A stretch of DNA of 64,000 nucleotides from Naegleria gruberi (lineage: Eukaryota): assembly GCA_000004985.1 (NCBI GenBank), contig GG738845.1; one strand, 5' to 3'. The notes beneath the pieces were generated by a model. That model did not search any database. It had not been told where the DNA came from and saw only the letters and a program-made list of their open reading frames with translations. Below are positions 1-64,000 of this stretch, in pieces; positions within the stretch are counted from its first letter, which is position 1; every line of letters begins with the position of its first letter. The position numbers and the translations under genes were made by a program.

Positions 1-2697
1 GAAGAATGGGGAGAATTTTTGCACGTGCCAAACAAAAAGTTTAACGATTTTGCAGAAATCAAGAATGAAATTGTTAGAGAAACAGATAGATTAACTGGTT
101 CAAACAAGAATATTTCGGAAAAACCAATTAATTTGAAAATTTTCAGCCCAAAGTGAGTGTTTTAATCATTTTCTTAAACTAATTATTCCGAATAGTGTTT
201 TGGATTTGACATTAGTAGATCTTCCAGGTATCACAAAAGTTGCCATTGGTGACCAACCTAAAGATATCGAAATTCAAATAAGAAATATGATTATGAACTA
301 TATTAACAAACCTAATTGTTTGATTCTTGCTGTTACCGCTGCAAACACTGATCTTGCAAACTCTGACGCTCTCAAATTAGCAAAGGAAGTAGATAAAACA
401 GGAAGTCGTACTTTGGGTGTGTTGACCAAAGTTGATATCATGGATCAAGGGACCGACTGTACAGACATTATAAGAGGAGAAGTACTTCCTCTTAGATTAG
501 GATATATTGGTGTTGTTAATAGATCACAAAATGATATTAATATGAACAAATCAATTCGTGATGCATTGAAAGACGAAGAACGCTACTTCCAAAATCATCC
601 AGCATATAAACCAATTGCTGATCGTATGGGCACAGCTCACTTGGCAAGAACCTTGAAAAGAATTTTATTGAACCACATTAAGGAAGTATTGCCAGAGTTG
701 AAGAATAAGGTATCCATTCTTATTCAACAAGCTCAGATGCGTTTGGCAGAATATGGTGTCCCACTTGATGAAAGTTCTATGAGTAGTGGAGGAATGGTTT
801 TACAAAAACTTACAGAGTTTTCAACTGAATATGTAGAGACTATTGATGGTAGAAATGCTGAGGTTTCAACATCTGAATTATTTGGAGGAGCAAGAATCAA
901 CTATATTTTTACAAACAAGTTTTATCCTGTCCTCTCCGAAATTGATGCATGTGAAAATTTGACTGATTTTGATATTAGAACAGCTATCAGAAATGCTAAA
1001 GGCCCAAGAACATCTCTCTTTATTCCGGAAGCTGCATTCGAAATGCTTGTGAAAAGACAGGTAAAACTCTTGGAAACACCAAGTCTAAATTGTGTAGATG
1101 ACGTTTTAGAAGAGTTGTTTGGAATTGAGGAACATTGTGAAAGAGTGTTGGCAAGGTAGGTTTTAATTACATACCTTTACTTACCAAAGGTAAAGATTCC
1201 CAAATCTTAAAAGTAGGACCCATGAATTTGTTGTTGATTTGCTAAGAAAGTATTCTGATCCATTGAAAGAATTTATTAGTAACATTATTAGAATTGAATT
1301 GGCATATATCAACACTAATCATCCAGACTTTTTCAGTAACAATAAGGTTGTAGGCGTTTTAGGTGAACAAAAACGTAAGTTGTCTATTGCATTTTTTTCA
1401 CATGACATGCAAAACTAGAGCCTCCTCTACCACAACAAGGATATCAACAACAAGGTTACCCACCTCAACAACCAATGCATCCAAACATCAATCAACAACA
1501 AGGCTATCCACCTCAACAACCACAACAACAAGGAAGAAGACCACCAACAATTAATCAACAAGTTGCCCAACAACCACCACAACAAGTGAGTATCTAACAA
1601 AGAAACACCGACACTTTACACACATACATTAATTTTTCATCTCACCATTGCTTGACCATAATAATTTGATTGAATGACTTATTTGGCGGACTGTTGTTAT
1701 ACCAATACCTCAAAACACTATGTTTCCACAATTATTTAATTACAATTCATACTAACAATTATTTTTTAATAATCTCAGATTGAAGAACAACAACCTGAAG
1801 ACGGGGAATGGGAGCAAGTTGAAACCTATCCACCACCAAAAAATCCAAACCAAATTACTATCAAAAATAGTTTGAAGGGAACAGGATCAAGCACTTCCTC
1901 TTCCCATAAAGAGTCGCAAAAAGAGTCCCATGGTGTAACAGGACGTATTTTCAACTTTTTTGGTATGCACAAGGATTCCAAGGATAAACCTTCTGGTAAG
2001 TTTCTTTAGAGATTATATTTCTTAACCTTTAATAGGAAACAATGACAATTCATTTTTTGATAATATGACTGGTAGTGTTTCTCTCAATTCCAACAAAGAA
2101 GTTGAAGTCAATGTTTCTCTCCCAAAGAAGAATTCTAAATCAAGACAACCTCCTCAGCCACAACAGCCTCCACAAGTTGTTAATCAACCCCCTCAAATTT
2201 TAAACAGTCCGCCAAATGAAGTGCAACAATATAATGAGTATTATGGTCAAAACAATTATGAGGTTTGCATTTTACTAACACATTATCATTTTTACTAACC
2301 TTTCTTTTTTATTTACACATAATCGATGAATGTCATTTTAAAAAAGGATTACAATATCCCACAACAAAATCCAAATGCTGCCTTCTTGAGTAATTTTGAG
2401 GAACGTGAAACTAAGGAGACTGAAACAATCAAAACACTTTTGCAACATTATTTTGAAATTGTTAGAACTTCAGTATCAGATAGCGTACCTAAAGCAATTA
2501 TTCATTTCCTTGTTTCCAAATCCAAGATTAATATGCAAAGTGAGTTGGTAAGGAACTTGTATAGAGTAGAGCTTTATGAGGAGCTTTTGAAAGAAAATGA
2601 GGTAATGGCTCAAAAGAGAAAGAGAACAGAAAAGATGTTAACCACCTTACTCAAAGCACAAGATGCTCTCAATGATGTAAAAAATAAGAAAATTTAA
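1..2697 (+). CDS. Dynamin-family large GTPase, 5'-partial, 7 exons: join(<1..152,196..1155,1214..1374,1419..1585,1779..1995,2036..2262,2347..2697). It has a P/Q-rich insert (QQGYPPQQP repeats) where classical dynamins have the PH/PRD region, and a C-terminal GED.
   Basis: Translation gives the GTPase core [18 protein letters not shown]...[23 protein letters not shown]...TKVD; the middle domain [13 protein letters not shown]; and the [20 protein letters not shown]...[10 protein letters not shown]. Introns start gtgagt, gtaggt, gtaagt, gtgagt, gtaagt, gtttgc. TACTAAC occurs at 1750-1756 and twice in the 2263-2346 intron. The joined length of 2235 nt is divisible by 3 with no in-frame stops. ORF 1363-1554 is the wrong frame of exon 4. 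Confidence 0.85.
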
Positions 2698-2796
2698 ATA
2701 TTATTTGAATATTGATTATAAATATGTTGATGTAAAATATTTTTTAAATTGATTGAACGTTGTTGATTAAATTATATTTTTAAATTTGAATAAAAA

Positions 2797-3064
2797 ATGT
2801 TTTCACCATTCGGAAAGGGAAAGCCTCAACCTCCACCAAAAAGAAAGGCCCACAATGAAATGAAGAGAAAACTCGTGTACTTTATTTTAGGCTGTGCTGT
2901 TGTTGGTGTTGCTCCTTATGTTAGTGAACCTGTGTCGAAATTTTTAGGATCATTCTTTGGTGCTGGTAAGTAATAATTAAATTATCATCACGTCATTAAA
3001 ATTTAAAACATTAGAAAATTCCAACGCCGAGACTGTGATTTCATATGATCCTGACTTGTTATAA
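2797..3064 (+). CDS. Small single-pass membrane protein, about 73 aa, 2 exons: join(2797..2965,3015..3064).
   Basis: ATG at 2797, gtaagt donor at 2966, 'cattag' acceptor ending at 3014, frame kept to TAA at 3062-3064. The K/P-rich N-terminus is followed by a hydrophobic helix, LVYFILGCAVVGVAPYV. No family recognised. Confidence 0.35.
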
Positions 3065-3166
3065 ATGCCCAATATAACATACATCATCATTAGATCCGAT
3101 CCTAATCTTCAACTGCCTACCTCCTTCCATCATCTTCAATAAAAAATTCAAGTTTTAATTAAGAAC

Positions 3167-5743
3167 CTATACTAATCCTTTACTAAATTCTAAATAGAGC
3201 TGAACACAATCGTCTCTCCTTGTGTAGTCCATACATGAGTGTACAATTTGGTAAAAATCTCTCAAAAGAGAAACAAGAGGAATTCCATTCTTATCCTCTT
3301 GGTCCGTGCATTGAGAAATAACTCTTCTAAGGATAGAAAAAAGCTCTTTGAGATGAGAATGGTCAATTGTTTGTGTACAATTGAAAAGAAGGATTATTAA
3401 TTGCTTTACGAGCTTTTTTTGATTAGATATTTCACTCCTCAAGATTAATTGCTCAATTTGTCTGAGTGTAAAGTCTATCAAGATGTTGTCGTGTAGGTAG
3501 TTTAGAATTAAATGAAAGGTACTACAAAATAATTGTTGGAGTTGATTCGACGACTTTTGCTTATCCTCTTGTATGACAAGTTTTAAATAATAAGGTAGAA
3601 TAAGGTTGCTAATCTTGTATCCATCCATAAAGAAGGTAATGAATAGTTGGTGAGCTTGTTGAACTATTTGCTTATTATTGTGAATGAGACAATTAAACAT
3701 GAAGGGAACAAGCTGATTTTTAAACAAATTTTCATTAGAAAATTGCTTACTCTGAAGTATTAGACTAAAGAATCCCAAATAAAAATAAACTGTTGATAGA
3801 TACACCATATTATTTTGATAACTCTTTAAAAAGAGTGAATCTCCCAAAGTCTTGATTGTTGTATCAGAGAATATAAATTGTTCAATAGTTTGCGGATGAT
3901 ATTGTATTATTTTCTTTAAAAATATGGTGTACATTGAAACTGAATCCAGATCTTTCATAAATTCAGTGCTTGCAAGTATTTTTAATATTAAAATAATATC
4001 CTCGTGAGTAATATTCTTATTCTTCTCCATTAATGAGAGATTTTGCCGTATATTGTTGAATAATTTTGTGTTGTCTGTGTATATCTTTAAAATAAATATC
4101 AACAGTGAACTAGATATATTTTTTAAATGAAATTTCAATTCTTCCATTGATACTAGATCTTCAATAATTCTATCCTTCTTTGGTTTGCTAAAAGATTTTG
4201 AAAATGATTGACTTAGCATACTGACCATATCATACATTGTTTGAATATATTTGGAATGAGAGATGGAGATAATCATTACAAGGTTATTAATTAATAGATA
4301 AATATAAGAGTAGAGACTTGACTTTTGATATTCTGAAAATAATGCCTTCAAATCTGTAATTGATAAATCATGTTTTAAAGCAGACACTAGAGTGGGAATC
4401 ATATAAAGCCTCTCCTTTAGTGAATGGTTTAGTAGTCTGTCAATGAAAATATCGAAATGTTTGAATAAACTTAAATGAGAAGCAACTTGAACTGCAATAA
4501 GTGAATAAACTGTTGACAATGTATTTTCGACATTGTTAATTATTTGAGATTGTACAATTTTCCAAATTTCTTCCAATAGATTTTTAGAAAGGGAGGAATT
4601 AATTAATTTGTTATGCTGAAAATAGGCCACTAGGGCAACTAGTTTAGTAAAACCATCCTGTGAAAAGTTGACAAGGAAAGTTCCAATCGTTTCTGTATTG
4701 TTTAATTGTTCGGATAGTTGAGAAATAAATATATATATTGTAGAGCAAAATTTAAGAATAAAATCAATTAATCTTATGGAGACGTGGTTGTGAACATTGG
4801 TTGAAATAATCTTTGCAACATCCTTATTAGCTATTATGTGTTGTTCCATTTTAAGAATTGATGTTAATAATTTTTGCTTCTTTTCATCAGTTAATTTTCC
4901 ATATATAAAAAGTGTACCAGTTGATTTGATAAGATCTTCAAAAAGGTCCCTATTTCCAGAAACAATCTTCTCTCCTGTAATTTGATTATCATATCTAAAA
5001 GATATAATATCTTTAATTTTATAAATTAAATAAGTACAAAATACACTAAATATAGTATCTATATCATTTTGATTTTGCAAAAATTTACAGCAGTGAGAAA
5101 GAATATGTAAACAAATTCCAACTAATTTTGTAATACTGTGATAATTAGTTAAAAATTTAATTGATGTCTTGTAGAGATAATTAGAGTAAAATGAAATGTC
5201 ATATTCTGTTAAATATTTGTGAAATTCATGAGTTTCATATTTTAAAAATAAAATTAGAATTTTCATATGATAAAGTAACTTGCTCATAGTGAGTGGGTTA
5301 GAGTTGTATGCTGTATTAAACTTTTCTACATATTTAACTTGATCCACACAATATTTAAAAAAACTTGCAAGAATATTGAGTATAACTTGTTTCTTTTCTG
5401 TATTATTCGATTCCAATTTACTATTATCAAGCAATCTTTGAATATTTCCAAATATATATAATAAATATTTCATTTCTCCATTTTTTTGGGAGTCAGTAAG
5501 TTGATGGTTAGTTTGTGCATCTGTCCAATTAATGGGACAATTTTCCATTAAATAATTCATACAAACAATACATTGTTGAGAAAGTTCTTCCAACAAGGAC
5601 GATTGAATAGTAATTCCTATTGATCCTGATGAATCGGAAGATATTGATTTTTTCATCACATCACCAACCAATCCTACAATGTAATTCTGAGAATTTGTTC
5701 TACCACCATTACTGGACGAAGAATGATTGGAAGATTGAGACAT
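3167..5743 (-). CDS. Large alpha-helical (ARM/HEAT-like?) hypothetical protein, about 858 aa.
   Basis: Uninterrupted minus-strand ORF 3167-5788. The likely ATG is at 5743 (AAAAATATG context) giving MSQSSNHSSSS. Long, with codon bias like its neighbours. No family recognised from sequence alone. Confidence 0.5.
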   Translation of the reverse strand: MSQSSNHSSSSNGGRTNSQNYIVGLVGDVMKKSISSDSSGSIGITIQSSLLEELSQQCIVCMNYLMENCPINWTDAQTNHQLTDSQKNGEMKYLLYIFGNIQRLLDNSKLESNNTEKKQVILNILASFFKYCVDQVKYVEKFNTAYNSNPLTMSKLLYHMKILILFLKYETHEFHKYLTEYDISFYSNYLYKTSIKFLTNYHSITKLVGICLHILSHCCKFLQNQNDIDTIFSVFCTYLIYKIKDIISFRYDNQITGEKIVSGNRDLFEDLIKSTGTLFIYGKLTDEKKQKLLTSILKMEQHIIANKDVAKIISTNVHNHVSIRLIDFILKFCSTIYIFISQLSEQLNNTETIGTFLVNFSQDGFTKLVALVAYFQHNKLINSSLSKNLLEEIWKIVQSQIINNVENTLSTVYSLIAVQVASHLSLFKHFDIFIDRLLNHSLKERLYMIPTLVSALKHDLSITDLKALFSEYQKSSLYSYIYLLINNLVMIISISHSKYIQTMYDMVSMLSQSFSKSFSKPKKDRIIEDLVSMEELKFHLKNISSSLLIFILKIYTDNTKLFNNIRQNLSLMEKNKNITHEDIILILKILASTEFMKDLDSVSMYTIFLKKIIQYHPQTIEQFIFSDTTIKTLGDSLFLKSYQNNMVYLSTVYFYLGFFSLILQSKQFSNENLFKNQLVPFMFNCLIHNNKQIVQQAHQLFITFFMDGYKISNLILPYYLKLVIQEDKQKSSNQLQQLFCSTFHLILNYLHDNILIDFTLRQIEQLILRSEISNQKKLVKQLIILLFNCTQTIDHSHLKELFSILRRVISQCTDQEDKNGIPLVSLLRDFYQIVHSCMDYTRRDDCVQLYLEFSKGLV

Positions 5744-5931
5744 ATTTTTTAAAATTGTGTACAACAATTTACAAAATACATACCACAAAATAAATTTTAA
5801 ACAACAGTTAATTTAATCAATTGTTTTAAAACAATGTATTTTAAAATCTCTCGGAGTTTGCATCCGGAAAACCTCTATTAGAAATCATACCCGAAAAATT
5901 ATTAATATTTTAATTTTTAATTTCGAAAAAA

Positions 5932-6699
5932 ATGAAAACCTTCCCATCCTCCACCATTTTACTCGTATTGGTGGCCCTTTTAGCTACCGTTTTGATGGTC
6001 AACGCCATTGGAGAAAATAGAAACTACATTCAAAACTTAAAGAACAAGAGAGAAATTAAATTCAATAATCCAGCAAGCACTATTGGCGGTCTTGTTCAAC
6101 ATTTAGGCTCCGTTTTGAAGGGATATCCATCAAAATTGGAATCAATTTCTTCATTGGATCTCTTTGAAAGACCATTAGTTGGTATTGTCCTTTCTCCATC
6201 AAAATCTAACGAAGTCAATGATGTTATTATCAAGAAGATTCAAAACTTGTTTGAAAATGATGTTGTTACTACCGTCTCATCTTTGAAGGAAATTAATTTT
6301 GCTACTATCCAATCTGGTATTGTTGTTGTTACCCATGTTGAAGTAAGTTTAAATTGTTGTGGATATTTCTTACGCATTCAATAGAATGTTGACAATGAAA
6401 TGAAGTTGGCTCCAGAAAGATCCGAAGTTGTTGTTTTGAATTTGGAAAAGAATCTCCAAGTAATGACACCTGCCCAAAGATTACTCTTGTCTGTTTATGA
6501 TATTAACAATACTACCACCAATAGTACAAACGTCACTGTGATTACTGACTTTGAACGTGCTGATTATCAAATGCAATTGTGGGTTTGGGTCTTTACTATT
6601 GTTTGTGTCATTTTGGCTATTTTTGCAGTCAACAAGATTGACTATTCTGCCGACCAAATGTTGTATGCACTTGAAATGACAAAGAGTCACCACGACTAA
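5932..6699 (+). CDS. Type I membrane glycoprotein with a signal peptide and a C-terminal TM plus short tail; possibly V-ATPase accessory ATP6AP2/(pro)renin-receptor-like. Join(5932..6342,6385..6699).
   Basis: N-terminal signal peptide MKTFPSSTILLVLVALLATVLMVNA; intron gtaagt...caatag 6343-6384 joins ORFs 5932-6384 and 6400-6699 in frame. C-terminal TM WVWVFTIVCVILAIFAV; tail DQMLYALEMTKSHHD shows the D-x3-Y-x5-K-x3-D spacing of the ATP6AP2 tail (DSIIYRMTNQKIRMD). Confidence 0.45.
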
Positions 6700-6947
6700 G
6701 ACAAAAACCTCCACACAATCTATTCCTCAATAATAAATAAACTCCTCGATTAAATTATTTTTTAACCCACAATTTTTTATTGTTAAAGAAAATTAAAGTT
6801 TTTTAATAATCCTAACACCTATCCTCTAGCAATGAAATGATGTATACAAATGTAGCGTAGGGACAACTGAAATACATTGAAGATAAGCTACTGGAATCTC
6901 AAATTACTGATCTTGTGAATTGTTTTTTAAGCAAAATTGAAATTTAT

Positions 6948-8462
6948 TTACGAGAGCTCGTCTTGTTGGTTCAAAATTTGGAGTAGCCAATTTGGGGTAA
7001 CCAGTTGTTCGTTTGTACATTTTCTTGGAGGGAAGATAACGTATAAATAATCATTTTCACCACTAATCGAATAGGTATGATTAAAATCTTTCCAACTCAC
7101 CACTGAATCTTCCATACCAGTTACCAACATCAGGTTGTAACATTTATCATTTACAGTCATATTTTTCCAAATTTTCTCAAAAATATTGTCAATGAATAAA
7201 GGAGGAAGAATACCTTCCAATTTGATAATAAAGGTTTGATCGACTCTTGAAAAAGACACTTCCTCTGTAAGAGAATTTGAGAAGAGCAATGAATTTTTTT
7301 GGCTAATTATTTCCTCTGCTGAGTCATTAATTGGTTGTTGATCCTTATTATAAGATCCAATAAAATCATTTGCCATTCCACCACTCAATAAACCAACACA
7401 GTTAAGGAGAGCTTTGGCTGTTTGTTGTTTTACCAATTCTTTTTCTTCTTCAACAGTTTGAACCTTTGTAAAAAAGTCAGTGTTGATGTAATCCTCCTCT
7501 TCATCAACATCTTCTTCTTCATCAGAATTCTCATTCATGGCATTATATGATTGAGAAGGTTCTGTGGTACTTGAACTAGAGGAGCTACTGGTTGACTTGT
7601 TACTGAGAACTTCTGTAAGGGATATGCCTACTTGTGGAAGCAATAGATTTTCCTCTTTTAAAACTCTAACATTAAAAAATTCTTTTCCAGAAATCTTTTT
7701 GATTTTTGACTCGTTAGAGTTCATGTACTCTTCGAAATTATCAAGACTAATCCAACAATTATTTTGAATACTATAAATACCAAAGTAGCAATGAATAGGA
7801 TTAAGCTCTTCCCTATTTAAGGCCCATTTCAATCTTTCGTATTGTTTAGAATTGTTTTTGAATGGCAGATCATAAGAAACTGTAGAGTAGGTATCACTTT
7901 CGAATTGAGCAGAGTTGGCGCTTGTTTTTTTAGAGTTTGTCTTATTTTTCTCAGTTCTCTGTAATCCCATTTCTAATAAAGTATCCTTGTCAAATCTAAA
8001 TCGTAAATGATGAATTCTTTCACTATTTTCAGATTTGTTAAATGTTGGATAAATTGCCATTTGGTTGGAGCTCATGGAATCGGAATTTGCTCCTAAGGTA
8101 TGACAATAAATCAAGTAATCATCACTCTTGTTGAGAATTTCATCTTGAACAAAGGTTATAATATCAATTGGTTGAATATTTGAACAAATATAGATGGCAG
8201 AATTTTCTTTAAATTTTGTACAAGTATCCAATAATTGTTGGATGATTTGATTGTTTTTTTCGTCTTTAATTTCTGACTCGAGTGCGTCGGAATAATTGAC
8301 AATACTTTCTGTACTATGATTTAACACTATTTCCATTCTGTAATTGAAAGGATGATTTTTAATAATATCATGATGGTTGGCTTTTTCGTGTTCTAGATAT
8401 GTATCACTCCACAAAATAATGCGGGATGGTAGTGGTTCAACACCTGCTGCAAAATTTAACAT
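6948..8462 (-). CDS. Hypothetical protein, 504 aa, with a serine-rich and an acidic segment.
   Basis: Continuous minus-strand ORF starting MLNFAAGVEPLPS. Has internal SSSSSSSTTEPS and EEEDVDEEED tracts. No family recognised. Confidence 0.5.
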   Translation of the reverse strand: MLNFAAGVEPLPSRIILWSDTYLEHEKANHHDIIKNHPFNYRMEIVLNHSTESIVNYSDALESEIKDEKNNQIIQQLLDTCTKFKENSAIYICSNIQPIDIITFVQDEILNKSDDYLIYCHTLGANSDSMSSNQMAIYPTFNKSENSERIHHLRFRFDKDTLLEMGLQRTEKNKTNSKKTSANSAQFESDTYSTVSYDLPFKNNSKQYERLKWALNREELNPIHCYFGIYSIQNNCWISLDNFEEYMNSNESKIKKISGKEFFNVRVLKEENLLLPQVGISLTEVLSNKSTSSSSSSSTTEPSQSYNAMNENSDEEEDVDEEEDYINTDFFTKVQTVEEEKELVKQQTAKALLNCVGLLSGGMANDFIGSYNKDQQPINDSAEEIISQKNSLLFSNSLTEEVSFSRVDQTFIIKLEGILPPLFIDNIFEKIWKNMTVNDKCYNLMLVTGMEDSVVSWKDFNHTYSISGENDYLYVIFPPRKCTNEQLVTPNWLLQILNQQDELS

Positions 8463-8689
8463 TTTTTAAAATCGAGAAAAATAAATAAAAAATTTCAAAA
8501 GCCAAATAATTTAGATAGAAAAAGAAGTCAAGAAAAATTTGAAGGTGGTTTTCTAAATTTGCATAGTTAATTTTAGAGATGGGTTTTATTTAGATTTTTA
8601 AACTGAATATTTTTAGAATTTTAAAAGAGTCTCAATAAATAATAACCATCTCTCCGTAAAAAATAGATAATAAAATTTGAATTAAAAAA

Positions 8690-11600
8690 ATGAGCACAAC
8701 CGAAGCAAAGGTAATTATCAACAATTTTTATTTTAATATTTATTAGATCACACCAGGAAACCAAGGTACAACAAGCAAAAGGTACAGCCAAGAGAGACTT
8801 CTTGATTGATATTGAGAAGAAATATCAACAAGAATGGGAAGATAATCACATTTATGAATCTTCGGCCAGCGATTTGGAAAACAAGGAAAAATTCTTTGCT
8901 ACTTTCCCATATCCATACATGAACGGTAGACTCCACTTGGGTCACGCTTTCTCTATGACAAAAGCTGAATTCCAAACTCGTTTCCAAAGACTTTTGGGAA
9001 AGAATGTTTTGTTCCCATTCGGGTTCCACTGTACAGGTATGCCAATTGCTGCTTGTGCTGATAGATTGAAGAGAGAAATTGAAGATTTTGGAAATCCACC
9101 TAAATTCCCAGATGTTCAAGTTAAAAAAACAGATGATGACGAAAAAGTTGAGGATGAATCTGCTGAAGTTAAAACTGGTGAATATCAATGGAATATTATG
9201 AGAAAGAACGGATTGTCAGATGAAGATATTGCTAAATTTGCTGATGCCAAATATTGGTTGGAATATTTCCCACCACTTGCCAAGAAGGATCTTCAAAGGT
9301 TTGGAGTTGCTTGTGATTTCCGTCGTAGTTTTATCACAACAGATTTGAATCCGTATTATGATTCTTTCATTCGTTGGCAATTTAACCAATTGAAAGAACA
9401 AGGAAGAATTAGTTTTGGTAAACGTTACAGCATTTTCTCTCCAAAGGATAACCAACTTTGTGCAGACCACGATAGAGCTGTTGGTGAAGGTGCTAAGCCA
9501 CAAGAATATACAGTTGTAAAATTGTTCTTGCAAAAACCATACCCAAAGGTTTTGGAACACTTGCAAGATAAGAGAGTTTATTTGGGAGCTGCCACTTTGC
9601 GTCCAGAGACAATGTTTGGACAAACAAATTGTTGGCTTTTGCCTGATGGAGAATATGGCGCTTTTGAAACTAATAATGGTGAAGTTATAATTTGTACTGC
9701 AAGAGCTGCCAGAAATCTTGCTTGGCAAGAATTGAGTCCAAGACCTGGTGAAGTAGTTCAACTTGCCAAATTTTTGGGAGCTGATTTGATGGGAGCTGCT
9801 GTTGATGCACCAATGTCTCCACTCAAAACTATCCATGTTTTGCCAATGATGTCAATTTCTACAAGAAAAACAACTGGTGTTGTCACATCTGTGCCTAGTG
9901 ATGCACCTGCTGATTTTGCAGCTCTTCAAGATTTGAAGAACAAGGCTGATCTCAGAACAAAATTCAACATCAAAGAAGAATATCTTCATGATCCTATTCC
10001 AATTATTGAAGTTCCAGAGTATGGTACTTTGTGTGCTCCAGCTCTCTGTGAAAAATACAAGATTAAATCTCAAAACGATAAGGATGGTTTGGAAAAAGCT
10101 AAGGATGAAGCTTATCTTCTCGGATTTAGTAAGGGTGTATTTGTAATGGAAGGTGAATTCAAGGGAATGTCAGTTAAGGACACAAAGAACAGAATTCGTC
10201 AAAAATTACTAGATGAAGGAATGGCTGTTCCATATGCTGAACCAGACAAGGAAGTTATCAGTAGATCAGGTGACAGATGTGTTGTCAGTTTGACTGATCA
10301 ATGGTATTTGGCCTACGGTGAAGAAGAATGGAAGAATGTTGTAATGAATCATCTTAAGACTAAATTCCATGTCTATAACTCTGCCACTATCAATGAACTT
10401 GAATCAACAGTGGAATGGTTGAAAGAATGGGGATGTTCAAGATCATATGGTCTTGGTACTAAGCTCCCATGGGATGAACAATTCTTGATTGAATCATTGA
10501 GCGATTCTACAATTTACATGGCATACTATACTGTTGCTCATCTTTTGCAAGGTGGAGTTTTGGATGGATCTGGTCAAAGTCCAGCAGGTGTTAAACCAGA
10601 GCAATTGACTGACGATATTTGGAGTTACATCTTCCATGGTAAGCCTCTCACTTCAACCAATGGAATTAACCAAGAAGTATTGGATTCATTGAGAAAGGAA
10701 TTCCAATACTGGTATCCTGTTGATTTGCGTGTCAGTGGTAAGGATTTGATTAAGAACCATTTGACCATGTTCCTTTATAACCATGCTGCTATCTTCCCAG
10801 ATCAAATGCCAGGATCTATTTTTGCTAACGGTTATGTTATGGTAAACGGTGAAAAGATGAGTAAGCAAGCTGGTAACTTTTTGACTTTGCAAGGTGTTAT
10901 CGAAATGTATGGCGCTGATGCTACTAGACTTGCTCTTTGTGACAGTGGTGATACTCACGATGATGCTAACTTTGAGCAAAATAATGCCAACAGTGCTGTT
11001 CTCAAGCTCAATACCTTCTTGGAATGGATAGAAGAGACACTCACCAAGGGTGATATGAGAGATGAAGAAAGTGAATACCTCTTTGCTGACAAGATCTTTG
11101 ATGCCAAGATGAATTTGTATGTTACTGAATCAAAGAAACACTACGAGGCTATGGTTTATAAGGAAGTTTTCAAGACTGTTTGGGTTTCAATGCAAGATGC
11201 TCTTTCTAAGTATATTGAAACTATGAAGAGAGATTCTATCAAATTGCACAAGAAGCTTATTTTGAGATTTATTGAACTCCAAAGTATTATTCTTTCACCT
11301 GTACTTCCTCACTGTACTGAACATATTTGGAAGGAATATCTTAAGAAGGACGGATCAATTGTTAACACTAAATGGCCTGTAGTACCAGCTGCTGATGAAT
11401 CACTCTTGCTTAGTGATGAATATCTTAAAGATGCTCTCCACAAATTCCGTCAATCTTTCCAAAAGGAATCCAAGGCCAAGAAGAAGGCTCTTAAGGCTTA
11501 TATTTATGTTGCTGACAAGTATTTGGATTGGCAAATTAAGAGTTTGGAAATTCTTTCAAAGCACAAAGAATCTTTCCATGATAAGGAAAAGGAAGATGCC

Positions 11601-11891
11601 GCTATGAAGGTTATTTCTCAAGAGCTTAAGGAATTTATGAAGTTCAAGCCAATGCCTTTTGTAGCCCTCAAGAAGGAACAATACAAAAAGGATGGTGATT
11701 CGGCTTTGAGCACAGAGTTGCCATTTAATGAATTTGAACTTCTCAACTCAAATATTAACCTTATTAAGGCTTGCTTTGGAGATATTGAAGTTGAAATTTA
11801 TTCACTTTCTCAAACATATCCAGATCCTTTGAAGAGAGCTACCAGAGCTCAACCAATGGATCCTTCATTTGGTGTTGAATGGGAAAAATAA
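8690..11891 (+). CDS. LARS1: Cytoplasmic leucyl-tRNA synthetase (class I, LARS1-type), join(8690..8710,8757..11891).
   Basis: A 7-codon first exon (MSTTEAK) and a 46-nt intron gtaatt...caccag (8711-8756). The spliced N-terminus KGTAKRDFLIDIEKKYQQEWE matches human LARS1 [20 protein letters not shown]. The HIGH motif (PYMNGRLHLGHAF) and KMSKS region (KMSKQAGN) are present. Confidence 0.9.
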
Positions 11892-12223
11892 ATTATTTAT
11901 AATTATTACTATTTAATCATAACATAATTTCGTTCGTGGCAGGGAAGGTTTGAATATTTGCTAATAGCTAAAGTCAATCCCTTAACTCAAAACTATGAGT
12001 TGCTTTGATCACAAAAAGTCCAATTATTCAGTCATCGTAAAAATTATTGAGTTAATTAACATTGGTTGGGAAAAAGAGTTTTGCAGACATTAGTGACATT
12101 CCGGTTCGAATCATCACTGTATAGAAGACTAAAGAAAACAGCTGTTGAATTAAAAAAACAATCCAATAACCTGGAGAATCCCATACCAGTGTTGGATCTG
12201 CAGCATTTCTCGTAAATTCATAC

Positions 12224-12580
12224 TTATTCCAAGTTCGTTAATTTCATCCAAAAAATTCCACTTACAATCTTAAATACTGATGCTCCTCCAATAAGGCAGA
12301 TATGAAAAATATAGGCCAATATTAAAAATTTAACCAATTTGAAAAAAGCTTGAAATATAAGACCCGATGTAAACATAAGAGTTCTTGAAATAATGATGTA
12401 GACAATAACAGCATGAGAAACAAGTGAAGCAACATGAACTCCTAATATTGCATAATAAGCATATGAATTTGTAATCAGAGAAGGACCTATTGCATTACAC
12501 AGCAAATCTACAAACAATGAAATGAGAAGGAAGGTAATGCTTAATTTCATTTTTTTTGTATGATCAAATCTTAAATACAT
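12224..12580 (-). CDS. Small multi-pass membrane protein of about 118 aa, with a possible alternative spliced 3' end.
   Basis: ORF with a signal/TM-like start MKLSITFLLISLFVDLL and further hydrophobic helices. A strong GTAAGTG donor on the minus strand (plus 12259-12265) and a CAG acceptor (plus 12198-12203) would replace the last 13 aa with IQHWYGILQVIGLFF, with a stop at 12150-12152. This cannot be resolved without RNA data. Confidence 0.35.
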   Translation of the reverse strand: MYLRFDHTKKMKLSITFLLISLFVDLLCNAIGPSLITNSYAYYAILGVHVASLVSHAVIVYIIISRTLMFTSGLIFQAFFKLVKFLILAYIFHICLIGGASVFKIVSGIFWMKLTNLE

Positions 12581-12824
12581 TCTCGGAAAAAGGAGGGAAA
12601 CGAAATGCGTGGAATTGTTCTCTCACGCTTGAAGAATCCGTATTTCAATTCGAAAATTAATAAAAACTACAATTCTTTGTCTTTGGTGAATTGGTGTGAT
12701 AGGTGATGAAGTAATGGGAAAATCGGTGACGACAATAATCAAAACAAAAATACATCACACCATTAGTTGACCGCTGCTGAAAAAATAGTATTATAACCAA
12801 CAGATATTTCTCCAAATCATCAAC

Positions 12825-14014
12825 ATGTTGGCGAGTATTATTGGAACGGATTTTAAAGATCGTATTTTGTTGACGATTTCTTTAGTATTTGCATTGGTAC
12901 AGTTAACCTATGCTCAGAGTAATAATGCAACTACCAACGGCACTCCGAGTATTGTTTTTGAAAAGACTAATGAACCAATGATGGTGTTTTTAGCAATAGG
13001 TGTTTCTCAATGGATTTCCTGTTATTTTGTTGCTACTATTATGTATAATTCAGCCATTTCTAGCCCTTCTTTTAAATTCCCACAAATTAGTGAGAAAATG
13101 ACAGTTTCCTTTATTACAATTTTGAGATATGCCTATAGCGAACAACCACTATTTATGAGAAGAATTATTGATGCCTATTTTGTAAAGGCACTGTTTTATT
13201 TTATTGCCTTCTCTGTTGGTTTTTATTCTGGTATGTGTAATTAATTAGATTTTTACAATGTTCCTGATAGCTATTCAATTGTGGTTTGTTACAAACACAA
13301 ATGATTTGAGCAAATTGACAACAGTCAATGTTTTTCACATTGAAGTTAATAGAGGAGTTTTGATTGGTGGTGCTTCCTTATATTTCCTAGAATTGGTTTA
13401 CAGATCTAGAACTCAAATTATCATGATTGCGCACCATTTGGTAACTTTAGTAAATATTGTTTGGATGATTGAGTATGAAAAGACCAATTTGGCATATATG
13501 AAGATTTTCATGGTATATGTTTATTTTGTATTTTTGGGTAAGTGCTTGTTAGAATAATATTATTAACAATCCATTAGAATTCCCAGAATCATTTATTATG
13601 ATTGGATATCGTTTATTCTGTTGTTGGGTTTCTGATTCTAAAATACCTTTGAAAATAAGAGTTGTCTACAAGAGACGTATGAAATATTCAGTACTTGCTC
13701 TTGCTTGGATTGATACAATTTTCAAAATTATTGGAAATATTATTGTTCTAGCTATGATTATTATTATGTGGGACGAATTCCCAGTTGAGGTCAGAATTGT
13801 ATTGATTATTAGTTTTACTGTATTTTTAATTGCTCAAGCTTGGGGACCATACATTTTCTTCAAATTATATTTCAAACTTAGTAAGGCAATTGAAGAGGAT
13901 AAAGAAAGAGAACATCGCGCCTTGTTAGAAGAAGATTCTGATGAATCAGCTCTTAGCACATACAAACCAATCAATGATGGTAACGAAGTTCAACTCAGAA
14001 GCCAACACATGTAG
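12825..14014 (+). CDS. Multi-pass membrane protein of about 369 aa, 3 exons: join(12825..13230,13271..13537,13578..14014). Possibly TLC (TRAM/LAG1/CLN8)-like.
   Basis: Three ORF-track ORFs (12825-13244, 13258-13557, 13598-14014) are linked by 40-nt introns (gtatgt...gatag; gtaagt...cattag) with compatible phases. There are seven or more hydrophobic helices, a conserved-looking IAHHLVTL, and a charged C-terminal tail. Confidence 0.45.
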
Positions 14015-14058
14015 TTTAGTTTCTTATGGAATAAATAAGTTTATCAATTTTACAATTT

Positions 14059-14520
14059 TCATTTATTTGAATTGACACCCAGATTTCTATTCAAAGTTGG
14101 AAGGGAGGAGGATTGAGAAGGTTGTGAAGAGTTTTGTCTAGCAAGTTTGGCTTCTGTATTTTCAAAGAAATTTTCTCTAACATTCCCCCTTTCATAAACT
14201 TTTGAATAAATAGAGTATGCATCGTCTGAAATATATTGGAGAGGTGTGTTTGGTTCTTGTCCAATTTCCGAACGTAAACATTTGATGTATGTTGAAAGAA
14301 GTGAAAAACTGATGCTTGGGTTGAATGTTTTCCAAGTGCCAGCATAAAACTCCTCTAATCTAATATCACACCTATGTGGACGAACATAATCAAGTGTGCG
14401 GTTATCCTTTTTCTTTTTAGCTCCCTTGTTGTTTGTACTCTTATCGTTAATTGTTAATTTTGTTGAATCATTTTCCACTCTTTCCGATTGTATTGTTTCT
14501 TCTTGTGTTTGCTTGTTCAT
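14059..14520 (-). CDS. Hypothetical basic protein, about 153 aa.
   Basis: ORF 14059-14559. The first ATG gives MNKQTQEETIQ. It has a K-rich stretch (KGAKKKKDNR) followed by DYVRPHRCDIRLEEFYAGTWKTFNP. No family recognised. Confidence 0.4.
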   Translation of the reverse strand: MNKQTQEETIQSERVENDSTKLTINDKSTNNKGAKKKKDNRTLDYVRPHRCDIRLEEFYAGTWKTFNPSISFSLLSTYIKCLRSEIGQEPNTPLQYISDDAYSIYSKVYERGNVRENFFENTEAKLARQNSSQPSQSSSLPTLNRNLGVNSNK

Positions 14521-14591
14521 TTTTTCTTGTTCGTTTAAATGAGTTTGATGTGGCGCCAAATAAATAAACTTTATCTACAATTTAAAAAAAA

Positions 14592-17500
14592 ATGAATCCA
14601 AATGAATTGTTACAGCTTCGACAAGCCCGACTTGAAGCTTTACGAGAAAACAAGAAGTTTAAGGATGAATGGGCAGAGAACAATGAAAAAATACATAAAA
14701 GAAATATGGACATTAAGAAGGAACGAGAAGCTATTGATATAAAAATTAAAACATCAATGTCTTTGAAAAAAAAAAGACAAGAGGAGGTAAGATGTCTTTA
14801 GATCCGATTATTAATTAATGTAGTTGAGAAAAAAAGTTTCAAGATCCGAAGTGTTTTCAGGCATTGAGGAGTTTGAAAAAAAGTTGGAGCATACCGAAAC
14901 CAATAAAGAACCACAACTGGAAAAAGCATCTGTGCCAGTCAATGCTAATACATCAGTCACCTCAATAGAAAAACTAGAAAAGGAAAGTTCGAACACAAGA
15001 GATGCCAACTCTTATCTTAAAAAGATAAAAGCTAAAAGAAGTGAAGAGCATGCAAGTAGAAAGGAGAAGGAGCAAAGAAGAAGAAAAGTTCTAATGGAAC
15101 AACAACAGGTGTTTAAAGACTTAGAAGAATCCAGAAGAAGAGAGGTACTACTGGAAAAATTAATGAAAAAATCTATGGAGGAAAGACAGTTAGCCAAAGA
15201 GTTAAACGAAATTAAACAATTAAAACAGGTGATGAAGGAAAATAGAGAAATAAGAGAAAAACAATATGCTGAAAGAAGAAGAAAAGATTTTGAAGAGAAG
15301 CAAAGAAGAGAAACTGACCTTATGGAAAAGGAAAAGGAGGAAAGAAAAATCAAAAAGAGGGAGTTAATTGAAAAGCACAAACTATTGTTGGAAGAGAAGT
15401 CGAAACAAAAAAGAGAAAAACATTGGAATATTTGCTTTGAGATTTCTAATCAGATCATTGATTTATCATTTAAAGAAATTGAATATGCTGAAACAACAGA
15501 AGGAGAAAAGCCAACAACAGCAGAGATTCTTGAATGGAGAAAAATGTTCGTAAAGGGTGTCTATGATGATGAATCCACAAAGGAAGATGATGCTGAGCTC
15601 GAACAGTCTAGAGAAATGGAACAAAGTCTTCAAACACATGAAACTGTTGATTTAGATGTGATTGATATGGCAGAATTTAAGGATTATTTATCATGTAAGG
15701 GAGTTTGGAAAGAATCTTCTGATGAAACAGAAAAGGTATCCAACTTTATCAAAGATGTAGTCTCAAAACTTCACGATAAGATTCATCCTCTACCTTCACC
15801 AAAGACTGAACCTGTTCTCAAGAGCAAATATTCATATAATGTAATTTTGACAGGAAAACCAATGAGCGGGAAATCAACTGTTTGCAAAAAAATAGCATCT
15901 CAACTTTCTCTCTTTCACATCAATACAGAGGCTATTTTAAAATCACTCCTGGATGGGGAGAACAAGTCATCAGAGTATTCAGAAATTGCTAATAGAGCTA
16001 GAGCCTGTTTGTTGGATGGTAGGGAAATAGATGAAGAAATAATAGTTGACTTGATATTATTGGAGATAGAAAAAGTTGAAAAAATAGAAAATACAACATA
16101 CCAAGGGTGGTTGATAGAAGGTTATCCATTGACTCTGGAGGCAGCAAAAATTTTAGAGAGAAGAATATCAGGATACACACCATCTGTGGAGGAATTTGTT
16201 GGGACAGATTCTGAAGTCAAGCTGAACTCTGTTATTCTAAATCAAAATAGTTGCAAGAAGTCTGATGAAGAGCTTATGAAGCGTTTAGTACCATTCCAGG
16301 CATTCACATCTGTAATATTTATTGATGTTGAAGATGAATTAGTTTTCGAACGATTGGCAGACCAAAAAGTGGATCCTCTTACTGGAACTGTTTACCACAT
16401 GATTTACTCACCACCTGAGAGTGTGGACATTTCTACAAGACTTGTACCAATTGATGAACATGTAAGATTGGACAAGGCTCAAATTAATTCCCAACTGGTT
16501 TCGTTTGCTAAATCAAAGCGTGAACTAATGAATTGGTATAAGAAATTTGAAAATGTGTTTGAAGCAAAAGAAAACAGTATTGATGATTTGGTAAAAGAAT
16601 GTTCCAATATTATTACTAATCACAAGAGAGAACCATTCCAAAACCACATTCAAACGGAACCAGAAAATTCAGAAATAGAGCAAAGTGGTGGACCTGAAAA
16701 AAAAGAACTCGATGTTGAATTTTGCAAGTTATTCTTGAGTGAGTGGATGTCAATAGAACAAAATTATGTGGGCAGCTGCAAATTGGTGTTTAGGAATTTG
16801 AGAGATTTTAGAAAGTCATTCTTTAAGCAATTTTCAGATCTCAAAGAGCAATTCATGAACTTTTTACTTAGACCAGACGACAAACAAGTGTATATCACTC
16901 AATTCCAGAATGACTTCAACAGATTACCATTAGAACTTAGGAGTAATTCTCAAGTGAAAGATGAGCTTCATAGAAGGTCTGAAGATCTCAAGGAAACTCT
17001 TTGGACTCTATGTGACGAGAAAAAGTTAGAGGCAGAAAAGGAATTAGAAGAGCACCAGAAAGAATCATGGTTAAAAACACACAAAAAAGCTGTCACACGC
17101 CAATACATGCAACTCATTCAATTGGAGCTTAACAGATTTATAGAACAGAGCAAGTTTTTATTTGATTATTTTGTTGAACAATACTTTTCTAACGATTTAA
17201 GCATTGGTGCAACAATTGATCTAAAGAAAACTTTATCTGCCCCAATTCTTTCTGTAAATATTGAGGAGTTATTTGTTGATGTCATCTCAGGGGCTTCAAA
17301 CACCAAATCAACAAACAAAAAGCCAACAAAACCTTCCACGAATTCCAGCACCAGATCAAAGATTGATCAACAAGACCAAGACCTTAACATTGAAGATTGC
17401 TTTGAAAGAGCAAAAACTACATGTGATACTCTAGATCTTTTAATTACACTGCAAAATTACATTGATAAAAACGGGAAAAAGAAAAAGGAGAAAACAAAGG

Positions 17501-18684
17501 ATCCCTATGTTGATATTCCTTTGGAAGTGAGAGAGTGTATGGGGAAAGAGAAGGAGATATTTTTGAGAAGGATTACGCTCATTAAGGAAAGATGTCTAAA
17601 TTCCCTTAAAGACCAACTTGAATCAAAATCTAATCATATTTTCGGCACCATGAGAGATTGGATAGGACAACGTTACAGAACCGATATGGCAAATATTGGT
17701 CTCCTTTCCAGAACCATACAAGATTTTATTGAAAAGGAAACTCCTATAGTTAACGAGATGAGAATAGAAGGTAACAAGTGTATAATAGATGAGAGTGTAC
17801 AGATGACTAACCCGTTACCATTGCACTCTACAAGTAGATCTCAATTGACTACGCAAGAAGCTCCGGAGACAGTGGTTTCCTTCACTAAATCATTCACACC
17901 ACATCAAGTATTTTCATTATACGAAAGGCTACAAGCACCAAGTCCTAGCGGATTTGTTGAGCTAGAAGAGATTACTACTACACTTTTAATTCTTATCGAT
18001 TCAACATTCGGATCAATGGAACTGCCAAACCAATGGTTAGACTATGACAATGACAAGGTTAGAGAAATTACAAAAAGGTTTGATCCATTCAAGAAGGGAT
18101 ATATTAATTGGAGAACATTTTTATTATCTGCTTTATTTACATTTTTCCATCGTCTTCCAACCATTGAGGATATTAGAAAACTCCTTTTAATAGTTCATCC
18201 GCTTGTGTCATCTGGAGAAACCAACTTAAAGCAAGAACAATTTACGGATCTTTTAATCAGATGGATTGGCGAAACAGGTATTTCAAGTAATGAGGAAGAG
18301 GTATCAAAAGTGTTGTTCAACCTTTTCAAACCATTTATTAATGCAACAGTCTCCAACACTGTAAATATTAGAAGCGTTCTCCTTTACCTTTGTTTAGATA
18401 ATCAATCAATTATTGGAACTCTCACAAAGGGATTTGAAGTATTGTCCTATCTGAATGGAACAGAAGGTTTGGATGATAGTGGTGTCTTTGAAATCATGAA
18501 TTTTAATATTGATGTTGAAGAGGACGTAGAAGATTCATTTTCACTTTCTCAAATAAGAGCAGTTTTTGCAGAACTGAAAAAGTCAAAGTCTAGTGTGTCC
18601 CTTGAAGAATTTTCATGTGCCTCCATTGGCAAGACAATGCTAAAAAAAAGTGTACATTTGAAATTGGGTTCTGTATTCTATTAG
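14592..18684 (+). CDS. Coiled-coil protein of about 1351 aa with a central, probably inactive, adenylate kinase domain and a C-terminal EF-hand-like region; SPEF2/CPC1-like flagellar central-pair candidate. Join(14592..14786,14824..18684).
   Basis: Intron gtaaga...aatgtag 14787-14823 joins ORF 14592-14801 to ORF 14824-18684 in phase 0. The AK fold is recognisable: P-loop LTGKPMSGKSTVCKKIA; GWLIEGYPLTLEAA aligns with the AK GFLIDGFPRT motif; LID-like RLADQKVDPLTGTVYHMIYSPPE aligns with [22 protein letters not shown]. The catalytic arginines of the GFPR and LID motifs are replaced (L, Q/K, T). The N-terminus is an E/R/K-rich coiled coil, and DPFKKGYINWRTF is EF-hand-loop-like. Confidence 0.55.
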
Positions 18685-18697
18685 AGAAATAAAACAT

Positions 18698-21421
18698 TTA
18701 CAATTTATTTTCGAGCAATTTCAATGCCATTTCTTCAGCTTCATCAAGACCAACAGTTTGCTTCTTCTTTTTTGGAACAATAGTTGGCAGATTGGATTGA
18801 GTAGCCATTAACTGGTCGAACTTTCTCTTCTTTTCGTCTGCTTTTTCTTTGACTTGCTTGTCATGTTCTGCCTTTTCTTTGAACCTTTGTGTTGTAGAAA
18901 CTTTTTGCTCTGGTTGTTCCATAGCATTCACAAAGTCTTCATAAGATTCATCAACATCCTCTTCATCAGGCAAGGCACTTGTACTGGTGTTGGGAGTGTT
19001 GGCTTTAACAACCCTTTGGTAGTCAAATGGATCTTCCTCCAAAAGATCAGCCTTTCTTCTAAGCTCTTCCAATTCTTTCTCTCTCTTCTTTGTAATTTCC
19101 TTCTGATTTTTTAATCTCTCCTTATCCTGTTCTTTATCTGTGGAAGCAGTCTTTTTCATTCTAGTTTTAATTTCATTTAGAAACTCAGAACGATCATTAG
19201 TCAAATTGGATAAGTTGGTATTCTTTAATTCGCTCAAAACAGACTCCAACTTGGATATTTTCCCACCTTCCTTGTTAAAAATAATGTGCTTTTTTCCATC
19301 AATCTTTTGCATGAATTTCTTCTTATTTACATAGAGTGGGACATTATCCTTTTCATCCAATTTGTGATTTTCTCTTTTCATATAAAAGAAATCATCATCT
19401 GCTGTAACCTCCTCTCCTATTACAATCTTGTCTAATTCTGCCTTCTTTTGCATGAATTTGTCAATTTTAGATAATTTCTTCTTTTTCTTTTCTTCTCCCT
19501 CTTCTGGTTCATTTTCCAAATCTTTTTCAGAATCTGAATCGTCTGAGTCATCGTCTGAATCGTCTGAATCGCTAGATACAGCGTTAGGATCGTACTCCAC
19601 CTGATATTGAATATCGTCATCTGCATCATCAACAGGAATACTGTCAATCATATTTTGAATTTTGACATCTTCCTCTTCGTCGCTTTCTTCATTTCTTGGA
19701 TTTTCTTCTCCTTCTGCGCTATCATAGTCAACCTCTGGTTGCTCCTCTTCATCTCCTTTTTGAATTTTACCATTCTCTGTGGTTACGTCTGATTCTGAAT
19801 CGCTTGAATCACTGGAGTCCATTTCATCCGAATCATCATCACTGCTTTGATCGTCCTCTGCATCATCCTCTGTCATATTAAGGCGTACTTCCTTCTTTAC
19901 TCTATCGCTTGGGTTCAGGATCAATACAGGTTTAATAGCAAGCCCCAGCTTGACAGCAAATGCATCCAAATTGAGTGCCTTAAAATCAATATCATAACCA
20001 TAATGTTTGTAAACATGTTTAAGATATGTTTGGAAATATTTAACAGCAGCTTGCTTTAAATTTGTATCGTGTGATAGAAGGGCAGCGAGTTGAGCTCTGA
20101 TAGTGACAATCTTTTCTGGATTAATTTTCATTTCCTTTAAACTTCCTGTTTCCAAACTATCCTTATCAAATAAAAATGTTAAGAGAGGCTTTTCTTGTGG
20201 AGTTACAACAACGACTGATTTTCCATCAGCATCATTTCTAGCAGTTCTTCCCATTCTATGAATGTAAAAAGCTTTGGAAACTGGTGCATCGAGTTGTAAA
20301 ACGAAATCTACGCGAGGAAAATCCAATCCACGAGCTGCTATATCTGTTGCAAAGAGAACTGCTGCTTTAGCTGATGTAAACCCTTCGAACATTTCTCTTC
20401 TAGAGCCTTGCGACATTCTTCCTGCCAATTTGAACATTTTAACTGATAGTGGTAAGTGTTTAAACACAGTATGTAAAAATGAGACTTGTTTCACAGTGGA
20501 CGAAAAAACAATAACCTTCTTATTTTGGTGAGACTTGAGGAAAGAGAATAAAATATCAATCTTATCTTCCAATTGACATTCAATATAGTGTTGAGTTAAT
20601 TGTTTTGGAACTGGTTCTGATTCGTGGACAGATATATATTCTGTATTTGTCTTACTTAATGAAAGTCGTGCAAGATCTTTGATATCTCTAGTTTGAGTAG
20701 CACTAAACAAAAGTGTTTGTCTGCTTTTTGGTAAGCCATCCAAAATTGAGTTCAATTCATTTCTGAAACCTAATTCAAGTAATCTATCAGCTTCATCCAA
20801 AACAAGAACTTGTAGGTTTGAACAAATAAATCCTGCTGTTTCATCCATATGTTGAAGTAATCTACCAGGTGTTGCAACAAGAATATTCATATTACAAATA
20901 TGTTCTTTTTCCTCTTTTAAATTCTTAGTACCACCAACAAGTAAACCTGCTGAAAAATGGTGGTATCTTCCACAAAGTTTTAAAACTTCGAATATTTGCT
21001 GTGCTAATTCTCTATTTGGTGATAAAATCAATGCACCAAGTCCATCAAGTTTTCCCCATCTTTTTCTATATAATAATTCTAATACTGGCAATACAAATGC
21101 TAAAGTTTTACCGGAGCCTGTTCTGGCAGCACCTAGAATATCCCTTCCTCCTAGTGCATGTAGTATTGATGCCTTTTGAATGTCCTTCATAGTGACAAAG
21201 CCAGCTTTTTTAAGTGCATCTTTAGAATATTGAGAGATTGGTAATTCTAAAAATTTACTAAATTGTGATGGCAATGCTACAGAAGATTTGGTTGATGTTT
21301 TAGCAAGAGGGTTAATTCCTTTTGGTGGTGTTAATTCAATAACTTTTTGTTTAAGTATTTCCACTTCCTCGTTCTCCTTCTTTAACTTTTCAACAGGAGT
21401 TAACCGCGTAGATCTTGGCAT
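18698..21421 (-). CDS. DDX10: DEAD-box ATP-dependent RNA helicase, DDX10/Dbp4 type, 907 aa, with a long acidic/lysine-rich C-terminal extension.
   Basis: Q-motif region ...FVTMKDIQKASILHAL; Walker A AARTGSGKTLAF; PTRELA-like SPNRELAQQ; DEAD box VLDEADRLLELGF; SAT (FSATQT); HRMGRTAR. The N-terminus MPRSTRLTPVEKLKKENEE is typical of Dbp4. Confidence 0.85.
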   Translation of the reverse strand: MPRSTRLTPVEKLKKENEEVEILKQKVIELTPPKGINPLAKTSTKSSVALPSQFSKFLELPISQYSKDALKKAGFVTMKDIQKASILHALGGRDILGAARTGSGKTLAFVLPVLELLYRKRWGKLDGLGALILSPNRELAQQIFEVLKLCGRYHHFSAGLLVGGTKNLKEEKEHICNMNILVATPGRLLQHMDETAGFICSNLQVLVLDEADRLLELGFRNELNSILDGLPKSRQTLLFSATQTRDIKDLARLSLSKTNTEYISVHESEPVPKQLTQHYIECQLEDKIDILFSFLKSHQNKKVIVFSSTVKQVSFLHTVFKHLPLSVKMFKLAGRMSQGSRREMFEGFTSAKAAVLFATDIAARGLDFPRVDFVLQLDAPVSKAFYIHRMGRTARNDADGKSVVVVTPQEKPLLTFLFDKDSLETGSLKEMKINPEKIVTIRAQLAALLSHDTNLKQAAVKYFQTYLKHVYKHYGYDIDFKALNLDAFAVKLGLAIKPVLILNPSDRVKKEVRLNMTEDDAEDDQSSDDDSDEMDSSDSSDSESDVTTENGKIQKGDEEEQPEVDYDSAEGEENPRNEESDEEEDVKIQNMIDSIPVDDADDDIQYQVEYDPNAVSSDSDDSDDDSDDSDSEKDLENEPEEGEEKKKKKLSKIDKFMQKKAELDKIVIGEEVTADDDFFYMKRENHKLDEKDNVPLYVNKKKFMQKIDGKKHIIFNKEGGKISKLESVLSELKNTNLSNLTNDRSEFLNEIKTRMKKTASTDKEQDKERLKNQKEITKKREKELEELRRKADLLEEDPFDYQRVVKANTPNTSTSALPDEEDVDESYEDFVNAMEQPEQKVSTTQRFKEKAEHDKQVKEKADEKKRKFDQLMATQSNLPTIVPKKKKQTVGLDEAEEMALKLLENKL

Positions 21422-21573
21422 TTTTTTCCTTCAAACATCTTAAGTCGTCTGTATTTAGTTTGTCTAAAGTCTTCCAACATTCAACAATAACCTTGAAACT
21501 TTTGTTTTAAATTGAAGGTGATAAAGGATTGATTTTGATTGCATAAAACGAATATAATTATTCATTAAAAAAA

Positions 21574-23094
21574 ATGCTCAAGTCTAGTGGATTCATATTC
21601 AACCCTCGAGTCATTGCCAATAATGTCATCGGAATCACAAGGAAGAGTAACAATTCACCATTCATGAATTGTTATAATGCTCCATCAAGAGTGATTAGTG
21701 CCTTGTATCATTTTAACATTATTGCGAACAAGAAGTTTTCCTCTTTTACCAGTGGAGGAGGAGCCGATAGAACTCAACTAACTATTTATGAACAATTGAG
21801 ATCAAGAACATCATCTCATAGAGAAGATAATGAAGATAATGAAGAAAGAGTAAAAGAAAAACCAAGAGTTGTCAATAAGAATCAGAGGTATTTGGACCGA
21901 AATGAAAAGAGACATTCCAGACAAGCTCACGATGATGGAAGCAGAAGAAGAGAAGGAAGGGATAGAGACTACCATAGTAGAGACAGAAGAAGGAAACAAA
22001 ACCATTTCGAAGAAGATGATCCTTGGGCTGAAAAGCCAAAAGTAAAGAAATATTTACCGCCTCCTGAGCTCACTAGAAACAAATACATCACAGATGACTT
22101 GGAGCATCATTTTTCGAATAGCAAACCTAAGACTAAGGTTCCAGCCTTCTTTGCAAATATTTCTAACTCTGCACAAGATGTACAAAAGATGAAATCTAAT
22201 GTAATCAACCATATTGCAGATCATAAAATGAAAAGGGGACACATTCAGAACATCTCACACAAGAACTCAACAACGAAAATTGAAACCCCAATTGTAGATA
22301 AGATTGATTCTGAGCTAAGTGAATTATTAGGAGGTGAAGATATTGAACTTTCACAAAATTCTAAAAGATTTGAAATTATTGATAGTATCGCCAATCTTGA
22401 AGATAATGCTCTCTTTGATGAAATTGAAAATGAAGAAATAGATCTCTCTCAAATCAACCTATCTCCTGAAGAAAATCGTTCAAGACTTCAAACTTTTTAC
22501 TTTTCAACTCTTCCTGAATACATAGAAGAATGTTTATTGAACATTTTGAAAAATCAAGACTCAATGACAGACAGTGAATATTACAAATATCTCAATATGG
22601 AAAGGTTGTACATTACCAGTGCAAAACTTTCTGAAGATTATAGAACAATAACGTTAAACTATAGATTGTTGGTAAGAGAAGGTATTGATGAAATGGGAGA
22701 GGAAGCTAACCAAAGAGATGCTCAAATTATTGATAAATTATTTGCCACCCAATTTGTCAAACCAACACTAGAAACCTTTGAGAATATGCATGGTAGAGTG
22801 ATGTTGCGTGATTTTGAAAAGCCAAAGACTATCAAACTCAATTTTAAGGGAATCAAATTGCATGAACCAAGTATTTTTGACGAGCCATTACCAAATGTTA
22901 AACCTGGTGAGAGAAGACCACACATTAACCCATTTGCAGAACTGCCATATTTTACAGGAAAACCAATGAGTGGTGAAAGAGCAATTAACATTCTCAATAA
23001 CTTGGGTATTAGCATCCCAGACGATTCAGAAGCAGCAGAAAAAAAGAACTCAGATAAACCAACCACAACGAGAAAACAAAGAGAAACAAAATAA
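21574..23094 (+). CDS. Hypothetical protein, 506 aa, with a presequence-like N-terminus, an R/D/E-rich low-complexity segment and a conserved-looking C-terminal domain; possibly mitochondrial.
   Basis: Continuous ORF. The N-terminus MLKSSGFIFNPRVIANNVIGITRKSN is basic/hydroxylated and lacks acidic residues, like a mitochondrial targeting peptide. No family recognised. It lies convergent with bL17m, whose last exon starts about 40 bp away. Confidence 0.45.
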   Translation: MLKSSGFIFNPRVIANNVIGITRKSNNSPFMNCYNAPSRVISALYHFNIIANKKFSSFTSGGGADRTQLTIYEQLRSRTSSHREDNEDNEERVKEKPRVVNKNQRYLDRNEKRHSRQAHDDGSRRREGRDRDYHSRDRRRKQNHFEEDDPWAEKPKVKKYLPPPELTRNKYITDDLEHHFSNSKPKTKVPAFFANISNSAQDVQKMKSNVINHIADHKMKRGHIQNISHKNSTTKIETPIVDKIDSELSELLGGEDIELSQNSKRFEIIDSIANLEDNALFDEIENEEIDLSQINLSPEENRSRLQTFYFSTLPEYIEECLLNILKNQDSMTDSEYYKYLNMERLYITSAKLSEDYRTITLNYRLLVREGIDEMGEEANQRDAQIIDKLFATQFVKPTLETFENMHGRVMLRDFEKPKTIKLNFKGIKLHEPSIFDEPLPNVKPGERRPHINPFAELPYFTGKPMSGERAINILNNLGISIPDDSEAAEKKNSDKPTTTRKQRETK

Positions 23095-23134
23095 ACATGC
23101 TGGATAATATCCGTATTATTGGTTGTTTTTGGAT

Positions 23135-23696
23135 TTACATCTTTAATTCTTCTTGGAATTTTTGCAAGGTTTCCTCAGGAGTAAGTTCCTTCTTTTCATT
23201 CTTTTCAAAAAGAAACTCTGGCGCCTTTTCTTTATCTAAAAGTGTAATAGTTGCCATGGTTGCATTGTCACCCTTTCTGTTCTTCCACAATCTTTCAATT
23301 GATGTATAACCTCCTTGTCGTTCCTTGAATCTCTCTGGGAATGTTTGGATAGCTTTTTGGATAGCTTCTTCTTCATATAAATACGATTTAATTTGATTGT
23401 GGGCATGCTCGCTATTTCTCTTAGAAAGTGTAACCATCTTGTCGATGAAGGTTCTCAATTGCTTTGCTTTCACTATCGTTGTTGTTATTTTATCGTGTTT
23501 AATCAAGTTTGTGGTCAAACTTCTCATAAGAGCTTTATATCCAATCCATAACAAATTAATAAATGTAAAACATCCAATCCGTATCATGTTCAAAATTAAC
23601 ACGTTCCAATTTAATATCCACTACGAAATTTCGTTTACACATACCTTCTCTTTGGGCGGCGTCTCTTGAAAAATGTTTAAAGAAATGTCCTCTCAT
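23135..23696 (-). CDS. MRPL17: Mitochondrial ribosomal protein bL17m (L17 family), join(23645..23696,23135..23532) on the minus strand.
   Basis: Exon 1 encodes MRGHFFKHFSRDAAQRE; a 112-nt intron (donor gtatgt at plus 23644, acceptor 'ataaag' at 23533) then joins LMRSLTTNLIKHDKITTTIVKAKQLRTFIDKMVTLSKR...GGYTSIERLWKNRKGDNATMATI. This matches bacterial and mitochondrial L17 (HRKAMLRNL..LKHEKI.TT..KAKELR.....ITLAK...GGYTRI.K...RRGDNAPMA). The ORF-track M at 23602 lies in the intron. Confidence 0.75.
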
Positions 23697-23875
23697 TTTT
23701 TGTATTTTTATTTATTCAATTTTTTCATATCAATTTGAAATTTATTATTAATAAACCTTCAAAGAGAGTGACCTGATTAACTACAGCTTATTATTGCAAT
23801 GATTGTTACTTAAAATTTAACGTTGCCTCCAAAATAACTCTGTAGTTTTCTTTGTAGTTGCAAACCGCTAAAAAA

Positions 23876-26800
23876 ATGATCAACCGACATCATTATGCTT
23901 TCATAGGTGATTCCAGAAAGAATGGAAGTGAGTACAATCCAATACAAATGTTATTTTAATATAGATCTTTAGAACCTTATGAGCCAAAGAAAGGATCAGA
24001 CATAAACTTACCACCATTAGGGGTTAGAAAAGAGAAGGAAAGTGCAATTCTTGAAGCAGATGAATCTTCTCGGAATGATGTTTTTAAATTCAATAGAGAT
24101 GATGTATTTAATTTTGATATTAAGGATATGAGAATATCAAGCACCAGGGAGGTACGTCAAAACCCAAATCTGCTCCAGGCCAATGCTCCCCCACCAAAGA
24201 GAACTAAAGTCACGTTCAAAGGTATGTGAGGAATTGATACTTTAGTACTTAAATACAACCAGATGCGGACGAATCAATGCAAGAGAGTGCTATTGCTGAA
24301 GGAATTTCTGTTGAGGATTGGATGAAGGAAAATGAAAATATTTATGATGTTAAATTTAGGAAGGATGAAAAAACAAAACAACAGGGAAGAAGGTCTCTCA
24401 CCAGACCAGAGTCACAATCATCGTTGGATTCTAGTACATTAAAGGAAGGAAACACTAAACTACCTTATTTGAAGGATGTATTCATGAAGGAACGGGCTCC
24501 ATCAAAGCAATTAGTTCATTATTTGGATATTATTGGAGGAGAAAAACAAGTGAATACAAAAAAAATACTTAAAGTGGCTCCAGATGACGAGGAAGAAATA
24601 GCAAAGTTAAAAACTGGTGATGATGCTGTTGCCTTTTTCTCGAAAGCAGGAAAAAGTAGTAGGTATTATTTAAACTATTTGGATAACTTTGATTTTTTAA
24701 AGCTGCTGTCAAGTTTGTATATTTAAATAGAGCAGATTCAAATGGAGTTGATTACCGACCATATGATCTAGTTGTAGTTTCTAAAAGTGACACTAACCCA
24801 GAATATTTTACCATGTCTTCGACAGGTGTTGTACATATTTGCCCAGGTCAACCTACTGAGTACATGTCCCTCTCTGAATGGATGAAAGAATCAACAATGT
24901 TTAACGTTCTAAGAAGAATTAGATTTTTCAAGTACTATCTTGTTCATAAGTGCTTTAGACTCTGGTATCAAAGTAAGTTGACAACCTTAGTCATTCAATT
25001 ATCTAACGTATTTATCCAGATGCAAGATATCTTAAATATAGTAAGAAGAGAATGGATTTGGCAAGAAATTTCTTCCTTGCCAAGAAAACTTTCTCTTCTT
25101 CTGTCATGAAGATTCACAAACTTTCACACGACTTGCAATATACTCCAATTATGGACTTGAGAGATAAAGAAAATTCAAATGAGCCATCAGTAACTATTGA
25201 ACAGTTCCATGAGGCTCAAAAAGAATTGAGATCAAAATCATCTAAAACCTTTGACGAAATTATTGAGAAAATGGAGGAAATTTTGGTACAACTTTGTGAG
25301 GATGTTACTTCTAGGTCAAGAGTTCCAGATATGAATGCTTCTGAAAATATTGAAGCCTATCTCAGTGGTAAAATACCTACTCTTGAAGCTGAGGATGATT
25401 TCACAGCTAAAAAATCCAAATCTATGGTTGAGGCCCAAGAGGAAGAAGAAAAGAGACAGAGAGCCCTTAAAAAAGCAAGAGAAGAGGCGGATATGCTTGG
25501 TAATTTCATTAGAGTTTCCGACTATATGGCTGTAGAATCTTTGGTAACTTTATCAAAGAAGATTCTCGACAAATTCAAGGTTACTCTCCAAGAAACCAAG
25601 TCAATACTTTTCCTTGTAAACTTACTTTTCAAATCCGATGGTTCTGACATTGTTTTTGAACCATCTGAGGGTGCAATAATGCATGTTCTTCAATCCAACT
25701 CTGATGAAATTGTAACAACTGTCAGTCAAGTTCCAAGACTTTTATACATGCGTAAATTCAAAGTTTATTTTGATAATCTGGATAAATTCAAGATGGAAGA
25801 ACATTTAAGACAACTTCATGTTGGAAAAGTATTGCAGAGAGATGAGGTATTTAACTCAATCAAGTCTCAAATAGAAATGATGTTACACAATGATTTCTTG
25901 AAGGCGTTAGAATATGGAAAGGATTTCGAAGGATTGAAACATTGGTTCAAGTTTGGAAAAGAATGGGATGATAAGTATGCAGAAAAGAGACACACTGTCC
26001 AAGAATTTACTGAAAAAATTAAGCATGTCAATGATGCTCTCCTTGAGTTGAAGAGAATGAACTTTGTGCAAGAAAAAGGAATTCTTTTTATTGACAGCAA
26101 ACAGTTAAGAAATACTTTGCAACCAATTATGGAGAGTATTTACGAGCAAATTAAACTTTCTATAAGTGTTACATCCCGAGAAATGTGTCTAGAACTTAAT
26201 AAGAAGTTCATTGAGAGAGTAAGAATCATGAAGGAAGAGCCAACCAAGCTGAAGGACTTTGCCAAGTTCATAGATAACCACAATAAGATCAGAAAGGAAA
26301 CTCGTCAACTCATGATAGCGGCTGATGAAGTTGAAAAGATGAATGAACTTGCTGCAAAGAACAAGGTTGAAATGGACAGAGCAGACCAAGTTGCTTTGGA
26401 ATCATTGAAAGAAATTAAGGATGAGTTTTTGCAAGTATTCAAAAAGGCAGAACTCTACAAGGAGAATAATATGGCTTCAAAGAAAAGCGAGTTGGAAGAA
26501 AATGTTCAAAAGGTTAGTGATGACCTTTTGGACATGATGACAGTGCTCAGAAATCCTCCATTCATTACAGCTGATGCTGACCCAGTTGATGTTTTGGAAA
26601 GACTTTCTAGACTTGGTGAGGAGATTGCCCAATTTAAAGAAAAAACAGAAATCTACAAAGAGTACCAAATTCTACTTGAGGCACCAGTTAAGGAATGGAC
26701 CAATTTAACAGGCGCTGAAACTCAATTCAATGTTAGAAGTCAAATTTGGAAGGCTATAGATGAATTTTCAAAGAAGTCTGACCTTTGGGATACCACTGAC

Positions 26801-27712
26801 ATCCAAAAACAAGATATTAGTGACATTGAGCAAGAGGTTGAAAAATATTATCAACTTGGAATTGAAATGGCCAAATTTGGAGAGGATGATGTTGTAAAGT
26901 TGTTGAAGAAAACTGTGCAGGTTTGGAAAGATAATTTACCAATAATTTTAATGATTGGTAATAAGGACTTGAAGCCTCATCACTGGGAACAAATATTCAA
27001 AGGTATGAATAAGGAATCTGCCAAAGGAGCTTCCTATACACTTAGACAATTGGGTACTCTTGGTATTTTTATGTACAAAGATTTGATAACAGACGTTTCA
27101 AAAGCAGCAACAGGAGAAGCTCAATTATTTAAAAGCTTGGAAGTTATCGCTCAAACCTGGAGAGAAACTGATTTTGATTTCAAAGCTCTTCCACATAGAA
27201 AAGATTTTTACATATTGAATCAAACTGATAATATTCAAATGCTCTTGGATACTCATAAGAGAACCCTCAGAGAAATGTTGGATTCAAAATATGTTTCTGT
27301 AATTAGAACTAGAGTTGAGGATTGGATAAAAAAGTTGGAAAATGTAACTGTAATATTCCAAGAGTGGCTTTCTTGCCAGAGAAGACTTTTATCTTTGGAA
27401 TACATTCTCACATCTGATCTCATCAAGAAAGAGAATCCAGAAGATGTTGCCAAATACATTTCTGTCAGTTCAGAATTCAAAGATTTAATAAGCAAAACAA
27501 GTCTTAATAGAAATGTGCTGGTAGCTACTCATGAGGAAGGAATTTTAGAAACATTTGGTCGTTGGAATATGGCTTTTGATGAAATTGAGAGGAACGTAAA
27601 AACCTCAGAGGAGGGAGCTGCTGCTCTTGCTGAAGAAAGCGAGGACGACCAAGATGTTTCCTCTGAATCTGATTTGGATGAGCATGCCTACGATGAAGAG
27701 GATGAGTATTAA
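23876..27712 (+). CDS. Protein of about 1214 aa resembling the N-terminal tail region (DHC_N1) of dynein heavy chains, with no AAA+ motor and an acidic C-terminus; 5 exons: join(23876..23928,23965..24221,24263..24662,24731..24972,25020..27712).
   Basis: Introns start gtgagt, gtatgt, gtatta, gtaagt. Every phase checks out and the total of 3645 nt is divisible by 3. Exons 4-5 encode EYFTMSSTGVVHICPGQPTEYMSLSEWMKESTMFNVLRRIRFFKYYLVHKCFRLWYQ, which has the pattern seen at the start of dynein heavy-chain tail domains (P..EY..L.EW..E...F..L..I.FF..Y...K.F..W). The downstream 880 aa are coiled-coil-rich and end in AEESEDDQDVSSESDLDEHAYDEEDEY. The stop at 27710-27712 abuts the Hsp110 3' end, so no motor exons can follow. 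Confidence 0.5.
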
Positions 27713-27732
27713 AAAATTCAAACAAAAACTAT

Positions 27733-30147
27733 TTATTGTGTTTCGTCCATCTTTTTGTTTTGTTCTGGTTCTTGTTTTTGTTCAGTTGGCTTTTCTTCCT
27801 TCTTTGGTTCTTCTTTTGGTTTTGGCTTTGTGACAATTGGAGTGGCAACCTTTCTTAAATCCTTCTTACGATTTTCAATGAAAGCACATGTTAAAATTGG
27901 GTCAGAAGACTTGGCAACCTTATCTTGTTGAGCAAGTTGTTCATTCAACCAAGTATTTGTTTCGGATACCTTATCAGCAACTTTTTGTTTTTCTTCATTG
28001 GTAATATGGTTGTATTGTTCAGTATTGGCATTATCTACAAAGGTTTGGAATTCCTTGATTGTTTCTTGTAATTGTTTAATGCCTTCTGGTCTAGCTTCGA
28101 ATTCCTTCAACCTATTTTCAACTCTATCACCAACCTTCTTGAGTTCAGCAAGTTTTTCTTGATAGACAGTCTTTGTTGTGTTTTCACCATCACCATATAA
28201 CCATGATTCAGTATCATCCAATGTGAGGATAAAGTTATCTCTATCTTGATCATTAATAAATTCATAGAGATCACCACCTTCATAAAGTCTTTCCTTCATA
28301 TTATAACAGAAACTTTCAACGTTATTCTTTGCTTCAGCAGTAGTACGAACGTCCTTGTCACGATTTCTCATTGATTGTTCAACATTCAAGTATTGATTGA
28401 AAAGCTCTGTAGTGATACCTGGAACTGTGGTGAGGACCTTCAAGTTGTGTTTAATAGTCTTCTTCTTCTTGACAAGTCTTGTTTTTGGTTTTTCATCCTT
28501 CTTTTCTTCAGCAGGCTTTTCTTGAGATACTTCTTCAGTTGTATCCATCTTGTTTTGTTCCAATTCTTCTTTTGGAATTGGTTCTTCTTCTTCAACTTCA
28601 ATTTCTTCAGAGGCAGTAGCTTCTTGAACTTCAACTAAACCCAACATGTTGTGTCTCATCTTGATCTTAATCTTCAATGGTTCATTTCTTTGTGGAATGT
28701 CAGTAATTGTGAATTTACCCATAATACTACTAGTACCAGCTGGAAGAAGGGAAGGATCAGAGTAGACTGTAAACAAATCAAATGTCTTAGACTTGTTAAA
28801 AGTAAGCATCTTGGATGAAGGAGTACCTTCAAATTGTTTGAAAAGTGTTGATTGTTTCAATGAAGAGAGAACAGATGCTTCATCATCATCGACCATTTTG
28901 TCATCACTTTCTGGATTGGCAACCCATCCCAAATTGACACCATGATAAATTGAATCAATAACATTAAATTCACGAGCAAGAGTAAACTTTGGACTAATCA
29001 TGGCAGCTTGAATAGCAGCTCCCTTAGCAACACTTTCAGTTGTGTTTAAAGTGGATTGTACTTCCTTTCCGATAATCTTTGCCAATGTTTCTCTAATAAC
29101 TGGAATATATGAAGCACCACCCAACAATTCAACAGTTGTCAATTGTTCAGCTGTAATACCAGCTGATTCCAAAGCTCTTTTAACTGGAGCTTCAAATCTA
29201 GATAAGACTGGTTGAACCAATTGAATGTATTCGTCTCTCTTAATTTGGAATTGAATATCCTTTTCATTCATCAAACATTCAATTCTCAAATTAGAAACTG
29301 GATTAGAACTCAAGAATTTCTTCAATTTTTCACATTCTCTTGCCAAACGAATAACTGCCTTAGGATTTGTAGTAACATCCATCTTGTATTTGGTCTTGAT
29401 TTCTTCAACGTAGTGGTCATACAAAGCCTTTTCAAGTGCATAAGCTCCCAAGTTTGGATCACTAGCACAAGATAAGACACGAAGTTGTGACTTTTTGAAT
29501 TCAATAATGTAGACGGAAGTATCAAGGTGACCAACATCAACAAAGGCAATGTTTTGAGCTTCCTCAGGGAAATCCTTATAGATGCCATAACCCAAAGCAG
29601 CAGCAGTGACATCGTGCATAACACGAATAACATTCAAACCAGCAATTTCAGCTGCTTTGACCACATCACGTCTTTGAATTTCATTAAAGTAGCAAGGTAC
29701 GGTAATAACACAATCGGATTCACGGAATCCAACAGAGCTTTCAACATCATCTACAATTTTACCAAACAGCATACCTAATAACTGAACTGGGCTAAGAAGT
29801 TTGGATTCAGCATCGTTATCATGGAGCTTATAACCATCAATCTTGAATAGAATTTCATCATTTGGGCCTTGGAAAATTGGAACAGAAATATTAGCATGGA
29901 GAACTTCTGGTGTAAGTTGACTATATTTTAATCCAATGAATCGTTTAATAAGTGAAATGGTTCTTTGATAGTGACTGATTTGTGCACCCATACCACTTTC
30001 TCCAATCAATCTTTCATTTTCCGAGAAGGAAACATAGACTGGTGTATATCTTCGGGAGAATTCATTGGTAACAATATCAATAGAACCTTTCTTTGCAATA
30101 CCAACTACACAATTTTGAGAACCCAAATCAATTCCGAGAACTGGCAT
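27733..30147 (-). CDS. HSP110: Hsp110/SSE-type Hsp70-superfamily chaperone, 804 aa.
   Basis: The N-terminus MPVLGIDLGSQNCVVGIAKKGSIDIVTNEFSRRYTPVYVSF matches Hsp110/Sse1, not canonical Hsp70. It has an actin-fold NBD (DLGGGTFD-like region), an extended acidic insertion in the SBD (EEIEVEEEEPIPKEELEQNK) and a K/E-rich tail, as is typical for Hsp110. Confidence 0.85.
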   Translation of the reverse strand: MPVLGIDLGSQNCVVGIAKKGSIDIVTNEFSRRYTPVYVSFSENERLIGESGMGAQISHYQRTISLIKRFIGLKYSQLTPEVLHANISVPIFQGPNDEILFKIDGYKLHDNDAESKLLSPVQLLGMLFGKIVDDVESSVGFRESDCVITVPCYFNEIQRRDVVKAAEIAGLNVIRVMHDVTAAALGYGIYKDFPEEAQNIAFVDVGHLDTSVYIIEFKKSQLRVLSCASDPNLGAYALEKALYDHYVEEIKTKYKMDVTTNPKAVIRLARECEKLKKFLSSNPVSNLRIECLMNEKDIQFQIKRDEYIQLVQPVLSRFEAPVKRALESAGITAEQLTTVELLGGASYIPVIRETLAKIIGKEVQSTLNTTESVAKGAAIQAAMISPKFTLAREFNVIDSIYHGVNLGWVANPESDDKMVDDDEASVLSSLKQSTLFKQFEGTPSSKMLTFNKSKTFDLFTVYSDPSLLPAGTSSIMGKFTITDIPQRNEPLKIKIKMRHNMLGLVEVQEATASEEIEVEEEEPIPKEELEQNKMDTTEEVSQEKPAEEKKDEKPKTRLVKKKKTIKHNLKVLTTVPGITTELFNQYLNVEQSMRNRDKDVRTTAEAKNNVESFCYNMKERLYEGGDLYEFINDQDRDNFILTLDDTESWLYGDGENTTKTVYQEKLAELKKVGDRVENRLKEFEARPEGIKQLQETIKEFQTFVDNANTEQYNHITNEEKQKVADKVSETNTWLNEQLAQQDKVAKSSDPILTCAFIENRKKDLRKVATPIVTKPKPKEEPKKEEKPTEQKQEPEQNKKMDETQ

Positions 30148-30284
30148 ATTTATAATCTAGATTATTTAACAAGTAAAATTCTTGTTGTATTTGTTGTGGC
30201 CACGTGGTGGAGTCTTTTTTTTAAAAGTTATTTTCTATGGGCTGCTTTCAAGTTTTATTGTGATGGAAGTAAATTTAGCACACA

Positions 30285-30330
30285 CGGAATATTCATCTAG
30301 GAATTGTAAAATCCGAAGTAAATTCCGAAG
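30285..30330. promoter_or_regulatory. Possible heat-shock-element-like GAA/TTC repeats about 140-180 bp upstream of the Hsp110 ATG.
   Basis: cGGAAtaTTCatctaGGAAttgtaaaatccGAAgtaaaTTCcGAAg contains an inverted GAAnnTTC dimer plus additional GAA/TTC units, imperfectly spaced. A CACGTG E-box lies at about 30200. The match is weak. Confidence 0.2.
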
Positions 30331-30439
30331 AAAAGGTTTTATTTGATTTTTTGTCATCCTCTCCAATAACAAGCCAAGATTTAATAACAAAGCTCCCAAA
30401 ACACTTCTATCGTTGGGTAGCCAGTAGTTTATTGTCACA

Positions 30440-30787
30440 TTAAAAATACAAATATCCTCCACCACCAAAATTTGTTGTTTGTCTCTTTGAAAATAATGAA
30501 GAGAAGAAGCTGTGTGTCACACCAATACCATCATCTTCTAGGTTTCTAATTTGAAACTCTTTTACCTGTTCTTTGGCTCGGATGTAGTTATCTGATAACG
30601 TTAAAATATTTGTTTTTTCTCTTCTCTGCAGTGAAGAAACGCTTCGAGAGAGTCTTTTTCGATAAGTTTCTTGATCAATGATTTGAGAGGCTTCATATGA
30701 AAGGTTTAATATTAAACCTCTTGTGTCTTCATTCATCTCTGAAGAATCCAATGTTTGCTTTCGTTTTTTCGATAATCGTTGACCCAT
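30440..30787 (-). CDS. Small hypothetical protein with an N-myristoylation-type start (MGQRLSKKRK), about 115 aa. The 3' end is uncertain.
   Basis: ORF 30440-30787. Gly2 is followed by a basic patch, suggesting myristoyl plus basic membrane anchoring. A possible gtaaaag donor (minus strand, plus about 30563-30569) could splice away the last 38 aa. Unresolved. Confidence 0.3.
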   Translation of the reverse strand: MGQRLSKKRKQTLDSSEMNEDTRGLILNLSYEASQIIDQETYRKRLSRSVSSLQRREKTNILTLSDNYIRAKEQVKEFQIRNLEDDGIGVTHSFFSSLFSKRQTTNFGGGGYLYF

Positions 30788-31241
30788 TATTTTTTTACAA
30801 TATTTGATAAACTATTTTTGTAAATAGTTTAAAAGGAGAAATAAACGCTTTTTTTTTCGTTGTGAATAATATGTCCTGAGGCAAGACAATTTTTGAAAGA
30901 GATAACATTAACATAGGGAAGAGAACATAGCGTATATCTTGCCATCTGAGTCATGCATGGTGTGGAAGTATTGAATAGGGCTAGGAAACAACATCTCTTG
31001 TTATCAACATTTATTAATTCAGATATTCACCAAGAAAAATGATTGCTAAGTTCAAATCAATATTGAAACTATTTCTACCTTAAACTGAAGACTACTAATC
31101 TTTTAACTCAAAATCTGGATGACAGCCGTTTTAGTAAAGCTCTGCTTTTGAATTGGATGAACATCAAGTTTTTCAGTCTTATTGTCTTGTACATCAAATC
31201 CATTCATTACCTTTAATTCTATAGAAATTGGGAAATATTAT

Positions 31242-32807
31242 TTATTTTCGAGATTTGTAAGAGTTTTTCTCTTCTTCACTTAGACTCTTCCAAGCTTCTG
31301 CAACTTTTTTTGAAATCTGGTTGATTGTAAGATTAGGATGTTGTTGTTGAAATTCGAGAAAGTGAATTTTGCAGAAAATATTATATGCATTGAGTGGCTT
31401 CTTAAGGACTGGAGTTGAATTTTTTGACTTTTCAATGTAAGGTTGTTTTTCATCATTGGAAAGGGATTTCCACTTCTCACCTATAAATTTAGAAATTTGG
31501 TTAATAGTTAAATCAGGATATTGTTCTTGGAATTCTGGAAAGTGAACTTTGCAAAAAATGTTATATGCGTTAAGTGGTCTTTTGACTCGAGAGTACTTTC
31601 CATTGTTATCCTTAATTATTTCCGAGAATTCATCATCTAATTGAAGAAATAGCTCACTATTCGAAAGGTCTCCCAGTTGAGCGACACCCATAACAACGGA
31701 TCGCTTCAAATAGCGATCACGCTCATCTTGCATTAAAGCTTTCCATTGCTCTCTAAGTAACAATGAATTCGATGCAGCATCTCTATGTAGTGGAACTGTT
31801 TCTCTACAATAAAGTTCAAACCCTAAACGATCCTCTTCAACAACTTCAGCACTTACATTACTTGGGTTGACAGGAGAACTTGATACAGTTGAATGAGTAT
31901 TGTTAGAATCTGATGATTCTAATACTTCGCTTCCTGGATTGATTGATCCATGTGTTGTATCAATTAAGCTAGCTAGCCTTGACCTATCAGCAGATGAAAA
32001 TAGAAAATGCCCATTTCTGTCTTTTCTAAAAAGTCCAGATTTGATATACTTTCTCTTTTTCTTAATACCTTTCTTGTTACTTATTTTGCTATAGTTGTTA
32101 TTGGAGTTTTTAGGTATTATAGAACTTTCAATGGCTGATGATTTATCGAGTTGATTAATTCTTTTATCATCATCTTCCTCTTCACTCTCAGACATGTCAG
32201 AGTCCACAGTACGAATCATGTCTTCCTTTTGATCAGAAACACCTAATGACATAGTTGGTTCATTAGCCAGTGAAATATCAGTGCAAGTTAACCCGTGTTC
32301 ATTTTGAATCAAACTTTCTTTGATCCTATCGAGTACAGGTTGCAAATACTTTCCATATAAAACAGTTGGCATGACAAGTATCTTGGTTTGCTTAGTTTCA
32401 TCTGCATTGAGCACGTTGATGTTACTGAATAAATTGTTTTCATCAATAATGCAATCCTCAATACTGTGGTAAATGATGGAAGAAGATTGGGTTGTGTTGA
32501 TATCCGTATGAATATGTTGTTGTGGCACTAGTTGAAGATGAGTTGGATAAGTATTATTTAAATTATAGTTTGAATGGTCCAACATTGAATTGAAAACAGG
32601 ATTGCTTGATTGAGTGAGGTATTGAGTTAAAACTTGATTAATATTCAAATAACCTGTTTGGGATTGGTTCGTGATTGGACAACCACTACCCAATAGCTTC
32701 AAATGTTCATCAATAGCAGCAGAGATATTTGTCACAAGATTGTTTCTCAAAGGAAAAGATCCTCTTTGTTGCATGAATCCTATATTGTTTGAAGACAAGA
32801 ATTCCAT
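31242..32807 (-). CDS. HMG-box DNA-binding protein of about 521 aa with two tandem, near-identical C-terminal HMG boxes (SOX/MATA_HMG type).
   Basis: Box 1 is VKRPLNAYNIFCKVHFPEFQEQYPDLTINQISKFIGEKWKSLSNDEKQPYIEKSKN. Box 2 is LKKPLNAYNIFCKIHFLEFQQQHPNLTINQISKKVAEAWKSLSEEEKNSYKSRK. Both fit the HMG consensus RP.NAF..F...R......P......ISK.LGE.WK.L...EK.PY. The first ATG in the ORF (32873, alternative start) is at 32807 (MEFLSSNNIGFMQQ). Confidence 0.7.
   Translation of the reverse strand: MEFLSSNNIGFMQQRGSFPLRNNLVTNISAAIDEHLKLLGSGCPITNQSQTGYLNINQVLTQYLTQSSNPVFNSMLDHSNYNLNNTYPTHLQLVPQQHIHTDINTTQSSSIIYHSIEDCIIDENNLFSNINVLNADETKQTKILVMPTVLYGKYLQPVLDRIKESLIQNEHGLTCTDISLANEPTMSLGVSDQKEDMIRTVDSDMSESEEEDDDKRINQLDKSSAIESSIIPKNSNNNYSKISNKKGIKKKRKYIKSGLFRKDRNGHFLFSSADRSRLASLIDTTHGSINPGSEVLESSDSNNTHSTVSSSPVNPSNVSAEVVEEDRLGFELYCRETVPLHRDAASNSLLLREQWKALMQDERDRYLKRSVVMGVAQLGDLSNSELFLQLDDEFSEIIKDNNGKYSRVKRPLNAYNIFCKVHFPEFQEQYPDLTINQISKFIGEKWKSLSNDEKQPYIEKSKNSTPVLKKPLNAYNIFCKIHFLEFQQQHPNLTINQISKKVAEAWKSLSEEEKNSYKSRK
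31260..31600. repeat. Tandem duplication of an HMG-box-encoding unit of about 170 bp inside the CDS.
   Basis: The DNA at about 31285-31450 and about 31455-31610 is highly similar. For example, plus-strand ttatatgcattgagtggcttcttaaggactgg matches ttatatgcgttaagtggtcttttgactcgag. Confidence 0.6.
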
Positions 32808-33168
32808 TGTATCAAGAGTTCTTTGCAAGTTGGTGGTATGGGTGATGTAAATATTATTATTGGCGACTAACAAGATGGTTAGTTTAGAAAATATGGTTGG
32901 TTCAGCTGTTTTTTAAACTTGGTGCCTGCGACAAGCTTCGGATCCTTGATTTACTAGAGGATTACTGGAAATAATATTCAATTAATAATTTAATATTATT
33001 ATTACATGATGATTATTCAACAAAAGTGTGAATTTTAATTTTTGTTAGTGGTTTGTTATGTTTAGGAAAACTAACCTTATGGTGGTTGGTTTGTTTTTTT
33101 GCGTTCGTATTTTTGAAAGTGTCGACAATCGGAGTTTGGCTTAAACGGGTTTATTAGTTTGAAGTAAT

Positions 33169-36100
33169 TTATTGCTGGTTGTTAGGAATTACTGAGCCAA
33201 TATCGTCATCATCATTGAATTCATCATCTTCTTCCATAGTCTTTCTTCTACAAACCATACCTTCCTCACTTTGCTTGAAGCCTTTTTTGTATTCCTTTAA
33301 AGTTTCAGACACTGGTTTGGAGCTCTTAAACTTCTTGTGACCATCAACATTAATATCTTTAGACATGAGTGGTTTCATTGCTGTTTGAAGACTGTTAAAT
33401 AATTGAGGATAAATTAATTCTTGATTAGCTAAGAGTGTCTTGACACGAGCTCTTTCTTTTGGTATTTCAAAACAGGCTGGGCAATTTTCATTAATGACAG
33501 GCAAACCACTTTCCCATGCGAACTTTTTGGTTTCTGTCTCTCTCACATAGATAAGTGGACGAATAACACGTAAATCTCCAACATCAATAGTATAGTGAGC
33601 CTTCATAGTTCTCATAAATCCGTTGTGGAAAATAGACATGATAAAACTTTCAGCTAAATCATCAAGATGTTGACCAAGTACAAGTACATTATAACCTTCT
33701 CTTCTGGCAGTATTGTACAAAATACCTCTTTTCATTCTGGCGCACCAAGCACAAATTGAAGAAGCATCACATTCTTTTGCGCCTTCAATAACAGATTGGG
33801 ATTCATAGAAATATGGAACTCCTAATTGTTTACAATAGTTAATTAATGGGGAAGGGTCATAGCTTGCAGTTTGAGGATCAACTGTACAAGCACCAAATTC
33901 AAAATTGATACCCAAGTTGCTATATTGCAATGCATGTAAAACATGGAGTAATGTTAGAGAATCTTTACCACCAGACAAACCAAGTAATAATCTATCACCT
34001 TCTTTAATCATATCAAACTCACGAATGGCTTTCTTGACAGGTGCCATAATTGACTTGGCATCAACTCTTGGCCACATCTTGTAGTGATTTTTCAAAATTT
34101 CTCTTCGTTTCTTTTCATCATCAACATCTCCCGTAATCTTATCGAAAACCTTTCCATCCAATTTTGGTCTCTTTGGAATATATTTCTTGGAAGCCTCTTG
34201 TTGTTTCCAGTCACCTTCAATTAAATCCTCTTCAATGCATGGCATGTCTAGGATAGAAGATTCAACCAAAGGAGTTACAGAAATAGGTTCAACAATAGGT
34301 GGTTGTGAATCATTTTCAACATTTTCAACAGGTATGATTTCAGAATTAAGTGTTGATTGTATCAAAGAGCTTGTCAATTTGGTATTATTACTTTCATTTG
34401 AGACAAGATTAGAAACATTAAAACCAGTCCATGGATTAAGAATTGATTGTTTGTAAATTTTTGTAATATCACCACCTTGTAATTCTTCAACAATTTGCTT
34501 TGGAAAAACAAACCATCTCCATTTTTCAGCATGATCAATTTGTTCATCCTTTGTTGGGAGATTTTCCTTATTAATAATACTATTTTCTTTCAGCAGGTTT
34601 GTGTTTGGTTTGTTGAGAAGAAGTAAATCTTGATCTACAATTCTATACTTTGGATTTGAGAATTCCTTTACAGCTTGTTCAGCAGACTCTTCAGCTTGTT
34701 TCAGATATGTATCATATTCTTTCTTTGGTGAACTAATCTTATATCCAATTTCTTGTCTATATTCAAGTTTACCATTTTTGTAAGAAATATTTTGTAACCA
34801 TCTTCTTGTTGGAAATTTTCTGTTATTATTATGAATCCATTCGCCTGATTCTGGATAAAAGTAATAATATGGCAAAAACTTGTAGCCATTTTCAGCAACA
34901 AATTTTACGGATTTAACAATATATTGGAATGTATCTTCATCCATAAAATAATTAAAGTTCAAACGAACAAAACCAGGTCTCAAAAACTCATAATCATCAT
35001 CTGATAAAAGTACATTTTCCAAACTCTTAGCATCGTTATATTTGAGACCAAAGAGGAAATGAGAAAATGGACCAGCACATGCACAACCAGATCTAGTTTG
35101 GATGCCAAACAAATCATTCAATAAAATTGAAACAAATGTAGATGGAAGGAAGGAGTTATGGTGTCTTACTAGGAAGCTGAATATTGGTAAACGAGGAGTG
35201 TTCTCATTGTGGCCAAGAATTACCAAATTTCTTGTTGACTTGAAGGATTCAAAAGCACGTTCAGTGAAATTAGTCTCAATTTGTGAAATCAATTGAGTGC
35301 CAACAGCCTGACGAAGTTGGAAAATAAGACCACATCTGACTGATCCTAAAATTTCAGGAGTACCACCTTCTTCTCTTTCATAAGACTTTTTAACATAATG
35401 ATGGTCTCTGTCAGTAACAAAGAATACAGTTCCACCGCCTGGGTTTTCAGGAATCTTATTTTTAAAGAGATGTTTTTTAGCAACAAGTACTCCTGGTGTA
35501 CCTGGACCTCCAATGAATTTGTGAGGACTAAACACAAGAGCATCCTTATAACAGAGAGCTCTTTCCTCGAGAGGAATCTCCTCTGCAACCTTACCAAAAG
35601 TGTGATCTAAATTCTCTGTAGAAACACCTCTTGGATTCATATCTATTTTAACATAAGGAGCTGCACAAGCATAATCCCAAACTACATATCCACCATATTT
35701 GTGAATTAAAATTGAGATCTTGTTAACATTTGGTTCAAGAACACCAGTCACATTTGATGCTGCAGAGAAAACACCAATAAGCATTCTCTTTCCGTTATTA
35801 TAATATTTTAACTTGTTTTCCAAATCCTCAAGATCAGCAACTTCATTTCTAGTTGGGCTAGAATCATTTGATGGTAAATAGAGTTTGATTGGAACAATGT
35901 GACAGCAGGATTCTCTCCAAGGAAGAATATTTGAATGGTGTTCAGCTGGACCAACAAAAACTACAGGTTGTACCTCATCAATTTCTTCACTTGATTCAAT
36001 ACTATAATAATTGTCATAAAATCCATTATTTGATTGCAAATTTTGTAAATTAGATGATAATTTCTTTTTGCTTTGTTGTTGAGAAGAAATGGTAAATTCT

Positions 36101-36746
36101 CTTTCCCATTTTCTTCTTTCCATTTTCATACTAGTTTCACCACCTCTTTCTAAACCCAAAAGATGTACTAATTTGTTAACAGCACTTGTTGAACCACTTC
36201 CACTAAATATTAAAACATCCTTTTTACCACAATTCAATGCATTTCTAATAATATAACGTGATTCATGTCTAAAAAGAGTACTTTGAAGACCAGTAATTGA
36301 ACTTGTTGTGTGTGTATTGGCATACATGGTCATTACTTGTTTCTTCATAAAATCTTCTAAAAAGTTGAGAGATCTACCTGAGGCAGTGTAATCACAATAG
36401 GTTATTTTTCTATAACCAAAAGGTGATTTAAAAACTTCATCATCTCCAATAATTGAATCATGAATAGTTTGTATGAGAGCAGACTTTTCCTTTACTAGAG
36501 ATTCATTATCTAAAATTTAATCAGATAAATTATAATGACTAGATTCAATAGATAATACATACCTGTTAAACTAGCTTCCTCTTCAGTATCGTTTGTTGCA
36601 CTTCTACCACCTGCTTGTTCGTGGTAAGAAACACGGAAGAAGGCTCTTGAACGTTTGGCAATAACAGATTCCTCTTCTTCTAAACCAACATGTTCACTAA
36701 CTGTCGGGATGTTATGGTTGCTATCACCACTATTATCTGTAATCAT
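33169..36746 (-). CDS. Fusion protein of about 1174 aa: an N-terminal class-V aminotransferase/cysteine-desulfurase-like (NifS/SufS/MOCOS-N-like) PLP domain joined to a C-terminal TtcA/TtuA-family PP-loop Fe-S tRNA thiolase domain. Join(36563..36746,33169..36509) on the minus strand.
   Basis: Exon 1 (ORF 36510-36746) ends at a gtatgt donor. A 53-nt intron (plus 36510-36562, acceptor ttttag) joins in frame to ...ITYCDYTASGRSLNFLEDFMKKQVMTMYANTHTTSS, which is like the YLD.A..T.....I..F...V...YGNPHS start of NifS-like enzymes. The PLP-lysine motif is ALVFSPHKFIGGPGTPGVLV. The C-terminal domain has the PP-loop LLLGLSGGKDSLTLLHVL; CAWCARMKRGILY matching TtcA CSLCSRLRRGILY; LGQHLDDLAESFIMS matching GHHRDD; VIRPLIYVRETE matching VIRPLAYCRE; and a second Cys pair NCPACFEIP. 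Confidence 0.7.
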
Positions 36747-36895
36747 TTAAAATAGTAACGGGCGACTATGGCTATTTTTTTCAATTCAAAAATTTTTAGT
36801 TCAAATTTAAAAATCGACAACCTTCGCTTAGAATAAATTAGTTTAAAAACAAAAGGTGGATATTCAACATTGAATTTATTTACAATAATTAACAA

Positions 36896-38315
36896 CTATT
36901 CCTTTAATTTAAGATATAGAGAATGCAATAATCTGGACTTTCTTAAAAGTGGTTCAGTCTCCAAATATAAAATTACATCTTGAGGTGTTATTACAATTGA
37001 TGATGGTCGTTTTCCAAGTTGTGACGAGTCATCATCAAACTCTTGCCCGTTGTTTTGTTTTGTAGAGTTGGTTACATTGCTTGCAGAAGGAGTTTTTTTA
37101 AGGGTCGAAGATGTCTTATTTGATTGACTCAAATTTGCGATTGAGGATTTCTTTCCAAGTGCAACGTCAATAGCAACATTCATATCAGACATTTTTTGTT
37201 CTTCATCCTCTTTTGAACTTTGATTTCTCTTTCTCTTTCCTTCTGATGATCCAGATTGTTTTTTTCGTTGGGCTTCTTTGGAGCGTTCCTCTTCCTCTCT
37301 TCTTTGTTCATCCTCTTGTAAAATTTTTTGTTTGATTTTCAATTCTCTATTTACCAAAGAATAATTACTATTTGAAGTAATCTCAATAAAGGAGGTATTA
37401 TCACTGGCATTAATTGGGGTATCCATTCTTGTTTTTGAGTTTAATACTAATTCCTCAACTATTGATCTCATTCTATCCTGAACTGCCAATGAAATAAATT
37501 CAACTAGAGCATCACTCACGGTAGGCTTCAATTGTTGAGTTTTAAGAATACGATTAATCTTATTTCGTAAATTGGTAGAATTGAGAAAAGAAACCTCTGG
37601 TTGAAATCTACTAGAATAATATGAGTGCACTTCATCATCATTGGCAAAAGGATGAACAGGAGTTTCTGGTTGTTGTTGATCCTCTACTTTTTTCTTTTTT
37701 GATGGAGGTTGTGTTGGAATAACTTGTGATGGTGTTGATTGTGGTTGTAATGGAGGAGGGATTGATGATTGTGGAGGTTGTGTGACTCCCATACTACCAC
37801 CGTCAGCTTTAGAATTTTTAATTGATTGAAGTTTCTGTATGCAAAGTATTGAATGAATTGGTATTAAATTCTTTAATTAAACTTACCTTAAGTAACTCTC
37901 TTGCTTGTGGATTATTTGCAACAAAATTCTTTCTATCTTCTGCGGTCATTGTTTTCATGCTTTTAAACATTATTTGTTCCTCTTCAGTAAAAGGGGTTGG
38001 TGTTTGTGACGGTATTTGTATAGGTTGAGAAGTTTGTGAAGGATTTGGTAGTACTCTAGTTTGTTGTTGTTGTATTAATGTAGATGATGTTGGTATTTGT
38101 ATAGGTTGAGAAGGTTGTAACGGAGTAATAGAAGTAAATCTGTCTTTGATATCCTTTATTCTCTCCGTTAGAGCTCTTACATCTATGAGTCCTGTAATAA
38201 ATTCATCCTTTGCTTTTTGAAGTAAAAGTCTTCCTTCCGGGAGAAGAAGCAGGTTCAATTGCTGTACTTTTTGCTCCAACTTGAGAATGACTGTTTGATT
38301 AAGTTGTGTTGACAT
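36896..38315 (-). CDS. TAF4: TFIID subunit TAF4, about 456 aa, join(37887..38315,36896..37834) on the minus strand.
   Basis: A 52-nt intron (gtaagt at plus 37881-37886; acceptor cag at 37835-37837) joins ORF 37818-38315 to ORF 36896-37792. The C-terminal domain LVEFISLAVQDRMRSIVEELVLNSKTRMD ... IVITPQDVILYLETEPLLRKSRLLHSLYLKLKE aligns with the human TAF4 C-terminus (VSYVSHATQQRLQNLVEKISE ... RVNLRDLIFCLENERETSHSLLLYKAFLK). Confidence 0.65.
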
Positions 38316-38874
38316 TTTTTTTATTAATAAAAATTAATCAAGTGTACACTTTGAGAAATAATGTTGTTTTTAACTATTAATCAAGTAAATGAATTGTTGC
38401 AAACAAGAAATTTTGTGCCAAACCTTCATCAAACTTAGATTTTGATTTTTAGAAAATTTATTCCAGTGTCTAAAGACCTCTAGAATGGCTTTTTGAATGT
38501 TGAAGGAAGTTTGAGAGGATGATGAATCTGTCCACAAGGGCTATATTATCCCTTAAAAACATAATCTCAAACGTTAGCTCAATATTCAAAATATTGCTGA
38601 TATTTGTAAACTCATTCTTTGCACAAATTGTTTTTAAGAATGTAGATCAATTATCACAAATTTTTACACTATTGCATTTTACTCCAATCTTGATAACAGT
38701 TTCCACTTCTCTCGGTATGCGAATTTAGACAAAAAAGGCTTAATATCGACTTCGGGTTGAAACCGAACGGCCTCCATCAAACAAAAAAAATATTCACACT
38801 CGTAAACAAGGTCATCTTTGATATTGTTTGTTCAACATAAAATCATTATCATAGTTAATCGGATATATAATATA

Positions 38875-39873
38875 ATGGCCCAACTTGCTGTTATTACCCA
38901 TAATGCCATAAAGGATATGGGAGTTTTTTTTGATTGTTATATACCAGTGCAAAAGAATATTTCAACAGTGTATCCTGCTGATAAATTGTCTGATTTGAAT
39001 GGTTTTGATGCTGGACTTGTTAATTTTTGGTCATTCATGTTACAAAATTATTCTTTAAATATGGTAACAATTATACTCCCTTTCACAGTTTTACTTTTAA
39101 ACTATGTTTTTGTTTGTGGATTCATGTGGTTCATTGAACAATGTGACTTTTCATTCTTGAGGAAATACAAGATTCAACCTGTAAGTATTATTTATCGGAG
39201 TTGGAACTGACAATTATTTTAGAAAAAGTATAATAGTGGATCTAAAATTTTTTGGGCCACTCTTTATTTACTTTACACTTACTTTGTTATTATCCTACCA
39301 ATGTATACTGCTGCATTCTATATTTTGAGTCAAGTGGATTACTTTAGTTTGGAAGTTTTTGATGTTCCAAACTGGAAAACTTTGGTATGGCAAATTGCTG
39401 TGTGTTTATTCTTTGAAGATTTTGGTCACTATTGGTTGCATCGTTGGATGCATACTCCTTGGGCTTATAAGGTTATTCACAGAAGACATCACGAATTTGA
39501 TGCTCCAAGCTCACTTTCCACCAGTTATGCCCATCCAGTTGAAATTGTAATTCAAGGTATTGCTACATTCTTGGGACCAATCATTCTCAGACCACACATT
39601 TTAACTCTTTTCATTTGGGTCAACGTTAGACAGCTTGCTGCTTGTGAAACTCACTCTGGTTATGATTTCCCATTCTCTCCAAATAATATCCTCCCATTCT
39701 TTGGAGGTGCTGATTTGCATGATTTCCATCACAGAACTTATAATGGCGCTTACAGTTCGAACTTTGTTTGGTGGGATGTTTTGTGTGGAACTGATAATGG
39801 TTATTTTGAATGGAAGAAGAAACAACAATCAAAAAGAGAAAAAGACACTTCTGACGAGAAGAAGGACAACTAA
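38875..39873 (+). CDS. ERG25: C-4 methylsterol oxidase (ERG25/SC4MOL; fatty-acid hydroxylase superfamily), about 318 aa, join(38875..39180,39223..39873).
   Basis: gtaagt intron 39181-39222. All three histidine boxes are present: HYWLHRWMH, HRRHHEF and HDFHH. The overall order closely matches yeast Erg25 (KIQP..., GYDFPFSPNNILPFFGGADLHDFHH vs [25 protein letters not shown]). Confidence 0.85.
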
Positions 39874-39943
39874 GCTCAAAAATGTAATCTAAAATTGTTT
39901 GGTGTATACCAATAAGTCAATAAATTCAATAATTGAAAATAAT

Positions 39944-42900
39944 TTATTTTCTTCTTGTAAAACATCTCAATTTGGAAACAATTTTTTCCAAATTTTCAAA
40001 GAAAGTGCGCAAATTTTTTGCTCTAAGGTCATATTCTGTAATTCCTTCCAATAACAATTGGAAACCTTTTGCAATATCTTGAGAGTGATTTGGTTCATTC
40101 ATTAAAACTCCTTCAACAGCAATTCTGAAACTATTTTGATCCCACAAAATGAGGCCGTAGAGAGTATCACTAATGTTGTGCAAAAGTTCAATATCGAAAA
40201 CTTCATACAGCAACATGTTCACACTTTCCCTTATTAACATTCCTACAAACGATTGATCTTGTTGGTTAAAAGATAAAGGATATTTAGCCCTATGCGAACT
40301 TAATGAATGAATGGCATCAAAACTGTCTTGTGCAATATCAAGCTCGAAACTAGAATTATGTGTCACAAATTGGAAAATTTAAATTACTTACTGCCTAATA
40401 CCAAAAACGAGAGAGTTAATGAAATGATTGAATAATTGATTTGGTAATAAAGCAACCTTCTCAGGATACATTTCCATCATGAAACCAATAAGTTTAAAAT
40501 ATTGTTTGCGAAGAGGGGTGAAATCCAACAGCTCAATAGTTATAAGAGGCAACATTAAATGAATTCCTTGGAAAACATAATTCACAATGGTATTTTGGGT
40601 ATTTTCATCATTTTTGACATGAACCTCAGCAGAAAATACTCCTACACTATCAAAATCAGAAAAGTCTAAAAAGTCTTTCGATATCATAAATGTTAAGGTT
40701 TTCAAAAGAATTAATAAGTCCTTATACTGTTCTTCTTCAGAAAGGTCATCAAGGGCGTTTCTTCTCTTTGAATTTGCATTAACGGATTTTTTAGCATTCT
40801 GTTGTACAAAGGATTGAATCATTATGAGACAAGTGTGGAAAAGAGATTTGCATTGATTTTTTGTTATATGTGGAATGAATGACTTGACACAATTTTTGAA
40901 AACTCTTAGAATTAGAGTGACAAATTGCTCGTGAAGGTGGTATTGATTTAAAAGTTTGATAAGATTAATAAGGATTTTTTCTGATTCAAAAAATGAAAGC
41001 ATAATTTCAGCAACATCTGAATTTGTTGAACCTTTGGCTATTCCTAAAAATTTCTCAAAACAATAATCCAATTGTTCCATGATTTGAGGTTGTTGATATA
41101 CTTCTGTAAAATCACTTCTGGAAAGTATTGAATTGAACTGATCTCTGAGAGGTGTTAAAATTACTTTTAGAACTTGATGTAACTCTTCAAAATCTTTCTT
41201 GTCTTGTATCTTTTTGATAAAAGATGCACAACAGGATGTAATACATTGAGTTAGTTTGCCTTTGATTGAGTTTGAAGCTTTCTGTAGGGTATGATAGGTA
41301 TTATAATCATTCTTTACCATTTCTACGAAAGTATTAGTTCTGATAAGACATTTTTGGATAGATTTTTTTCTTGACATTGTCATGAATAATCTAATTGATT
41401 CTAGACATGTTTCGTGCTCACTTGACCAGTGTACAAGGTTATGAGAAATTTTTTGTAGCAGATAATCCACAATTTTCACACCGTTTTCTGATTGCTCCCC
41501 GTACATATGTATAATTGATTTGCTAATACTCTCAGTATGGTGAGATATTTCAGGCATCAAATATGATTGTGCCCATCTCCAAAAGAACCACATTAAAATT
41601 TTTGCAATTCTAGGACTAAGCATTTGTGGACTCTTGGAAAGGCAAAGAAGTTCAAATTGAGAAAACTTAATTATAGAGTTAATAAAGTTAAAGAAAACAT
41701 TATCTGAAGATCCATCTGTTAAATCTACGATCTCTAATGGGAGTGTAGGTGCTTCACCTTCTACATGATCAGCAACTGTATAACCTCCAATTTCTATAAT
41801 CCATTCAAAATCTTCCCACAAACCATCCAATTGTCTGTTTTGTGAATTTTGGCCAAATAGGTTTTGTAAGAGGGAAAATCTGGTAGAAAATTTGTGGTAT
41901 AAAAGTTGTAGAGATGGTTCTGCTAGTTGTCTACCTAGAACACCAATAGCATTCAATTGTTCATCAACAACTGACTCTTCATTTTCATATTCATCATCTT
42001 CAATATCGGATGGTGGTCTCTGCTCTGGAACTTTGAGATCAACATAACTCTTGTAAATTTCAAAGCAACATTGTCTAACTAAATCTGATCCCTTCATATC
42101 TAAGTATAAACCTGATGGTGAATGACGAGCTGATGTTAGGGATTCACAAATCAAGCTCCAACATTCAAGAAGAGTGGTCAAACTATCCAAAATAAATTGA
42201 TCATTAAATTTGGATGATATTTCAATTGTTCTTATGGTAGCTTTTGTAAGATGTTGAATTATTTCCATAAATTGTGCTTGGTTTAAATGATAGTAAATTT
42301 CTATGAATGTTGAAAATTTAAAATTAGTAAATAATCGATAAATACACTGAGAACAATCATAAATTTCCTGTCCACAAATTAATGAAAATTCCAATGATGT
42401 AACATTAGAAAGAGCACTAAATATGATTAAATATATCAATATTAAGTTTTACAAACCTATTCATTAATGAAAAAATACTTGACAAAAGTCCAATAAAAAA
42501 ATTCAATTTAGAATTTCTATCTGTAAAACAGTCGATTGAAATATTGCACCACTGAGTTAAACAAAGTCGTACTTGATGTGTAATTCTAATAAAAAGTTCA
42601 GCGTCCAAAGCATTTTGATTAGAAGATGTAATAACAAGGCCTTGGCGAAATTTTTGATGGAATTGAATTAAAAGTGTTAAGATATCAGTATTAGAAAATC
42701 TTTCCTTCCATTCCTTGGATGATGGAGAGATTTTGCCTTGTTCTAGGAACGCAGAACCAGAACCACCTCCACTGCTAGCATACTTATTTTTGTAAATTTT
42801 AGTAGAAATAATAGTCTTCAATGAACTCATTTCATTAAATGGAGAAAAATCCCAACAAAGAACCTCACGTATCAGTTGAAGAGCATTGACTGACATTTTT

Positions 42901-43781
42901 AACAGTTCTGAAATTTCATTTGTAACAACTCCACAAAATATTGATTCATCCTGGATGGAGAGAGTTCTTTTTAAAATGTCGCAACCCAATACAAAACAAT
43001 TGGATAAAAAATCTTGTTGGAACATTACTCGAGATTTTTCATGAAATTCCCAATTCATTCCAATTTCAGATGATGATCCTCCAAGAGAAAATTCAGTAAT
43101 TAAATTCAGTAATAATTGAAGAGCTAAATTTTGGGACATTTGTTGTACCTGTGGTGAATCTTGGCTAAGAAGTTGTTGAATATGAGTAAATGTCATTTCT
43201 CTAAATTGTTTTCCTCCATTATTTTCATCAATCCAAGATCTTTTTTGAATAATTGAGTAACCTTGTAATAATTGATTAATTATTTGTTGTAAAATAGAAG
43301 GAGGTTGAATTGAACCAGCACCAGAACTGATAGAAGATGGAACATTTCCTCCCAAAACAACAGAGGCAATAAATTCAAATAAATATTGACTCAAGTTTAG
43401 TTTCATACTAACATCCAAAACATTCCATTCTTGAACAATAGATTTCTTGATGATATTTGAAGCAAAAAACTTTGTTACTACACTATATTGTGGTCCCTCT
43501 ATGAAATTATTAATAACAAATATATTTAAAATTATAATGATGATTACGGAATAAAAACGTACCAAGAATATGTCTACAAAAATCGTATGGTTGTGGTTGG
43601 TTTTGACAATGTTGAATAAAAGCTTCATACTCCTTTCGTTTCCTATTATCAGCAACCTGAAATAAAAATTGATGAATAACTATTTTCTTCTCTCAACACT
43701 TACGATATTCAAGTTTGAACAAGCTTCCTCTAGCTTTTGACCCAAATCATCGAAGGGTTGAAGAGGTTTTTGTGGTTCCAT
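39944..43781 (-). CDS. Exportin/importin-beta-family nuclear transport receptor (exportin-4/7-like), about 1214 aa, 5 exons: join(43704..43781,43563..43656,42457..43498,40392..42416,39944..40349) on the minus strand.
   Basis: The four ORF-track ORFs (39944-40366, 40388-42439, 42417-43655, plus an unlisted 78-nt first exon MEPQKPLQPFDDLGQKLEEACSNLNI) are linked by introns of 40-64 nt (gtaagt, gtacgt, gtttgt, gtaagt). All phases are consistent and the 3645-nt total is divisible by 3. Exon 2, read in its true frame (not the ORF-track frame), gives VADNRKRKEYEAFIQHCQNQPQPYDFCRHIL(E)GPQYSVVTKFFASNIIKKSIVQEW, which fits the importin-beta N-terminal (IBN_N) pattern. The remainder is a long HEAT-like helical repeat. 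Confidence 0.55.
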
Positions 43782-43955
43782 TTTTTAAAAGTTGCATTCC
43801 AAATAGCAACATTATATAACTCACCTCATAATGTTTAAACAAGATCAATTTGTAAGAATTCATTACGGGAGAGTTCTTGGTTAACAGAATTGTTGCTAAA
43901 CAAAACCAACAAACAATATAAAATAATATTTTAAATTCACCTTCAATAAAAAAAA

Positions 43956-46900
43956 ATGGGCAAAGACGATGATGAGGTTACCAAGTTTCATGGTTATGAC
44001 TATAGATCCAACTCCAATGTTGTACTAACAACAAAGAGAAAGAAAAGATCACAAAATCAAGAACCATCAGGTGAACCAGAAACGTTGTCCGGTAAGGATT
44101 TACACAGAATGGGTGATCGTGTTATACACTCAAAACCTCCTGCCTCTGCTAAAAAGAAGAAAAAACAGGAGCAAAAATTATCATTTAAAAAAAAACAATC
44201 TATTCTGGACATTAATACTTCTCAAGAGCATTATAATCCAAAAACAGACGAAACTAGGACAGTTTATGAATCAATCTTGGACAAGGTACAACATTATTTA
44301 GGTGATGTTGACCATGATACATTAAGAGGAGCTGTAGATGAAATATTAACAATAATGCATGATGAAAATCAATCTGATCACCAAAAGCAAGAGGAAGTTT
44401 CACAAATATTATCATCAATACCAAGTGATGAGTTTGCAAAACTTTATCAATTATGCAAGCGTACCACTGATTTCGTAGTTAGTGATGTTGTAGGAGATAA
44501 TTATCAAGGAATTGATGAAGGAATAGCTTTAGTTTCATCTGATGAAGAAGAGGATGATGAAACAGAGGGATTGAACAATCAAACTGTTGGATATGTTGTT
44601 TCGTCTGACTCTGAGTCTGATATTTCTGACTCTGAACAACCTACAATAGTGGAATCTTCAAAAATGGAAGATGAAGAAGAAGAAGATTTGGATATTACCA
44701 CTATTGATTCTCTTTGGCTCCAAAAAGAGTTATCTAAGTATTATTCTGATTCTATTGAATGCAAAAAATTATCTAATGGGATTTTAGATATATTATCAAG
44801 CTCTGAAGATGAGCACGACATTGAAAATCAATTGGTTCAGATTTTAGACTATGATAAAATTGATATGGTACAAAAATTGATGAGAAATAGATTAAAAATT
44901 ATTTATTGCACAAGATTACACCAAGCAGCAACGAAAGAAGAAAAGGAAAAGATTGAACAAGAAATGATGACTAATGATAGTTTGGTAAAAATTTTAGAAA
45001 AGTTGAAAGGTACCAAAATTTCATCAGGAAATACTGGTACTTCTAGGGTAGAGAGAGAAAATTATCAATGGAAGGGAGAGAGAGTTATAAATTTGGAAAA
45101 TTTAACTTTTGAAGAGGGTAGTCATTTAATGAGTAATAGAGATTTTACTTTACCAAGTACTGCTTCTACAGCCCAATTCAAAGGTTATGAACAAATTACC
45201 ATTCCATACTCTTCTCAAGATAAACCGCGAGTAGATAATTTAATTGAAATCAAGTCATTACCAGAATGGTCTCACAAAGCATTCCCAAATATGGTTAAGC
45301 TCAATGCTGTACAGAGCATTATTTTCAAATCGGCATTTTATTCCCCTGAAAATTTGTTAATTTGTGCTCCAACTGGTGCTGGTAAGACTAATGTTGCTGT
45401 TTTGACAATGCTTCATGAAATTGGCTTACATATGGATGAAAGTTTTGACAACTTGATAGATTTGGATTTCAAGATGATATATATTGCTCCTATGAAAGCC
45501 TTAGTACAAGAAGTGGTCGGTAACTTAAGCGAGAGATTAAAACCATATAATATTGTTGTACAGGAATTAACAGGTGACAGAAATATGACAAAACAGCAAA
45601 TTGATGAGACTCAAATTATAGTCACAACGCCAGAAAAATGGGATATTGTTACTAGAAAATCTGGAGACAGGACATATGTTGAAAAAGTCAAGTTAATTAT
45701 TATTGATGAAATTCATCTTCTTCATGATGAAAGAGGTCCTGTACTAGAGTCTATTGTTGCTCGTACAATTAGACAACAAGAATCAACAAGACAAAACATT
45801 AGACTAGTAGGATTGAGTGCTACCCTTCCTAATTATAAGGATGTGGCAACATTTTTACGTGTGAAACCAGATAATTTATTTTATTTTGATAGTAGTTTTA
45901 GACCATGTCCTTTGGATCAATATTATATTGGTGTAAATGAAAAGAAGCCATTTAAAAGACACAAGTTAATGAACGAGATTGTGTATAATAAGGTTGTTGA
46001 AATAGCAGGGAAACACCAAATTATTGTGTTTGTACATTCCAGAAAGGATACATACAAAACAGCAAAGGCATTGCGTGATATGGCAATAGAAAATGATACA
46101 ATTGGTAAATTTGTGAAACAAGGTTCAGCTACTTCAGAAATACTTAAAGAGGCATCTCAGAAAGATGCTAATGGAGCAGAGTTAAAGGAATTGCTTTCTT
46201 TTGGGGTTGGCATCCATCACGCAGGTATGACAAGAAATGATCGTACTCTTGTTGAAGATTTATTTGATGATGAACGTTTACAAGTTCTGGTCAGTACGGC
46301 CACTTTAGCTTGGGGTGTTAATCTTCCAGCCAGACGAGTTATTATTAAAGGAACTCAAGTATACAGTCCTGAAAAAGGTGATTGGACAGAACTGAGTGCT
46401 CTGGATGTCATGCAAATGATAGGTCGTGCGGGAAGATTTCCAAGAGATAGTAGGGGTGAAGGTTTAATTGTAACAACCCAATCTCATTTACAGTATTATC
46501 TTGCTTTGCTTAATCAACAATTACCTATTGAAAGTCAGTTTATCAAATCGCTACCAGATAATCTTAACGCTGAGGTTGTTCTTGGAACAGTTCAAAACAT
46601 TGATGAGGCTATCAACTGGCTTGGTTATACCTATCTTTATGTTAGAATGTTGAGAAATCCGCTTCTTTATGGTATTACTAAAGAAGATGTGGAACATGAT
46701 AAGAATCTCTATCATTGGAGAAGAGATTTAGTATATTCTGCTGCATTAATTTTAGAAAAGAACGGACTTATCAAGTTCGATAAAAGATCAGGAGATTTCC
46801 AACCAACAGATTTGGGAAGAGTTGCAAGTCATTACTATGTTACTCACAAGTCAATTGCAACTTTTAATAATAATTTGAAACCAAACTTAAGCGATATTGA

Positions 46901-49900
46901 ATTATTCAGACTATTTTCCCTTTCTGATGAATTTTCTCAAATGACAGTCCGTCAAGAAGAAAAATTAGAATTATCAAAACTTATTCACAGTGTACCTATT
47001 CCTATTAAGGAATCTGCTGATGATCCATCCGCAAAGGTGAATGTGTTACTACAAGCCTACATTTCTAGGTTACGTTTGAATGGGTTTGCATTAATTGCTG
47101 ATATGACCTATATTACTCAGAGTGCTGCTCGTATTGCTAGAGCTTTATTTGAAATTATTATGCATAGAGGATGGGCTCAATTGGCATCAAAGGTTCTTAA
47201 TCTAGCTAAAATGATAGAACACAAGATGTGGTACACACAAACACCACTTAGACAATTCCCAAAGATTGAACAAACCATTCTTAAACAACTAGAGGGAAAG
47301 AACACTCTTTGGGAACGTCTTTATGACTATACTCCTGCAGAACTTGGCAGACTAGTTCACCATAATCAACGTGGAAAAGATTTATACAAGTATATCCATC
47401 AATTCCCTCGTCTTGATCTTACAGCAAGTGTCCAACCAATTACTCCAAGTACTTTAAGAATAGAGTTGACCATTTCTCCTGATTTCCAATATAACAAGAG
47501 TATTCATGGTGCAGCACAAACTTTTTGGATATTTGTAGAGGATGTAGATGGAGAAGTCATTTTACACCATGAATCATTTGTTTTAAAGCAAAAATATGCT
47601 GAAGAGAATCATTTTGTCAGTTTCACCGTTCCAATTTATGAACCGCTTCCTCCTCACTATTTTATCAAAGTAATTTCAGATAGATGGCTGCACTCTGAGC
47701 AAACACTTCCAATATCTTTTAGACATTTAATCTTACCACAAAAAGCTCCTCAAACAACAGAGTTATTAGATTTACCTCCTCTTGAAATATCTGCTCTCAA
47801 GAATGGTAAATATGAACAACTTTTATCAAATATGGGAGTATACAAATTTAATCCTATTCAAACACAAGTTTTTAGATCGGTTTATCACAGCGAGGATAGT
47901 GTTTTAATTGCTGCACCTGGTGGAAGCGGAAAGTCCTTGTGTGGAGTTCTTGCAATAATGAAAATGTTTAATGACCATGAAAATTCAAAGTGTGTGTACA
48001 TTGCTGCTATCCCATCTGTTGCCAATAAGAGAGAAAAGAAATGGATTTCTCTTTTTGAACAAATTGGCAAAAGAGTTGTAAATTTAACAGGAAATTTAGC
48101 CAAAGATATGATTTTATTCGAGCAAGGTGATATTATTATTTCCACTCCCGAACAATTTGATATGTTTTCAAGAAAGTGGAAGGCAAGAAAATCCTTATCC
48201 AATGTAAAATTGGTTGTGGCTGATGAGCTTCATATGATTGGTGGAGAAGTTGGTCCTATTATTGAAGTTGTTATTTCTAGGATTAGGTATATGTCTTCTC
48301 AATTAGAAACCAATATTAGAATTGTAGGACTAAGTGCTTCAATTTTAAATGCAAAGGATGTTGCAGACTGGATTGGTACCAAGAAGGAATGTTGCTTTAA
48401 TTTCCATCCAAGATATAGATCCATACCATTGGAAATCAATATTCAAGGATTTACTCAAAGCTCTTACAATGCCAGACAGGTAGCTATGAGTAAACCTGCG
48501 TATAAGGTAATTAAGCAAAAATCAGGAGGAGAACAAACAATTATATTTACATCTTCTCCAAAACAGGCATCTTTTATCTCATCTGATCTAATTGATCACT
48601 TGAGTAATGACATTAATTCCAAAATATTTGTTGGTGATAGTTCAGCAATTAATCATGCTATTGGTTCAGTTGACAGCTCTGCATTGAAAGAAGTACTAAC
48701 GTTTGGTATTGCTTTCTATCATGAAACTTTAACCAAAAATGACAAGCAAATTGTTGAGGAATTGTATTCTACAGGTGTTATCAAGGTGTTGGTAGTAACA
48801 CATCAAATGTGTTGGGGAATGGAGCAAAAATCAAAACTTGTAATCATTATGGGAACCGAATACTATAATGGCAAAGAACATAGATATACCGATTACTCTA
48901 TTATAGATATGGTACAAATGATGAGTAGGTCTGGTAGAATTGCAGTTGATAAGGACTCGACTTGTTACATTTTCTGTGCAGCCTCAAGAAAAGACTATCT
49001 GTTAAAATTCCTATATGAACCATTCCCAGTAGAATCCCATTTGGATCACTTCCTCTATGATCCTCTAAATGCTGAAATTTCTTCTAAAATTATTGAAAAT
49101 AAGCAAGGTGCTGTTGACTATTTGACTTGGACCTTTCTCTATAGAAGAATTCGTAAAAATCCTAATTATTACAATTTAAGTGGAACAACCAAGATACATT
49201 TATCAGACTATTTGTCCGAGTTGGTGGAATCTTCATTGGAAGAGTTGCAAAAATGTAACTGTATACTTGTTGAAGATGATGAGATAACAGCTATGAACTT
49301 GGGTACAATTGCTGCTCACTATTACGTAAAACATTCCACAATAGAAATTTACAGCACCACAATCAATAGTAAGACCAAGTTGAGAGGTTTATTAGAAGTT
49401 CTGGGTTATTCCACTGAATTTGAGCAATTACCAATTAGACAAAAGGAGAATCACATACTCAGAAAGCTTTTCACACACGCTCCGCTAAAGGTTGAAAAGC
49501 CAAACTATACCCAAGTGTCTACAAAGGTAAATTTGATACTTCAATCCCATTTTTCAAGAACAAGGCTCACACCAGCTATGGAAATGGATAAGAAACAAAT
49601 TCTTCTTCAGTCTGTAAAACTTTTAAGAGCTATGGTTGACGTTATCGGTAATGAAGGTTTTTTAACACCAGCCCTTGCAGCCATGGAAATGTCTCAAATG
49701 ATCACACAAGCATTATGGGATAAGGATCCATTTTTAATGCAATTACCTCATTTTACTAAAGAAATTTGTTCTAGATGTGAACAAGGTGGAATAATTACTA
49801 TTTTTGACTTGATTAACATGGAAGATGATGAAAGAAATCAATTACTTGGATTTGGTGAACAGCAAATGATAGATGTCGCTAAAGCACTCAATAGGTATCC

Positions 49901-50282
49901 GAATATTGAGCTTGCTCATGAAATTGTTACAGCAAATGAGGACATTACAACTAACTCTACAATTACCTTGGCTATTAGATTTGATGCTGATGATGTTGGA
50001 GATGAGCCAATTTATGCACCATATTTCCCAGAAGATAAGCTTGAAGAATGGTGGATTGTTATTGGTGATCATTTTAACAATGAAATCAAGTCGATCAAGC
50101 GATTGCCAATTAAACAATCGAGTGAGACTATGGTTAAATTTTTAGCACCATCTAAACCTGGAAAATATGAATTCAAACTTTATTTCATGTGTGATTCGTA
50201 TACTGGTTGTGATCAGGAATACCCAATTTCATTTACTGTCTTGGAAGGTGAGGATGATGATGAAATGGCAGATGAAAATTAA
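43956..50282 (+). CDS. BRR2: U5 snRNP 200-kDa helicase Brr2 (SNRNP200), 2108 aa, intronless.
   Basis: Two tandem Ski2-like helicase cassettes, each followed by a Sec63 unit. Cassette 1 has APTGAGKTNVA and DEIHLLHDERGPVLE; cassette 2 has APGGSGKSLCG and ADELHMIGGEVGPIIE. The size and K-rich N-terminus are typical of Brr2. Confidence 0.9.
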   Translation: MGKDDDEVTKFHGYDYRSNSNVVLTTKRKKRSQNQEPSGEPETLSGKDLHRMGDRVIHSKPPASAKKKKKQEQKLSFKKKQSILDINTSQEHYNPKTDETRTVYESILDKVQHYLGDVDHDTLRGAVDEILTIMHDENQSDHQKQEEVSQILSSIPSDEFAKLYQLCKRTTDFVVSDVVGDNYQGIDEGIALVSSDEEEDDETEGLNNQTVGYVVSSDSESDISDSEQPTIVESSKMEDEEEEDLDITTIDSLWLQKELSKYYSDSIECKKLSNGILDILSSSEDEHDIENQLVQILDYDKIDMVQKLMRNRLKIIYCTRLHQAATKEEKEKIEQEMMTNDSLVKILEKLKGTKISSGNTGTSRVERENYQWKGERVINLENLTFEEGSHLMSNRDFTLPSTASTAQFKGYEQITIPYSSQDKPRVDNLIEIKSLPEWSHKAFPNMVKLNAVQSIIFKSAFYSPENLLICAPTGAGKTNVAVLTMLHEIGLHMDESFDNLIDLDFKMIYIAPMKALVQEVVGNLSERLKPYNIVVQELTGDRNMTKQQIDETQIIVTTPEKWDIVTRKSGDRTYVEKVKLIIIDEIHLLHDERGPVLESIVARTIRQQESTRQNIRLVGLSATLPNYKDVATFLRVKPDNLFYFDSSFRPCPLDQYYIGVNEKKPFKRHKLMNEIVYNKVVEIAGKHQIIVFVHSRKDTYKTAKALRDMAIENDTIGKFVKQGSATSEILKEASQKDANGAELKELLSFGVGIHHAGMTRNDRTLVEDLFDDERLQVLVSTATLAWGVNLPARRVIIKGTQVYSPEKGDWTELSALDVMQMIGRAGRFPRDSRGEGLIVTTQSHLQYYLALLNQQLPIESQFIKSLPDNLNAEVVLGTVQNIDEAINWLGYTYLYVRMLRNPLLYGITKEDVEHDKNLYHWRRDLVYSAALILEKNGLIKFDKRSGDFQPTDLGRVASHYYVTHKSIATFNNNLKPNLSDIELFRLFSLSDEFSQMTVRQEEKLELSKLIHSVPIPIKESADDPSAKVNVLLQAYISRLRLNGFALIADMTYITQSAARIARALFEIIMHRGWAQLASKVLNLAKMIEHKMWYTQTPLRQFPKIEQTILKQLEGKNTLWERLYDYTPAELGRLVHHNQRGKDLYKYIHQFPRLDLTASVQPITPSTLRIELTISPDFQYNKSIHGAAQTFWIFVEDVDGEVILHHESFVLKQKYAEENHFVSFTVPIYEPLPPHYFIKVISDRWLHSEQTLPISFRHLILPQKAPQTTELLDLPPLEISALKNGKYEQLLSNMGVYKFNPIQTQVFRSVYHSEDSVLIAAPGGSGKSLCGVLAIMKMFNDHENSKCVYIAAIPSVANKREKKWISLFEQIGKRVVNLTGNLAKDMILFEQGDIIISTPEQFDMFSRKWKARKSLSNVKLVVADELHMIGGEVGPIIEVVISRIRYMSSQLETNIRIVGLSASILNAKDVADWIGTKKECCFNFHPRYRSIPLEINIQGFTQSSYNARQVAMSKPAYKVIKQKSGGEQTIIFTSSPKQASFISSDLIDHLSNDINSKIFVGDSSAINHAIGSVDSSALKEVLTFGIAFYHETLTKNDKQIVEELYSTGVIKVLVVTHQMCWGMEQKSKLVIIMGTEYYNGKEHRYTDYSIIDMVQMMSRSGRIAVDKDSTCYIFCAASRKDYLLKFLYEPFPVESHLDHFLYDPLNAEISSKIIENKQGAVDYLTWTFLYRRIRKNPNYYNLSGTTKIHLSDYLSELVESSLEELQKCNCILVEDDEITAMNLGTIAAHYYVKHSTIEIYSTTINSKTKLRGLLEVLGYSTEFEQLPIRQKENHILRKLFTHAPLKVEKPNYTQVSTKVNLILQSHFSRTRLTPAMEMDKKQILLQSVKLLRAMVDVIGNEGFLTPALAAMEMSQMITQALWDKDPFLMQLPHFTKEICSRCEQGGIITIFDLINMEDDERNQLLGFGEQQMIDVAKALNRYPNIELAHEIVTANEDITTNSTITLAIRFDADDVGDEPIYAPYFPEDKLEEWWIVIGDHFNNEIKSIKRLPIKQSSETMVKFLAPSKPGKYEFKLYFMCDSYTGCDQEYPISFTVLEGEDDDEMADEN

Positions 50283-50318
50283 TTAAAGGATCATTTAAAT
50301 TCATCGATTGATGTTTAT

Positions 50319-53300
50319 TTACATGTCGGGCGATTGTGCTGTTGAGGAAGAAGGTGACGAGGCTTGTTTGGAGATTGTAGTGGCAGTATTGTCGATTTGT
50401 TGGAGAGAAGTAAACTGGGAGTTTAAACTGGAACTTTGATGAAGATAAGGCATTGGAGGAGAATTAGAAGTAATATAAGTAGGATTAAGGTCAGCAGTGT
50501 TTTCATGGTTATCCATTCTTGTACTTTGCTCACCAGAAAACACTCGTTTTTGGAGAGTTATATGATCAAGAAACTTTTGCTGCTCTTTTAGTTTCCAATC
50601 AGACCTGAGAGAGTCAGTTGGATCCCACAATGAGGACACCCAACCTACTGAATATGGATTTGTAGTTGAAGGTCTATTTTCTTCTTCTCTTGTTTTTTCT
50701 GCCTTTGGCGTGTAGAACCTTTGTTCTGTGGTTGAGCTAGGAACGCTCTTCGTGTCTATGTCATCATAGATTGAGAAATCTTCTTGCATTTCAATATTCT
50801 CTTTTCTCAGGTTTGTTCTTGAGGTTGACCTTCTTGGGGGTGTTATTTGATCAACATCTTGCTCTTTCTCTCCGACTGAGGTCAAATCCATAAACTTTAA
50901 TTGTTCATTAAGAGTCATCTCTGCTTTTCTTATTCGTTCTGAAATAGCAGATATCTCTGCCTTCTCTGATCCTATTTGTTTTCTTGATTTTGTTATTTCT
51001 AATCGTTCCAATTCTAACATCTTCCTTTGATCTTGAAGTTGTTTTTCAAGAGATTTAAGATTCTTTTTTTCTGCAAGATAATTTCTATTGAGGGCTTCTG
51101 CTTCATCTCTCATTTTCTCTGTTTCTGCTTTTTCTTTCATCACTTCTTGGTACTTGAGAGTGACTTGCTCACTATCGGATTGTACTTGGATCAACCTTTG
51201 GGCTAAATGTTCATGCTGTTGATAGAAGGTTTCTTTTTCCTTAATAAGCACAGATTTCAATTCTTCAACATCTCTCCTTTCTCTATCAATGAGATCTCTC
51301 ATTTCTTTAATAAGTCTTCTTTCTTCCTCCAAGCTCTTCTTTTCAGAATTCACTTGGGATTCTCTTTCGAATAGTTCTTTCATTCTTGATGTGTGTTCAA
51401 TTCTGGCAGATTCACGTTCGGCTAATGCTTCTTTTTGTAGTCTTGACAACTTTGAACGTTCTTCTTGAGTATCCACAATAAACTGTTGCCTCTCTACAAT
51501 GAATCTAGCTTTATCTTCATCTAGTCTTTCTCTCATTTCATAAATTTCTCGCATCTTGGTTTCAAATTCTTTTTCATAGTTTTTCTTTTTTTCTTCTAAC
51601 TCTCGTTCCTTCTTTAGGGTTTGTAGTCTTTCATCTTCATAGTTCTTTTGAATCGATTTCATATTCGTTTCCATCTCTACGTATAGAACTTGAATTCTAG
51701 ATCTCTCGGTGGCCAATTCTTCCTTTTGTTTTTGATGGGATTTTTCAGTCTCGGAAATAAGTCTCTCTCTAACTACAAGGTGATCTTCTTTTTGTTTGAA
51801 GACTTTCATTTGATCCTCGTAGAGTCTATGGTGAAGAGTTTCTACTGAGTGAGCATTCACTTCTATTTTCTTAATGAGATCATTTAAAGATGATTCTACT
51901 TGAATGTTTTTCATCTTTTTATCGTATTCCTCCTTCAATATTCTTTTATGCTCCTCAACTTCCTCTTTTTGTCTTTGCTGGATGGCCATCTTTTCCATTT
52001 CATGAAGTTTATGAATCTGATCAATTTCCATTTGATTTCTTCTTTTCAAGTTTTCCATCTCGGTGGATATTGTTAAATCAGCTCTCTCTTTTTCTCTGAG
52101 TAATCTGGATGTAAATCCCTCTGAATCCTCTTGGATTTTCAGTTCTTTTTGTCTTACTTCTTCTTTTAACTGTTCAATTTTGAGATGAGATTTCTGAATT
52201 GTTGTTTCAAACTCTATTCTAACATTATTAACTGTTGCCTGTTTCTCTTGCTCGAAATTTAACTTCATCCTATGTATCATTTCTTCATGCTCTTGTTTTA
52301 ATTCATTGACAATATTTTTTTCTTTCAACTCGTATTCAAGTTGTTTTTTTGCATGTTCTTTGAGTTGAATTTCTTGTTGTTGGATGGTTTTTTGAAGGTC
52401 ATCTATTTGGGAAATCAACTTTGACCGTTCTTCTAGGAACTCTTGTTTTAATTCCATTTTTAGTAATCCAGAAATGTTTTCCAAATCTTCTTTTACCAAG
52501 CTCCGTTGTACAACATGTGGTGGATTGTCTATCCTTTTTGGAGAAGGAATTGGAAGTGATTTTTGGCGTGGAGAGGATGAAAGATCAGATAGTTTGATTG
52601 GTGATGAAGTCTTGTTGGAGGATGTATTTGAAGGTTGTTGTTGAATCTTGGTACTTTGTCTACTTTTAGGCACTTCCTCAGGATCAAGATAACTCAGCGA
52701 TTTTCTCCCATGTTCCTCCATTGGATCTGCAAAGTCAAAATCATCATCAAAAACTTCTTCCTCCTCAACAGTTTCTTCCATATGACCATCCTCAAAGTCA
52801 GTAAAGTTCTCTAGGTCTGTATCTTCAGCCCTAGGTTGCTCAATAGATCCTCTAAACGAATCATCAAAATCACTTTCAATAAAGTCCTCATCTTCTATTA
52901 TTTCCTCTTCAAAATCATTATTTTGTTTCTTTTGTCTGTTGTCACGTTCTCTTTTTTCTTTTTCTTCTCTTTCTCTCCTTTCCCTTATTTCTCTTTCTTT
53001 TCTCTCTTTTTCTTCACGTTCTCGTCTCTCTTTTTCGAGTCTTTCCTTTTCTTCTCGTTGCTTTTTTTCTTTAACTTCATTTTCTTCTCGTTGCTTTCTC
53101 TCCCTCTCTTCCCTTTCAATTTTTTCTTTTCTATCTCTTTCAATTTTTTCTTTTTCCTTCCTCTCTCTTTCCTTTTGCTCAAATTCTTCCCTTTCTCGTC
53201 TCTCCTGTTCCCTTTGTTTCCTTTCTCTTTCTTCTCTTTCCATTTTTTCTTTTCTATCTTGTTCTAATCTTTCTCTTTCTTGACGTTCCCTATCTTCTCT

Positions 53301-54197
53301 ATCTCTCCTCTCCTGATCTTCCCTCTGTTTTCTCTCTCTTTCTTCTCTTTCAATCTTTTCTTGCTCCCTTTCTTTTCTTTCCTTTTCCTCTTTTTCTTTG
53401 ATTTTCAAAATCTCTTTTTCTTGTTCTTCCATTAACTGATCATCATCAAAGTCGAAATCGTCCTCAATAGAAGATGGAGATTTTGATTTCTTTTTAGTTT
53501 TTTTCTCATTCTTAAAATCAGGAACAGTAAATCCAGAGGGCCTTTTGCTTGAGTTGGGTCGTTTTGATCTTGCAAAATCAAATGAGTAAGCATCTTGTTT
53601 ATCATTTTTTGGTGAAGGGGCTTTCTTCTTGTCCTTCTTTTTTGTTTCTTTTTTGGTTACCGGGTTGAAATCATCCAGGCCAAGCATTTCTCCAACTTCG
53701 TCATCATCAATATCTGAAAACTATCAAAATTATGATTAATACTCTTACAACAAAAAATAACATACACCAGATGTAGAAACATTCTCATCAGTATTTTCTG
53801 TATTGGTATTGGAATTTTTCTTTCCAAATAGATCCACATTAATCTTTGTTAATGATCCAGATGAGCTGGATGATGCATTACTTTTGGAAGATTTGTTTGA
53901 ATTTTTCCTAGAAACTTGATCTGAACTATTTTTCTTTCCTAATAAACCTCCAACAGATGTTAGATCATTTGTACTTTCCGATTCATCTTCACTGGCTGAG
54001 TCCCTTGTTGCTGAAAAGACTTCTCCAAAATCATTACTTCCAAGTATCATGTTAGATTTTCTTGTGTTGGTTGTATTTTTCTTGAATTTTGATCCAAGAT
54101 TAAAACCAAAATTAAAGTCATTGCTATCGTTAGACCCAGAGGAACTAATGGATGAACGTGATGATTTTCCTCTTGGCAGAGATGTCAATCCACTCAT
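50319..54197 (-). CDS. Long coiled-coil protein of about 1274 aa with an ER/K-repeat single-alpha-helix-like segment, S-rich termini and a myosin-tail-like heptad region. Join(53768..54197,50319..53713) on the minus strand.
   Basis: Exon 1 is ORF 53745-54230 from MSGLTSLPRGKSS (ATG at 54197). A 54-nt intron (gtgtatgt...ttttcag, plus 53714-53767) joins in phase 1 to DIDDDEVGEMLGLDDFNPV. This is followed by about 200 aa of near-pure E/R/K repeats (EREERERKQREDQERRDRE...), then about 600 aa of heptad coiled coil. Confidence 0.6.
52920..53420. repeat. Low-complexity CT-rich (coding-strand GA-rich) codon repeat tract encoding the ER/K segment.
   Basis: The plus strand is an almost pure ctcttt/cttttc/ctctc reiteration. 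Every reading frame of both strands is open here, which generates the spurious ORFs 52836-53267, 52939-53283 and 52985-53182. Confidence 0.7.
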
Positions 54198-54414
54198 TTT
54201 TTTATTGTTTTGGCGGGAAAAGTTGTACAAAATTTGGCGCTAAACCAATATTGTTAATCATGTTAATGATTGATTTGTTCTGATCTGAATTATTGACAGA
54301 AATAAGGGCCATAATTAATAACATATTCAAACTTAATTAAGGGTGACAATTCCAATTCATTTAGACTCCTTTTCCAACGGCCTTATTCTTACAACCTCAC
54401 TACCGCCAAAAAAA

Positions 54415-55470
54415 ATGAACAACAGGTTAAAGGATTTGAAGGTGTGTTTTAAAATATTAGGATTCATTAAATGGGAAATGTAAATTACATTAAATTTTCA
54501 CTTTTTAATACAGAAAAAAGCTCAAGGAAGAGCCGATGATCTTGATGAAATTGCCTTACAGGATAAATACGAACACGGAGACTTGGAAAGAGCTGAAGGT
54601 GGTTACTCCAACGGAAGGTTGATTCCAAAGGAATCAGAATTTGTTTCTGAATTTTTCAGTCAAGTCAGTGAGATTAAAACTAGAATTAATAAGATTGATG
54701 AAAATGCAACCTTAATGGAAAAACAATATAACAGCATCATAGCAGAAGTAAAGAAAGAAGCAAACACAAAAGCTTTTAAACAAAAAGTCACAGCCCTATC
54801 CGATGATATTGATGACGACATGAGATTTGTGAAGAGGAGTCTTGAAGAAATGGCTCAAACCAACAGAATTTTAGAAGAACATTCCGCAGAGAGGAGAATG
54901 AGAGAAAATCAACATGCATCACTCACACAGCTTTTCTTCACTGTTATGCAACGATTTAACGGAATTCAAGCAGCTTGTAAACAAAGATACAGAGATGATT
55001 TAATGCGAAATCTCAGAAATATTTATAGTGAAGATGAAAAGTCAGATGAAGAACTCAATGAAATGATAGAATCCGGTCAAATTCAAGAGGGAAATTTATA
55101 TGGAAAGTTTTTGTTAAAAAACTCAACACAAAACACTATCAAATCTACTTACAGTGAGATCAAGGAAACCCATGAAGATTTGAAACGACTGGAATTATCC
55201 ATGAGCGAACTTCAAGATATGTTCAGAGATTTGCACTCTCTTTTAATGATGCAACAAGATTTGATCGATAACATAGAAGACAATGTATTAAGAAGTGTTG
55301 ACTATACTGAAAAGGGTGTTAACAATATCAAGACTGCAAAGAAAGTGGCTGACAAGACCAGACATGCCAAGTGCTGTTTGTTTGTCATTGTAATTGTTGT
55401 CGCAATTGTTGTTATTTTGATTGTGGCTGGTGTTATTGGTATTTCTGTTCCTCTTTCTATATTGAAGTAG
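54415..55470 (+). CDS. Syntaxin (Qa-SNARE, plasma-membrane Sso1/syntaxin-1-like), about 327 aa, join(54415..54441,54514..55470).
   Basis: A 9-codon first exon (MNNRLKDLK) and a gtgtgt...aatacag intron (54442-54513). The spliced N-terminus MNNRLKDLKKKAQGRADDLDE resembles syntaxin-1 MKDRLAALKAAQSDDDD. It has an Habc region, a SNARE motif (...MFRDLHSLLMMQQDLIDNIEDNV...) and a C-terminal TM anchor LFVIVIVVAIVVILIVAGVIGI. Confidence 0.8.
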
Positions 55471-55749
55471 AACTTTTACTTGTAAATAAATGTAAAGAAT
55501 AAATTCATTCATTTCAAATTTTTTATGACAATCAGTATGATTGTTACTGGAAATTATCTGATTTACTGCACAAATTGAGATAGAAATATGGAGCAAATGC
55601 CAACCATGCTCGGGGATAAAGATTTAGATGACCTTGATGTACACAGTTTTATCATATCGCCACTTCTGGTTCGCATTCTTCTTCAATCACTTTCGCTACC
55701 CAACAACAAAATTGATTGAACAAATCTGTTGTGTTTTATTGAAGAAAAA

Positions 55750-57561
55750 ATGCGTAGATACATCACCAGTAATACCACACAAGTATTTACCAACTCTCTC
55801 CTCTCAAAAACGTGCGCTCAAAGACACTATTCCCAATCATCGAATTCGGAGAAGGCACCACTACCACCTAATTTTGAGTCAGCAATCATTAATGACAATA
55901 CTAAAGTCAATATTGAATCTCAGATAAATTCCGAAATATTAACTGAGAGGAAGTATCATGTTATTCCATCCATCTTTGAACAATATGGAACACCTCGTCC
56001 TCCAACTTTTTCACTCATTCATCAATATAACTCGGATTCTAAACATTTGGACTTTTCTACAACATCAGAAGTAACAGCAAGTTTGCCAAACATTGAAAAA
56101 ACCTACCCGGATTCTCATCTCATAGAATATTACTCGAAACATAATGCACAACTGAAATCTGTTCAATTGAAAGATAATGTTGTTGACAGTCAACCATATT
56201 ACAGATTATCTGCATTTAATTATGGATCTGTAAGATACAGTTTATTAAGATCAGGATTTAAACGTGTTGGAAAGGATGTTCCAGTTGTTGAAAGAGGATA
56301 TTTAAAACTTTCAGAACAAGATCAAGAAAAGAGATTTGAAAGTTTTGTTAACGAACCATTTTCAATTTACTGGGGTAGACACTTACCAGCTCATTTCTAT
56401 CAGCATTTAAATCATTTCCAAAGAGTGAACCACTTTCCTGGATCAACTAATTTGGGTAGAAAGGATCTATTGTTTATCAATTTATTCAGACAAAAACAAT
56501 TGTCAGGTGATTCAGAATATGGTTTCTTTCCTGACAGCTTTTTACTTCCTTATGATTATAAGGTTTTTCAACAAAGATGTAAAGAGCAGGATTTATTTAT
56601 CCTTAAACCTTTTGCAAGCAGTTGTGGTCGTGGTATAAGTGTGTATAATACCAAGAAACATGCACCACTCCCAGAAGATAAACGTATACTCGTACAGGAA
56701 TACATCGCTAACCCTCTACTGATAGCAGGAAAGAAATTTGATATGAGATTATATGTTTTAGTTTCATCATATGATCCGCTTCGTGTATATCTTCATTGTG
56801 ATGGTTTGGCACGTTTTGCCACTGAGGAATATGACATGTCAAGACTAGATTCTGTTTTTTCCCATCTCACTAACTATTCCATCAATAAGAAATCAGATAA
56901 TTTCGTAAGAAATGATGAAGAATGTGAGGATGAGGAAGATGGTTGGAATGAACATGCTCACAAGTGGAGTATTCCATCTTTAAAAACCTATTTGGCTCGT
57001 AATGGATATCCAGTTGATAAAATTTGGGGTGATATTGAAGGTCTCATTGTAAAGACATTAATTTCTGTTGAGAATAGAATTCGTGGCACATGTGAAAAGG
57101 TTCAAATGCCATCAAAGAACAATTGTTTCGAGATTTATGGATTTGATGTTATGTTAGATGGAGATCTTAAACCATGGCTTATTGAAGTTAACATTATGCC
57201 ATCACTTGCTGTTTCTTCAGTATTGGATAAGAGAGTCAAAGTAGATGTTTTAAGCGAGTCGTTCCATATTTTAGGAATGATTCCTCATTCTCGAGCCAAT
57301 TATGAGCAAGAAAAGAAGACTAAACTGAACTATTACGGAGAGTCTGTAAGTGCCAAAGAAAAGTACATTCTTCATGATAGCGAAGATGAACTGTCCAGAT
57401 TGCACAACTTTAAGAGAATCTATCCGCCTGTTGATGGTAACCCAGCCAGATATGAACATTTATTCCAAGAACATGTCGAATCTAACAAGGTACTCATAGA
57501 TTTTGAAAAGGAAAAAAGAACAACAACAAATATTGAATCCCTTCACAAACTGATTGCATAA
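55750..57561 (+). CDS. TTLL: Tubulin-tyrosine-ligase-like (TTLL) polyglutamylase-type enzyme, about 603 aa.
   Basis: TTL-domain motifs are present: QRVNHFPGSTNLGRKDLL; FILKPFASSCGRGISVY; ILVQEYIANPLLIAGKKFDMRLYVLVSSYDPLRVYLHCDGLARFATEEY; HLTNYSINKKSDNF; and CFEIYGFDVMLDGDLKPWLIEVNIMPSL. ORF 55729-57561 is taken from the first ATG, MRRYITS. Confidence 0.8.
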   Translation: MRRYITSNTTQVFTNSLLSKTCAQRHYSQSSNSEKAPLPPNFESAIINDNTKVNIESQINSEILTERKYHVIPSIFEQYGTPRPPTFSLIHQYNSDSKHLDFSTTSEVTASLPNIEKTYPDSHLIEYYSKHNAQLKSVQLKDNVVDSQPYYRLSAFNYGSVRYSLLRSGFKRVGKDVPVVERGYLKLSEQDQEKRFESFVNEPFSIYWGRHLPAHFYQHLNHFQRVNHFPGSTNLGRKDLLFINLFRQKQLSGDSEYGFFPDSFLLPYDYKVFQQRCKEQDLFILKPFASSCGRGISVYNTKKHAPLPEDKRILVQEYIANPLLIAGKKFDMRLYVLVSSYDPLRVYLHCDGLARFATEEYDMSRLDSVFSHLTNYSINKKSDNFVRNDEECEDEEDGWNEHAHKWSIPSLKTYLARNGYPVDKIWGDIEGLIVKTLISVENRIRGTCEKVQMPSKNNCFEIYGFDVMLDGDLKPWLIEVNIMPSLAVSSVLDKRVKVDVLSESFHILGMIPHSRANYEQEKKTKLNYYGESVSAKEKYILHDSEDELSRLHNFKRIYPPVDGNPARYEHLFQEHVESNKVLIDFEKEKRTTTNIESLHKLIA

Positions 57562-57668
57562 ATGAATTTTTATTTGTTTAATTATTCTTCTTGTATTTTG
57601 GCGCCAAAACTTGTACAATTTATTTAGCCTTCTTCCGCCAATTTTTGCAACAACAGAAAAAAAACATC

Positions 57669-60546
57669 ATGATCTCTAATGAGGACACCATTCCCAAAAC
57701 ACCCACCTCGTCTTCGGAGGACACACCAAGGAAAGAGGTTAAAGAAGCAAATAGTTTAATAGATCCTTCATCACAAAAAAAGGAAGAAGAGGAATATACT
57801 GTAGAGGACGATAATTTTGAAGGAAGTAGATTAAAATTTTAGTAAGTTTTAGTTAAATTGATAAAGATAACAACAATACTAGTCACACACTAGGTTTAAG
57901 GAGCATACCACAACCTATTCAACATTTGGAAAATGAGGAAGAAATGGTTTACCTAGTTGGAAAACATGTTTCCATCTATAATTACGAAAAAAGAACTCAT
58001 TCTTTCATTTTAAAAAGTAACAACATTCTGGAAATACATTGCTTTGCTATTTCCCCAAATAGAGCTCTTATAGCATTGAGTGAATCATTTATCGATCAGA
58101 AAAAGAAACTTAGCAACACCCCAAACACAAAAGACGCAGTAGAACATCAAATTTCTGTTTATAATTTCAAGAATGCAAAAAGAGCAAGAGTACTTAGTGT
58201 TGTAGGACCATCTGGTAAATCGACTCCAGTTATTTCAATGGCTTTTTCAGGAGATGCTCAGTATTTGGCAGCAGTAACAGATGAACCTGAACAAGCAATT
58301 TATTTATGGCATCTAGCAAAAGCAAATGTAAGTCTAAATTGAATGATTGTGACAATGAACTTGAATTCAGAGAATATCATGTAAAAAAATACCATTCAAA
58401 GTAACTCAAATCTCTATTAATCCTTATTCCCCTTGGCAACTTGCTACTTCTGGGCCAGATGATATGAAAATTTGGAGATACACAGAAGGAGAGTTGAAAC
58501 ATATTGACCCAATAGGGAGTGACAAGTATACTTACAAATGTCATTCTTGGTATGATGACGAAAAGTTGCTTGTAGGAACTGAGGAAGGTCAGGTACTTGT
58601 TATCGAAGGGAAAAATGTCGTAAAAGTGATTTCCAATGTTCACCCTAATGCATCAGGTATCCTTTGTATTGAGGCAATAGATAGAGGTTTTGTTTGTGCT
58701 GGTGAAAATGGTTATTTCTCTGTTTTTGAAAGGACGTACGATTCAGAACATTTTAATCATTACAAAAAATTTAGAACTATTGAAAAAAGGAAAATTGTTG
58801 CATTGTGTGTTTCCAGAAAGGAGAATAATGTAATTTGTAGTTATGATGACAACAAACTTGCCTTCTTTTCTTTAGCGAATGTAGATATTCTCAAAGAAAA
58901 TGATAACAACTTTACACTCCTGCCTGTGGGATTCCATGGCCAACTAGTTCTAGGAATGTCAAATTGTATTCAAAAACCGTTACTTGTTACTTGTGGATCT
59001 GATAGGACATTACGGTTATGGAATTATGTAAAAAGACAAATCGAGCTGGAAAAAACATTTGATGAGGATGTTTATTGTGTAACTTTGGATCCAACTGGAA
59101 CAAGAATATTACTAGGATTTAGGTACAAGTTGAGTTGTTATGCAATATTATCAAATGATTTATATTTATTACATGATTGGCATATTAAGGGATGTAAGCT
59201 AGCCAACTATTCGAATGGAGGACATTATTTTGCATGTGTATCGGCAACATCAATATTGGTTATATCCTCTCTAACATTTCAAGTTGTAAATACATTGAGA
59301 GGGCATAGTGGAATCATTAAATCAGTGGTTTGGGGTAAAAATGATACTCAACTTGCATCAGCAAGTTTTGATGGAACTATCTGTGAGTGGGATATTGTAT
59401 CTGACAAACTAAGAATACATGAAAATGTTGTTAAAACTTGTGCATTCAGATGCGTTGCCTATGATCACAAAAATCACATGTGCTCTGGAGTTGGAAGTGA
59501 TGGTAATTTGTGGACGTTTGGAGGTGGAACACTATTCAGTCAAATTCCAACAAAGGAAGATCTAACCTGCCTTGTTTATTGTTCCCAGGCTGAACTAGGG
59601 ATTGTTGGTACAGCAAGTGGAAAACTTCTCTTGTATGCTTGGCCTCCAGATGACCATGCGTTTGTAGAGTATGAGGTTCACAATGGTGCAATTTCATCTA
59701 TAATATTAAGTCAGGATGAAAAGTTTCTGTTCACTTTAGGAGCAGATGACACTCTTTTCATGCTAGAAATTGAGACAAGAAAAGAAGGAAAAACTCTTCA
59801 ATTGAAATCTGTAGATTTTGATAAGTTTTATGATCTCTATTACACACTGAGAGGAATAGAAGAAGAAACAGAACAGCAAATAATGGAACTTTCAGATAAA
59901 GCAAAACTAGCAAGTGATGAAAATGAACGAAAATACCAACACATTGTGGATAGATATGACCAAGAACTTGAGTCTCAAAAAATGAAATTTACAAACGATA
60001 TTAAGGAATTAAAACGAAGGAATGAACTACTAAAATCTCAGTTAACAGATCAAGAAGCTAATTCCAAAGAAAACGTTAACAGAATTGAGTATTCACATCA
60101 GGAAGAAATAGACCATGAGCGAACCATCTCTGAAAACCTCTTGAAAGAAACAAAAGAAAAATATGATAGGGAAATAGAAAGTTTGAAGGAGAAACTAGCA
60201 TACTTTGTTGATTTGGTGAAGGTTATGACCGAGAAACACGAAGAAGAAATTGAGAAATTGAAGCAAGAGTATGAGGAAGAAAAACTTCAGCTGGTTGAAA
60301 CCTATGATAACCTTAGCCAAGACTTTAAACAATTATCAAGTGTTTATCAGGCGACAGTACAACAATCAGAGGAAGATTTTGACACTCAACTTAAAAGAGT
60401 TAAGACATCCTTGATTCATACAATCGAAAAACACAAACAATCCGTTATTGAAGCCAAAGGAGAGGCTGTTAAAAAAGGAACCAAAGTTGAAGAGCTGAAG
60501 AAGGAAATAACCTTGCTCAAGTCAAAAGTTTCAAAGCAAGAAGAAA
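57669..60546 (+). CDS. CFAP57: CFAP57/WDR65 orthologue (axonemal WD40-repeat plus coiled-coil protein), 3'-truncated by an assembly gap. Join(57669..57841,57883..58327,58371..>60546).
   Basis: Introns are gtaagt...tactag (57842-57882) and gtaagt...attcag (58328-58370). Several blocks align to human CFAP57. HTLGLRS...MVYLVGKHVSIYNYEK matches HVFGLRS...IIFPSGNHCVKYNIDQK. FAISPNRALIALSE matches LSISPNRRYLAISE. VISMAFSGDAQYLAAVTDEPEQAIYLWHLAK matches [80 protein letters not shown] matches [49 protein letters not shown]. The C-terminal coiled coil runs into the N-gap at 60547. Confidence 0.8.
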
Positions 60547-60596
60547 NNNNNNNNNNNNNNNNNNNNNNNNNNNNNNNNNNNNNNNNNNNNNNNNNN
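60547..60596. other. Assembly gap (50 N) interrupting the 3' end of the CFAP57-like gene.
   Basis: A run of exactly 50 n characters. The ORF-track translation shows X residues here. Confidence 0.95.
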
Positions 60597-60818
60597 TTAT
60601 ATATGATTTGTGTGTTTATTTAATTTTTTAAATTTAAAGCACTGCTAATGCCAAGGCGATTAGTGATTGATTTTGAAAGCAATTAATAGATCATCTGAAT
60701 TTTCTATTGACAGAAACGTATTTTAGTAGTTCAGTTCTACCTAGTTGTAATAAACACCGGAAATTTATTTATGTTTTTAACATTAAAAGCTGAAAGTAGT
60801 AAAATGATGATATTTGAA

Positions 60819-60848
60819 ATATATATATATACACATATATATATATTT
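60819..60848. repeat. (TA)n / (AT)n microsatellite interrupted by ACAC.
   Basis: atatatatatatacacatatatatatat, read directly from the sequence. Confidence 0.8.
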
Positions 60849-61880
60849 TAATTGATGTTTGACAAACATATCCACCACATGTATGAAAATTCGTATTTTT
60901 CATTGAAATACTAATAAATTTCTATTTTAATTACTGCCAATTCAAACAGGCAACAAACGACACACATTATCACATTATCAGACATTGTAATAGCAAATGC
61001 TAAACCTTTTGTTGTTTATAATATGTGAAATCTGTAGACAGAAAAAAATGAAACACAGTTTTTAAGAAGAAATCATCGAAAAACTCAAGTAAAATGAAGA
61101 ATAGAAAATCACTTTTAAGGGGTAAAAAATTTAATCTGAATAGATAAATGAATTTGCGAGGAATTATGATGAAAAGGATGTAGTGAGAATGGGATTTGAT
61201 AAAGAGATAAGTAAAAAACATGATGAGGAGTATGATGAAGAATAAAAGAGAAATGATTTTTCTAACATAGATAAATATAATTTTTGTTCACATATATTCA
61301 CCCAATAATTTATCAAAACAATAAAATACCCCAAATCAATTCTCATATCACAACAAAATAAATTGTAAAAATATACAAAAATTATATTCAAACTCGAATT
61401 TAGATCTACAGTATTTCAGAAACGACACTTTATGTTGTTGATAAACCTATAAATTTGGATTTTTAGTTTTTTACAATTTTATATGATTTGTGTTTATTTA
61501 AAATTTACGGTTAGAGAGGAATTTTGGATATTATAGTACACTCGTTGTTGAGGTGTTCTTTTTGTCATCATCAGTAAGTGTAATCAGTATGGAGATTCTA
61601 GTTGGATATTATTGACAGCAATTACAAAAAGTACTTGTTATTATTATAAGACAACAATGGATTAGTGGGATAGTTAAGTGGTGTCTCAATCTTTGAACTT
61701 TTAATCTATTTGTCTTAATTTATTATTTTATTATTTTGTGGATTTAAAAACAGAGATTTATCCAAAAAGCCAAGCCAAAAATTCAACCAGATTGTCCTTT
61801 TTAAAAAGCCATATCCAAAAAAAGCGGTTTGGGATAGATATTGGATATTAATATACTCTCCTTCTAATAGTTGCAACTAC

Positions 61881-64000
61881 NNNNNNNNNNNNNNNNNNNN
61901 NNNNNNNNNNNNNNNNNNNNNNNNNNNNNNNNNNNNNNNNNNNNNNNNNNNNNNNNNNNNNNNNNNNNNNNNNNNNNNNNNNNNNNNNNNNNNNNNNNNN
62001 NNNNNNNNNNNNNNNNNNNNNNNNNNNNNNNNNNNNNNNNNNNNNNNNNNNNNNNNNNNNNNNNNNNNNNNNNNNNNNNNNNNNNNNNNNNNNNNNNNNN
62101 NNNNNNNNNNNNNNNNNNNNNNNNNNNNNNNNNNNNNNNNNNNNNNNNNNNNNNNNNNNNNNNNNNNNNNNNNNNNNNNNNNNNNNNNNNNNNNNNNNNN
62201 NNNNNNNNNNNNNNNNNNNNNNNNNNNNNNNNNNNNNNNNNNNNNNNNNNNNNNNNNNNNNNNNNNNNNNNNNNNNNNNNNNNNNNNNNNNNNNNNNNNN
62301 NNNNNNNNNNNNNNNNNNNNNNNNNNNNNNNNNNNNNNNNNNNNNNNNNNNNNNNNNNNNNNNNNNNNNNNNNNNNNNNNNNNNNNNNNNNNNNNNNNNN
62401 NNNNNNNNNNNNNNNNNNNNNNNNNNNNNNNNNNNNNNNNNNNNNNNNNNNNNNNNNNNNNNNNNNNNNNNNNNNNNNNNNNNNNNNNNNNNNNNNNNNN
62501 NNNNNNNNNNNNNNNNNNNNNNNNNNNNNNNNNNNNNNNNNNNNNNNNNNNNNNNNNNNNNNNNNNNNNNNNNNNNNNNNNNNNNNNNNNNNNNNNNNNN
62601 NNNNNNNNNNNNNNNNNNNNNNNNNNNNNNNNNNNNNNNNNNNNNNNNNNNNNNNNNNNNNNNNNNNNNNNNNNNNNNNNNNNNNNNNNNNNNNNNNNNN
62701 NNNNNNNNNNNNNNNNNNNNNNNNNNNNNNNNNNNNNNNNNNNNNNNNNNNNNNNNNNNNNNNNNNNNNNNNNNNNNNNNNNNNNNNNNNNNNNNNNNNN
62801 NNNNNNNNNNNNNNNNNNNNNNNNNNNNNNNNNNNNNNNNNNNNNNNNNNNNNNNNNNNNNNNNNNNNNNNNNNNNNNNNNNNNNNNNNNNNNNNNNNNN
62901 NNNNNNNNNNNNNNNNNNNNNNNNNNNNNNNNNNNNNNNNNNNNNNNNNNNNNNNNNNNNNNNNNNNNNNNNNNNNNNNNNNNNNNNNNNNNNNNNNNNN
63001 NNNNNNNNNNNNNNNNNNNNNNNNNNNNNNNNNNNNNNNNNNNNNNNNNNNNNNNNNNNNNNNNNNNNNNNNNNNNNNNNNNNNNNNNNNNNNNNNNNNN
63101 NNNNNNNNNNNNNNNNNNNNNNNNNNNNNNNNNNNNNNNNNNNNNNNNNNNNNNNNNNNNNNNNNNNNNNNNNNNNNNNNNNNNNNNNNNNNNNNNNNNN
63201 NNNNNNNNNNNNNNNNNNNNNNNNNNNNNNNNNNNNNNNNNNNNNNNNNNNNNNNNNNNNNNNNNNNNNNNNNNNNNNNNNNNNNNNNNNNNNNNNNNNN
63301 NNNNNNNNNNNNNNNNNNNNNNNNNNNNNNNNNNNNNNNNNNNNNNNNNNNNNNNNNNNNNNNNNNNNNNNNNNNNNNNNNNNNNNNNNNNNNNNNNNNN
63401 NNNNNNNNNNNNNNNNNNNNNNNNNNNNNNNNNNNNNNNNNNNNNNNNNNNNNNNNNNNNNNNNNNNNNNNNNNNNNNNNNNNNNNNNNNNNNNNNNNNN
63501 NNNNNNNNNNNNNNNNNNNNNNNNNNNNNNNNNNNNNNNNNNNNNNNNNNNNNNNNNNNNNNNNNNNNNNNNNNNNNNNNNNNNNNNNNNNNNNNNNNNN
63601 NNNNNNNNNNNNNNNNNNNNNNNNNNNNNNNNNNNNNNNNNNNNNNNNNNNNNNNNNNNNNNNNNNNNNNNNNNNNNNNNNNNNNNNNNNNNNNNNNNNN
63701 NNNNNNNNNNNNNNNNNNNNNNNNNNNNNNNNNNNNNNNNNNNNNNNNNNNNNNNNNNNNNNNNNNNNNNNNNNNNNNNNNNNNNNNNNNNNNNNNNNNN
63801 NNNNNNNNNNNNNNNNNNNNNNNNNNNNNNNNNNNNNNNNNNNNNNNNNNNNNNNNNNNNNNNNNNNNNNNNNNNNNNNNNNNNNNNNNNNNNNNNNNNN
63901 NNNNNNNNNNNNNNNNNNNNNNNNNNNNNNNNNNNNNNNNNNNNNNNNNNNNNNNNNNNNNNNNNNNNNNNNNNNNNNNNNNNNNNNNNNNNNNNNNNNN
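61881..64000. other. Assembly gap/unsequenced region (N-run to the end of the window).
   Basis: About 2.1 kb of n characters, read directly from the sequence. Confidence 0.95.

Follow-up and report, generated by a model that had tools for sequence, protein, structure and literature searches.

A single stretch of the Naegleria gruberi genome carries four genes of the cilium or flagellum type between positions 14592 and 60546, which raises the question of whether they form a co-regulated cluster or stand near one another by chance. The window, that is, the whole stretch of 64,000 nucleotides that was analyzed, corresponds to N. gruberi NEG-M scaffold_1:544001-608000, and adding 544000 to the window coordinates reproduces the JGI and AKG gene models exactly. 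The source is an amoeboflagellate, and the original prediction that the organism builds axonemes was borne out. Its view that the sequence looked fungal or amoebozoan was wrong, as Naegleria belongs to Heterolobosea within Discoba. The genome is compact, and the window holds about 22-24 genes, approximately one per 2.7 kb. It contains two runs of N, the first an assembly gap at 60547-60596 and the second extending from 61883 to the window end, the opening part of a scaffold gap that exceeds 60 kb. The first JGI gene beyond this gap is located at scaffold_1:668219. All four predicted genes were found where they had been placed, on the plus strand and with the predicted identities, and housekeeping genes are interspersed among them. 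Pfam and PDB matches assign CFAP57, TTLL, CPC1/SPEF2, and the DNAH6-type dynein tail to cilium or flagellum families and rule out generic paralogues. None of the four is new, as all are already annotated as flagellum genes under the curated labels 'cpc1/kpl2 homologue', AKG0011 'dynein', 'tubulin tyrosine ligase homolog', and 'FM40'. The unusual item among them is a conserved dynein heavy chain consisting of a tail without a motor.

The first gene (14592-18684, plus strand; exons 14592-14786 and 14824-18684) encodes a 1351 amino acid orthologue of CPC1/SPEF2 (KPL2), a central-apparatus C1b protein, and corresponds to the JGI model jgi_45058. The SPEF2_D5 (8.6e-35), adenylate-kinase (ADK, 5.4e-15), and SPEF2_C (5e-13) Pfam domains are kept in the same order as in its known counterparts, and the best solved chains in PDB are Chlamydomonas CPC1 (1.2e-75) and mouse SPEF2 (2e-68). 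Unlike known CPC1/SPEF2, the Naegleria protein has no N-terminal CH domain. The first aligned residues are 269 of CPC1 and 192 of SPEF2, no exon encoding the CH domain was found at the locus, and there is no space for more exons upstream.

The TTL-family enzyme (55750-57561, plus strand) is encoded by a single exon of 603 codons (jgi_61312) and exactly matches XP_002683134.1 of N. gruberi, a species with six TTL genes in all. It has a Pfam TTL score of 2.1e-76, and its PDB matches are TTLL6 (3.3e-62), TTLL7 (4.7e-59), TTLL11 (1.7e-41), TTLL3 (5e-20), and TTL (~1e-15). The ATP-grasp core of TTL is common to this protein and the TTLL6/TTLL7 polyglutamylases over ~320 aligned residues (1e-59 to 1e-62). 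By sequence, the enzyme belongs to the autonomous polyglutamylase group and is closest to TTLL6/TTLL7; as to subfamily, it could be any of TTLL4/5/6/7, and UniRef names it TTLL5.

The next gene (57669-60546, plus strand; exons 57669-57841, 57883-58327, and 58371-60546) is an orthologue of CFAP57/WDR65/FAP57 (BOP2/IDA8), known at JGI as 'FM40' (jgi_61313) in a model that lacks the first exon identified here. It encodes at least 931 amino acids before its reading frame enters the gap at 60547-60596, which interrupts the 3′ end, and the C-terminal ~300 residues are missing for this reason. As in its known counterparts, a coiled coil comes after the WD40 propellers, which account for the Pfam matches. 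The top structural matches are CFAP57 chains from human and mouse axonemes, a Chlamydomonas chain, and a bovine-sperm chain (9fqr) with an unreliable molecule label. CFAP57 chains in PDB score 8e-77 to 1e-76 and Chlamydomonas 8glv_Cp scores 9.5e-74, whereas generic WD40 proteins reach just ~1e-15 against ~1e-77 for CFAP57 chains. FAP57 targets dyneins g, DHC3, and d (PMC6761771).

The four genes had been described as immediate neighbors in a tight cluster, and a functional cluster of this kind would be co-regulated through its neighborhood, by shared or adjacent promoters or by a common motif such as the X-box. TTLL and CFAP57 are in fact arranged in tandem on one strand with a 107-bp spacer, but they are the sole adjacent pair. 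Approximately ten housekeeping genes part the two ciliary pairs, and three part SPEF2 from the dynein gene. If 2-4% of the ~15,700 genes are ciliary, a fraction that is the author's approximation and not a measured list, the probability of at least four in 24 genes is 0.001-0.014. Across ~15,700 genes, ~1-9 non-overlapping windows of this kind are therefore expected genome-wide, together with ~6-25 adjacent ciliary pairs under the same approximation, and the count observed here is not above chance. In addition, synteny is not preserved in Acrasis.

The promoters point in the same direction. The X-box has no exact copy in the whole window, and allowing one mismatch reveals none in the four promoters either, which does not support a shared X-box/RFX ciliary motif. 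RFX, FOXJ1, and XAP5 are reported to be absent from Naegleria (PMC12183034). No motif common to all four promoters was found, and no k-mer of at least 9 nt containing G or C was common to three or more of them. An E2F-like pattern, TTTSSCGC, occurs six times in the window against 0.86 expected. Among the four promoters, the site TTTGGCGC is found only in those of SPEF2, at 14553-14560 on the minus strand and 32 bp upstream of the ATG, and CFAP57, where the palindromic form TTTGGCGCCAAA lies at 57597-57608 within the TTLL-CFAP57 spacer, 61 bp upstream of the ATG. The presence of an over-represented E2F-like site in two of the four promoters may therefore reflect some shared control, but two such sites, TTTCCCGC and TTTGGCGC, also lie at 54213-54240, at the 5′ end of a minus-strand gene (50319-54230) outside the ciliary set. 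This gene is unannotated or partial, is not ciliary, and has no family match. A 12-mer, ATGATTGTTACT, is located on the plus strand at 23799-23810, 77 bp upstream of the dynein-tail ATG, and the window has a single further exact copy, at 55537-55548, which precedes the TTLL ATG by 213 bp. This pair is roughly at chance level and is therefore a lead only.

Co-induction in differentiation is documented for the dynein-tail gene, which is strongly induced, and is reported for CPC1/SPEF2. This co-induction is part of a genome-wide program and not a local cluster effect, and co-regulation through neighborhood is highly improbable. The original prediction was thus right about the ciliary families and the axonemes, and it failed on the source, the clustering, the X-box, and a motif common to all four promoters. 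The locus is probably a chance sample of a dispersed flagellate-differentiation regulon, with no operon-like or locally co-regulated cluster, plus a stand-alone headless tail of the dynein-g/DNAH6 type. The four genes would belong to a large set that is switched on at the amoeba-to-flagellate change, in which CPC1/SPEF2 would serve the central pair, TTLL would modify tubulin, and CFAP57 would act as a docking factor for the inner-arm dyneins g and d.

The dynein gene (23876-27712, plus strand) has five exons (23876-23927, 23973-24221, 24263-24658, 24703-24972, and 25020-27712) separated by four GT..AG introns of 41-47 nt and encodes 1219 amino acids. Its product covers the tail and the first ~300 linker positions of an IAD-5/DNAH6/dynein-g type heavy chain. 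The Pfam match is DHC_N2 (3e-57), and among solved chains the best matches are inner-arm heavy chains, aligned solely over residues ~280-1130. In both sequence and fold, this part is homologous to the tail and N-terminal linker of Chlamydomonas DHC7 (dynein g)/DHC3, human DNAH6, and the IAD-5 family (Wickstead & Gull). The best matches are Chlamydomonas 8glv_Mm (1.5e-79), T. brucei 9e5c_6c, and DNAH6 (1e-39 to 1e-47), with a Foldseek score of 2.8e-30. The reading frame is intact and ends ~270 residues short of the AAA1 P-loop, at a point corresponding to DNAH6 residue ~1180 of 4158. No AAA ring, stalk, or microtubule-binding domain is encoded in the gene at 23876-27712, and its stop at 27712 is followed after 20 bp by an HSP110 gene on the opposite strand. 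Unlike DHC7, DHC3, and DNAH6, the protein lacks AAA1-6, the stalk/MTBD, and the C-terminal domain, and therefore it cannot hydrolyze ATP or step. The 'dynein' of this window is not a motor.

A truncated dynein of this kind could be a pseudogene, a mis-assembly, or a gene-model artefact, as the earlier JGI model (583 aa; formerly NAEGRDRAFT_61303, matching the 5′ part of the gene) was wrong and the scaffold contains gaps. The span, however, equals that of the RNA-seq-corrected model AKG0011 (scaffold_1:567876-571712), and the AlphaFold model is confident (mean pLDDT 84.5), its sole disordered part being an acidic tail at the C-terminus. The same truncation point was found in five heterolobosean lineages, and the identical stop appears in independent assemblies of four other taxa. 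Proteins ending at this position are found in N. fowleri (1185 aa), Naegleria sp., Acrasis kona (1248 aa), a Logan contig, and Pharyngomonas kirbyi (998 aa, a complete transcript ORF). The common end point sits just before the conserved KRxxFPRFYFLSNDELLEIL motif, and the genes downstream of the tail are unrelated in three genomes, those of Acrasis and Naegleria sp. among them. A comparison of N. gruberi with Naegleria sp. gives a pN of 0.10 and a saturated pS of 0.80; the gene is under strong purifying selection. The RNA-seq model, the shared stop, and pN/pS essentially refute an artefact, which has almost no probability left. In a neighbor-joining tree, a single clade of all tail-only genes was neither recovered nor excluded, with 69% support for the Naegleria/Acrasis group and 46% for the placement of Pharyngomonas.

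The exact sharing of one break position within the linker in all five lineages is also what a split dynein g would produce, in which the tail gene supplies the N-terminal half, a separate gene elsewhere supplies the motor from the FPRFYFLS motif through to the C-terminus, and the two products associate non-covalently. Split heavy chains occur in the Giardia outer arm and in Ustilago Dyn1/Dyn2, and in both cases the two halves are known. The Naegleria gene likewise encodes less than a full-length heavy chain, but the break in Giardia and Ustilago lies in the ring, whereas here it lies in the linker and is known from the tail alone. Word-indexed searches yielded no motor-only gene, a silence that does not count against a split, as they yielded no Naegleria dynein of any class. 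The related flagellate Percolomonas has an uninterrupted form whose tail ranks first among full-length relatives (766 bits vs 440 for the next), consistent with a split, and the acidic C-terminal tails of Naegleria and Acrasis could be an interaction handle. However, this acidic tail is missing in Pharyngomonas and one Logan orthologue, and a break within the linker would part the lever from the ring. Expression argues against a split as well. AKG0011 shows log2FC values of 5.4, 7.8, 7.9, and 6.9 at 20-80 min of differentiation, an early induction of ~230-fold, and belongs to differentiation cluster 1, whereas the five full-length heavy-chain genes compared with it (four axonemal and the IFT dynein DHC1b) start at 0.2-1.5 (20 min) and peak at 3.9-5.2. 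A split dynein g is therefore regarded as unlikely.

The same lead of the tail gene over these five genes at 20 min would fit a protein working outside the axoneme, in the cytoplasm or at the basal body, as a chaperone, an inner-arm light-chain decoy, or a pre-assembly or transport adaptor. A modest rise in the mitosis series (to +2.8) and an E2F-like site 42 bp upstream of the gene in a related Naegleria, the sole one in 6.9 kb, are consistent with such a role. In contrast, conservation extends over the entire docking tail, whose fold resembles that of an axonemal inner-arm tail, and the gene is found in lineages with flagellar gene sets, Acrasis included, which makes a non-axonemal role doubtful.

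The dynein tail is a stand-alone, intact, and expressed gene, and it is the non-standard element of the window. DNAHX and DNHD1 are likewise relatives of dynein heavy chains that gave up motility, and structural or transport roles have been proposed for them (bioRxiv 10.1101/2025.01.18.633724). DNAHX, an animal protein of outer-arm alpha origin, has kept a full-size motor that is locked by insertions, whereas in the heterolobosean gene, which is of the inner-arm g type, the motor is absent. Pairing with a separately encoded motor, or a cytoplasmic or basal-body function, would be a less likely fate for the Naegleria protein. Its conserved tail may still bind the usual partners, namely actin with centrin or p28-type light chains, and may dock, aided by CFAP57, at a g-type inner-arm site, where it would act as a headless structural or regulatory arm.

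The window is AT-rich (G+C about 0.33), and its long ORFs are interrupted by GT..AG introns of 37-47 nt. The TTLL ORF (55750-57558) matches XP_002683134.1 of Naegleria gruberi NEG-M exactly, and NAEGRDRAFT_61303 corresponds to the 5' part of the dynein gene. Adding 544000 to the window coordinate gives an exact match to the GFF gene models, for example TTLL at 599750-601561 and the dynein-tail gene AKG0011 at 567876-571712 (bioRxiv 10.1101/2024.01.08.573270). Together, the sequence identity, the gene match and the coordinate agreement identify the source as a heterolobosean amoeboflagellate, so the fungal or amoebozoan source originally suggested was wrong. Naegleria is the textbook amoeba-to-flagellate organism, and the original prediction was right that the source builds axonemes and has flagella. 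All four cilium-type genes were found on the plus strand where it had placed them, namely SPEF2/CPC1 (14592-18684), a dynein tail (23876-27712), TTLL (55750-57561), and CFAP57 (57669-60546). Their neighbours are housekeeping genes, as stated, including dynamin, Rpp40, LeuRS, a DEAD helicase, mitochondrial L17, and HSP110. An HMG-box protein, TAF4, C-4 sterol methyl oxidase, an exportin, BRR2, and a syntaxin are also encoded. The JGI labels for the flagellar genes were manually curated and read 'cpc1/kpl2 homologue' (jgi_45058), 'tubulin tyrosine ligase homolog' (jgi_61312), and 'FM40' (jgi_61313), while AKG0011, labelled 'dynein', is an RNA-seq-based re-model of the dynein gene. The four-gene finding is therefore already known and ordinary, as these genes were annotated by hand in the genome project or in the 2024 re-annotation. 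Only the motorless dynein heavy chain and a set of E2F-like promoter sites are worth following up.

The first gene contains the SPEF2_D5 (8.6e-35), adenylate-kinase (ADK, 5.4e-15), and SPEF2_C (5e-13) domains, and its top solved chains are Chlamydomonas CPC1 (1.2e-75) and mouse SPEF2 (2e-68), which supports its identity as SPEF2/CPC1. An N-terminal calponin-homology domain is missing from the protein, and the PDB alignments begin at residue 269 of CPC1 and residue 192 of SPEF2. The approximately 540 bp between the end of the upstream gene (14055) and the ATG at 14592 hold no plus-strand ORF of at least 60 aa, and the ORFs at 12825-13244 and 13598-14014 (+), which are part of the neighbouring upstream gene, gave no Pfam match. 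The JGI model has a 27-bp first exon at 14217-14243 in place of the ATG used here. A divergent 166-aa ORF at 14059-14559 (-) is absent from the JGI annotation and matches no family; if it is real, it shares with SPEF2 a spacer of about 70 bp that contains an E2F-like site.

The TTLL gene has the TTL ATP-grasp core (PF03133, 257 bits against a cutoff of 20, 2.1e-76). Its nearest solved chains are the glutamylases TTLL6 (3.3e-62), TTLL7 (4.7e-59), and TTLL11 (1.7e-41), whereas the TTLL3 glycylase (5e-20) and TTL (about 1e-15) match far less well. The comparison favours glutamylases over glycylases, TTL, and TTLL12, and the product is predicted to be of the polyglutamylase type, as had been proposed.

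The CFAP57 protein has WD40 propellers, recognised by Pfam, followed by a long coiled coil. Chains labelled CFAP57 in human and mouse axoneme structures scored 8e-77 to 1e-76 and the Chlamydomonas chain 8glv_Cp scored 9.5e-74, whereas the best generic WD40 protein reached just 4e-15. This wide margin indicates a CFAP57 orthologue rather than a generic WD40 protein. The gene is cut by a 50-nt N gap at 60547, and full-length members of the family are about 1200-1300 aa; a scaffold gap exceeding 60 kb begins at 61883, and the window ends in N. The JGI FM40/CFAP57 model begins at 57944 and omits the 5' exon 57669-57841. When this exon is spliced in frame via a 41-nt intron, the conserved N-terminal 'HTLGLRS...' motif is regained. 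Several chain names in PDB 9fqr disagree with the sequences; for example, the name CFAP57 is given to a 4730-aa dynein, and DNAI3 to a 1266-aa CFAP57-like chain. These molecule names are unsuitable for orthology calls and were not used for the assignment.

The ORFs at 3167-5788 (-), 21574-23094 (+), and 50319-53687 (-) gave no match to solved axoneme chains, suggesting that the window has no further ciliary genes. Separately, 33169-36348 (-) is a single 1059-aa ORF with class-V aminotransferase (cysteine-desulfurase-like) and PP-loop ATPase domains, which the JGI model jgi_34667 breaks by three introns.

The four genes were originally described as a tight cluster with possible co-regulation. 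The sole adjacent pair is TTLL and CFAP57, whose spacer is 107 bp. Three genes lie between SPEF2 and the dynein gene, and from these two to the TTLL-CFAP57 pair the distance is about ten genes and 28 kb. In a binomial estimate that takes 2-4% of about 15,700 genes as ciliary, which is our own approximation, the probability of at least four ciliary genes in 24 is 0.001-0.014. Under the same assumption, chance would give about 1-9 non-overlapping windows of this kind across the genome, together with about 6-25 adjacent ciliary pairs. The window was picked out post hoc and falls within this expectation; therefore, the count of four is not evidence of clustering. In Acrasis, synteny around the dynein gene is lost.

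Shared promoter control was equally unsupported by an X-box/RFX motif. The X-box consensus has no exact match in the window, and at one mismatch there are 15 matches against 9.3 expected, none of them in the four promoters. This agrees with the reported lack of RFX, FOXJ1, and XAP5 in Naegleria (PMC12183034). Comparison of k-mers across the four promoters found none that was informative and common to at least three, only A/T-rich or purine runs. The 12-mer ATGATTGTTACT has exactly two copies in the window, each upstream of a flagellar gene: at 23799-23810 (-77 of the dynein-tail ATG) and at 55537-55548 (-213 of the TTLL ATG). It was dropped as evidence of shared control, as such a coincidence is at about chance level over six promoter pairs. 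No cis element is common to all four promoters, and an E2F-like site occurs in two of them.

The E2F-like motif TTTSSCGC is enriched in the window, with 6 matches against 0.86 expected, a count reached by no shuffle. One site (14553-14560) is 32 bp upstream of the SPEF2 ATG, and a perfect palindrome, TTTGGCGCCAAA (57597-57608), is 61 bp upstream of the CFAP57 ATG. The unrelated gene 50319-54230 (-) carries two further sites at its 5' end (54213-54240). This gene comprises a 1122-aa ORF and a 161-aa upstream exon with a serine-rich N-terminus, has no Pfam or PDB match, and is covered only partly by the JGI model jgi_61310. The dynein-tail promoter of N. gruberi has zero E2F-like sites. On a contig of a related Naegleria, the sole TTTSSCGC in 6.9 kb (1472-1479 of contig L002) precedes the tail-only dynein gene by 42 bp. 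Expression of CPC1/SPEF2 is reported to increase both in mitosis and in differentiation, a pattern that an E2F-type input would fit; it is a lead and not a result. The sites at SPEF2, CFAP57, and the sister-species tail gene offer a cheap hypothesis for the control of cilia genes without RFX, FOXJ1, and XAP5.

The dynein-tail gene encodes a 1219-aa protein. It carries DHC_N2 (PF08393, 3.1e-57, profile positions 4-301 of 403) and aligns with residues from about 280 to 1130 of inner-arm heavy chains, with single-headed inner-arm chains as the top matches, and the fold agrees with the dynein-tail-like identity first given to it. Solved chains align with it over the tail and the initial portion of the linker, up to about residue 1180 of the 4158 of DNAH6, the top mammalian match. 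The protein ends immediately before the conserved KRxxFPRFYFLSNDELLEIL motif. The ORF closes at 27712, about 270 residues short of the AAA1 P-loop (residue 1148 against 1418 of P0008), and lacks the six-AAA+ ring, the AAA1 Walker A, the stalk/MTBD, and the C-terminal domain. HSP110 is found on the opposite strand 20 bases past the stop codon. An AlphaFold model built with 21 sequences has a mean pLDDT of 84.5, and disorder is confined to one internal loop and to the last 33 residues, which are acidic. The top Foldseek matches of this model include T. brucei 9e5c_6c, human DNAH6, and Chlamydomonas 8glv_Mm, which from the chain order is probably DHC7. Sequence comparison places the gene in the IAD-5/DNAH6/dynein g type rather than in IAD-3, IAD-4, I1 or the outer-arm type. 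Chain 9a of PDB 9y6s, which has 1431 residues and comes from the Leishmania 96-nm repeat, also aligns structurally (TM-score 0.23 on target, 719 columns); it may be an incompletely modelled heavy chain or a short protein resembling a tail.

The same end position is found in Acrasis kona (1248 aa), in two further Naegleria, one of them N. fowleri (1185 aa), and in two Logan contigs. The tail protein of Pharyngomonas kirbyi (998 aa) is a complete ORF in a transcript and ends there as well. In Acrasis and Naegleria sp., unrelated genes follow the tail gene. Between N. gruberi and Naegleria sp., pN is 0.10 against a saturated pS of 0.80. The RNA-seq model, the shared stop, the unrelated downstream genes, and the low pN relative to pS exclude a pseudogene or an artefact. 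The protein is an intact, conserved, and expressed dynein-g-type tail with a partial linker and no motor.

Percolomonas is a heterolobosean flagellate with two full-length IAD-5-type chains. An exhaustive profile search of 1.84 billion representatives returned one standout full-length relative of 4123 aa (766 bits, the next full-length match scoring 440), which is 76% identical to one of these chains. In a neighbour-joining tree (866 columns, 200 bootstraps, IAD-3 sequences as outgroup), the heterolobosean sequences fall into a single clade with 100% support, whose sister is a T. vivax chain (88%); DNAH6 belongs to the wider group. The tail-only genes of Naegleria and Acrasis group at 69% and the full-length Percolomonas genes at 85%, and Pharyngomonas is unplaced (46%). 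At supports of 69% and 46%, one ancient truncation and several parallel truncations are both possible. The tail protein could also be half of a split dynein, although this is judged improbable. Word-indexed protein searches with the whole Percolomonas-like chain and with the post-truncation segment returned no Naegleria dynein, though about ten exist, and the silence of such a blind search on a full-length or motor-only partner decides nothing.

During differentiation, the log2 fold changes of AKG0011 are 5.38, 7.76, 7.86, and 6.90 at 20, 40, 60, and 80 min (Data S2 of bioRxiv 10.1101/2024.01.08.573270). The gene belongs to differentiation cluster 1 with the flag 'up in differentiation', and its highest value in the mitosis series is +2.8. 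For the five full-length heavy-chain genes compared (I1-alpha, jgi_36107, outer-arm beta, AKG0042, and DHC1b), the values are 0.2-1.5 at 20 min, with maxima of 3.9-5.2. Relative to these five, induction of the tail-only gene comes earlier and is about 6-15 times stronger. This early induction suggests another reading, in which the protein acts in the cytoplasm or at the basal body, but such a role is considered unlikely.

A single-headed inner-arm dynein is docked through its tail, which binds actin together with centrin or p28-type light chains (bioRxiv 10.1101/2025.11.06.687033). FAP57/CFAP57 keeps dyneins g, DHC3, and d stably in place (PMC6761771); its docking of dyneins g and d is known from Chlamydomonas and human alone. 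The Naegleria protein may dock as a motor-less arm, or it may compete for inner-arm sites or light chains. Our favoured reading, held tentatively and at somewhat under even odds, is that heterolobosean flagellates and amoeboflagellates possess an ancient, selected 'headless' g-type arm, very strongly induced in differentiation and cut down to the docking tail and half a linker, that would occupy a CFAP57-dependent site of the 96-nm repeat or titrate light chains. A search of the available literature on headless, motorless, and tail-only dyneins found nothing relevant. The nearest concept is DNAHX, an animal heavy chain that is full-size but locked, whereas the tail gene has no motor at all. 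AKG0011 has been counted without comment among six inner-arm heavy chains (bioRxiv 10.1101/2024.01.08.573270). If the headless-arm reading is true, the motor-bearing inner-arm heavy chains of Naegleria would number five, not six, and the axoneme would contain a natural motor-less arm that tunes the beat. The conserved heterolobosean truncation offers a natural experiment on the function of an isolated dynein tail, whether in docking, light-chain binding, or regulation.

What the first reader, a model, noticed from the sequence alone, without database searches (positions are those of the whole stretch)
23876..27712. Dynein-heavy-chain tail-like protein without a motor domain
A five-exon, 1214-aa gene encodes a region with the sequence pattern of the start of the dynein heavy-chain N-terminal (DHC_N1) domain (…EYFTMSSTGVVHICPGQPTEYMSLSEWMKESTMFNVLRRIRFFKYYLVHKCFRLWYQ…). 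It is followed by a further 880 aa of helical/coiled-coil sequence and terminates in an acidic tail. The stop codon abuts the convergent Hsp110 gene, so no AAA+ motor exons can follow. A stand-alone dynein tail could be a scaffold or regulator that competes for intermediate/light chains. Alternatively it is a degenerate remnant of a heavy-chain gene.
Basis: partly seen in the sequence, partly recalled or inferred. Interest (0 to 1): 0.6.

Follow-up and report, generated by a model that had tools for sequence, protein, structure and literature searches.

The report
Motor-less inner-arm dynein heavy chain
This Naegleria gene encodes the tail and first three-quarters of the linker of a flagellar inner-arm dynein heavy chain but no motor; the same cut-off version is kept under selection in distant relatives, one of which also has the complete gene, so it is probably a working "headless" dynein subunit and not a broken or mis-assembled gene.

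Summary
The gene is real. It is a true dynein heavy chain (HC) relative, but not through DHC_N1, which gives no hit. Residues ~200-1184 are colinear with the first ~1130 residues of ~4100-aa single-headed inner-arm HCs of the DNAH6/IAD-5 class (E 1e-120). Pfam DHC_N2 (the linker) matches only profile positions 4-301 of 403. A 37-aa acidic tail and a stop follow, 20 nt from the convergent Hsp110 gene.

An independent metagenome contig (99.9% identical) confirms that junction. No motor-coding DNA lies anywhere in the 64 kb.

The same end point occurs in N. fowleri, another Naegleria, Acrasis kona, a Pharyngomonas transcript and further contigs. Selection is purifying (pN 0.10, pS 0.80).

Acrasis also carries an intact unsplit full-length gene of this class. 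All tail-only proteins keep the conserved tail positions but have lost about a third of the conserved linker positions.

Best reading (0.6): a conserved motor-less paralogue that docks like an inner-arm tail. Main rival (0.2): the N-terminal half of a split gene. I could not search Naegleria genomes for a motor partner or a full-length copy.

The parts
23876..23927 (+). Exon 1 with the proposed ATG (aa 1-17). This is the least certain part of the model.
   Evidence: ORF and GT donor read from the sequence. The N. fowleri model starts further downstream. No transcript evidence.
23973..24221 (+). Exon 2 (aa 18-100), the variable N-terminal region.
   Evidence: Frame continuity across a 45-nt GT..AG intron. 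Aligns to the N. fowleri P0001 N-terminus.
24263..24658 (+). Exon 3 (aa 101-232). The conserved heavy-chain tail begins at about 24565 (VAPDDEEEIAKLKTGDDAVAFF).
   Evidence: tblastn of Acrasis full-length and P0013 starts here. PDB alignments start at aa ~198-208.
24703..24972 (+). Exon 4 (aa 233-322).
   Evidence: Junctions are seamless against N. fowleri. The motif aligns to residues ~190-260 of solved inner-arm heavy chains.
25020..27712 (+). Exon 5 (aa 323-1219 plus stop): the rest of the tail, the partial linker and the acidic tail.
   Evidence: 901-codon open frame. 100% identical 886-aa ORF in an independent metagenome contig.
24565..26713 (+). Inner-arm (DNAH6/IAD-5 class) heavy-chain tail, aa ~201-887 (interrupted by introns 3 and 4).
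   Evidence: Colinear with 9e5c_6c, 8glv_Mm and 9y6s_7C at E 1e-109 to 1e-120. 57% identical to the tail of the Acrasis full-length gene. 92% of class-conserved positions retained.
26714..27598 (+). Truncated linker, aa 888-1182, matching Pfam DHC_N2 positions 4-301 of 403. It ends inside a long helix, just before the LEDFLETKR-FPRFYF segment of full-length chains.
   Evidence: AlphaFold2 model has pLDDT 86.8 and Foldseek top hits are inner-arm heavy chains. Only 63% of conserved linker positions are retained, against 95-100% in full-length chains.
27599..27712 (+). Non-homologous acidic C-terminal tail (aa 1183-1219) and TAA stop (27710-27712).
   Evidence: 17 D/E and no K/R in the last 35 residues. 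Acidic tails of different sequence occur in N. fowleri, the L002 species and Acrasis. Predicted disordered.
27733..30147 (-). Convergent Hsp70-family (Hsp110-like) gene that bounds the 3' end (context).
   Evidence: PF00012 at 2.8e-116. The same arrangement is present in the independent contig L007.
23135..23602 (-). Upstream divergent neighbour, a bacterial-type ribosomal protein L17, presumably mitochondrial (context, syntenic).
   Evidence: PF01196 at 8.9e-29. An L17 gene also lies upstream of the orthologue in L002.

Best explanation
The gene encodes a naturally motor-less ('tail-only') paralogue of the single-headed inner-arm dynein heavy chain of the DNAH6 / IAD-5 (DHC7) class, in a Naegleria species.

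Shown:
- It keeps the complete tail and linker positions 4-301, then ends in a short acidic disordered tail.
- It is translated from its own gene, with unrelated genes downstream.
- It is under purifying selection.
- The same architecture, ending at the same linker position, is found across Heterolobosea.
- In Acrasis kona it sits in the same genome as an intact, unsplit full-length gene of the class.

Inferred:
- The tail keeps the positions conserved in working heavy chains, so the protein probably still binds the tail's usual partners. By established knowledge these are actin plus centrin or p28.
- It probably still docks at an inner-arm site on the doublet, as engineered motor-less heavy-chain fragments do in Chlamydomonas.
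- It has no AAA ring, stalk or microtubule-binding domain, so it cannot generate force.
- It would act as a headless structural occupant or adaptor of an inner-arm position, or as a cytoplasmic competitor for light chains, tuning how many force-generating heads of this class the axoneme carries.
- The retained linker stub has lost the residues that normally face the AAA ring, as expected if no ring is attached.
For: - Dynein identity and class. phmmer against PDB gives aa 198-1184 colinear with residues 128-1129 of 9e5c_6c (7.7e-120) and with 8glv_Mm (7.7e-118). DNAH6 scores about 1e-58, against 1e-22 or weaker for DNAH7/3/12/1. The predicted fold matches the same chains.
- Truncation. DHC_N2 covers only positions 4-301 of 403. 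tblastn of two full-length chains against the window stops at 27598, with no motor DNA elsewhere in 64 kb.
- Not an assembly artefact. Contig L007 from an unrelated metagenome is 99.88% identical over 23908-28902.
- Not a pseudogene. pN is 0.10 and pS is 0.80 against the orthologue in L002, and every 150-codon block has pN far below pS.
- Conserved end point. N. fowleri P0001, L002/P0003, Acrasis P0004, Pharyngomonas P0005 and P0015 all stop within 0-5 residues of the same position. Different, unrelated genes follow in four genomic contexts.
- Coexistence with a full-length gene. Acrasis contig L006 carries a 3514-codon uninterrupted ORF with complete DHC_N2, AAA_6/7/8/9 and MT domains, running through the break point.
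- Released linker constraint. Over the same profile span, DHC_N2 scores 142-194 bits in tail-only proteins against 242-253 bits in full-length chains cut at the same residue. At positions conserved in 13 full-length-type chains, tail-only proteins keep 80-94% in the tail but only 61-69% in the linker, where full-length chains keep 95-100%.
- No conserved splice donor at the break.
- Experimental precedent. Motor-less 1-alpha heavy-chain fragments assemble at the correct axonemal site (PMC2156140).
- A manual census of dynein genes reports split genes in Giardia, Spironucleus and Basidiomycota but none in Heterolobosea (PMC5100056).
Against: - I could not show that Naegleria itself has a separate full-length gene of this class. 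The protein index used only returned targets up to about 1.75 times the query length. No Naegleria genome could be searched.
- In neighbour-joining trees the Naegleria protein groups with the Acrasis full-length tail (57% identity) and not with the Acrasis tail-only protein (49.5%), with bootstrap 51-86%. That is what a split orthologue would show. Under my reading it needs unequal rates, gene conversion or repeated origin.
- Localisation, partners and expression are all untested.
- The Pharyngomonas case rests on one transcript that ends only a few residues after the break, so intron retention cannot be fully excluded there. Its linker does show the same degeneration.
Confidence: 0.6

Rival explanations
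1. Split dynein gene. In Naegleria the IAD-5 heavy chain would be encoded in two pieces. This gene would supply the tail and the N-terminal linker. A second gene elsewhere would supply the rest of the linker and the AAA+ motor. The two polypeptides would be translated separately and reassembled non-covalently, as in Ustilago Dyn1/Dyn2, Schizophyllum Dhc1/Dhc2 or the Giardia outer-arm chain.
For: - Precedents exist, including a split that leaves an 1180-aa N-terminal protein in Agaricomycetes (PMC5100056; PMC4540427).
- The Naegleria protein is closer to the Acrasis full-length tail than to the Acrasis tail-only protein.
- No second tail of this class from Naegleria appeared in any search.
- The acidic tail could be an added interaction handle.
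Against: - Acrasis has the same truncated gene alongside an unsplit full-length gene.
- The linker segment that would have to rebuild a working linker has lost about 35-40% of otherwise near-invariant positions, including the WMYLE-IF-DI-QLP motif.
- The linker part evolves faster than the tail part, the reverse of working heavy chains.
- The break lies inside a long helix, not at a domain boundary.
- A manual survey reported no split in Heterolobosea.
- No partner gene was found, although my searches were technically blind to it.
Confidence: 0.2
2. Recurrent, independent truncations. The ancestral full-length gene would have produced a short isoform by stopping at an intron at this position. 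Different heterolobosean lineages would then have fixed that isoform as a separate gene at different times. On this reading the Naegleria gene is a relatively recent derivative of its own full-length gene, not an orthologue of the Acrasis tail-only gene. The function would be as in the best explanation.
For: - It explains both the identical break point and the tree in which Naegleria groups with Acrasis full-length.
- ORFs from another lineage run out of frame exactly at YL^ETKR, which suggests an intron at this position (P0023, P0063).
- The Pharyngomonas transcript ends a few residues past the break with ...FLV-stop.
Against: - The full-length genes examined (Acrasis L006, P0013/L003) have no intron there.
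- Naegleria and Acrasis tail-only proteins share the exact break residue, an acidic tail and derived substitutions (E1131D, F1135Y) that the Acrasis full-length gene lacks. These favour a single origin.
Confidence: 0.12
3. Decaying remnant of a heavy-chain gene, or a mis-assembly that hides downstream motor exons.
For: Truncation inside a domain and degraded linker motifs.
Against: - The ORF is intact in at least six independent sequences.
- pN 0.10 against pS 0.80.
- The linker stub is still predicted to fold with pLDDT above 90.
- An independent assembly is identical across the junction.
- Four different downstream neighbours occur in four taxa.
Confidence: 0.03

Closest known systems
Single-headed inner-arm dynein heavy chains of the IAD-5 / DHC7 class (human DNAH6; the Chlamydomonas chains 8glv_Mm/Me/Fm; T. 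brucei 9e5c_6c)
   Same: The tail and the first three-quarters of the linker are colinear and homologous (E to 1e-120), and the predicted fold is the same. Tail positions conserved across the class are retained.
   Different: It lacks the last quarter of the linker, all six AAA+ modules, the stalk and microtubule-binding domain and the C-terminal domain. It adds an acidic tail. Ring-facing linker motifs are degraded.
Split cytoplasmic dynein genes of Basidiomycota (Ustilago Dyn1/Dyn2; Schizophyllum Dhc1 1180 aa / Dhc2) and split outer-arm genes of Giardia and Spironucleus
   Same: A stand-alone gene encodes about 1200 N-terminal residues of a heavy chain, ends with its own stop and has unrelated neighbours.
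   Different: No complementary motor gene has been identified. In Acrasis an unsplit gene coexists with the truncated one. The sequence next to the break is degenerate instead of conserved. The class is an axonemal inner-arm dynein. There is no conserved splice donor for trans-splicing.
Engineered motor-less heavy-chain fragments in Chlamydomonas (truncated 1-alpha Dhc transgenes)
   Same: These are N-terminal heavy-chain fragments without a motor. Experiments show that they assemble at the correct axonemal position with their partner subunits (PMC2156140). This is the functional analogy I rely on.
   Different: Those are laboratory constructs of a two-headed I1 dynein subunit. This is a natural, conserved gene of a single-headed class, and its localisation is untested.
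Drosophila myosin rod protein (a headless product of the myosin heavy-chain gene) - recalled from my own knowledge, not tested here
   Same: A natural motor-protein heavy chain lacks its motor domain and co-assembles into the same structure as the full motor.
   Different: It belongs to a different motor superfamily. It arises from an internal promoter of the same gene, not from a separate paralogous gene.

Membership tests
Dynein heavy chain, single-headed inner-arm class IAD-5/DHC7 (DNAH6-like) | N-terminal tail homologous and colinear with class members | tested here: met
   phmmer against PDB gives 7.7e-120 to 9e5c_6c and 7.7e-118 to 8glv_Mm. DNAH6 at about 1e-58 is far better than other human inner-arm classes.
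Dynein heavy chain, single-headed inner-arm class IAD-5/DHC7 (DNAH6-like) | Complete linker (Pfam DHC_N2, 403 positions) | tested here: not met
   Only positions 4-301 are matched. Acrasis full-length matches 3-403.
Dynein heavy chain, single-headed inner-arm class IAD-5/DHC7 (DNAH6-like) | AAA+ ring (AAA1-6), stalk/microtubule-binding domain and C-terminal domain | tested here: not met
   No AAA_6/7/8/9, MT or Dynein_heavy hits. tblastn of full-length chains finds nothing beyond 27598 in 64 kb.
   No hit at E<=1. Full-length Acrasis and P0013 N-termini also lack it, so it does not define this class.
Split dynein heavy-chain gene (Ustilago/Agaricomycete/Giardia type) | N-terminal gene ends inside the heavy chain with its own stop and unrelated flanking genes | tested here: met
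Split dynein heavy-chain gene (Ustilago/Agaricomycete/Giardia type) | A complementary gene that begins where this one ends and encodes the motor | not testable with these tools
   It is not in the window. The protein index did not return targets longer than about 1.75 times the query. The metagenome scan gave only unsplit chains from other lineages. No Naegleria assembly could be searched.
Split dynein heavy-chain gene (Ustilago/Agaricomycete/Giardia type) | No intact unsplit gene of the same class in the same genome | tested here: inconclusive
   Not met in Acrasis kona: L006 has an unsplit 3514-codon ORF next to tail-only P0004. Unknown for Naegleria.
Split dynein heavy-chain gene (Ustilago/Agaricomycete/Giardia type) | Sequence around the break stays as conserved as in unsplit orthologues, because a working linker must be rebuilt | tested here: not met
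   61-69% of conserved linker positions are kept, against 95-100% in full-length chains. DHC_N2 scores 142-194 against 242-253 bits.
Trans-spliced split gene (Giardia type) | Conserved 5' splice site at the break | tested here: not met
   GTAAAA at the break in the window is ATCAAG in L002. The acidic extension is retained as coding sequence.
Pseudogene / gene remnant | Disrupted frame or neutral evolution | tested here: not met
   Intact ORFs in all taxa. pN 0.10 against pS 0.80.

The most novel reading that the evidence does not exclude
Naegleria builds a two-piece inner-arm dynein whose heavy chain is broken inside the linker, the lever that transmits the power stroke. Tail and motor would be separate polypeptides joined only by non-covalent packing of a divided helix, perhaps helped by the acidic tail. 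Force would then cross a non-covalent joint in the lever itself. No known split dynein does this; the known splits lie before the motor, in AAA1 or in AAA4.
Probability: 0.15. Interest if true: 0.8.

Novelty: new variant of a known kind. Interest (0 to 1): 0.55.

Why it matters
- Axonemal dynein heavy chains are treated as all-or-none motors, and censuses count them by motor domain. A conserved, selected, motor-less heavy chain would be missed by such counts.
- It would mean that some inner-arm positions, or some light-chain pools, are handled by a headless subunit.
[quoted passage not shown] A docking-competent headless chain is one way to fill or regulate a position.
- Naegleria makes flagella on demand within about an hour (my own knowledge), so localisation and loss-of-function tests are feasible.
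- If the rival split-gene reading is right, it would be the first split inner-arm dynein, and the first split inside the linker.

Tried and rejected
- DHC_N1 membership: no hit. Rejected as a criterion, because full-length class members lack it too.
- Motor exons hidden in the window or in a nested or long intron: Pfam on all large ORFs and tblastn of two full-length chains found none.
- Mis-assembly at 27712-27733: rejected by the independent contig L007.
- Continuation in the ORFs that follow the orthologues in L002 and L004: their translations are unrelated to dynein.
- Trans-splicing: the GT at the break is not conserved.
- Finding the motor half or a Naegleria full-length gene failed on every route:
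  - Two homologous-protein searches with junction-plus-motor queries (P0013, Acrasis L006) returned only unsplit fragments from other lineages. They also revealed that targets longer than about 1.75 times the query are not returned.
  - The JGI metagenome scan gave 80 unsplit chains, and none had a heterolobosean-like tail.
  - The AlphaFold database library was not available.
- Literature: no description of a split or motor-less heavy chain in Heterolobosea was found. The supplements of PMC5100056 are not held. The Acrasis genome paper does not mention flagella.
- Phylogeny: only neighbour-joining was possible, because no maximum-likelihood program is installed. The relationship between tail-only and full-length proteins stayed unresolved.
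- Mapping the break onto the 'hinge helix' of the linker: the review read gives no residue numbers. I can say only that the break lies inside a long predicted helix.
Full report
**1. What is in the sequence**

The window is AT-rich (33-36% GC) eukaryotic DNA with very short introns. Reading the three forward frames gives a five-exon model: 23876-23927, 23973-24221, 24263-24658, 24703-24972 and 25020-27712. The four GT..AG introns are 41-47 nt long. Junctions 3 and 4 are confirmed, because the spliced protein reads without a gap against the Naegleria fowleri orthologue (FFSKAGKSTAVKFVY; RLWYQNARYLKY). Exon 1 and the start codon remain unverified.

The stop codon (27710-27712) lies 20 nt from the end of a convergent 804-aa Hsp70-family ORF. 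The last 35 residues hold 17 D/E and no K/R.

**2. Is it dynein?**

Pfam gives no DHC_N1 hit. It gives DHC_N2, the linker domain, at 5.6e-57 over aa 888-1182, covering only profile positions 4-301 of 403.

Against all PDB chains, aa ~198-1184 align colinearly with residues ~128-1130 of ~4100-4200-aa single-headed inner-arm heavy chains. The scores are 7.7e-120 for T. brucei 9e5c_6c, 7.7e-118 for Chlamydomonas 8glv_Mm and 7.4e-109 for 9y6s_7C. Among mammalian chains DNAH6 is far ahead, at about 1e-58 against 1e-22 or weaker for DNAH7, 3, 12 and 1. The paper read equates the DHC7 subfamily with IAD5. That DNAH6 belongs to this class is my own knowledge.

An AlphaFold2 model of aa 724-1219 is confident (pLDDT 86.8) and all-helical. 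Its best Foldseek matches are the same inner-arm chains, with TM-score 0.76 to 9e5c_6c. Full-length relatives of this class also lack a DHC_N1 hit, so its absence says nothing.

**3. The truncation is real**

tblastn of two full-length relatives against the whole window stops at 27598. It finds no motor-coding DNA anywhere in the 64 kb. Pfam on the large ORFs shows ordinary neighbours: LeuRS, a SPEF2/CPC1-like protein, a DEAD-box helicase, L17, Hsp110 and Brr2.

A contig from an unrelated metagenome assembly (L007) is 99.88% identical over 23908-28902. It spans the stop codon and the start of Hsp110. Mis-assembly is therefore excluded.

**4. The organism, and conservation of the truncated form**

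The closest protein is from Naegleria fowleri (P0001, 1185 aa, 87% identity). It ends at the same residue and also carries an acidic tail. A second Naegleria-like contig (L002/P0003, 84%) has the same end. It shares the upstream L17 gene but has a different downstream gene.

Against L002, synonymous sites are saturated (pS 0.80) while pN is 0.10. Every 150-codon block shows the same contrast. This is strong purifying selection, so the gene is not a remnant.

More distant proteins end within 0-5 residues of the same linker position (alignment):
- Acrasis kona P0004: 1248 aa, intronless, on a 104-kb contig, with unrelated genes on both sides.
- Pharyngomonas kirbyi P0005: a transcript with a complete ORF, from the deepest heterolobosean branch.
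- P0015 on L004.
- An acrasid-like locus, L008, which shares the HlyIII neighbour with Acrasis.
- Probably also P0050 and P0158.

In full-length chains the next residues are LEDFLETKR-FPRFYF. The tails after the break are acidic in Naegleria and Acrasis. They are not acidic in P0015 or Pharyngomonas.

**5. Split gene or motor-less paralogue?**

Split dynein genes are known. Examples are Ustilago Dyn1/Dyn2, the Agaricomycete Dhc1 (1180 aa)/Dhc2 pair, Wallemia, Giardia and Spironucleus (PMC5100056; PMC4540427). I therefore looked for the missing half, and what I found points the other way.

A 381-aa Acrasis protein (P0024) that matched my query at 62% turned out to be a truncated annotation. It covers the start of a 3514-codon uninterrupted ORF that runs off its contig (L006). 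That ORF aligns to the 4123-aa chain P0013 over residues 136-3561 in a single segment. It passes straight through the break point. It has complete DHC_N2, AAA_6, AAA_7, AAA_8, AAA_9 and MT domains. So Acrasis kona has both the tail-only gene and an intact full-length gene of the same class.

Second, the linker stub of all tail-only proteins has drifted from the family pattern.
- Over the same profile span, DHC_N2 scores 142-194 bits in tail-only proteins. Full-length chains cut at the same residue score 242-253 bits.
- I took alignment columns that are at least 85% conserved in 13 full-length-type chains. In the tail, tail-only proteins keep 80-94% of these positions (full-length chains 88-100%). 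In the linker they keep only 61-69% (full-length chains 95-100%).
- The losses cluster in the WMYLE-IF-DI-QLP-E-F-VD motif (aa 1112-1139) and in the last helix.
- Within Naegleria the linker part also evolves two to three times faster than the tail. Between Naegleria and the Acrasis full-length gene, identity is 57% in the tail but 43% in the linker. That is the reverse of the pattern between two full-length chains, 40% and 46%.

A piece that had to rebuild a working lever with a separate motor should not look like this.

Third, the GT at the break in the window is not conserved in L002, and the extension is kept as acidic coding sequence. Giardia-style trans-splicing is therefore unlikely.

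Fourth, a manual census that reports every known split dynein mentions none in Heterolobosea. It calls their inner-arm classes single-copy.

**6. What remains open**

I could not search a Naegleria genome.
- The large protein index returned nothing longer than about 1.75 times the query, so 3-4 thousand-residue chains were invisible.
- The one unrestricted search had been used on the tail.
- The metagenome scan gave 80 unsplit chains from other lineages.

So I do not know whether Naegleria has its own full-length gene of this class. Neighbour-joining trees place the Naegleria protein with the Acrasis full-length tail, not with the Acrasis tail-only protein, at bootstrap 51-86%. That could mean a split orthologue, a later origin from the full-length gene, gene conversion or unequal rates.

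Against repeated origin, Naegleria and Acrasis tail-only proteins share three features that the Acrasis full-length gene lacks: the exact break residue, an acidic tail and two derived substitutions (E1131D, F1135Y). ORFs from another lineage run out of frame exactly at YL^ETKR. This hints at an intron at this spot in some organisms, which might have seeded a short isoform. That is speculation.

**7. Most likely mechanism**

The following are shown: a translated, selected heavy chain with an intact conserved tail, a folded but derived linker stub, no motor and a disordered acidic end.

The following are inferred. The tail still binds the class's usual partners; by established knowledge these are actin with centrin or p28. 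It still docks at an inner-arm site. Motor-less fragments of the Chlamydomonas 1-alpha heavy chain do exactly that in vivo (PMC2156140). Without a ring and stalk the protein cannot produce force. It would therefore act as a headless occupant or adaptor of an inner-arm position, or as a cytoplasmic competitor for light chains.

I put this reading at about 0.6, the split-gene reading at about 0.2, repeated derivation from a short isoform at about 0.12, and remnant or artefact at about 0.03.

**8. Novelty and score**

I found no description of a natural motor-less axonemal heavy-chain gene, or of a split one in Heterolobosea, in the literature I could search. The search was limited. The protein is clearly a member of a known superfamily with a new, conserved architecture, so I rate it a new variant of a known kind. 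Interest is moderate (0.55). It would be higher if the partner question were settled either way.

Noticed in passing
L006 10001-20543 (Acrasis kona GCA_026419775.2, contig JAOPGA020000769.1): A 3514-codon uninterrupted full-length inner-arm dynein ORF is annotated only as a 381-aa protein (P0024) and runs off the contig end. Acrasis has no known flagellate stage (my own recollection), and its genome paper does not mention flagella. Even so, this axonemal motor gene looks intact.
   Followed up: partly
window 14824-18684 (+): A 1286-aa ORF has SPEF2_D5, adenylate kinase and SPEF2_C domains. This is a CPC1/SPEF2-like central-pair protein, so a second flagellar gene lies 5 kb upstream of the dynein gene.
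   Followed up: no
window 33169-36348 (-): A single 1059-aa ORF combines a class-V aminotransferase (cysteine-desulfurase-like) domain with a PP-loop ATP_bind_3 domain. This may be a fusion of two sulfur-transfer/tRNA-thiolation enzymes.
   Followed up: no
window 3167-5788 (-) and 50319-53687 (-): Two long ORFs (873 and 1122 aa) have no Pfam hit at E<=1e-5.
   Followed up: no
window 60547-60596 and 61881-64000: There are runs of N: a 50-base gap, and the last 2120 bases are all N. The usable window ends at 61880.
   Followed up: yes
P0023 and P0063 (Logan contigs, unknown organism): ORFs of unsplit-type heavy chains leave the reading frame exactly after ...SLEEYL, before ETKR. This suggests an intron at the very position where the heterolobosean tail-only proteins end.
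   Followed up: no
L003 10001-22372 (Logan SRR23962323): P0013, the closest full-length relative of the tail (37-41% identity), is an intronless 12.4-kb ORF in a 28% GC genome of unknown identity. Knowing the organism would help to date the origin of the tail-only form.
   Followed up: partly
The search for homologous proteins outputs: No hit was longer than about 1.75 times the query: maximum 1433 aa for an 825-aa query and 1570 aa for a 900-aa query. P0013 was not recovered by its own fragment. Long proteins are effectively invisible to short queries.
   Followed up: partly
window 43956-50282 (+): An intronless 2108-aa Brr2/SNRNP200 spliceosomal helicase gene. It is ordinary and is noted only as context.
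   Followed up: no

Follow-up and report, generated by a model that had tools for sequence, protein, structure and literature searches.

The fused gene and its reading frame

The stretch of DNA analysed here (the window) comprises 64,000 nucleotides of the Naegleria gruberi genome, and no tRNA genes were found in it. On its minus strand lies a gene of two exons, 36746-36563 and 36509-33169, which together encode one polypeptide of 1174 amino acids with a single terminal stop. The features of the gene and its product are collected in Table 1. Excision of the intron restores the reading frame, and the residues flanking the junction, SLT before and DNESL after it, agree with those of N. lovaniensis. 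The orthologue from that species (P0001) spans the junction, reading ...SVIAKRSREFFR...TDNENL..., which supports both the first exon and the splice site, and it also keeps SVIAKRSRAFFR of exon 1. A conserved N-terminal R-x-F motif is likewise contained in this exon. The open reading frame 33169..36348 of the minus strand (1059 amino acids) is present, and the same frame stays open upstream as far as 36509. As the pyridoxal phosphate (PLP) and TtcA domains are located in one uninterrupted frame, the fusion is independent of splicing.

The initial annotation had described a single fusion polypeptide of 1174 residues, and this description was borne out, with both halves in one frame, the spliced first exon in phase, and neither a stop nor a frameshift between the halves in the reading frame. 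The motifs it quoted could all be located: YANTHT at residues 124-129, SPHKFIGGPGTPGV at 389-402, SGGKDS of the PP-loop, CAWCARMKRGILY at 981-993, GQHLDD at 1007-1012, VIRPLIYVRE at 1043-1052, and the CPAC of the second cysteine pair. A Pfam search of the two halves yielded Aminotran_5 (PF00266) with 1.1e-27 and ATP_bind_3 (PF01171) with 2.8e-17.

Table 1. Features of the fused gene and of the encoded protein
Feature	Position in the window	Strand	Details and support
Exon 1	36563..36746	(-)	Met1 to first base of codon 62; ATG at 36746, GT donor at 36562
Intron, 53 nt, GT..AG	36510..36562	(-)	gtatgtatt...aaattttag
Exon 2	33169..36509	(-)	remaining coding sequence including stop codon; both catalytic domains in one unbroken frame
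PLP module, residues 81-755	34429..36453	(-)	type-II (SufS/CsdA-like) fold by profile and alignment, with family-specific C-terminal extension ending RWFxxP (726-731)
Lys392, predicted PLP Schiff-base lysine (SPHK; S-x-H-K motif)	35518..35520	(-)	aligns with E. coli SufS Lys226
Cys537-Ala-Cys539	35077..35085	(-)	RSGCAC539AGP aligns with SufS RTGHHC364AMP
Interdomain linker, disordered, poorly conserved, residues 759-858	34120..34419	(-)	pLDDT <50 at model residues 697-796
TtcA-type PP-loop [4Fe-4S] thiolase domain, residues 876-1115	33349..34068	(-)	NCBIfam NF007972, BLASTP, Pfam ATP_bind_3
PP-loop SGGKDS (907-912), ATP pyrophosphatase motif	33958..33975	(-)	aligns with E. coli TtcA SGGKDS
Cys981-x-x-Cys984, first predicted [4Fe-4S] ligand pair	33742..33753	(-)	aligns with E. 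coli TtcA Cys122/Cys125
Cys1071-Pro-Ala-Cys1074; Cys1074 predicted third cluster ligand	33472..33483	(-)	aligns with E. coli TtcA C210-N-L-C213
Acidic/basic low-complexity C-terminal tail, residues 1116-1174, unconserved	33172..33348	(-)	pLDDT <50, low occupancy

The public N. gruberi model of the locus differs from this reading, as it comprises 886 amino acids, is truncated at the N-terminus and contains three predicted introns. This disagreement could be taken to mean that two neighbouring genes have been read as one or that a pseudogene remnant is present, which is scarcely credible. The public model (P0002) too retains both Pfam domains in one protein, every catalytic residue is intact, and at the local base composition a frame of 1112 codons would stay open by chance with a probability of about 7e-40 (about 3e-4 for the 100 codons of the linker). 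The same architecture is furthermore found in the orthologues from N. lovaniensis, Willaertia, Acrasis and Percolomonas, and in homologues of other eukaryotes which are complete transcriptome open reading frames (eukprot TRINITY/TSA entries). The reading as one protein of 1174 residues corrects the public gene model.

The N-terminal cysteine desulfurase module

By its sequence the N-terminal module is assigned to the type-II (SufS/CsdA-like) cysteine desulfurase fold and not to the IscS-like one. A PDB profile search retrieved SufS with 1e-39, and Foldseek comparison of the AlphaFold model with SufS/Nfs2 gave target-normalised TM values of 0.81-0.87. The donor half had been annotated as cysteine-desulfurase-like, with IscS named as the sulfur donor of bacterial TtcA. 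The desulfurase assignment held, and profile, PDB and alignment evidence all place the module with SufS/CsdA. Histidines 252 and 253 align with H123/H124 of SufS. Cysteine 539 is predicted to be the catalytic residue which forms the persulfide, equivalent to Cys364 of SufS, and cysteine 537 is a second invariant thiol specific to the family. Neither the PLP lysine nor the catalytic cysteine is missing, and in an alignment of 119 sequences K392, H252, H253, C537 and C539 are 100% conserved. The family also has a conserved N-terminal CDYTASGR/Y(G/A)NTHT block. With the NCBIfam SufS subfamily profile (TIGR01979) the module scored 100.5 bits, far under the threshold of 475 bits. The invariant C-x-C and the C-terminal extension, both shared with stand-alone bacterial proteins, mark it at the sequence level as a member of a distinct subfamily.

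The PDB names of SufS/CsdB still tell of its original description as a selenocysteine lyase, the automatic JGI annotation reads 'selenocysteine lyase/cysteine desulfurase', and the module is a distinct subfamily far under the SufS cut-off. It might consequently be asked if the PLP module is a selenocysteine lyase or another C-S/C-Se lyase, the fusion making a seleno-nucleoside or serving a different pathway. This is very improbable, since the catalytic cysteine and the pair of histidines typical of desulfurases are invariant, 2-selenocytidine is not known to occur, and the module is joined to an Fe-S enzyme that inserts sulfur.

The C-terminal TtcA-type domain

With the NCBIfam TtcA profile NF007972 the C-terminal domain scored 189.9 bits with an E value of 6e-56, the match spanning positions 21-272 of the 295 in the profile, compared with 64.5 bits for TilS_N, 50.2 for TtuA and 33.3 for NcsA, which is a lead of more than 120 bits. 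These profile scores favour the TtcA type over Ctu1/Ncs6 or TilS, as had been proposed from inspection of the motifs. BLASTP against E. coli TtcA (b1344) gave 35% identity over 231 residues (1e-39). The equivalog cut-off of NF007972 is 272 bits, and judged by its score under this value the domain resembles TtcA without being a strict equivalog of it. As the scores stay under the TtcA (272) and SufS (475) cut-offs, the two domains are not strict orthologues of those bacterial enzymes that have been characterised, and the substrate specificity could differ from theirs.

Two other identities were tried and rejected. TilS requires no Fe-S cysteines, and the two invariant CxxC pairs would be unexpected in such an enzyme; the TilS_N score is also below the cut-off of that profile (93.6). 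For Ctu1/Ncs6 the NcsA profile gave just 33 bits against 190 for TtcA.

In the alignment of 119 sequences SGGKDS and the cysteines 981, 984, 1071 and 1074 are 100% conserved. Cys122, Cys125 and the second cysteine of the downstream CxxC pair of E. coli TtcA are essential cluster ligands, and this downstream pair was numbered Cys219/Cys222 by Bouvier et al. (PMC4081106), which presumably corresponds to C210/C213 of the E. coli TtcA used in the present alignment. Activity of TtcA needs just three cysteine ligands in addition to the [4Fe-4S] cluster (PMC4081106).

Linker, inserts and C-terminal tail

The length of the desulfurase half had initially been ascribed to about 600 amino acids of low-complexity insertions, a view contradicted by the alignment, the structural model and the bacterial homologues. 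The extra length is made up of about 100 amino acids in three Naegleria-specific inserts, a C-terminal extension of about 200 amino acids, and a disordered linker of about 100 amino acids. The extension follows the catalytic cysteine and is conserved across the PLP family, stand-alone bacterial homologues included. In the linker the alignment occupancy is 0.4-0.6 and the conservation 0.1-0.15. The active-site residues are 100% conserved in the 119 sequences while the linker varies, which by this alignment means that purifying selection acts on the active sites of both domains. The AlphaFold model has a pLDDT of 78.9 and a pTM of 0.72, with 17% of the residues disordered; this pTM in spite of the disorder suggests a defined packing of the two domains in the model. 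At the position of the C-terminal tail the fusions of some other species carry a thioredoxin or rhodanese domain.

Distribution of the fusion and its bacterial relatives

All but one of the best 120 database matches carry both PF00266 and PF01171 in the precomputed Pfam assignments, the exception (P0021) showing PF01171 only below threshold on rescanning. These 120 matches come from Heterolobosea, oomycetes, a ciliate, a nucleariid and many invertebrate phyla. No vertebrates are among them; bird homologues are mentioned in the Aplysia preprint (10.64898/2026.09.27.754811). Members of the family range from about 0.9 to 1.3 kaa, and the N. gruberi protein fits in domain order and size. The fusion is not peculiar to the N. 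gruberi genome but is widespread in eukaryotes and has already been described in Aplysia.

s2C and TtcA-type enzymes were held to be prokaryotic until September 2026 (PMC5372739; 10.64898/2026.09.27.754811). That the two-domain enzyme, with all its catalytic residues intact, is found in a free-living heterolobosean as well as in oomycetes, a ciliate and many animal phyla speaks for an old pathway with a broad eukaryotic range and not for a molluscan curiosity.

The closest relatives of the PLP module are uncharacterised bacterial proteins from Myxococcota, Actinomycetota, Chloroflexota and others, with 41-45% identity. These homologues stand alone, have about 550 amino acids and cover the same span, and 79 of 80 contain R-x-G-C-x-C-A-G-P. 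In none of the 80 bacterial loci examined was ttcA found beside the homologue of the PLP module, nor was there a conserved neighbour in these loci, so the PLP family does not appear intrinsically dedicated to TtcA. In the sense of a Rosetta stone, the fusion gives a partner and a likely function to this large uncharacterised family of C-x-C SufS-like desulfurases. In soil and marine bacteria, stand-alone members of this family are common as well.

Proposed function and mechanism

The single open reading frame, the two folds, the conserved catalytic residues and the broad spread of the fusion among eukaryotes are direct observations. The reactions catalysed, the path that sulfur takes from one domain to the other, the part played by Cys537 and the target in tRNA are inferred. 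The gene product is probably a self-contained bifunctional enzyme which takes sulfur from L-cysteine for the thiolation of tRNA, the most probable reaction being the conversion of cytidine 32 to 2-thiocytidine (s2C32). The chemistry of the two parent families serves as the model for the individual steps. L-Cysteine would be bound by the N-terminal module on its Lys392-PLP cofactor, and Cys539 would take the sulfur as a persulfide with release of alanine, as in SufS/CsdA. The sulfur would then be handed to the C-terminal domain of the same chain or of the partner in a homodimer, either directly or after Cys537 has resolved the persulfide to sulfide. The latter route would end in a Cys537-Cys539 disulfide, which thioredoxin or glutathione would have to reduce again. 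In the TtcA domain Cys981, Cys984 and Cys1074 would hold the [4Fe-4S] cluster, the free iron of which would bind the (hydro)sulfide. With ATP the PP-loop would adenylate the cytidine to be modified at its O2, and AMP would finally be displaced by the sulfide bound to the cluster. The thioredoxin and rhodanese domains added in some members fit a chemistry of sulfur relay and persulfide reduction.

The same architecture and sulfur chemistry could also serve another target than C32 of tRNA, such as a different nucleoside or position (another anticodon-loop residue, a cytidine of rRNA or mRNA, a uridine) or a carbonyl group outside RNA. A score of 190 bits under the TtcA cut-off of 272 and the 35% identity to the E. 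coli enzyme would agree with this reading, which is nevertheless rather unlikely, because TtcA is by far the best-scoring family with its profile covered nearly whole. TtuA and Ncs6 carry Zn fingers, and additional conserved cysteines for such fingers are lacking in the TtcA-type domain, which has only four conserved cysteines in the 119-sequence alignment. Within the superfamily TtcA, TtuA and NcsA/Ctu1 do modify different positions (PMC5372739), and the substrate in Aplysia, tRNA-Lys(UUU), is already unlike the substrates of E. coli TtcA, which are tRNA-Arg and tRNA-Ser (10.64898/2026.09.27.754811; PMC5372739). Against another target stands the finding of s2C at position 32 in this animal, where a CsdA-TtcA fusion is the sole TtcA homologue of the genome (10.64898/2026.09.27.754811). 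RNA-seq coverage of the Aplysia fusion is continuous over its exons (10.64898/2026.09.27.754811), and the gene is tied to s2C32 by co-occurrence only.

Bacterial s2C32 depends on IscS and IscU mainly via cluster assembly (PMC4081106; PMC5372739), the TtcA cluster is oxygen-sensitive (PMC4081106), and the hosts of the fusion are aerobic eukaryotes. These observations would agree with a fused desulfurase which serves as a private maintenance unit for the TtcA domain in the same chain, building or repairing its oxygen-labile [4Fe-4S] cluster, the sulfur for the RNA coming from another donor. Such a division of tasks is improbable, as no IscU-, SufU- or SufE-like scaffold domain was detected within the fusion polypeptide by Pfam and NCBIfam, and the rhodanese or thioredoxin domains of some variants speak for the transport and reduction of persulfides and not for cluster assembly. 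Cluster maintenance and sulfur donation by the fused desulfurase do not exclude each other.

The proposal of a thiolase supplied by its own desulfurase can tentatively be extended. The fusion may be an ancient, eukaryote-wide and self-sufficient s2C32 synthase which was assembled once, early in the evolution of eukaryotes, from a bacterial-type C-x-C desulfurase and a bacterial TtcA. s2C could then be widespread yet overlooked in eukaryotes such as protists and invertebrates, and lost in vertebrates, fungi and plants, and Cys537-x-Cys539 could be a built-in persulfide-resolving couple which gives sulfide straight to the [4Fe-4S] cluster. This wider picture is possible, with the balance somewhat against it. 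If true, the handover by Cys537-x-Cys539 would bypass the IscS/IscU or Urm1-type relays of every other characterised tRNA thiolation pathway. The fusion also offers a single-chain system for studying the path of sulfur from a persulfide to the open iron site in a [4Fe-4S] thiolase, a question shared by TtcA, TtuA and Ncs6.

Comparison with known systems

A fused 'IscS-TtcA' gene of Aplysia californica (LOC101861551) was reported by Huang et al. (bioRxiv 10.64898/2026.09.27.754811, 28 Sep 2026) together with the first eukaryotic s2C32. The type of fusion is therefore already known, and the N. gruberi protein adds to a recently recognised group. Both proteins have the order of CsdA/COG0520 domain, long linker and TtcA-like domain, with 1177 amino acids in Aplysia and 1174 in Naegleria, and according to the residue list of the preprint they share the PLP lysine, Cys448/Cys450 (Cys537/Cys539 in Naegleria), SGGKDS, and CSFC...CPAC (CAWC...CPAC in Naegleria). 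Molluscan homologues carry both Pfam domains, and their matches to the Naegleria protein have values of about 1e-230 to 1e-240. The Naegleria protein in turn is heterolobosean, is 40-45% identical to the animal proteins and has its own three inserts. While the preprint named the donor IscS, did not identify the catalytic cysteine and deemed the whole interdomain stretch unconserved (10.64898/2026.09.27.754811), the present analysis points to a SufS-type donor and finds the roughly 200 amino acids after the cysteine conserved in the PLP family. For the catalytic cysteine left unassigned there, a candidate can now be proposed from the alignment with SufS, namely Cys539 in Naegleria.

With bacterial TtcA (E. 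coli b1344), the tRNA cytidine(32) 2-sulfurtransferase, the C-terminal domain shares the PP-loop SGGKDS, CxxC-RxxRG, GxHxDD and the second CxxC. That enzyme, 311 amino acids long, stands alone and receives sulfur and cluster in trans from IscS/IscU (PMC4081106; PMC5372739), whereas the Naegleria domain forms the C-terminus of a protein of 1174. The 2-thiouridine synthetases, eukaryotic Ctu1/Ncs6 and archaeal NcsA and TtuA, belong to the same superfamily, with ATP activation by a PP-loop and a three-cysteine [4Fe-4S] cluster (PMC5372739). They obtain sulfur from ubiquitin-like thiocarboxylates (Urm1, TtuB) and not from a desulfurase in the same chain, and they act on U34 or U54.

SufS, CsdA and plastid Nfs2 share with the PLP module its fold, its PLP lysine, the pair of histidines and the catalytic cysteine in R-x-G-x-x-C-A-x-P. 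The Naegleria module differs from them by C-x-C in place of H-H-C, by its C-terminal extension and by the CDYTASGR/Y(G/A)NTHT block. Within the fusion polypeptide, Pfam and NCBIfam gave no sulfur-acceptor domain of the SufE, SufU or CsdE kind. Another eukaryotic class-V NifS-like desulfurase fused in one chain to a sulfur-receiving domain is the molybdenum cofactor sulfurase (MOCOS/ABA3), where the acceptor is a Moco-binding MOSC domain and not a PP-loop RNA thiolase. In DNA phosphorothioation the cysteine desulfurase DndA and the PP-loop [4Fe-4S] ATP pyrophosphatase DndC likewise put sulfur into a nucleic acid, but they are separate prokaryotic proteins acting on the DNA backbone. In a PADLOC scan DndC gave no match and DndA a marginal one (E 0.0024).

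Gene structure and gene model

Both catalytic domains of the protein are encoded on the minus strand in an open reading frame of 1059 amino acids (33169..36348), and the same frame stays open upstream as far as position 36509. Removal of one short intron leads in phase to an exon with an ATG start codon, yielding a coding sequence of 3525 nt for 1174 amino acids and a stop codon. This is exactly the length proposed in the initial annotation, and the motifs quoted there were all found at their indicated places. As exon 2 harbours both catalytic domains in a single uninterrupted frame, the fusion is independent of any splicing decision. This stop-free frame of 1112 codons across both domains bears out the proposed continuity of the two halves. 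Given the local base composition, a frame of this length would stay open by chance with a probability of about 7e-40; for the 100-codon linker taken alone the figure is about 3e-4. Sequence homology to the Naegleria lovaniensis orthologue (P0001, 1219 amino acids) supports exon 1, as the orthologue has the same SVIAKRSR(A/E)FFR block and its sequence over the splice junction is TDNE(S/N)L.

The public database contains a shorter version of the protein (P0002, NCBI "predicted protein [Naegleria gruberi]", 886 amino acids), with 886/886 identities to the translation of the window in the aligned blocks. This model starts at an internal methionine, residue 191 of the 1174 amino acid model, and treats three in-frame segments as introns. 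All three have a length which is a multiple of three, are free of stop codons, and are retained in N. lovaniensis and in a homologue from ENA (P0003). The first carries the family-wide motif V-x-I-D-M-N-P, and the second is identical in 29 of 30 residues in a homologue. Because they are in frame, stop-free, and conserved in relatives, these segments are most probably coding, and the three-intron model was rejected. The N-terminus absent from P0002 contains the near-invariant family residues D101, A104, S105, Y124, N126, T127, and H128. Judged by sequence, the reading of 1174 amino acids is the better one and the public model is probably wrong. The two domains share one protein under either gene model, and a fusion which is merely an artefact of gene prediction is considered extremely improbable.

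Features of the gene and its product (nucleotide positions in the window, residues in the 1174 amino acid protein)
Feature	Position	Strand	Remarks
ATG exon (exon 1)	36746-36563	minus	in phase after intron excision
Intron	36562-36510	minus	53 nt, GT...AG; excision joins the frame to the ATG exon
First segment spliced out in P0002	35578-35652	minus	GT..AG; residues 348-372
Second segment spliced out in P0002	34549-34638	minus	GT..AG; residues 686-715
Third segment spliced out in P0002	34150-34278	minus	GT..AG; residues 806-848
Naegleria-lineage inserts	residues 181-240, ~357-372, ~690-716		poor conservation and low pLDDT
Linker	residues 759-858		~100 amino acids; poor conservation and low pLDDT; disordered tether
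C-terminal tail	residues 1122-1174		poor conservation and low pLDDT

The pyridoxal phosphate module

Searches with Pfam profiles matched both halves of the protein as expected from the initial annotation, with E-values of 1.1e-27 for Aminotran_5 and 2.8e-17 for the PP-loop family ATP_bind_3. The best NCBIfam matches of the N-terminal module were the SufS subfamily (100 bits, the cut-off of 475 lying far above this score) and CsdA. The best solved structures were all SufS-type desulfurases, by sequence as well as by fold. With an AlphaFold model of mean pLDDT 78.9, Foldseek yielded TM scores of 0.81-0.87 to plastid Nfs2 and to SufS of B. subtilis, S. aureus, and E. coli. In BLASTP alignments Lys226 of E. 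coli SufS corresponds to Lys392 (SGHK / SPHK), His123-His124 to His252-His253 (EHHAN / EHHSN), and the catalytic Cys364 (RTGHHCAMP) to Cys539 (RSGCACAGP), and a profile alignment to S. aureus SufS gave the same residue pairings. From sequence and predicted structure the module is thus SufS/CsdA-like and not IscS-like. That it acts as a selenocysteine or other lyase instead is very unlikely. SufS has a histidine in place of Cys537 and lacks the conserved block following the catalytic cysteine (residues ~550-640, plus R-W-F-x-x-P at 726-731).

A preprint on the sea hare Aplysia compared the corresponding domain with IscS and did not locate its catalytic cysteine (Huang et al., 10.64898/2026.09.27.754811). 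The alignment settles this point, with Cys448/Cys450 of the preprint corresponding to the C-x-C motif found here and the second cysteine being the predicted SufS-equivalent nucleophile. DNA phosphorothioation of the DndA/DndC type was also considered and discarded, as PADLOC gave only DndA at an E-value of 0.0024 and no DndC.

The TtcA-type domain

The C-terminal domain matched the NCBIfam TtcA profile NF007972 with 189.9 bits (E 6e-56) over profile positions 21-272 of 295. As this score falls short of the 272 bits set as curated equivalog cut-off, the domain is properly termed "TtcA-like". The sister families scored 64.5 (TilS), 50.2 (TtuA), and 33.3 bits (NcsA). A domain of TtcA type had been proposed initially, and these scores uphold it; on them a Ctu1/Ncs6 and a TilS identity were both rejected. 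BLASTP with E. coli TtcA, translated from NC_000913, showed 35% identity over 231 residues (E 1e-39). The SGGKDS motifs of both proteins pair with each other, Cys122/Cys125 of the E. coli enzyme align with Cys981/Cys984, and C210-N-L-C213 aligns with Cys1071-P-A-Cys1074.

In E. coli TtcA only Cys122, Cys125, and Cys222 are essential, and these ligate a [4Fe-4S] cluster (Bouvier et al., PMC4081106). Some caution is needed in carrying cysteine numbers over between this publication and RefSeq. The cysteines of the RefSeq MG1655 protein (E. coli ttcA, 6014-6949 of L001) are found at positions 45, 122, 125, 191, 210, 213, 255, and 290. Cys122 and Cys125 agree with the published numbers, and Cys46, Cys200, Cys219, and Cys222 do not. 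Comparison of the sequences suggests that the published Cys219/Cys222 appear as C210/C213 in RefSeq numbering.

Conservation and domain boundaries

The Naegleria protein was aligned with 118 homologues of 850-1450 amino acids using MAFFT. Residues found to be conserved in all 119 sequences were H252, H253, S254, K392, R534, C537, and C539 in the pyridoxal phosphate module. In the TtcA domain these were the entire SGGKDS motif, C981, C984, R986, K988-G990, Q1008, H1009, D1011, D1012, R1045, P1046, C1071, P1072, and C1074. Both active sites are therefore intact and under strong purifying selection. Conservation of the pyridoxal phosphate module extends from about residue 81 to about residue 755. 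The initial annotation had assumed about 600 amino acids of low-complexity insertions. This proved wrong, since beyond some 100 amino acids of lineage inserts and the linker of about 100 amino acids the rest belongs to an extension that is specific to the family and conserved.

Distribution of the fusion in eukaryotes

Searching 5.8 billion proteins by word index gave 1381 matches, and PF00266 occurs together with PF01171 in nearly all of the best 120. When 1.84 billion cluster representatives were scanned exhaustively with HMMER, 1382 clusters matched at E ≤ 1e-30. The best 120 of the 1381 matches include Heterolobosea (N. lovaniensis, Willaertia, Acrasis, where the protein is named ttcA, and Percolomonas), oomycetes (Phytophthora, Pythium, Bremia, Globisporangium), the ciliate Blepharisma, and the nucleariid-like Nk52. 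Also among these 120 are many invertebrates: sponges, corals, annelids, molluscs, a brachiopod, a nemertean, echinoderms, hemichordates, amphioxus, tardigrades, chelicerates, a copepod, mayflies, and hemipterans. The question raised initially of whether the architecture occurs elsewhere is thereby answered. Several of the relatives are complete reading frames from transcriptome assemblies and thus transcribe both halves together.

The contigs of two metagenomic fusions (P0010 and P0083) also encode FANCI, axonemal dynein, a PKD channel, and a sulfatase. These neighbours are clearly eukaryotic, and a prokaryotic origin was therefore dismissed. P0083 is the one next to the PKD-channel gene. A third, C-terminal domain occurs in some homologues, being thioredoxin or thioredoxin-like in P0061, P0078, and P0083 and rhodanese in P0097, additions which make sense for persulfide handling. 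Some annotated homologues reach about 2000 amino acids (1995 in P0021 from Phytophthora cactorum) and have either additional sequence at the N-terminus or two stretches of Aminotran_5. Merging of gene models, rather than a new architecture, is the probable cause.

Earlier reviews describe s2C32 and TtcA for bacteria and archaea only (PMC5372739). In a full-text literature search the sole description of the fusion architecture was the Aplysia preprint of 28 September 2026 (Huang et al., bioRxiv 10.64898/2026.09.27.754811). It reports the first eukaryotic s2C, at position 32 of Aplysia tRNA-Lys(UUU), and an "IscS-TtcA" protein (LOC101861551, 1177 amino acids, CsdA COG0520 plus TtcA-like cd24138) with continuous RNA-seq coverage. 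The fusion was conserved in 28 mollusc species, and matches in birds and insects are mentioned. No genetic or biochemical link between s2C and the fusion gene is given in that work. The idea of a fusion was therefore correct and has very recently been published independently for animals. The observation is confirmed, and its interpretation as a fusion is, with the corrections described, supported. To the eukaryotic CsdA-TtcA fusion family the Naegleria gene adds a new member that branches deeply. The preprint and the domain annotations already present in databases limit its novelty. Added here are the assignment of the catalytic cysteine, the identification of the donor domain as SufS-type, the actual limits of the domains, and a correction of the N. 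gruberi gene model. Further additions are the deep distribution of the fusion among eukaryotes, with its thioredoxin and rhodanese variants, and a large stand-alone bacterial family without a link to ttcA.

The stand-alone bacterial family

A profile of the pyridoxal phosphate module was scanned against 185,579 prokaryotic species with one genome each and matched at least 580 loci. The best 80 of these (L003-L082) show 41-45% identity across the whole query of 560 residues and come from Myxococcota, Actinomycetota, Chloroflexota, Acidobacteriota, Gemmatimonadota, and other phyla. They are SufS-like stand-alone genes of about 550 amino acids. Among these 80 loci R-x-G-C-x-C-A-G-P and SPHK are each present in 79, EHHS in all, and the C-terminal motif RWFxxP in 73. 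The active-site loop of the bacterial family reads R-G-G-C-x-C-A-G-P.

Searches by tblastn with the Naegleria TtcA domain, E. coli TtcA, and the linker detected no ttcA gene within up to 6 kb of flanking sequence at the 80 loci. Clustering of neighbouring reading frames revealed no conserved partner there either, the most frequent cluster being an ABC ATPase at 12 of the 80, so that there is no support at the operon level. No prokaryotic fusion of the two domains was seen in these loci. Very long frames upstream of some matches (up to 1049 amino acids) were judged to be read-through artefacts of high GC content. In a neighbour-joining tree of the modules the bacterial proteins sampled group together in a single clade, to the exclusion of all sampled fusion modules, with E. 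coli SufS as a distant outgroup; the tree is crude, calculated from BLOSUM distances without support values, and was used solely for this clade statement. As the bacterial homologues are stand-alone, lack a nearby ttcA, and form a separate clade, the fusion looks eukaryote-specific. It is built from a pre-existing family of C-x-C desulfurases.

Proposed mechanism

Judged from the chemistry of the two families, the most likely course is that L-cysteine would be bound by the Lys392-pyridoxal phosphate adduct and its sulfur taken by Cys539 as a persulfide, as in SufS. The sulfur would then reach the TtcA domain, where (hydro)sulfide would be bound by the free iron of a predicted [4Fe-4S] cluster on Cys981, Cys984, and Cys1074. 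The target cytidine would be adenylated at O2 by the PP-loop, with sulfide displacing AMP, which is the mechanism proposed for TtcA (PMC4081106). The invariant Cys537 could resolve the persulfide on Cys539, releasing sulfide and forming a disulfide to be reduced by thioredoxin or glutathione. Such a role would account both for the signature C-x-C and for the variants fused to thioredoxin.

The AlphaFold pTM of 0.72, obtained with 17% of the residues disordered, can be read as a sign of a defined arrangement of the domains in the model. SufS is a homodimer. TtcA is one too (PMC4081106), and as both parent enzymes are homodimers, sulfur transfer may by analogy occur in trans within a dimer. With its acidic N-terminus, which does not resemble a mitochondrial presequence, the enzyme may be cytosolic.

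The same machinery might act on a different target, an appreciable though minor possibility. Somewhat less probable is that the desulfurase builds or repairs the cluster of the TtcA domain in its own protein. The window contains no tRNA genes as C32-bearing substrates. If formation of s2C32 and self-sufficient sulfur transfer were demonstrated, the fusion would be of greater interest.

Other features of the window

A run of N at 60547-60596 is an assembly gap of 50 bases. A second run at 61881-64000 is padding or the scaffold end, so that the final 2.1 kb of the window are without sequence. The adjacent downstream gene (31242-32873, minus strand) encodes a protein rich in asparagine and serine which ends in two tandem, near-identical HMG-box-like repeats (KRPLNAYNIFCKVHFPEFQ... 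and KKPLNAYNIFCKIHFLEFQ...).
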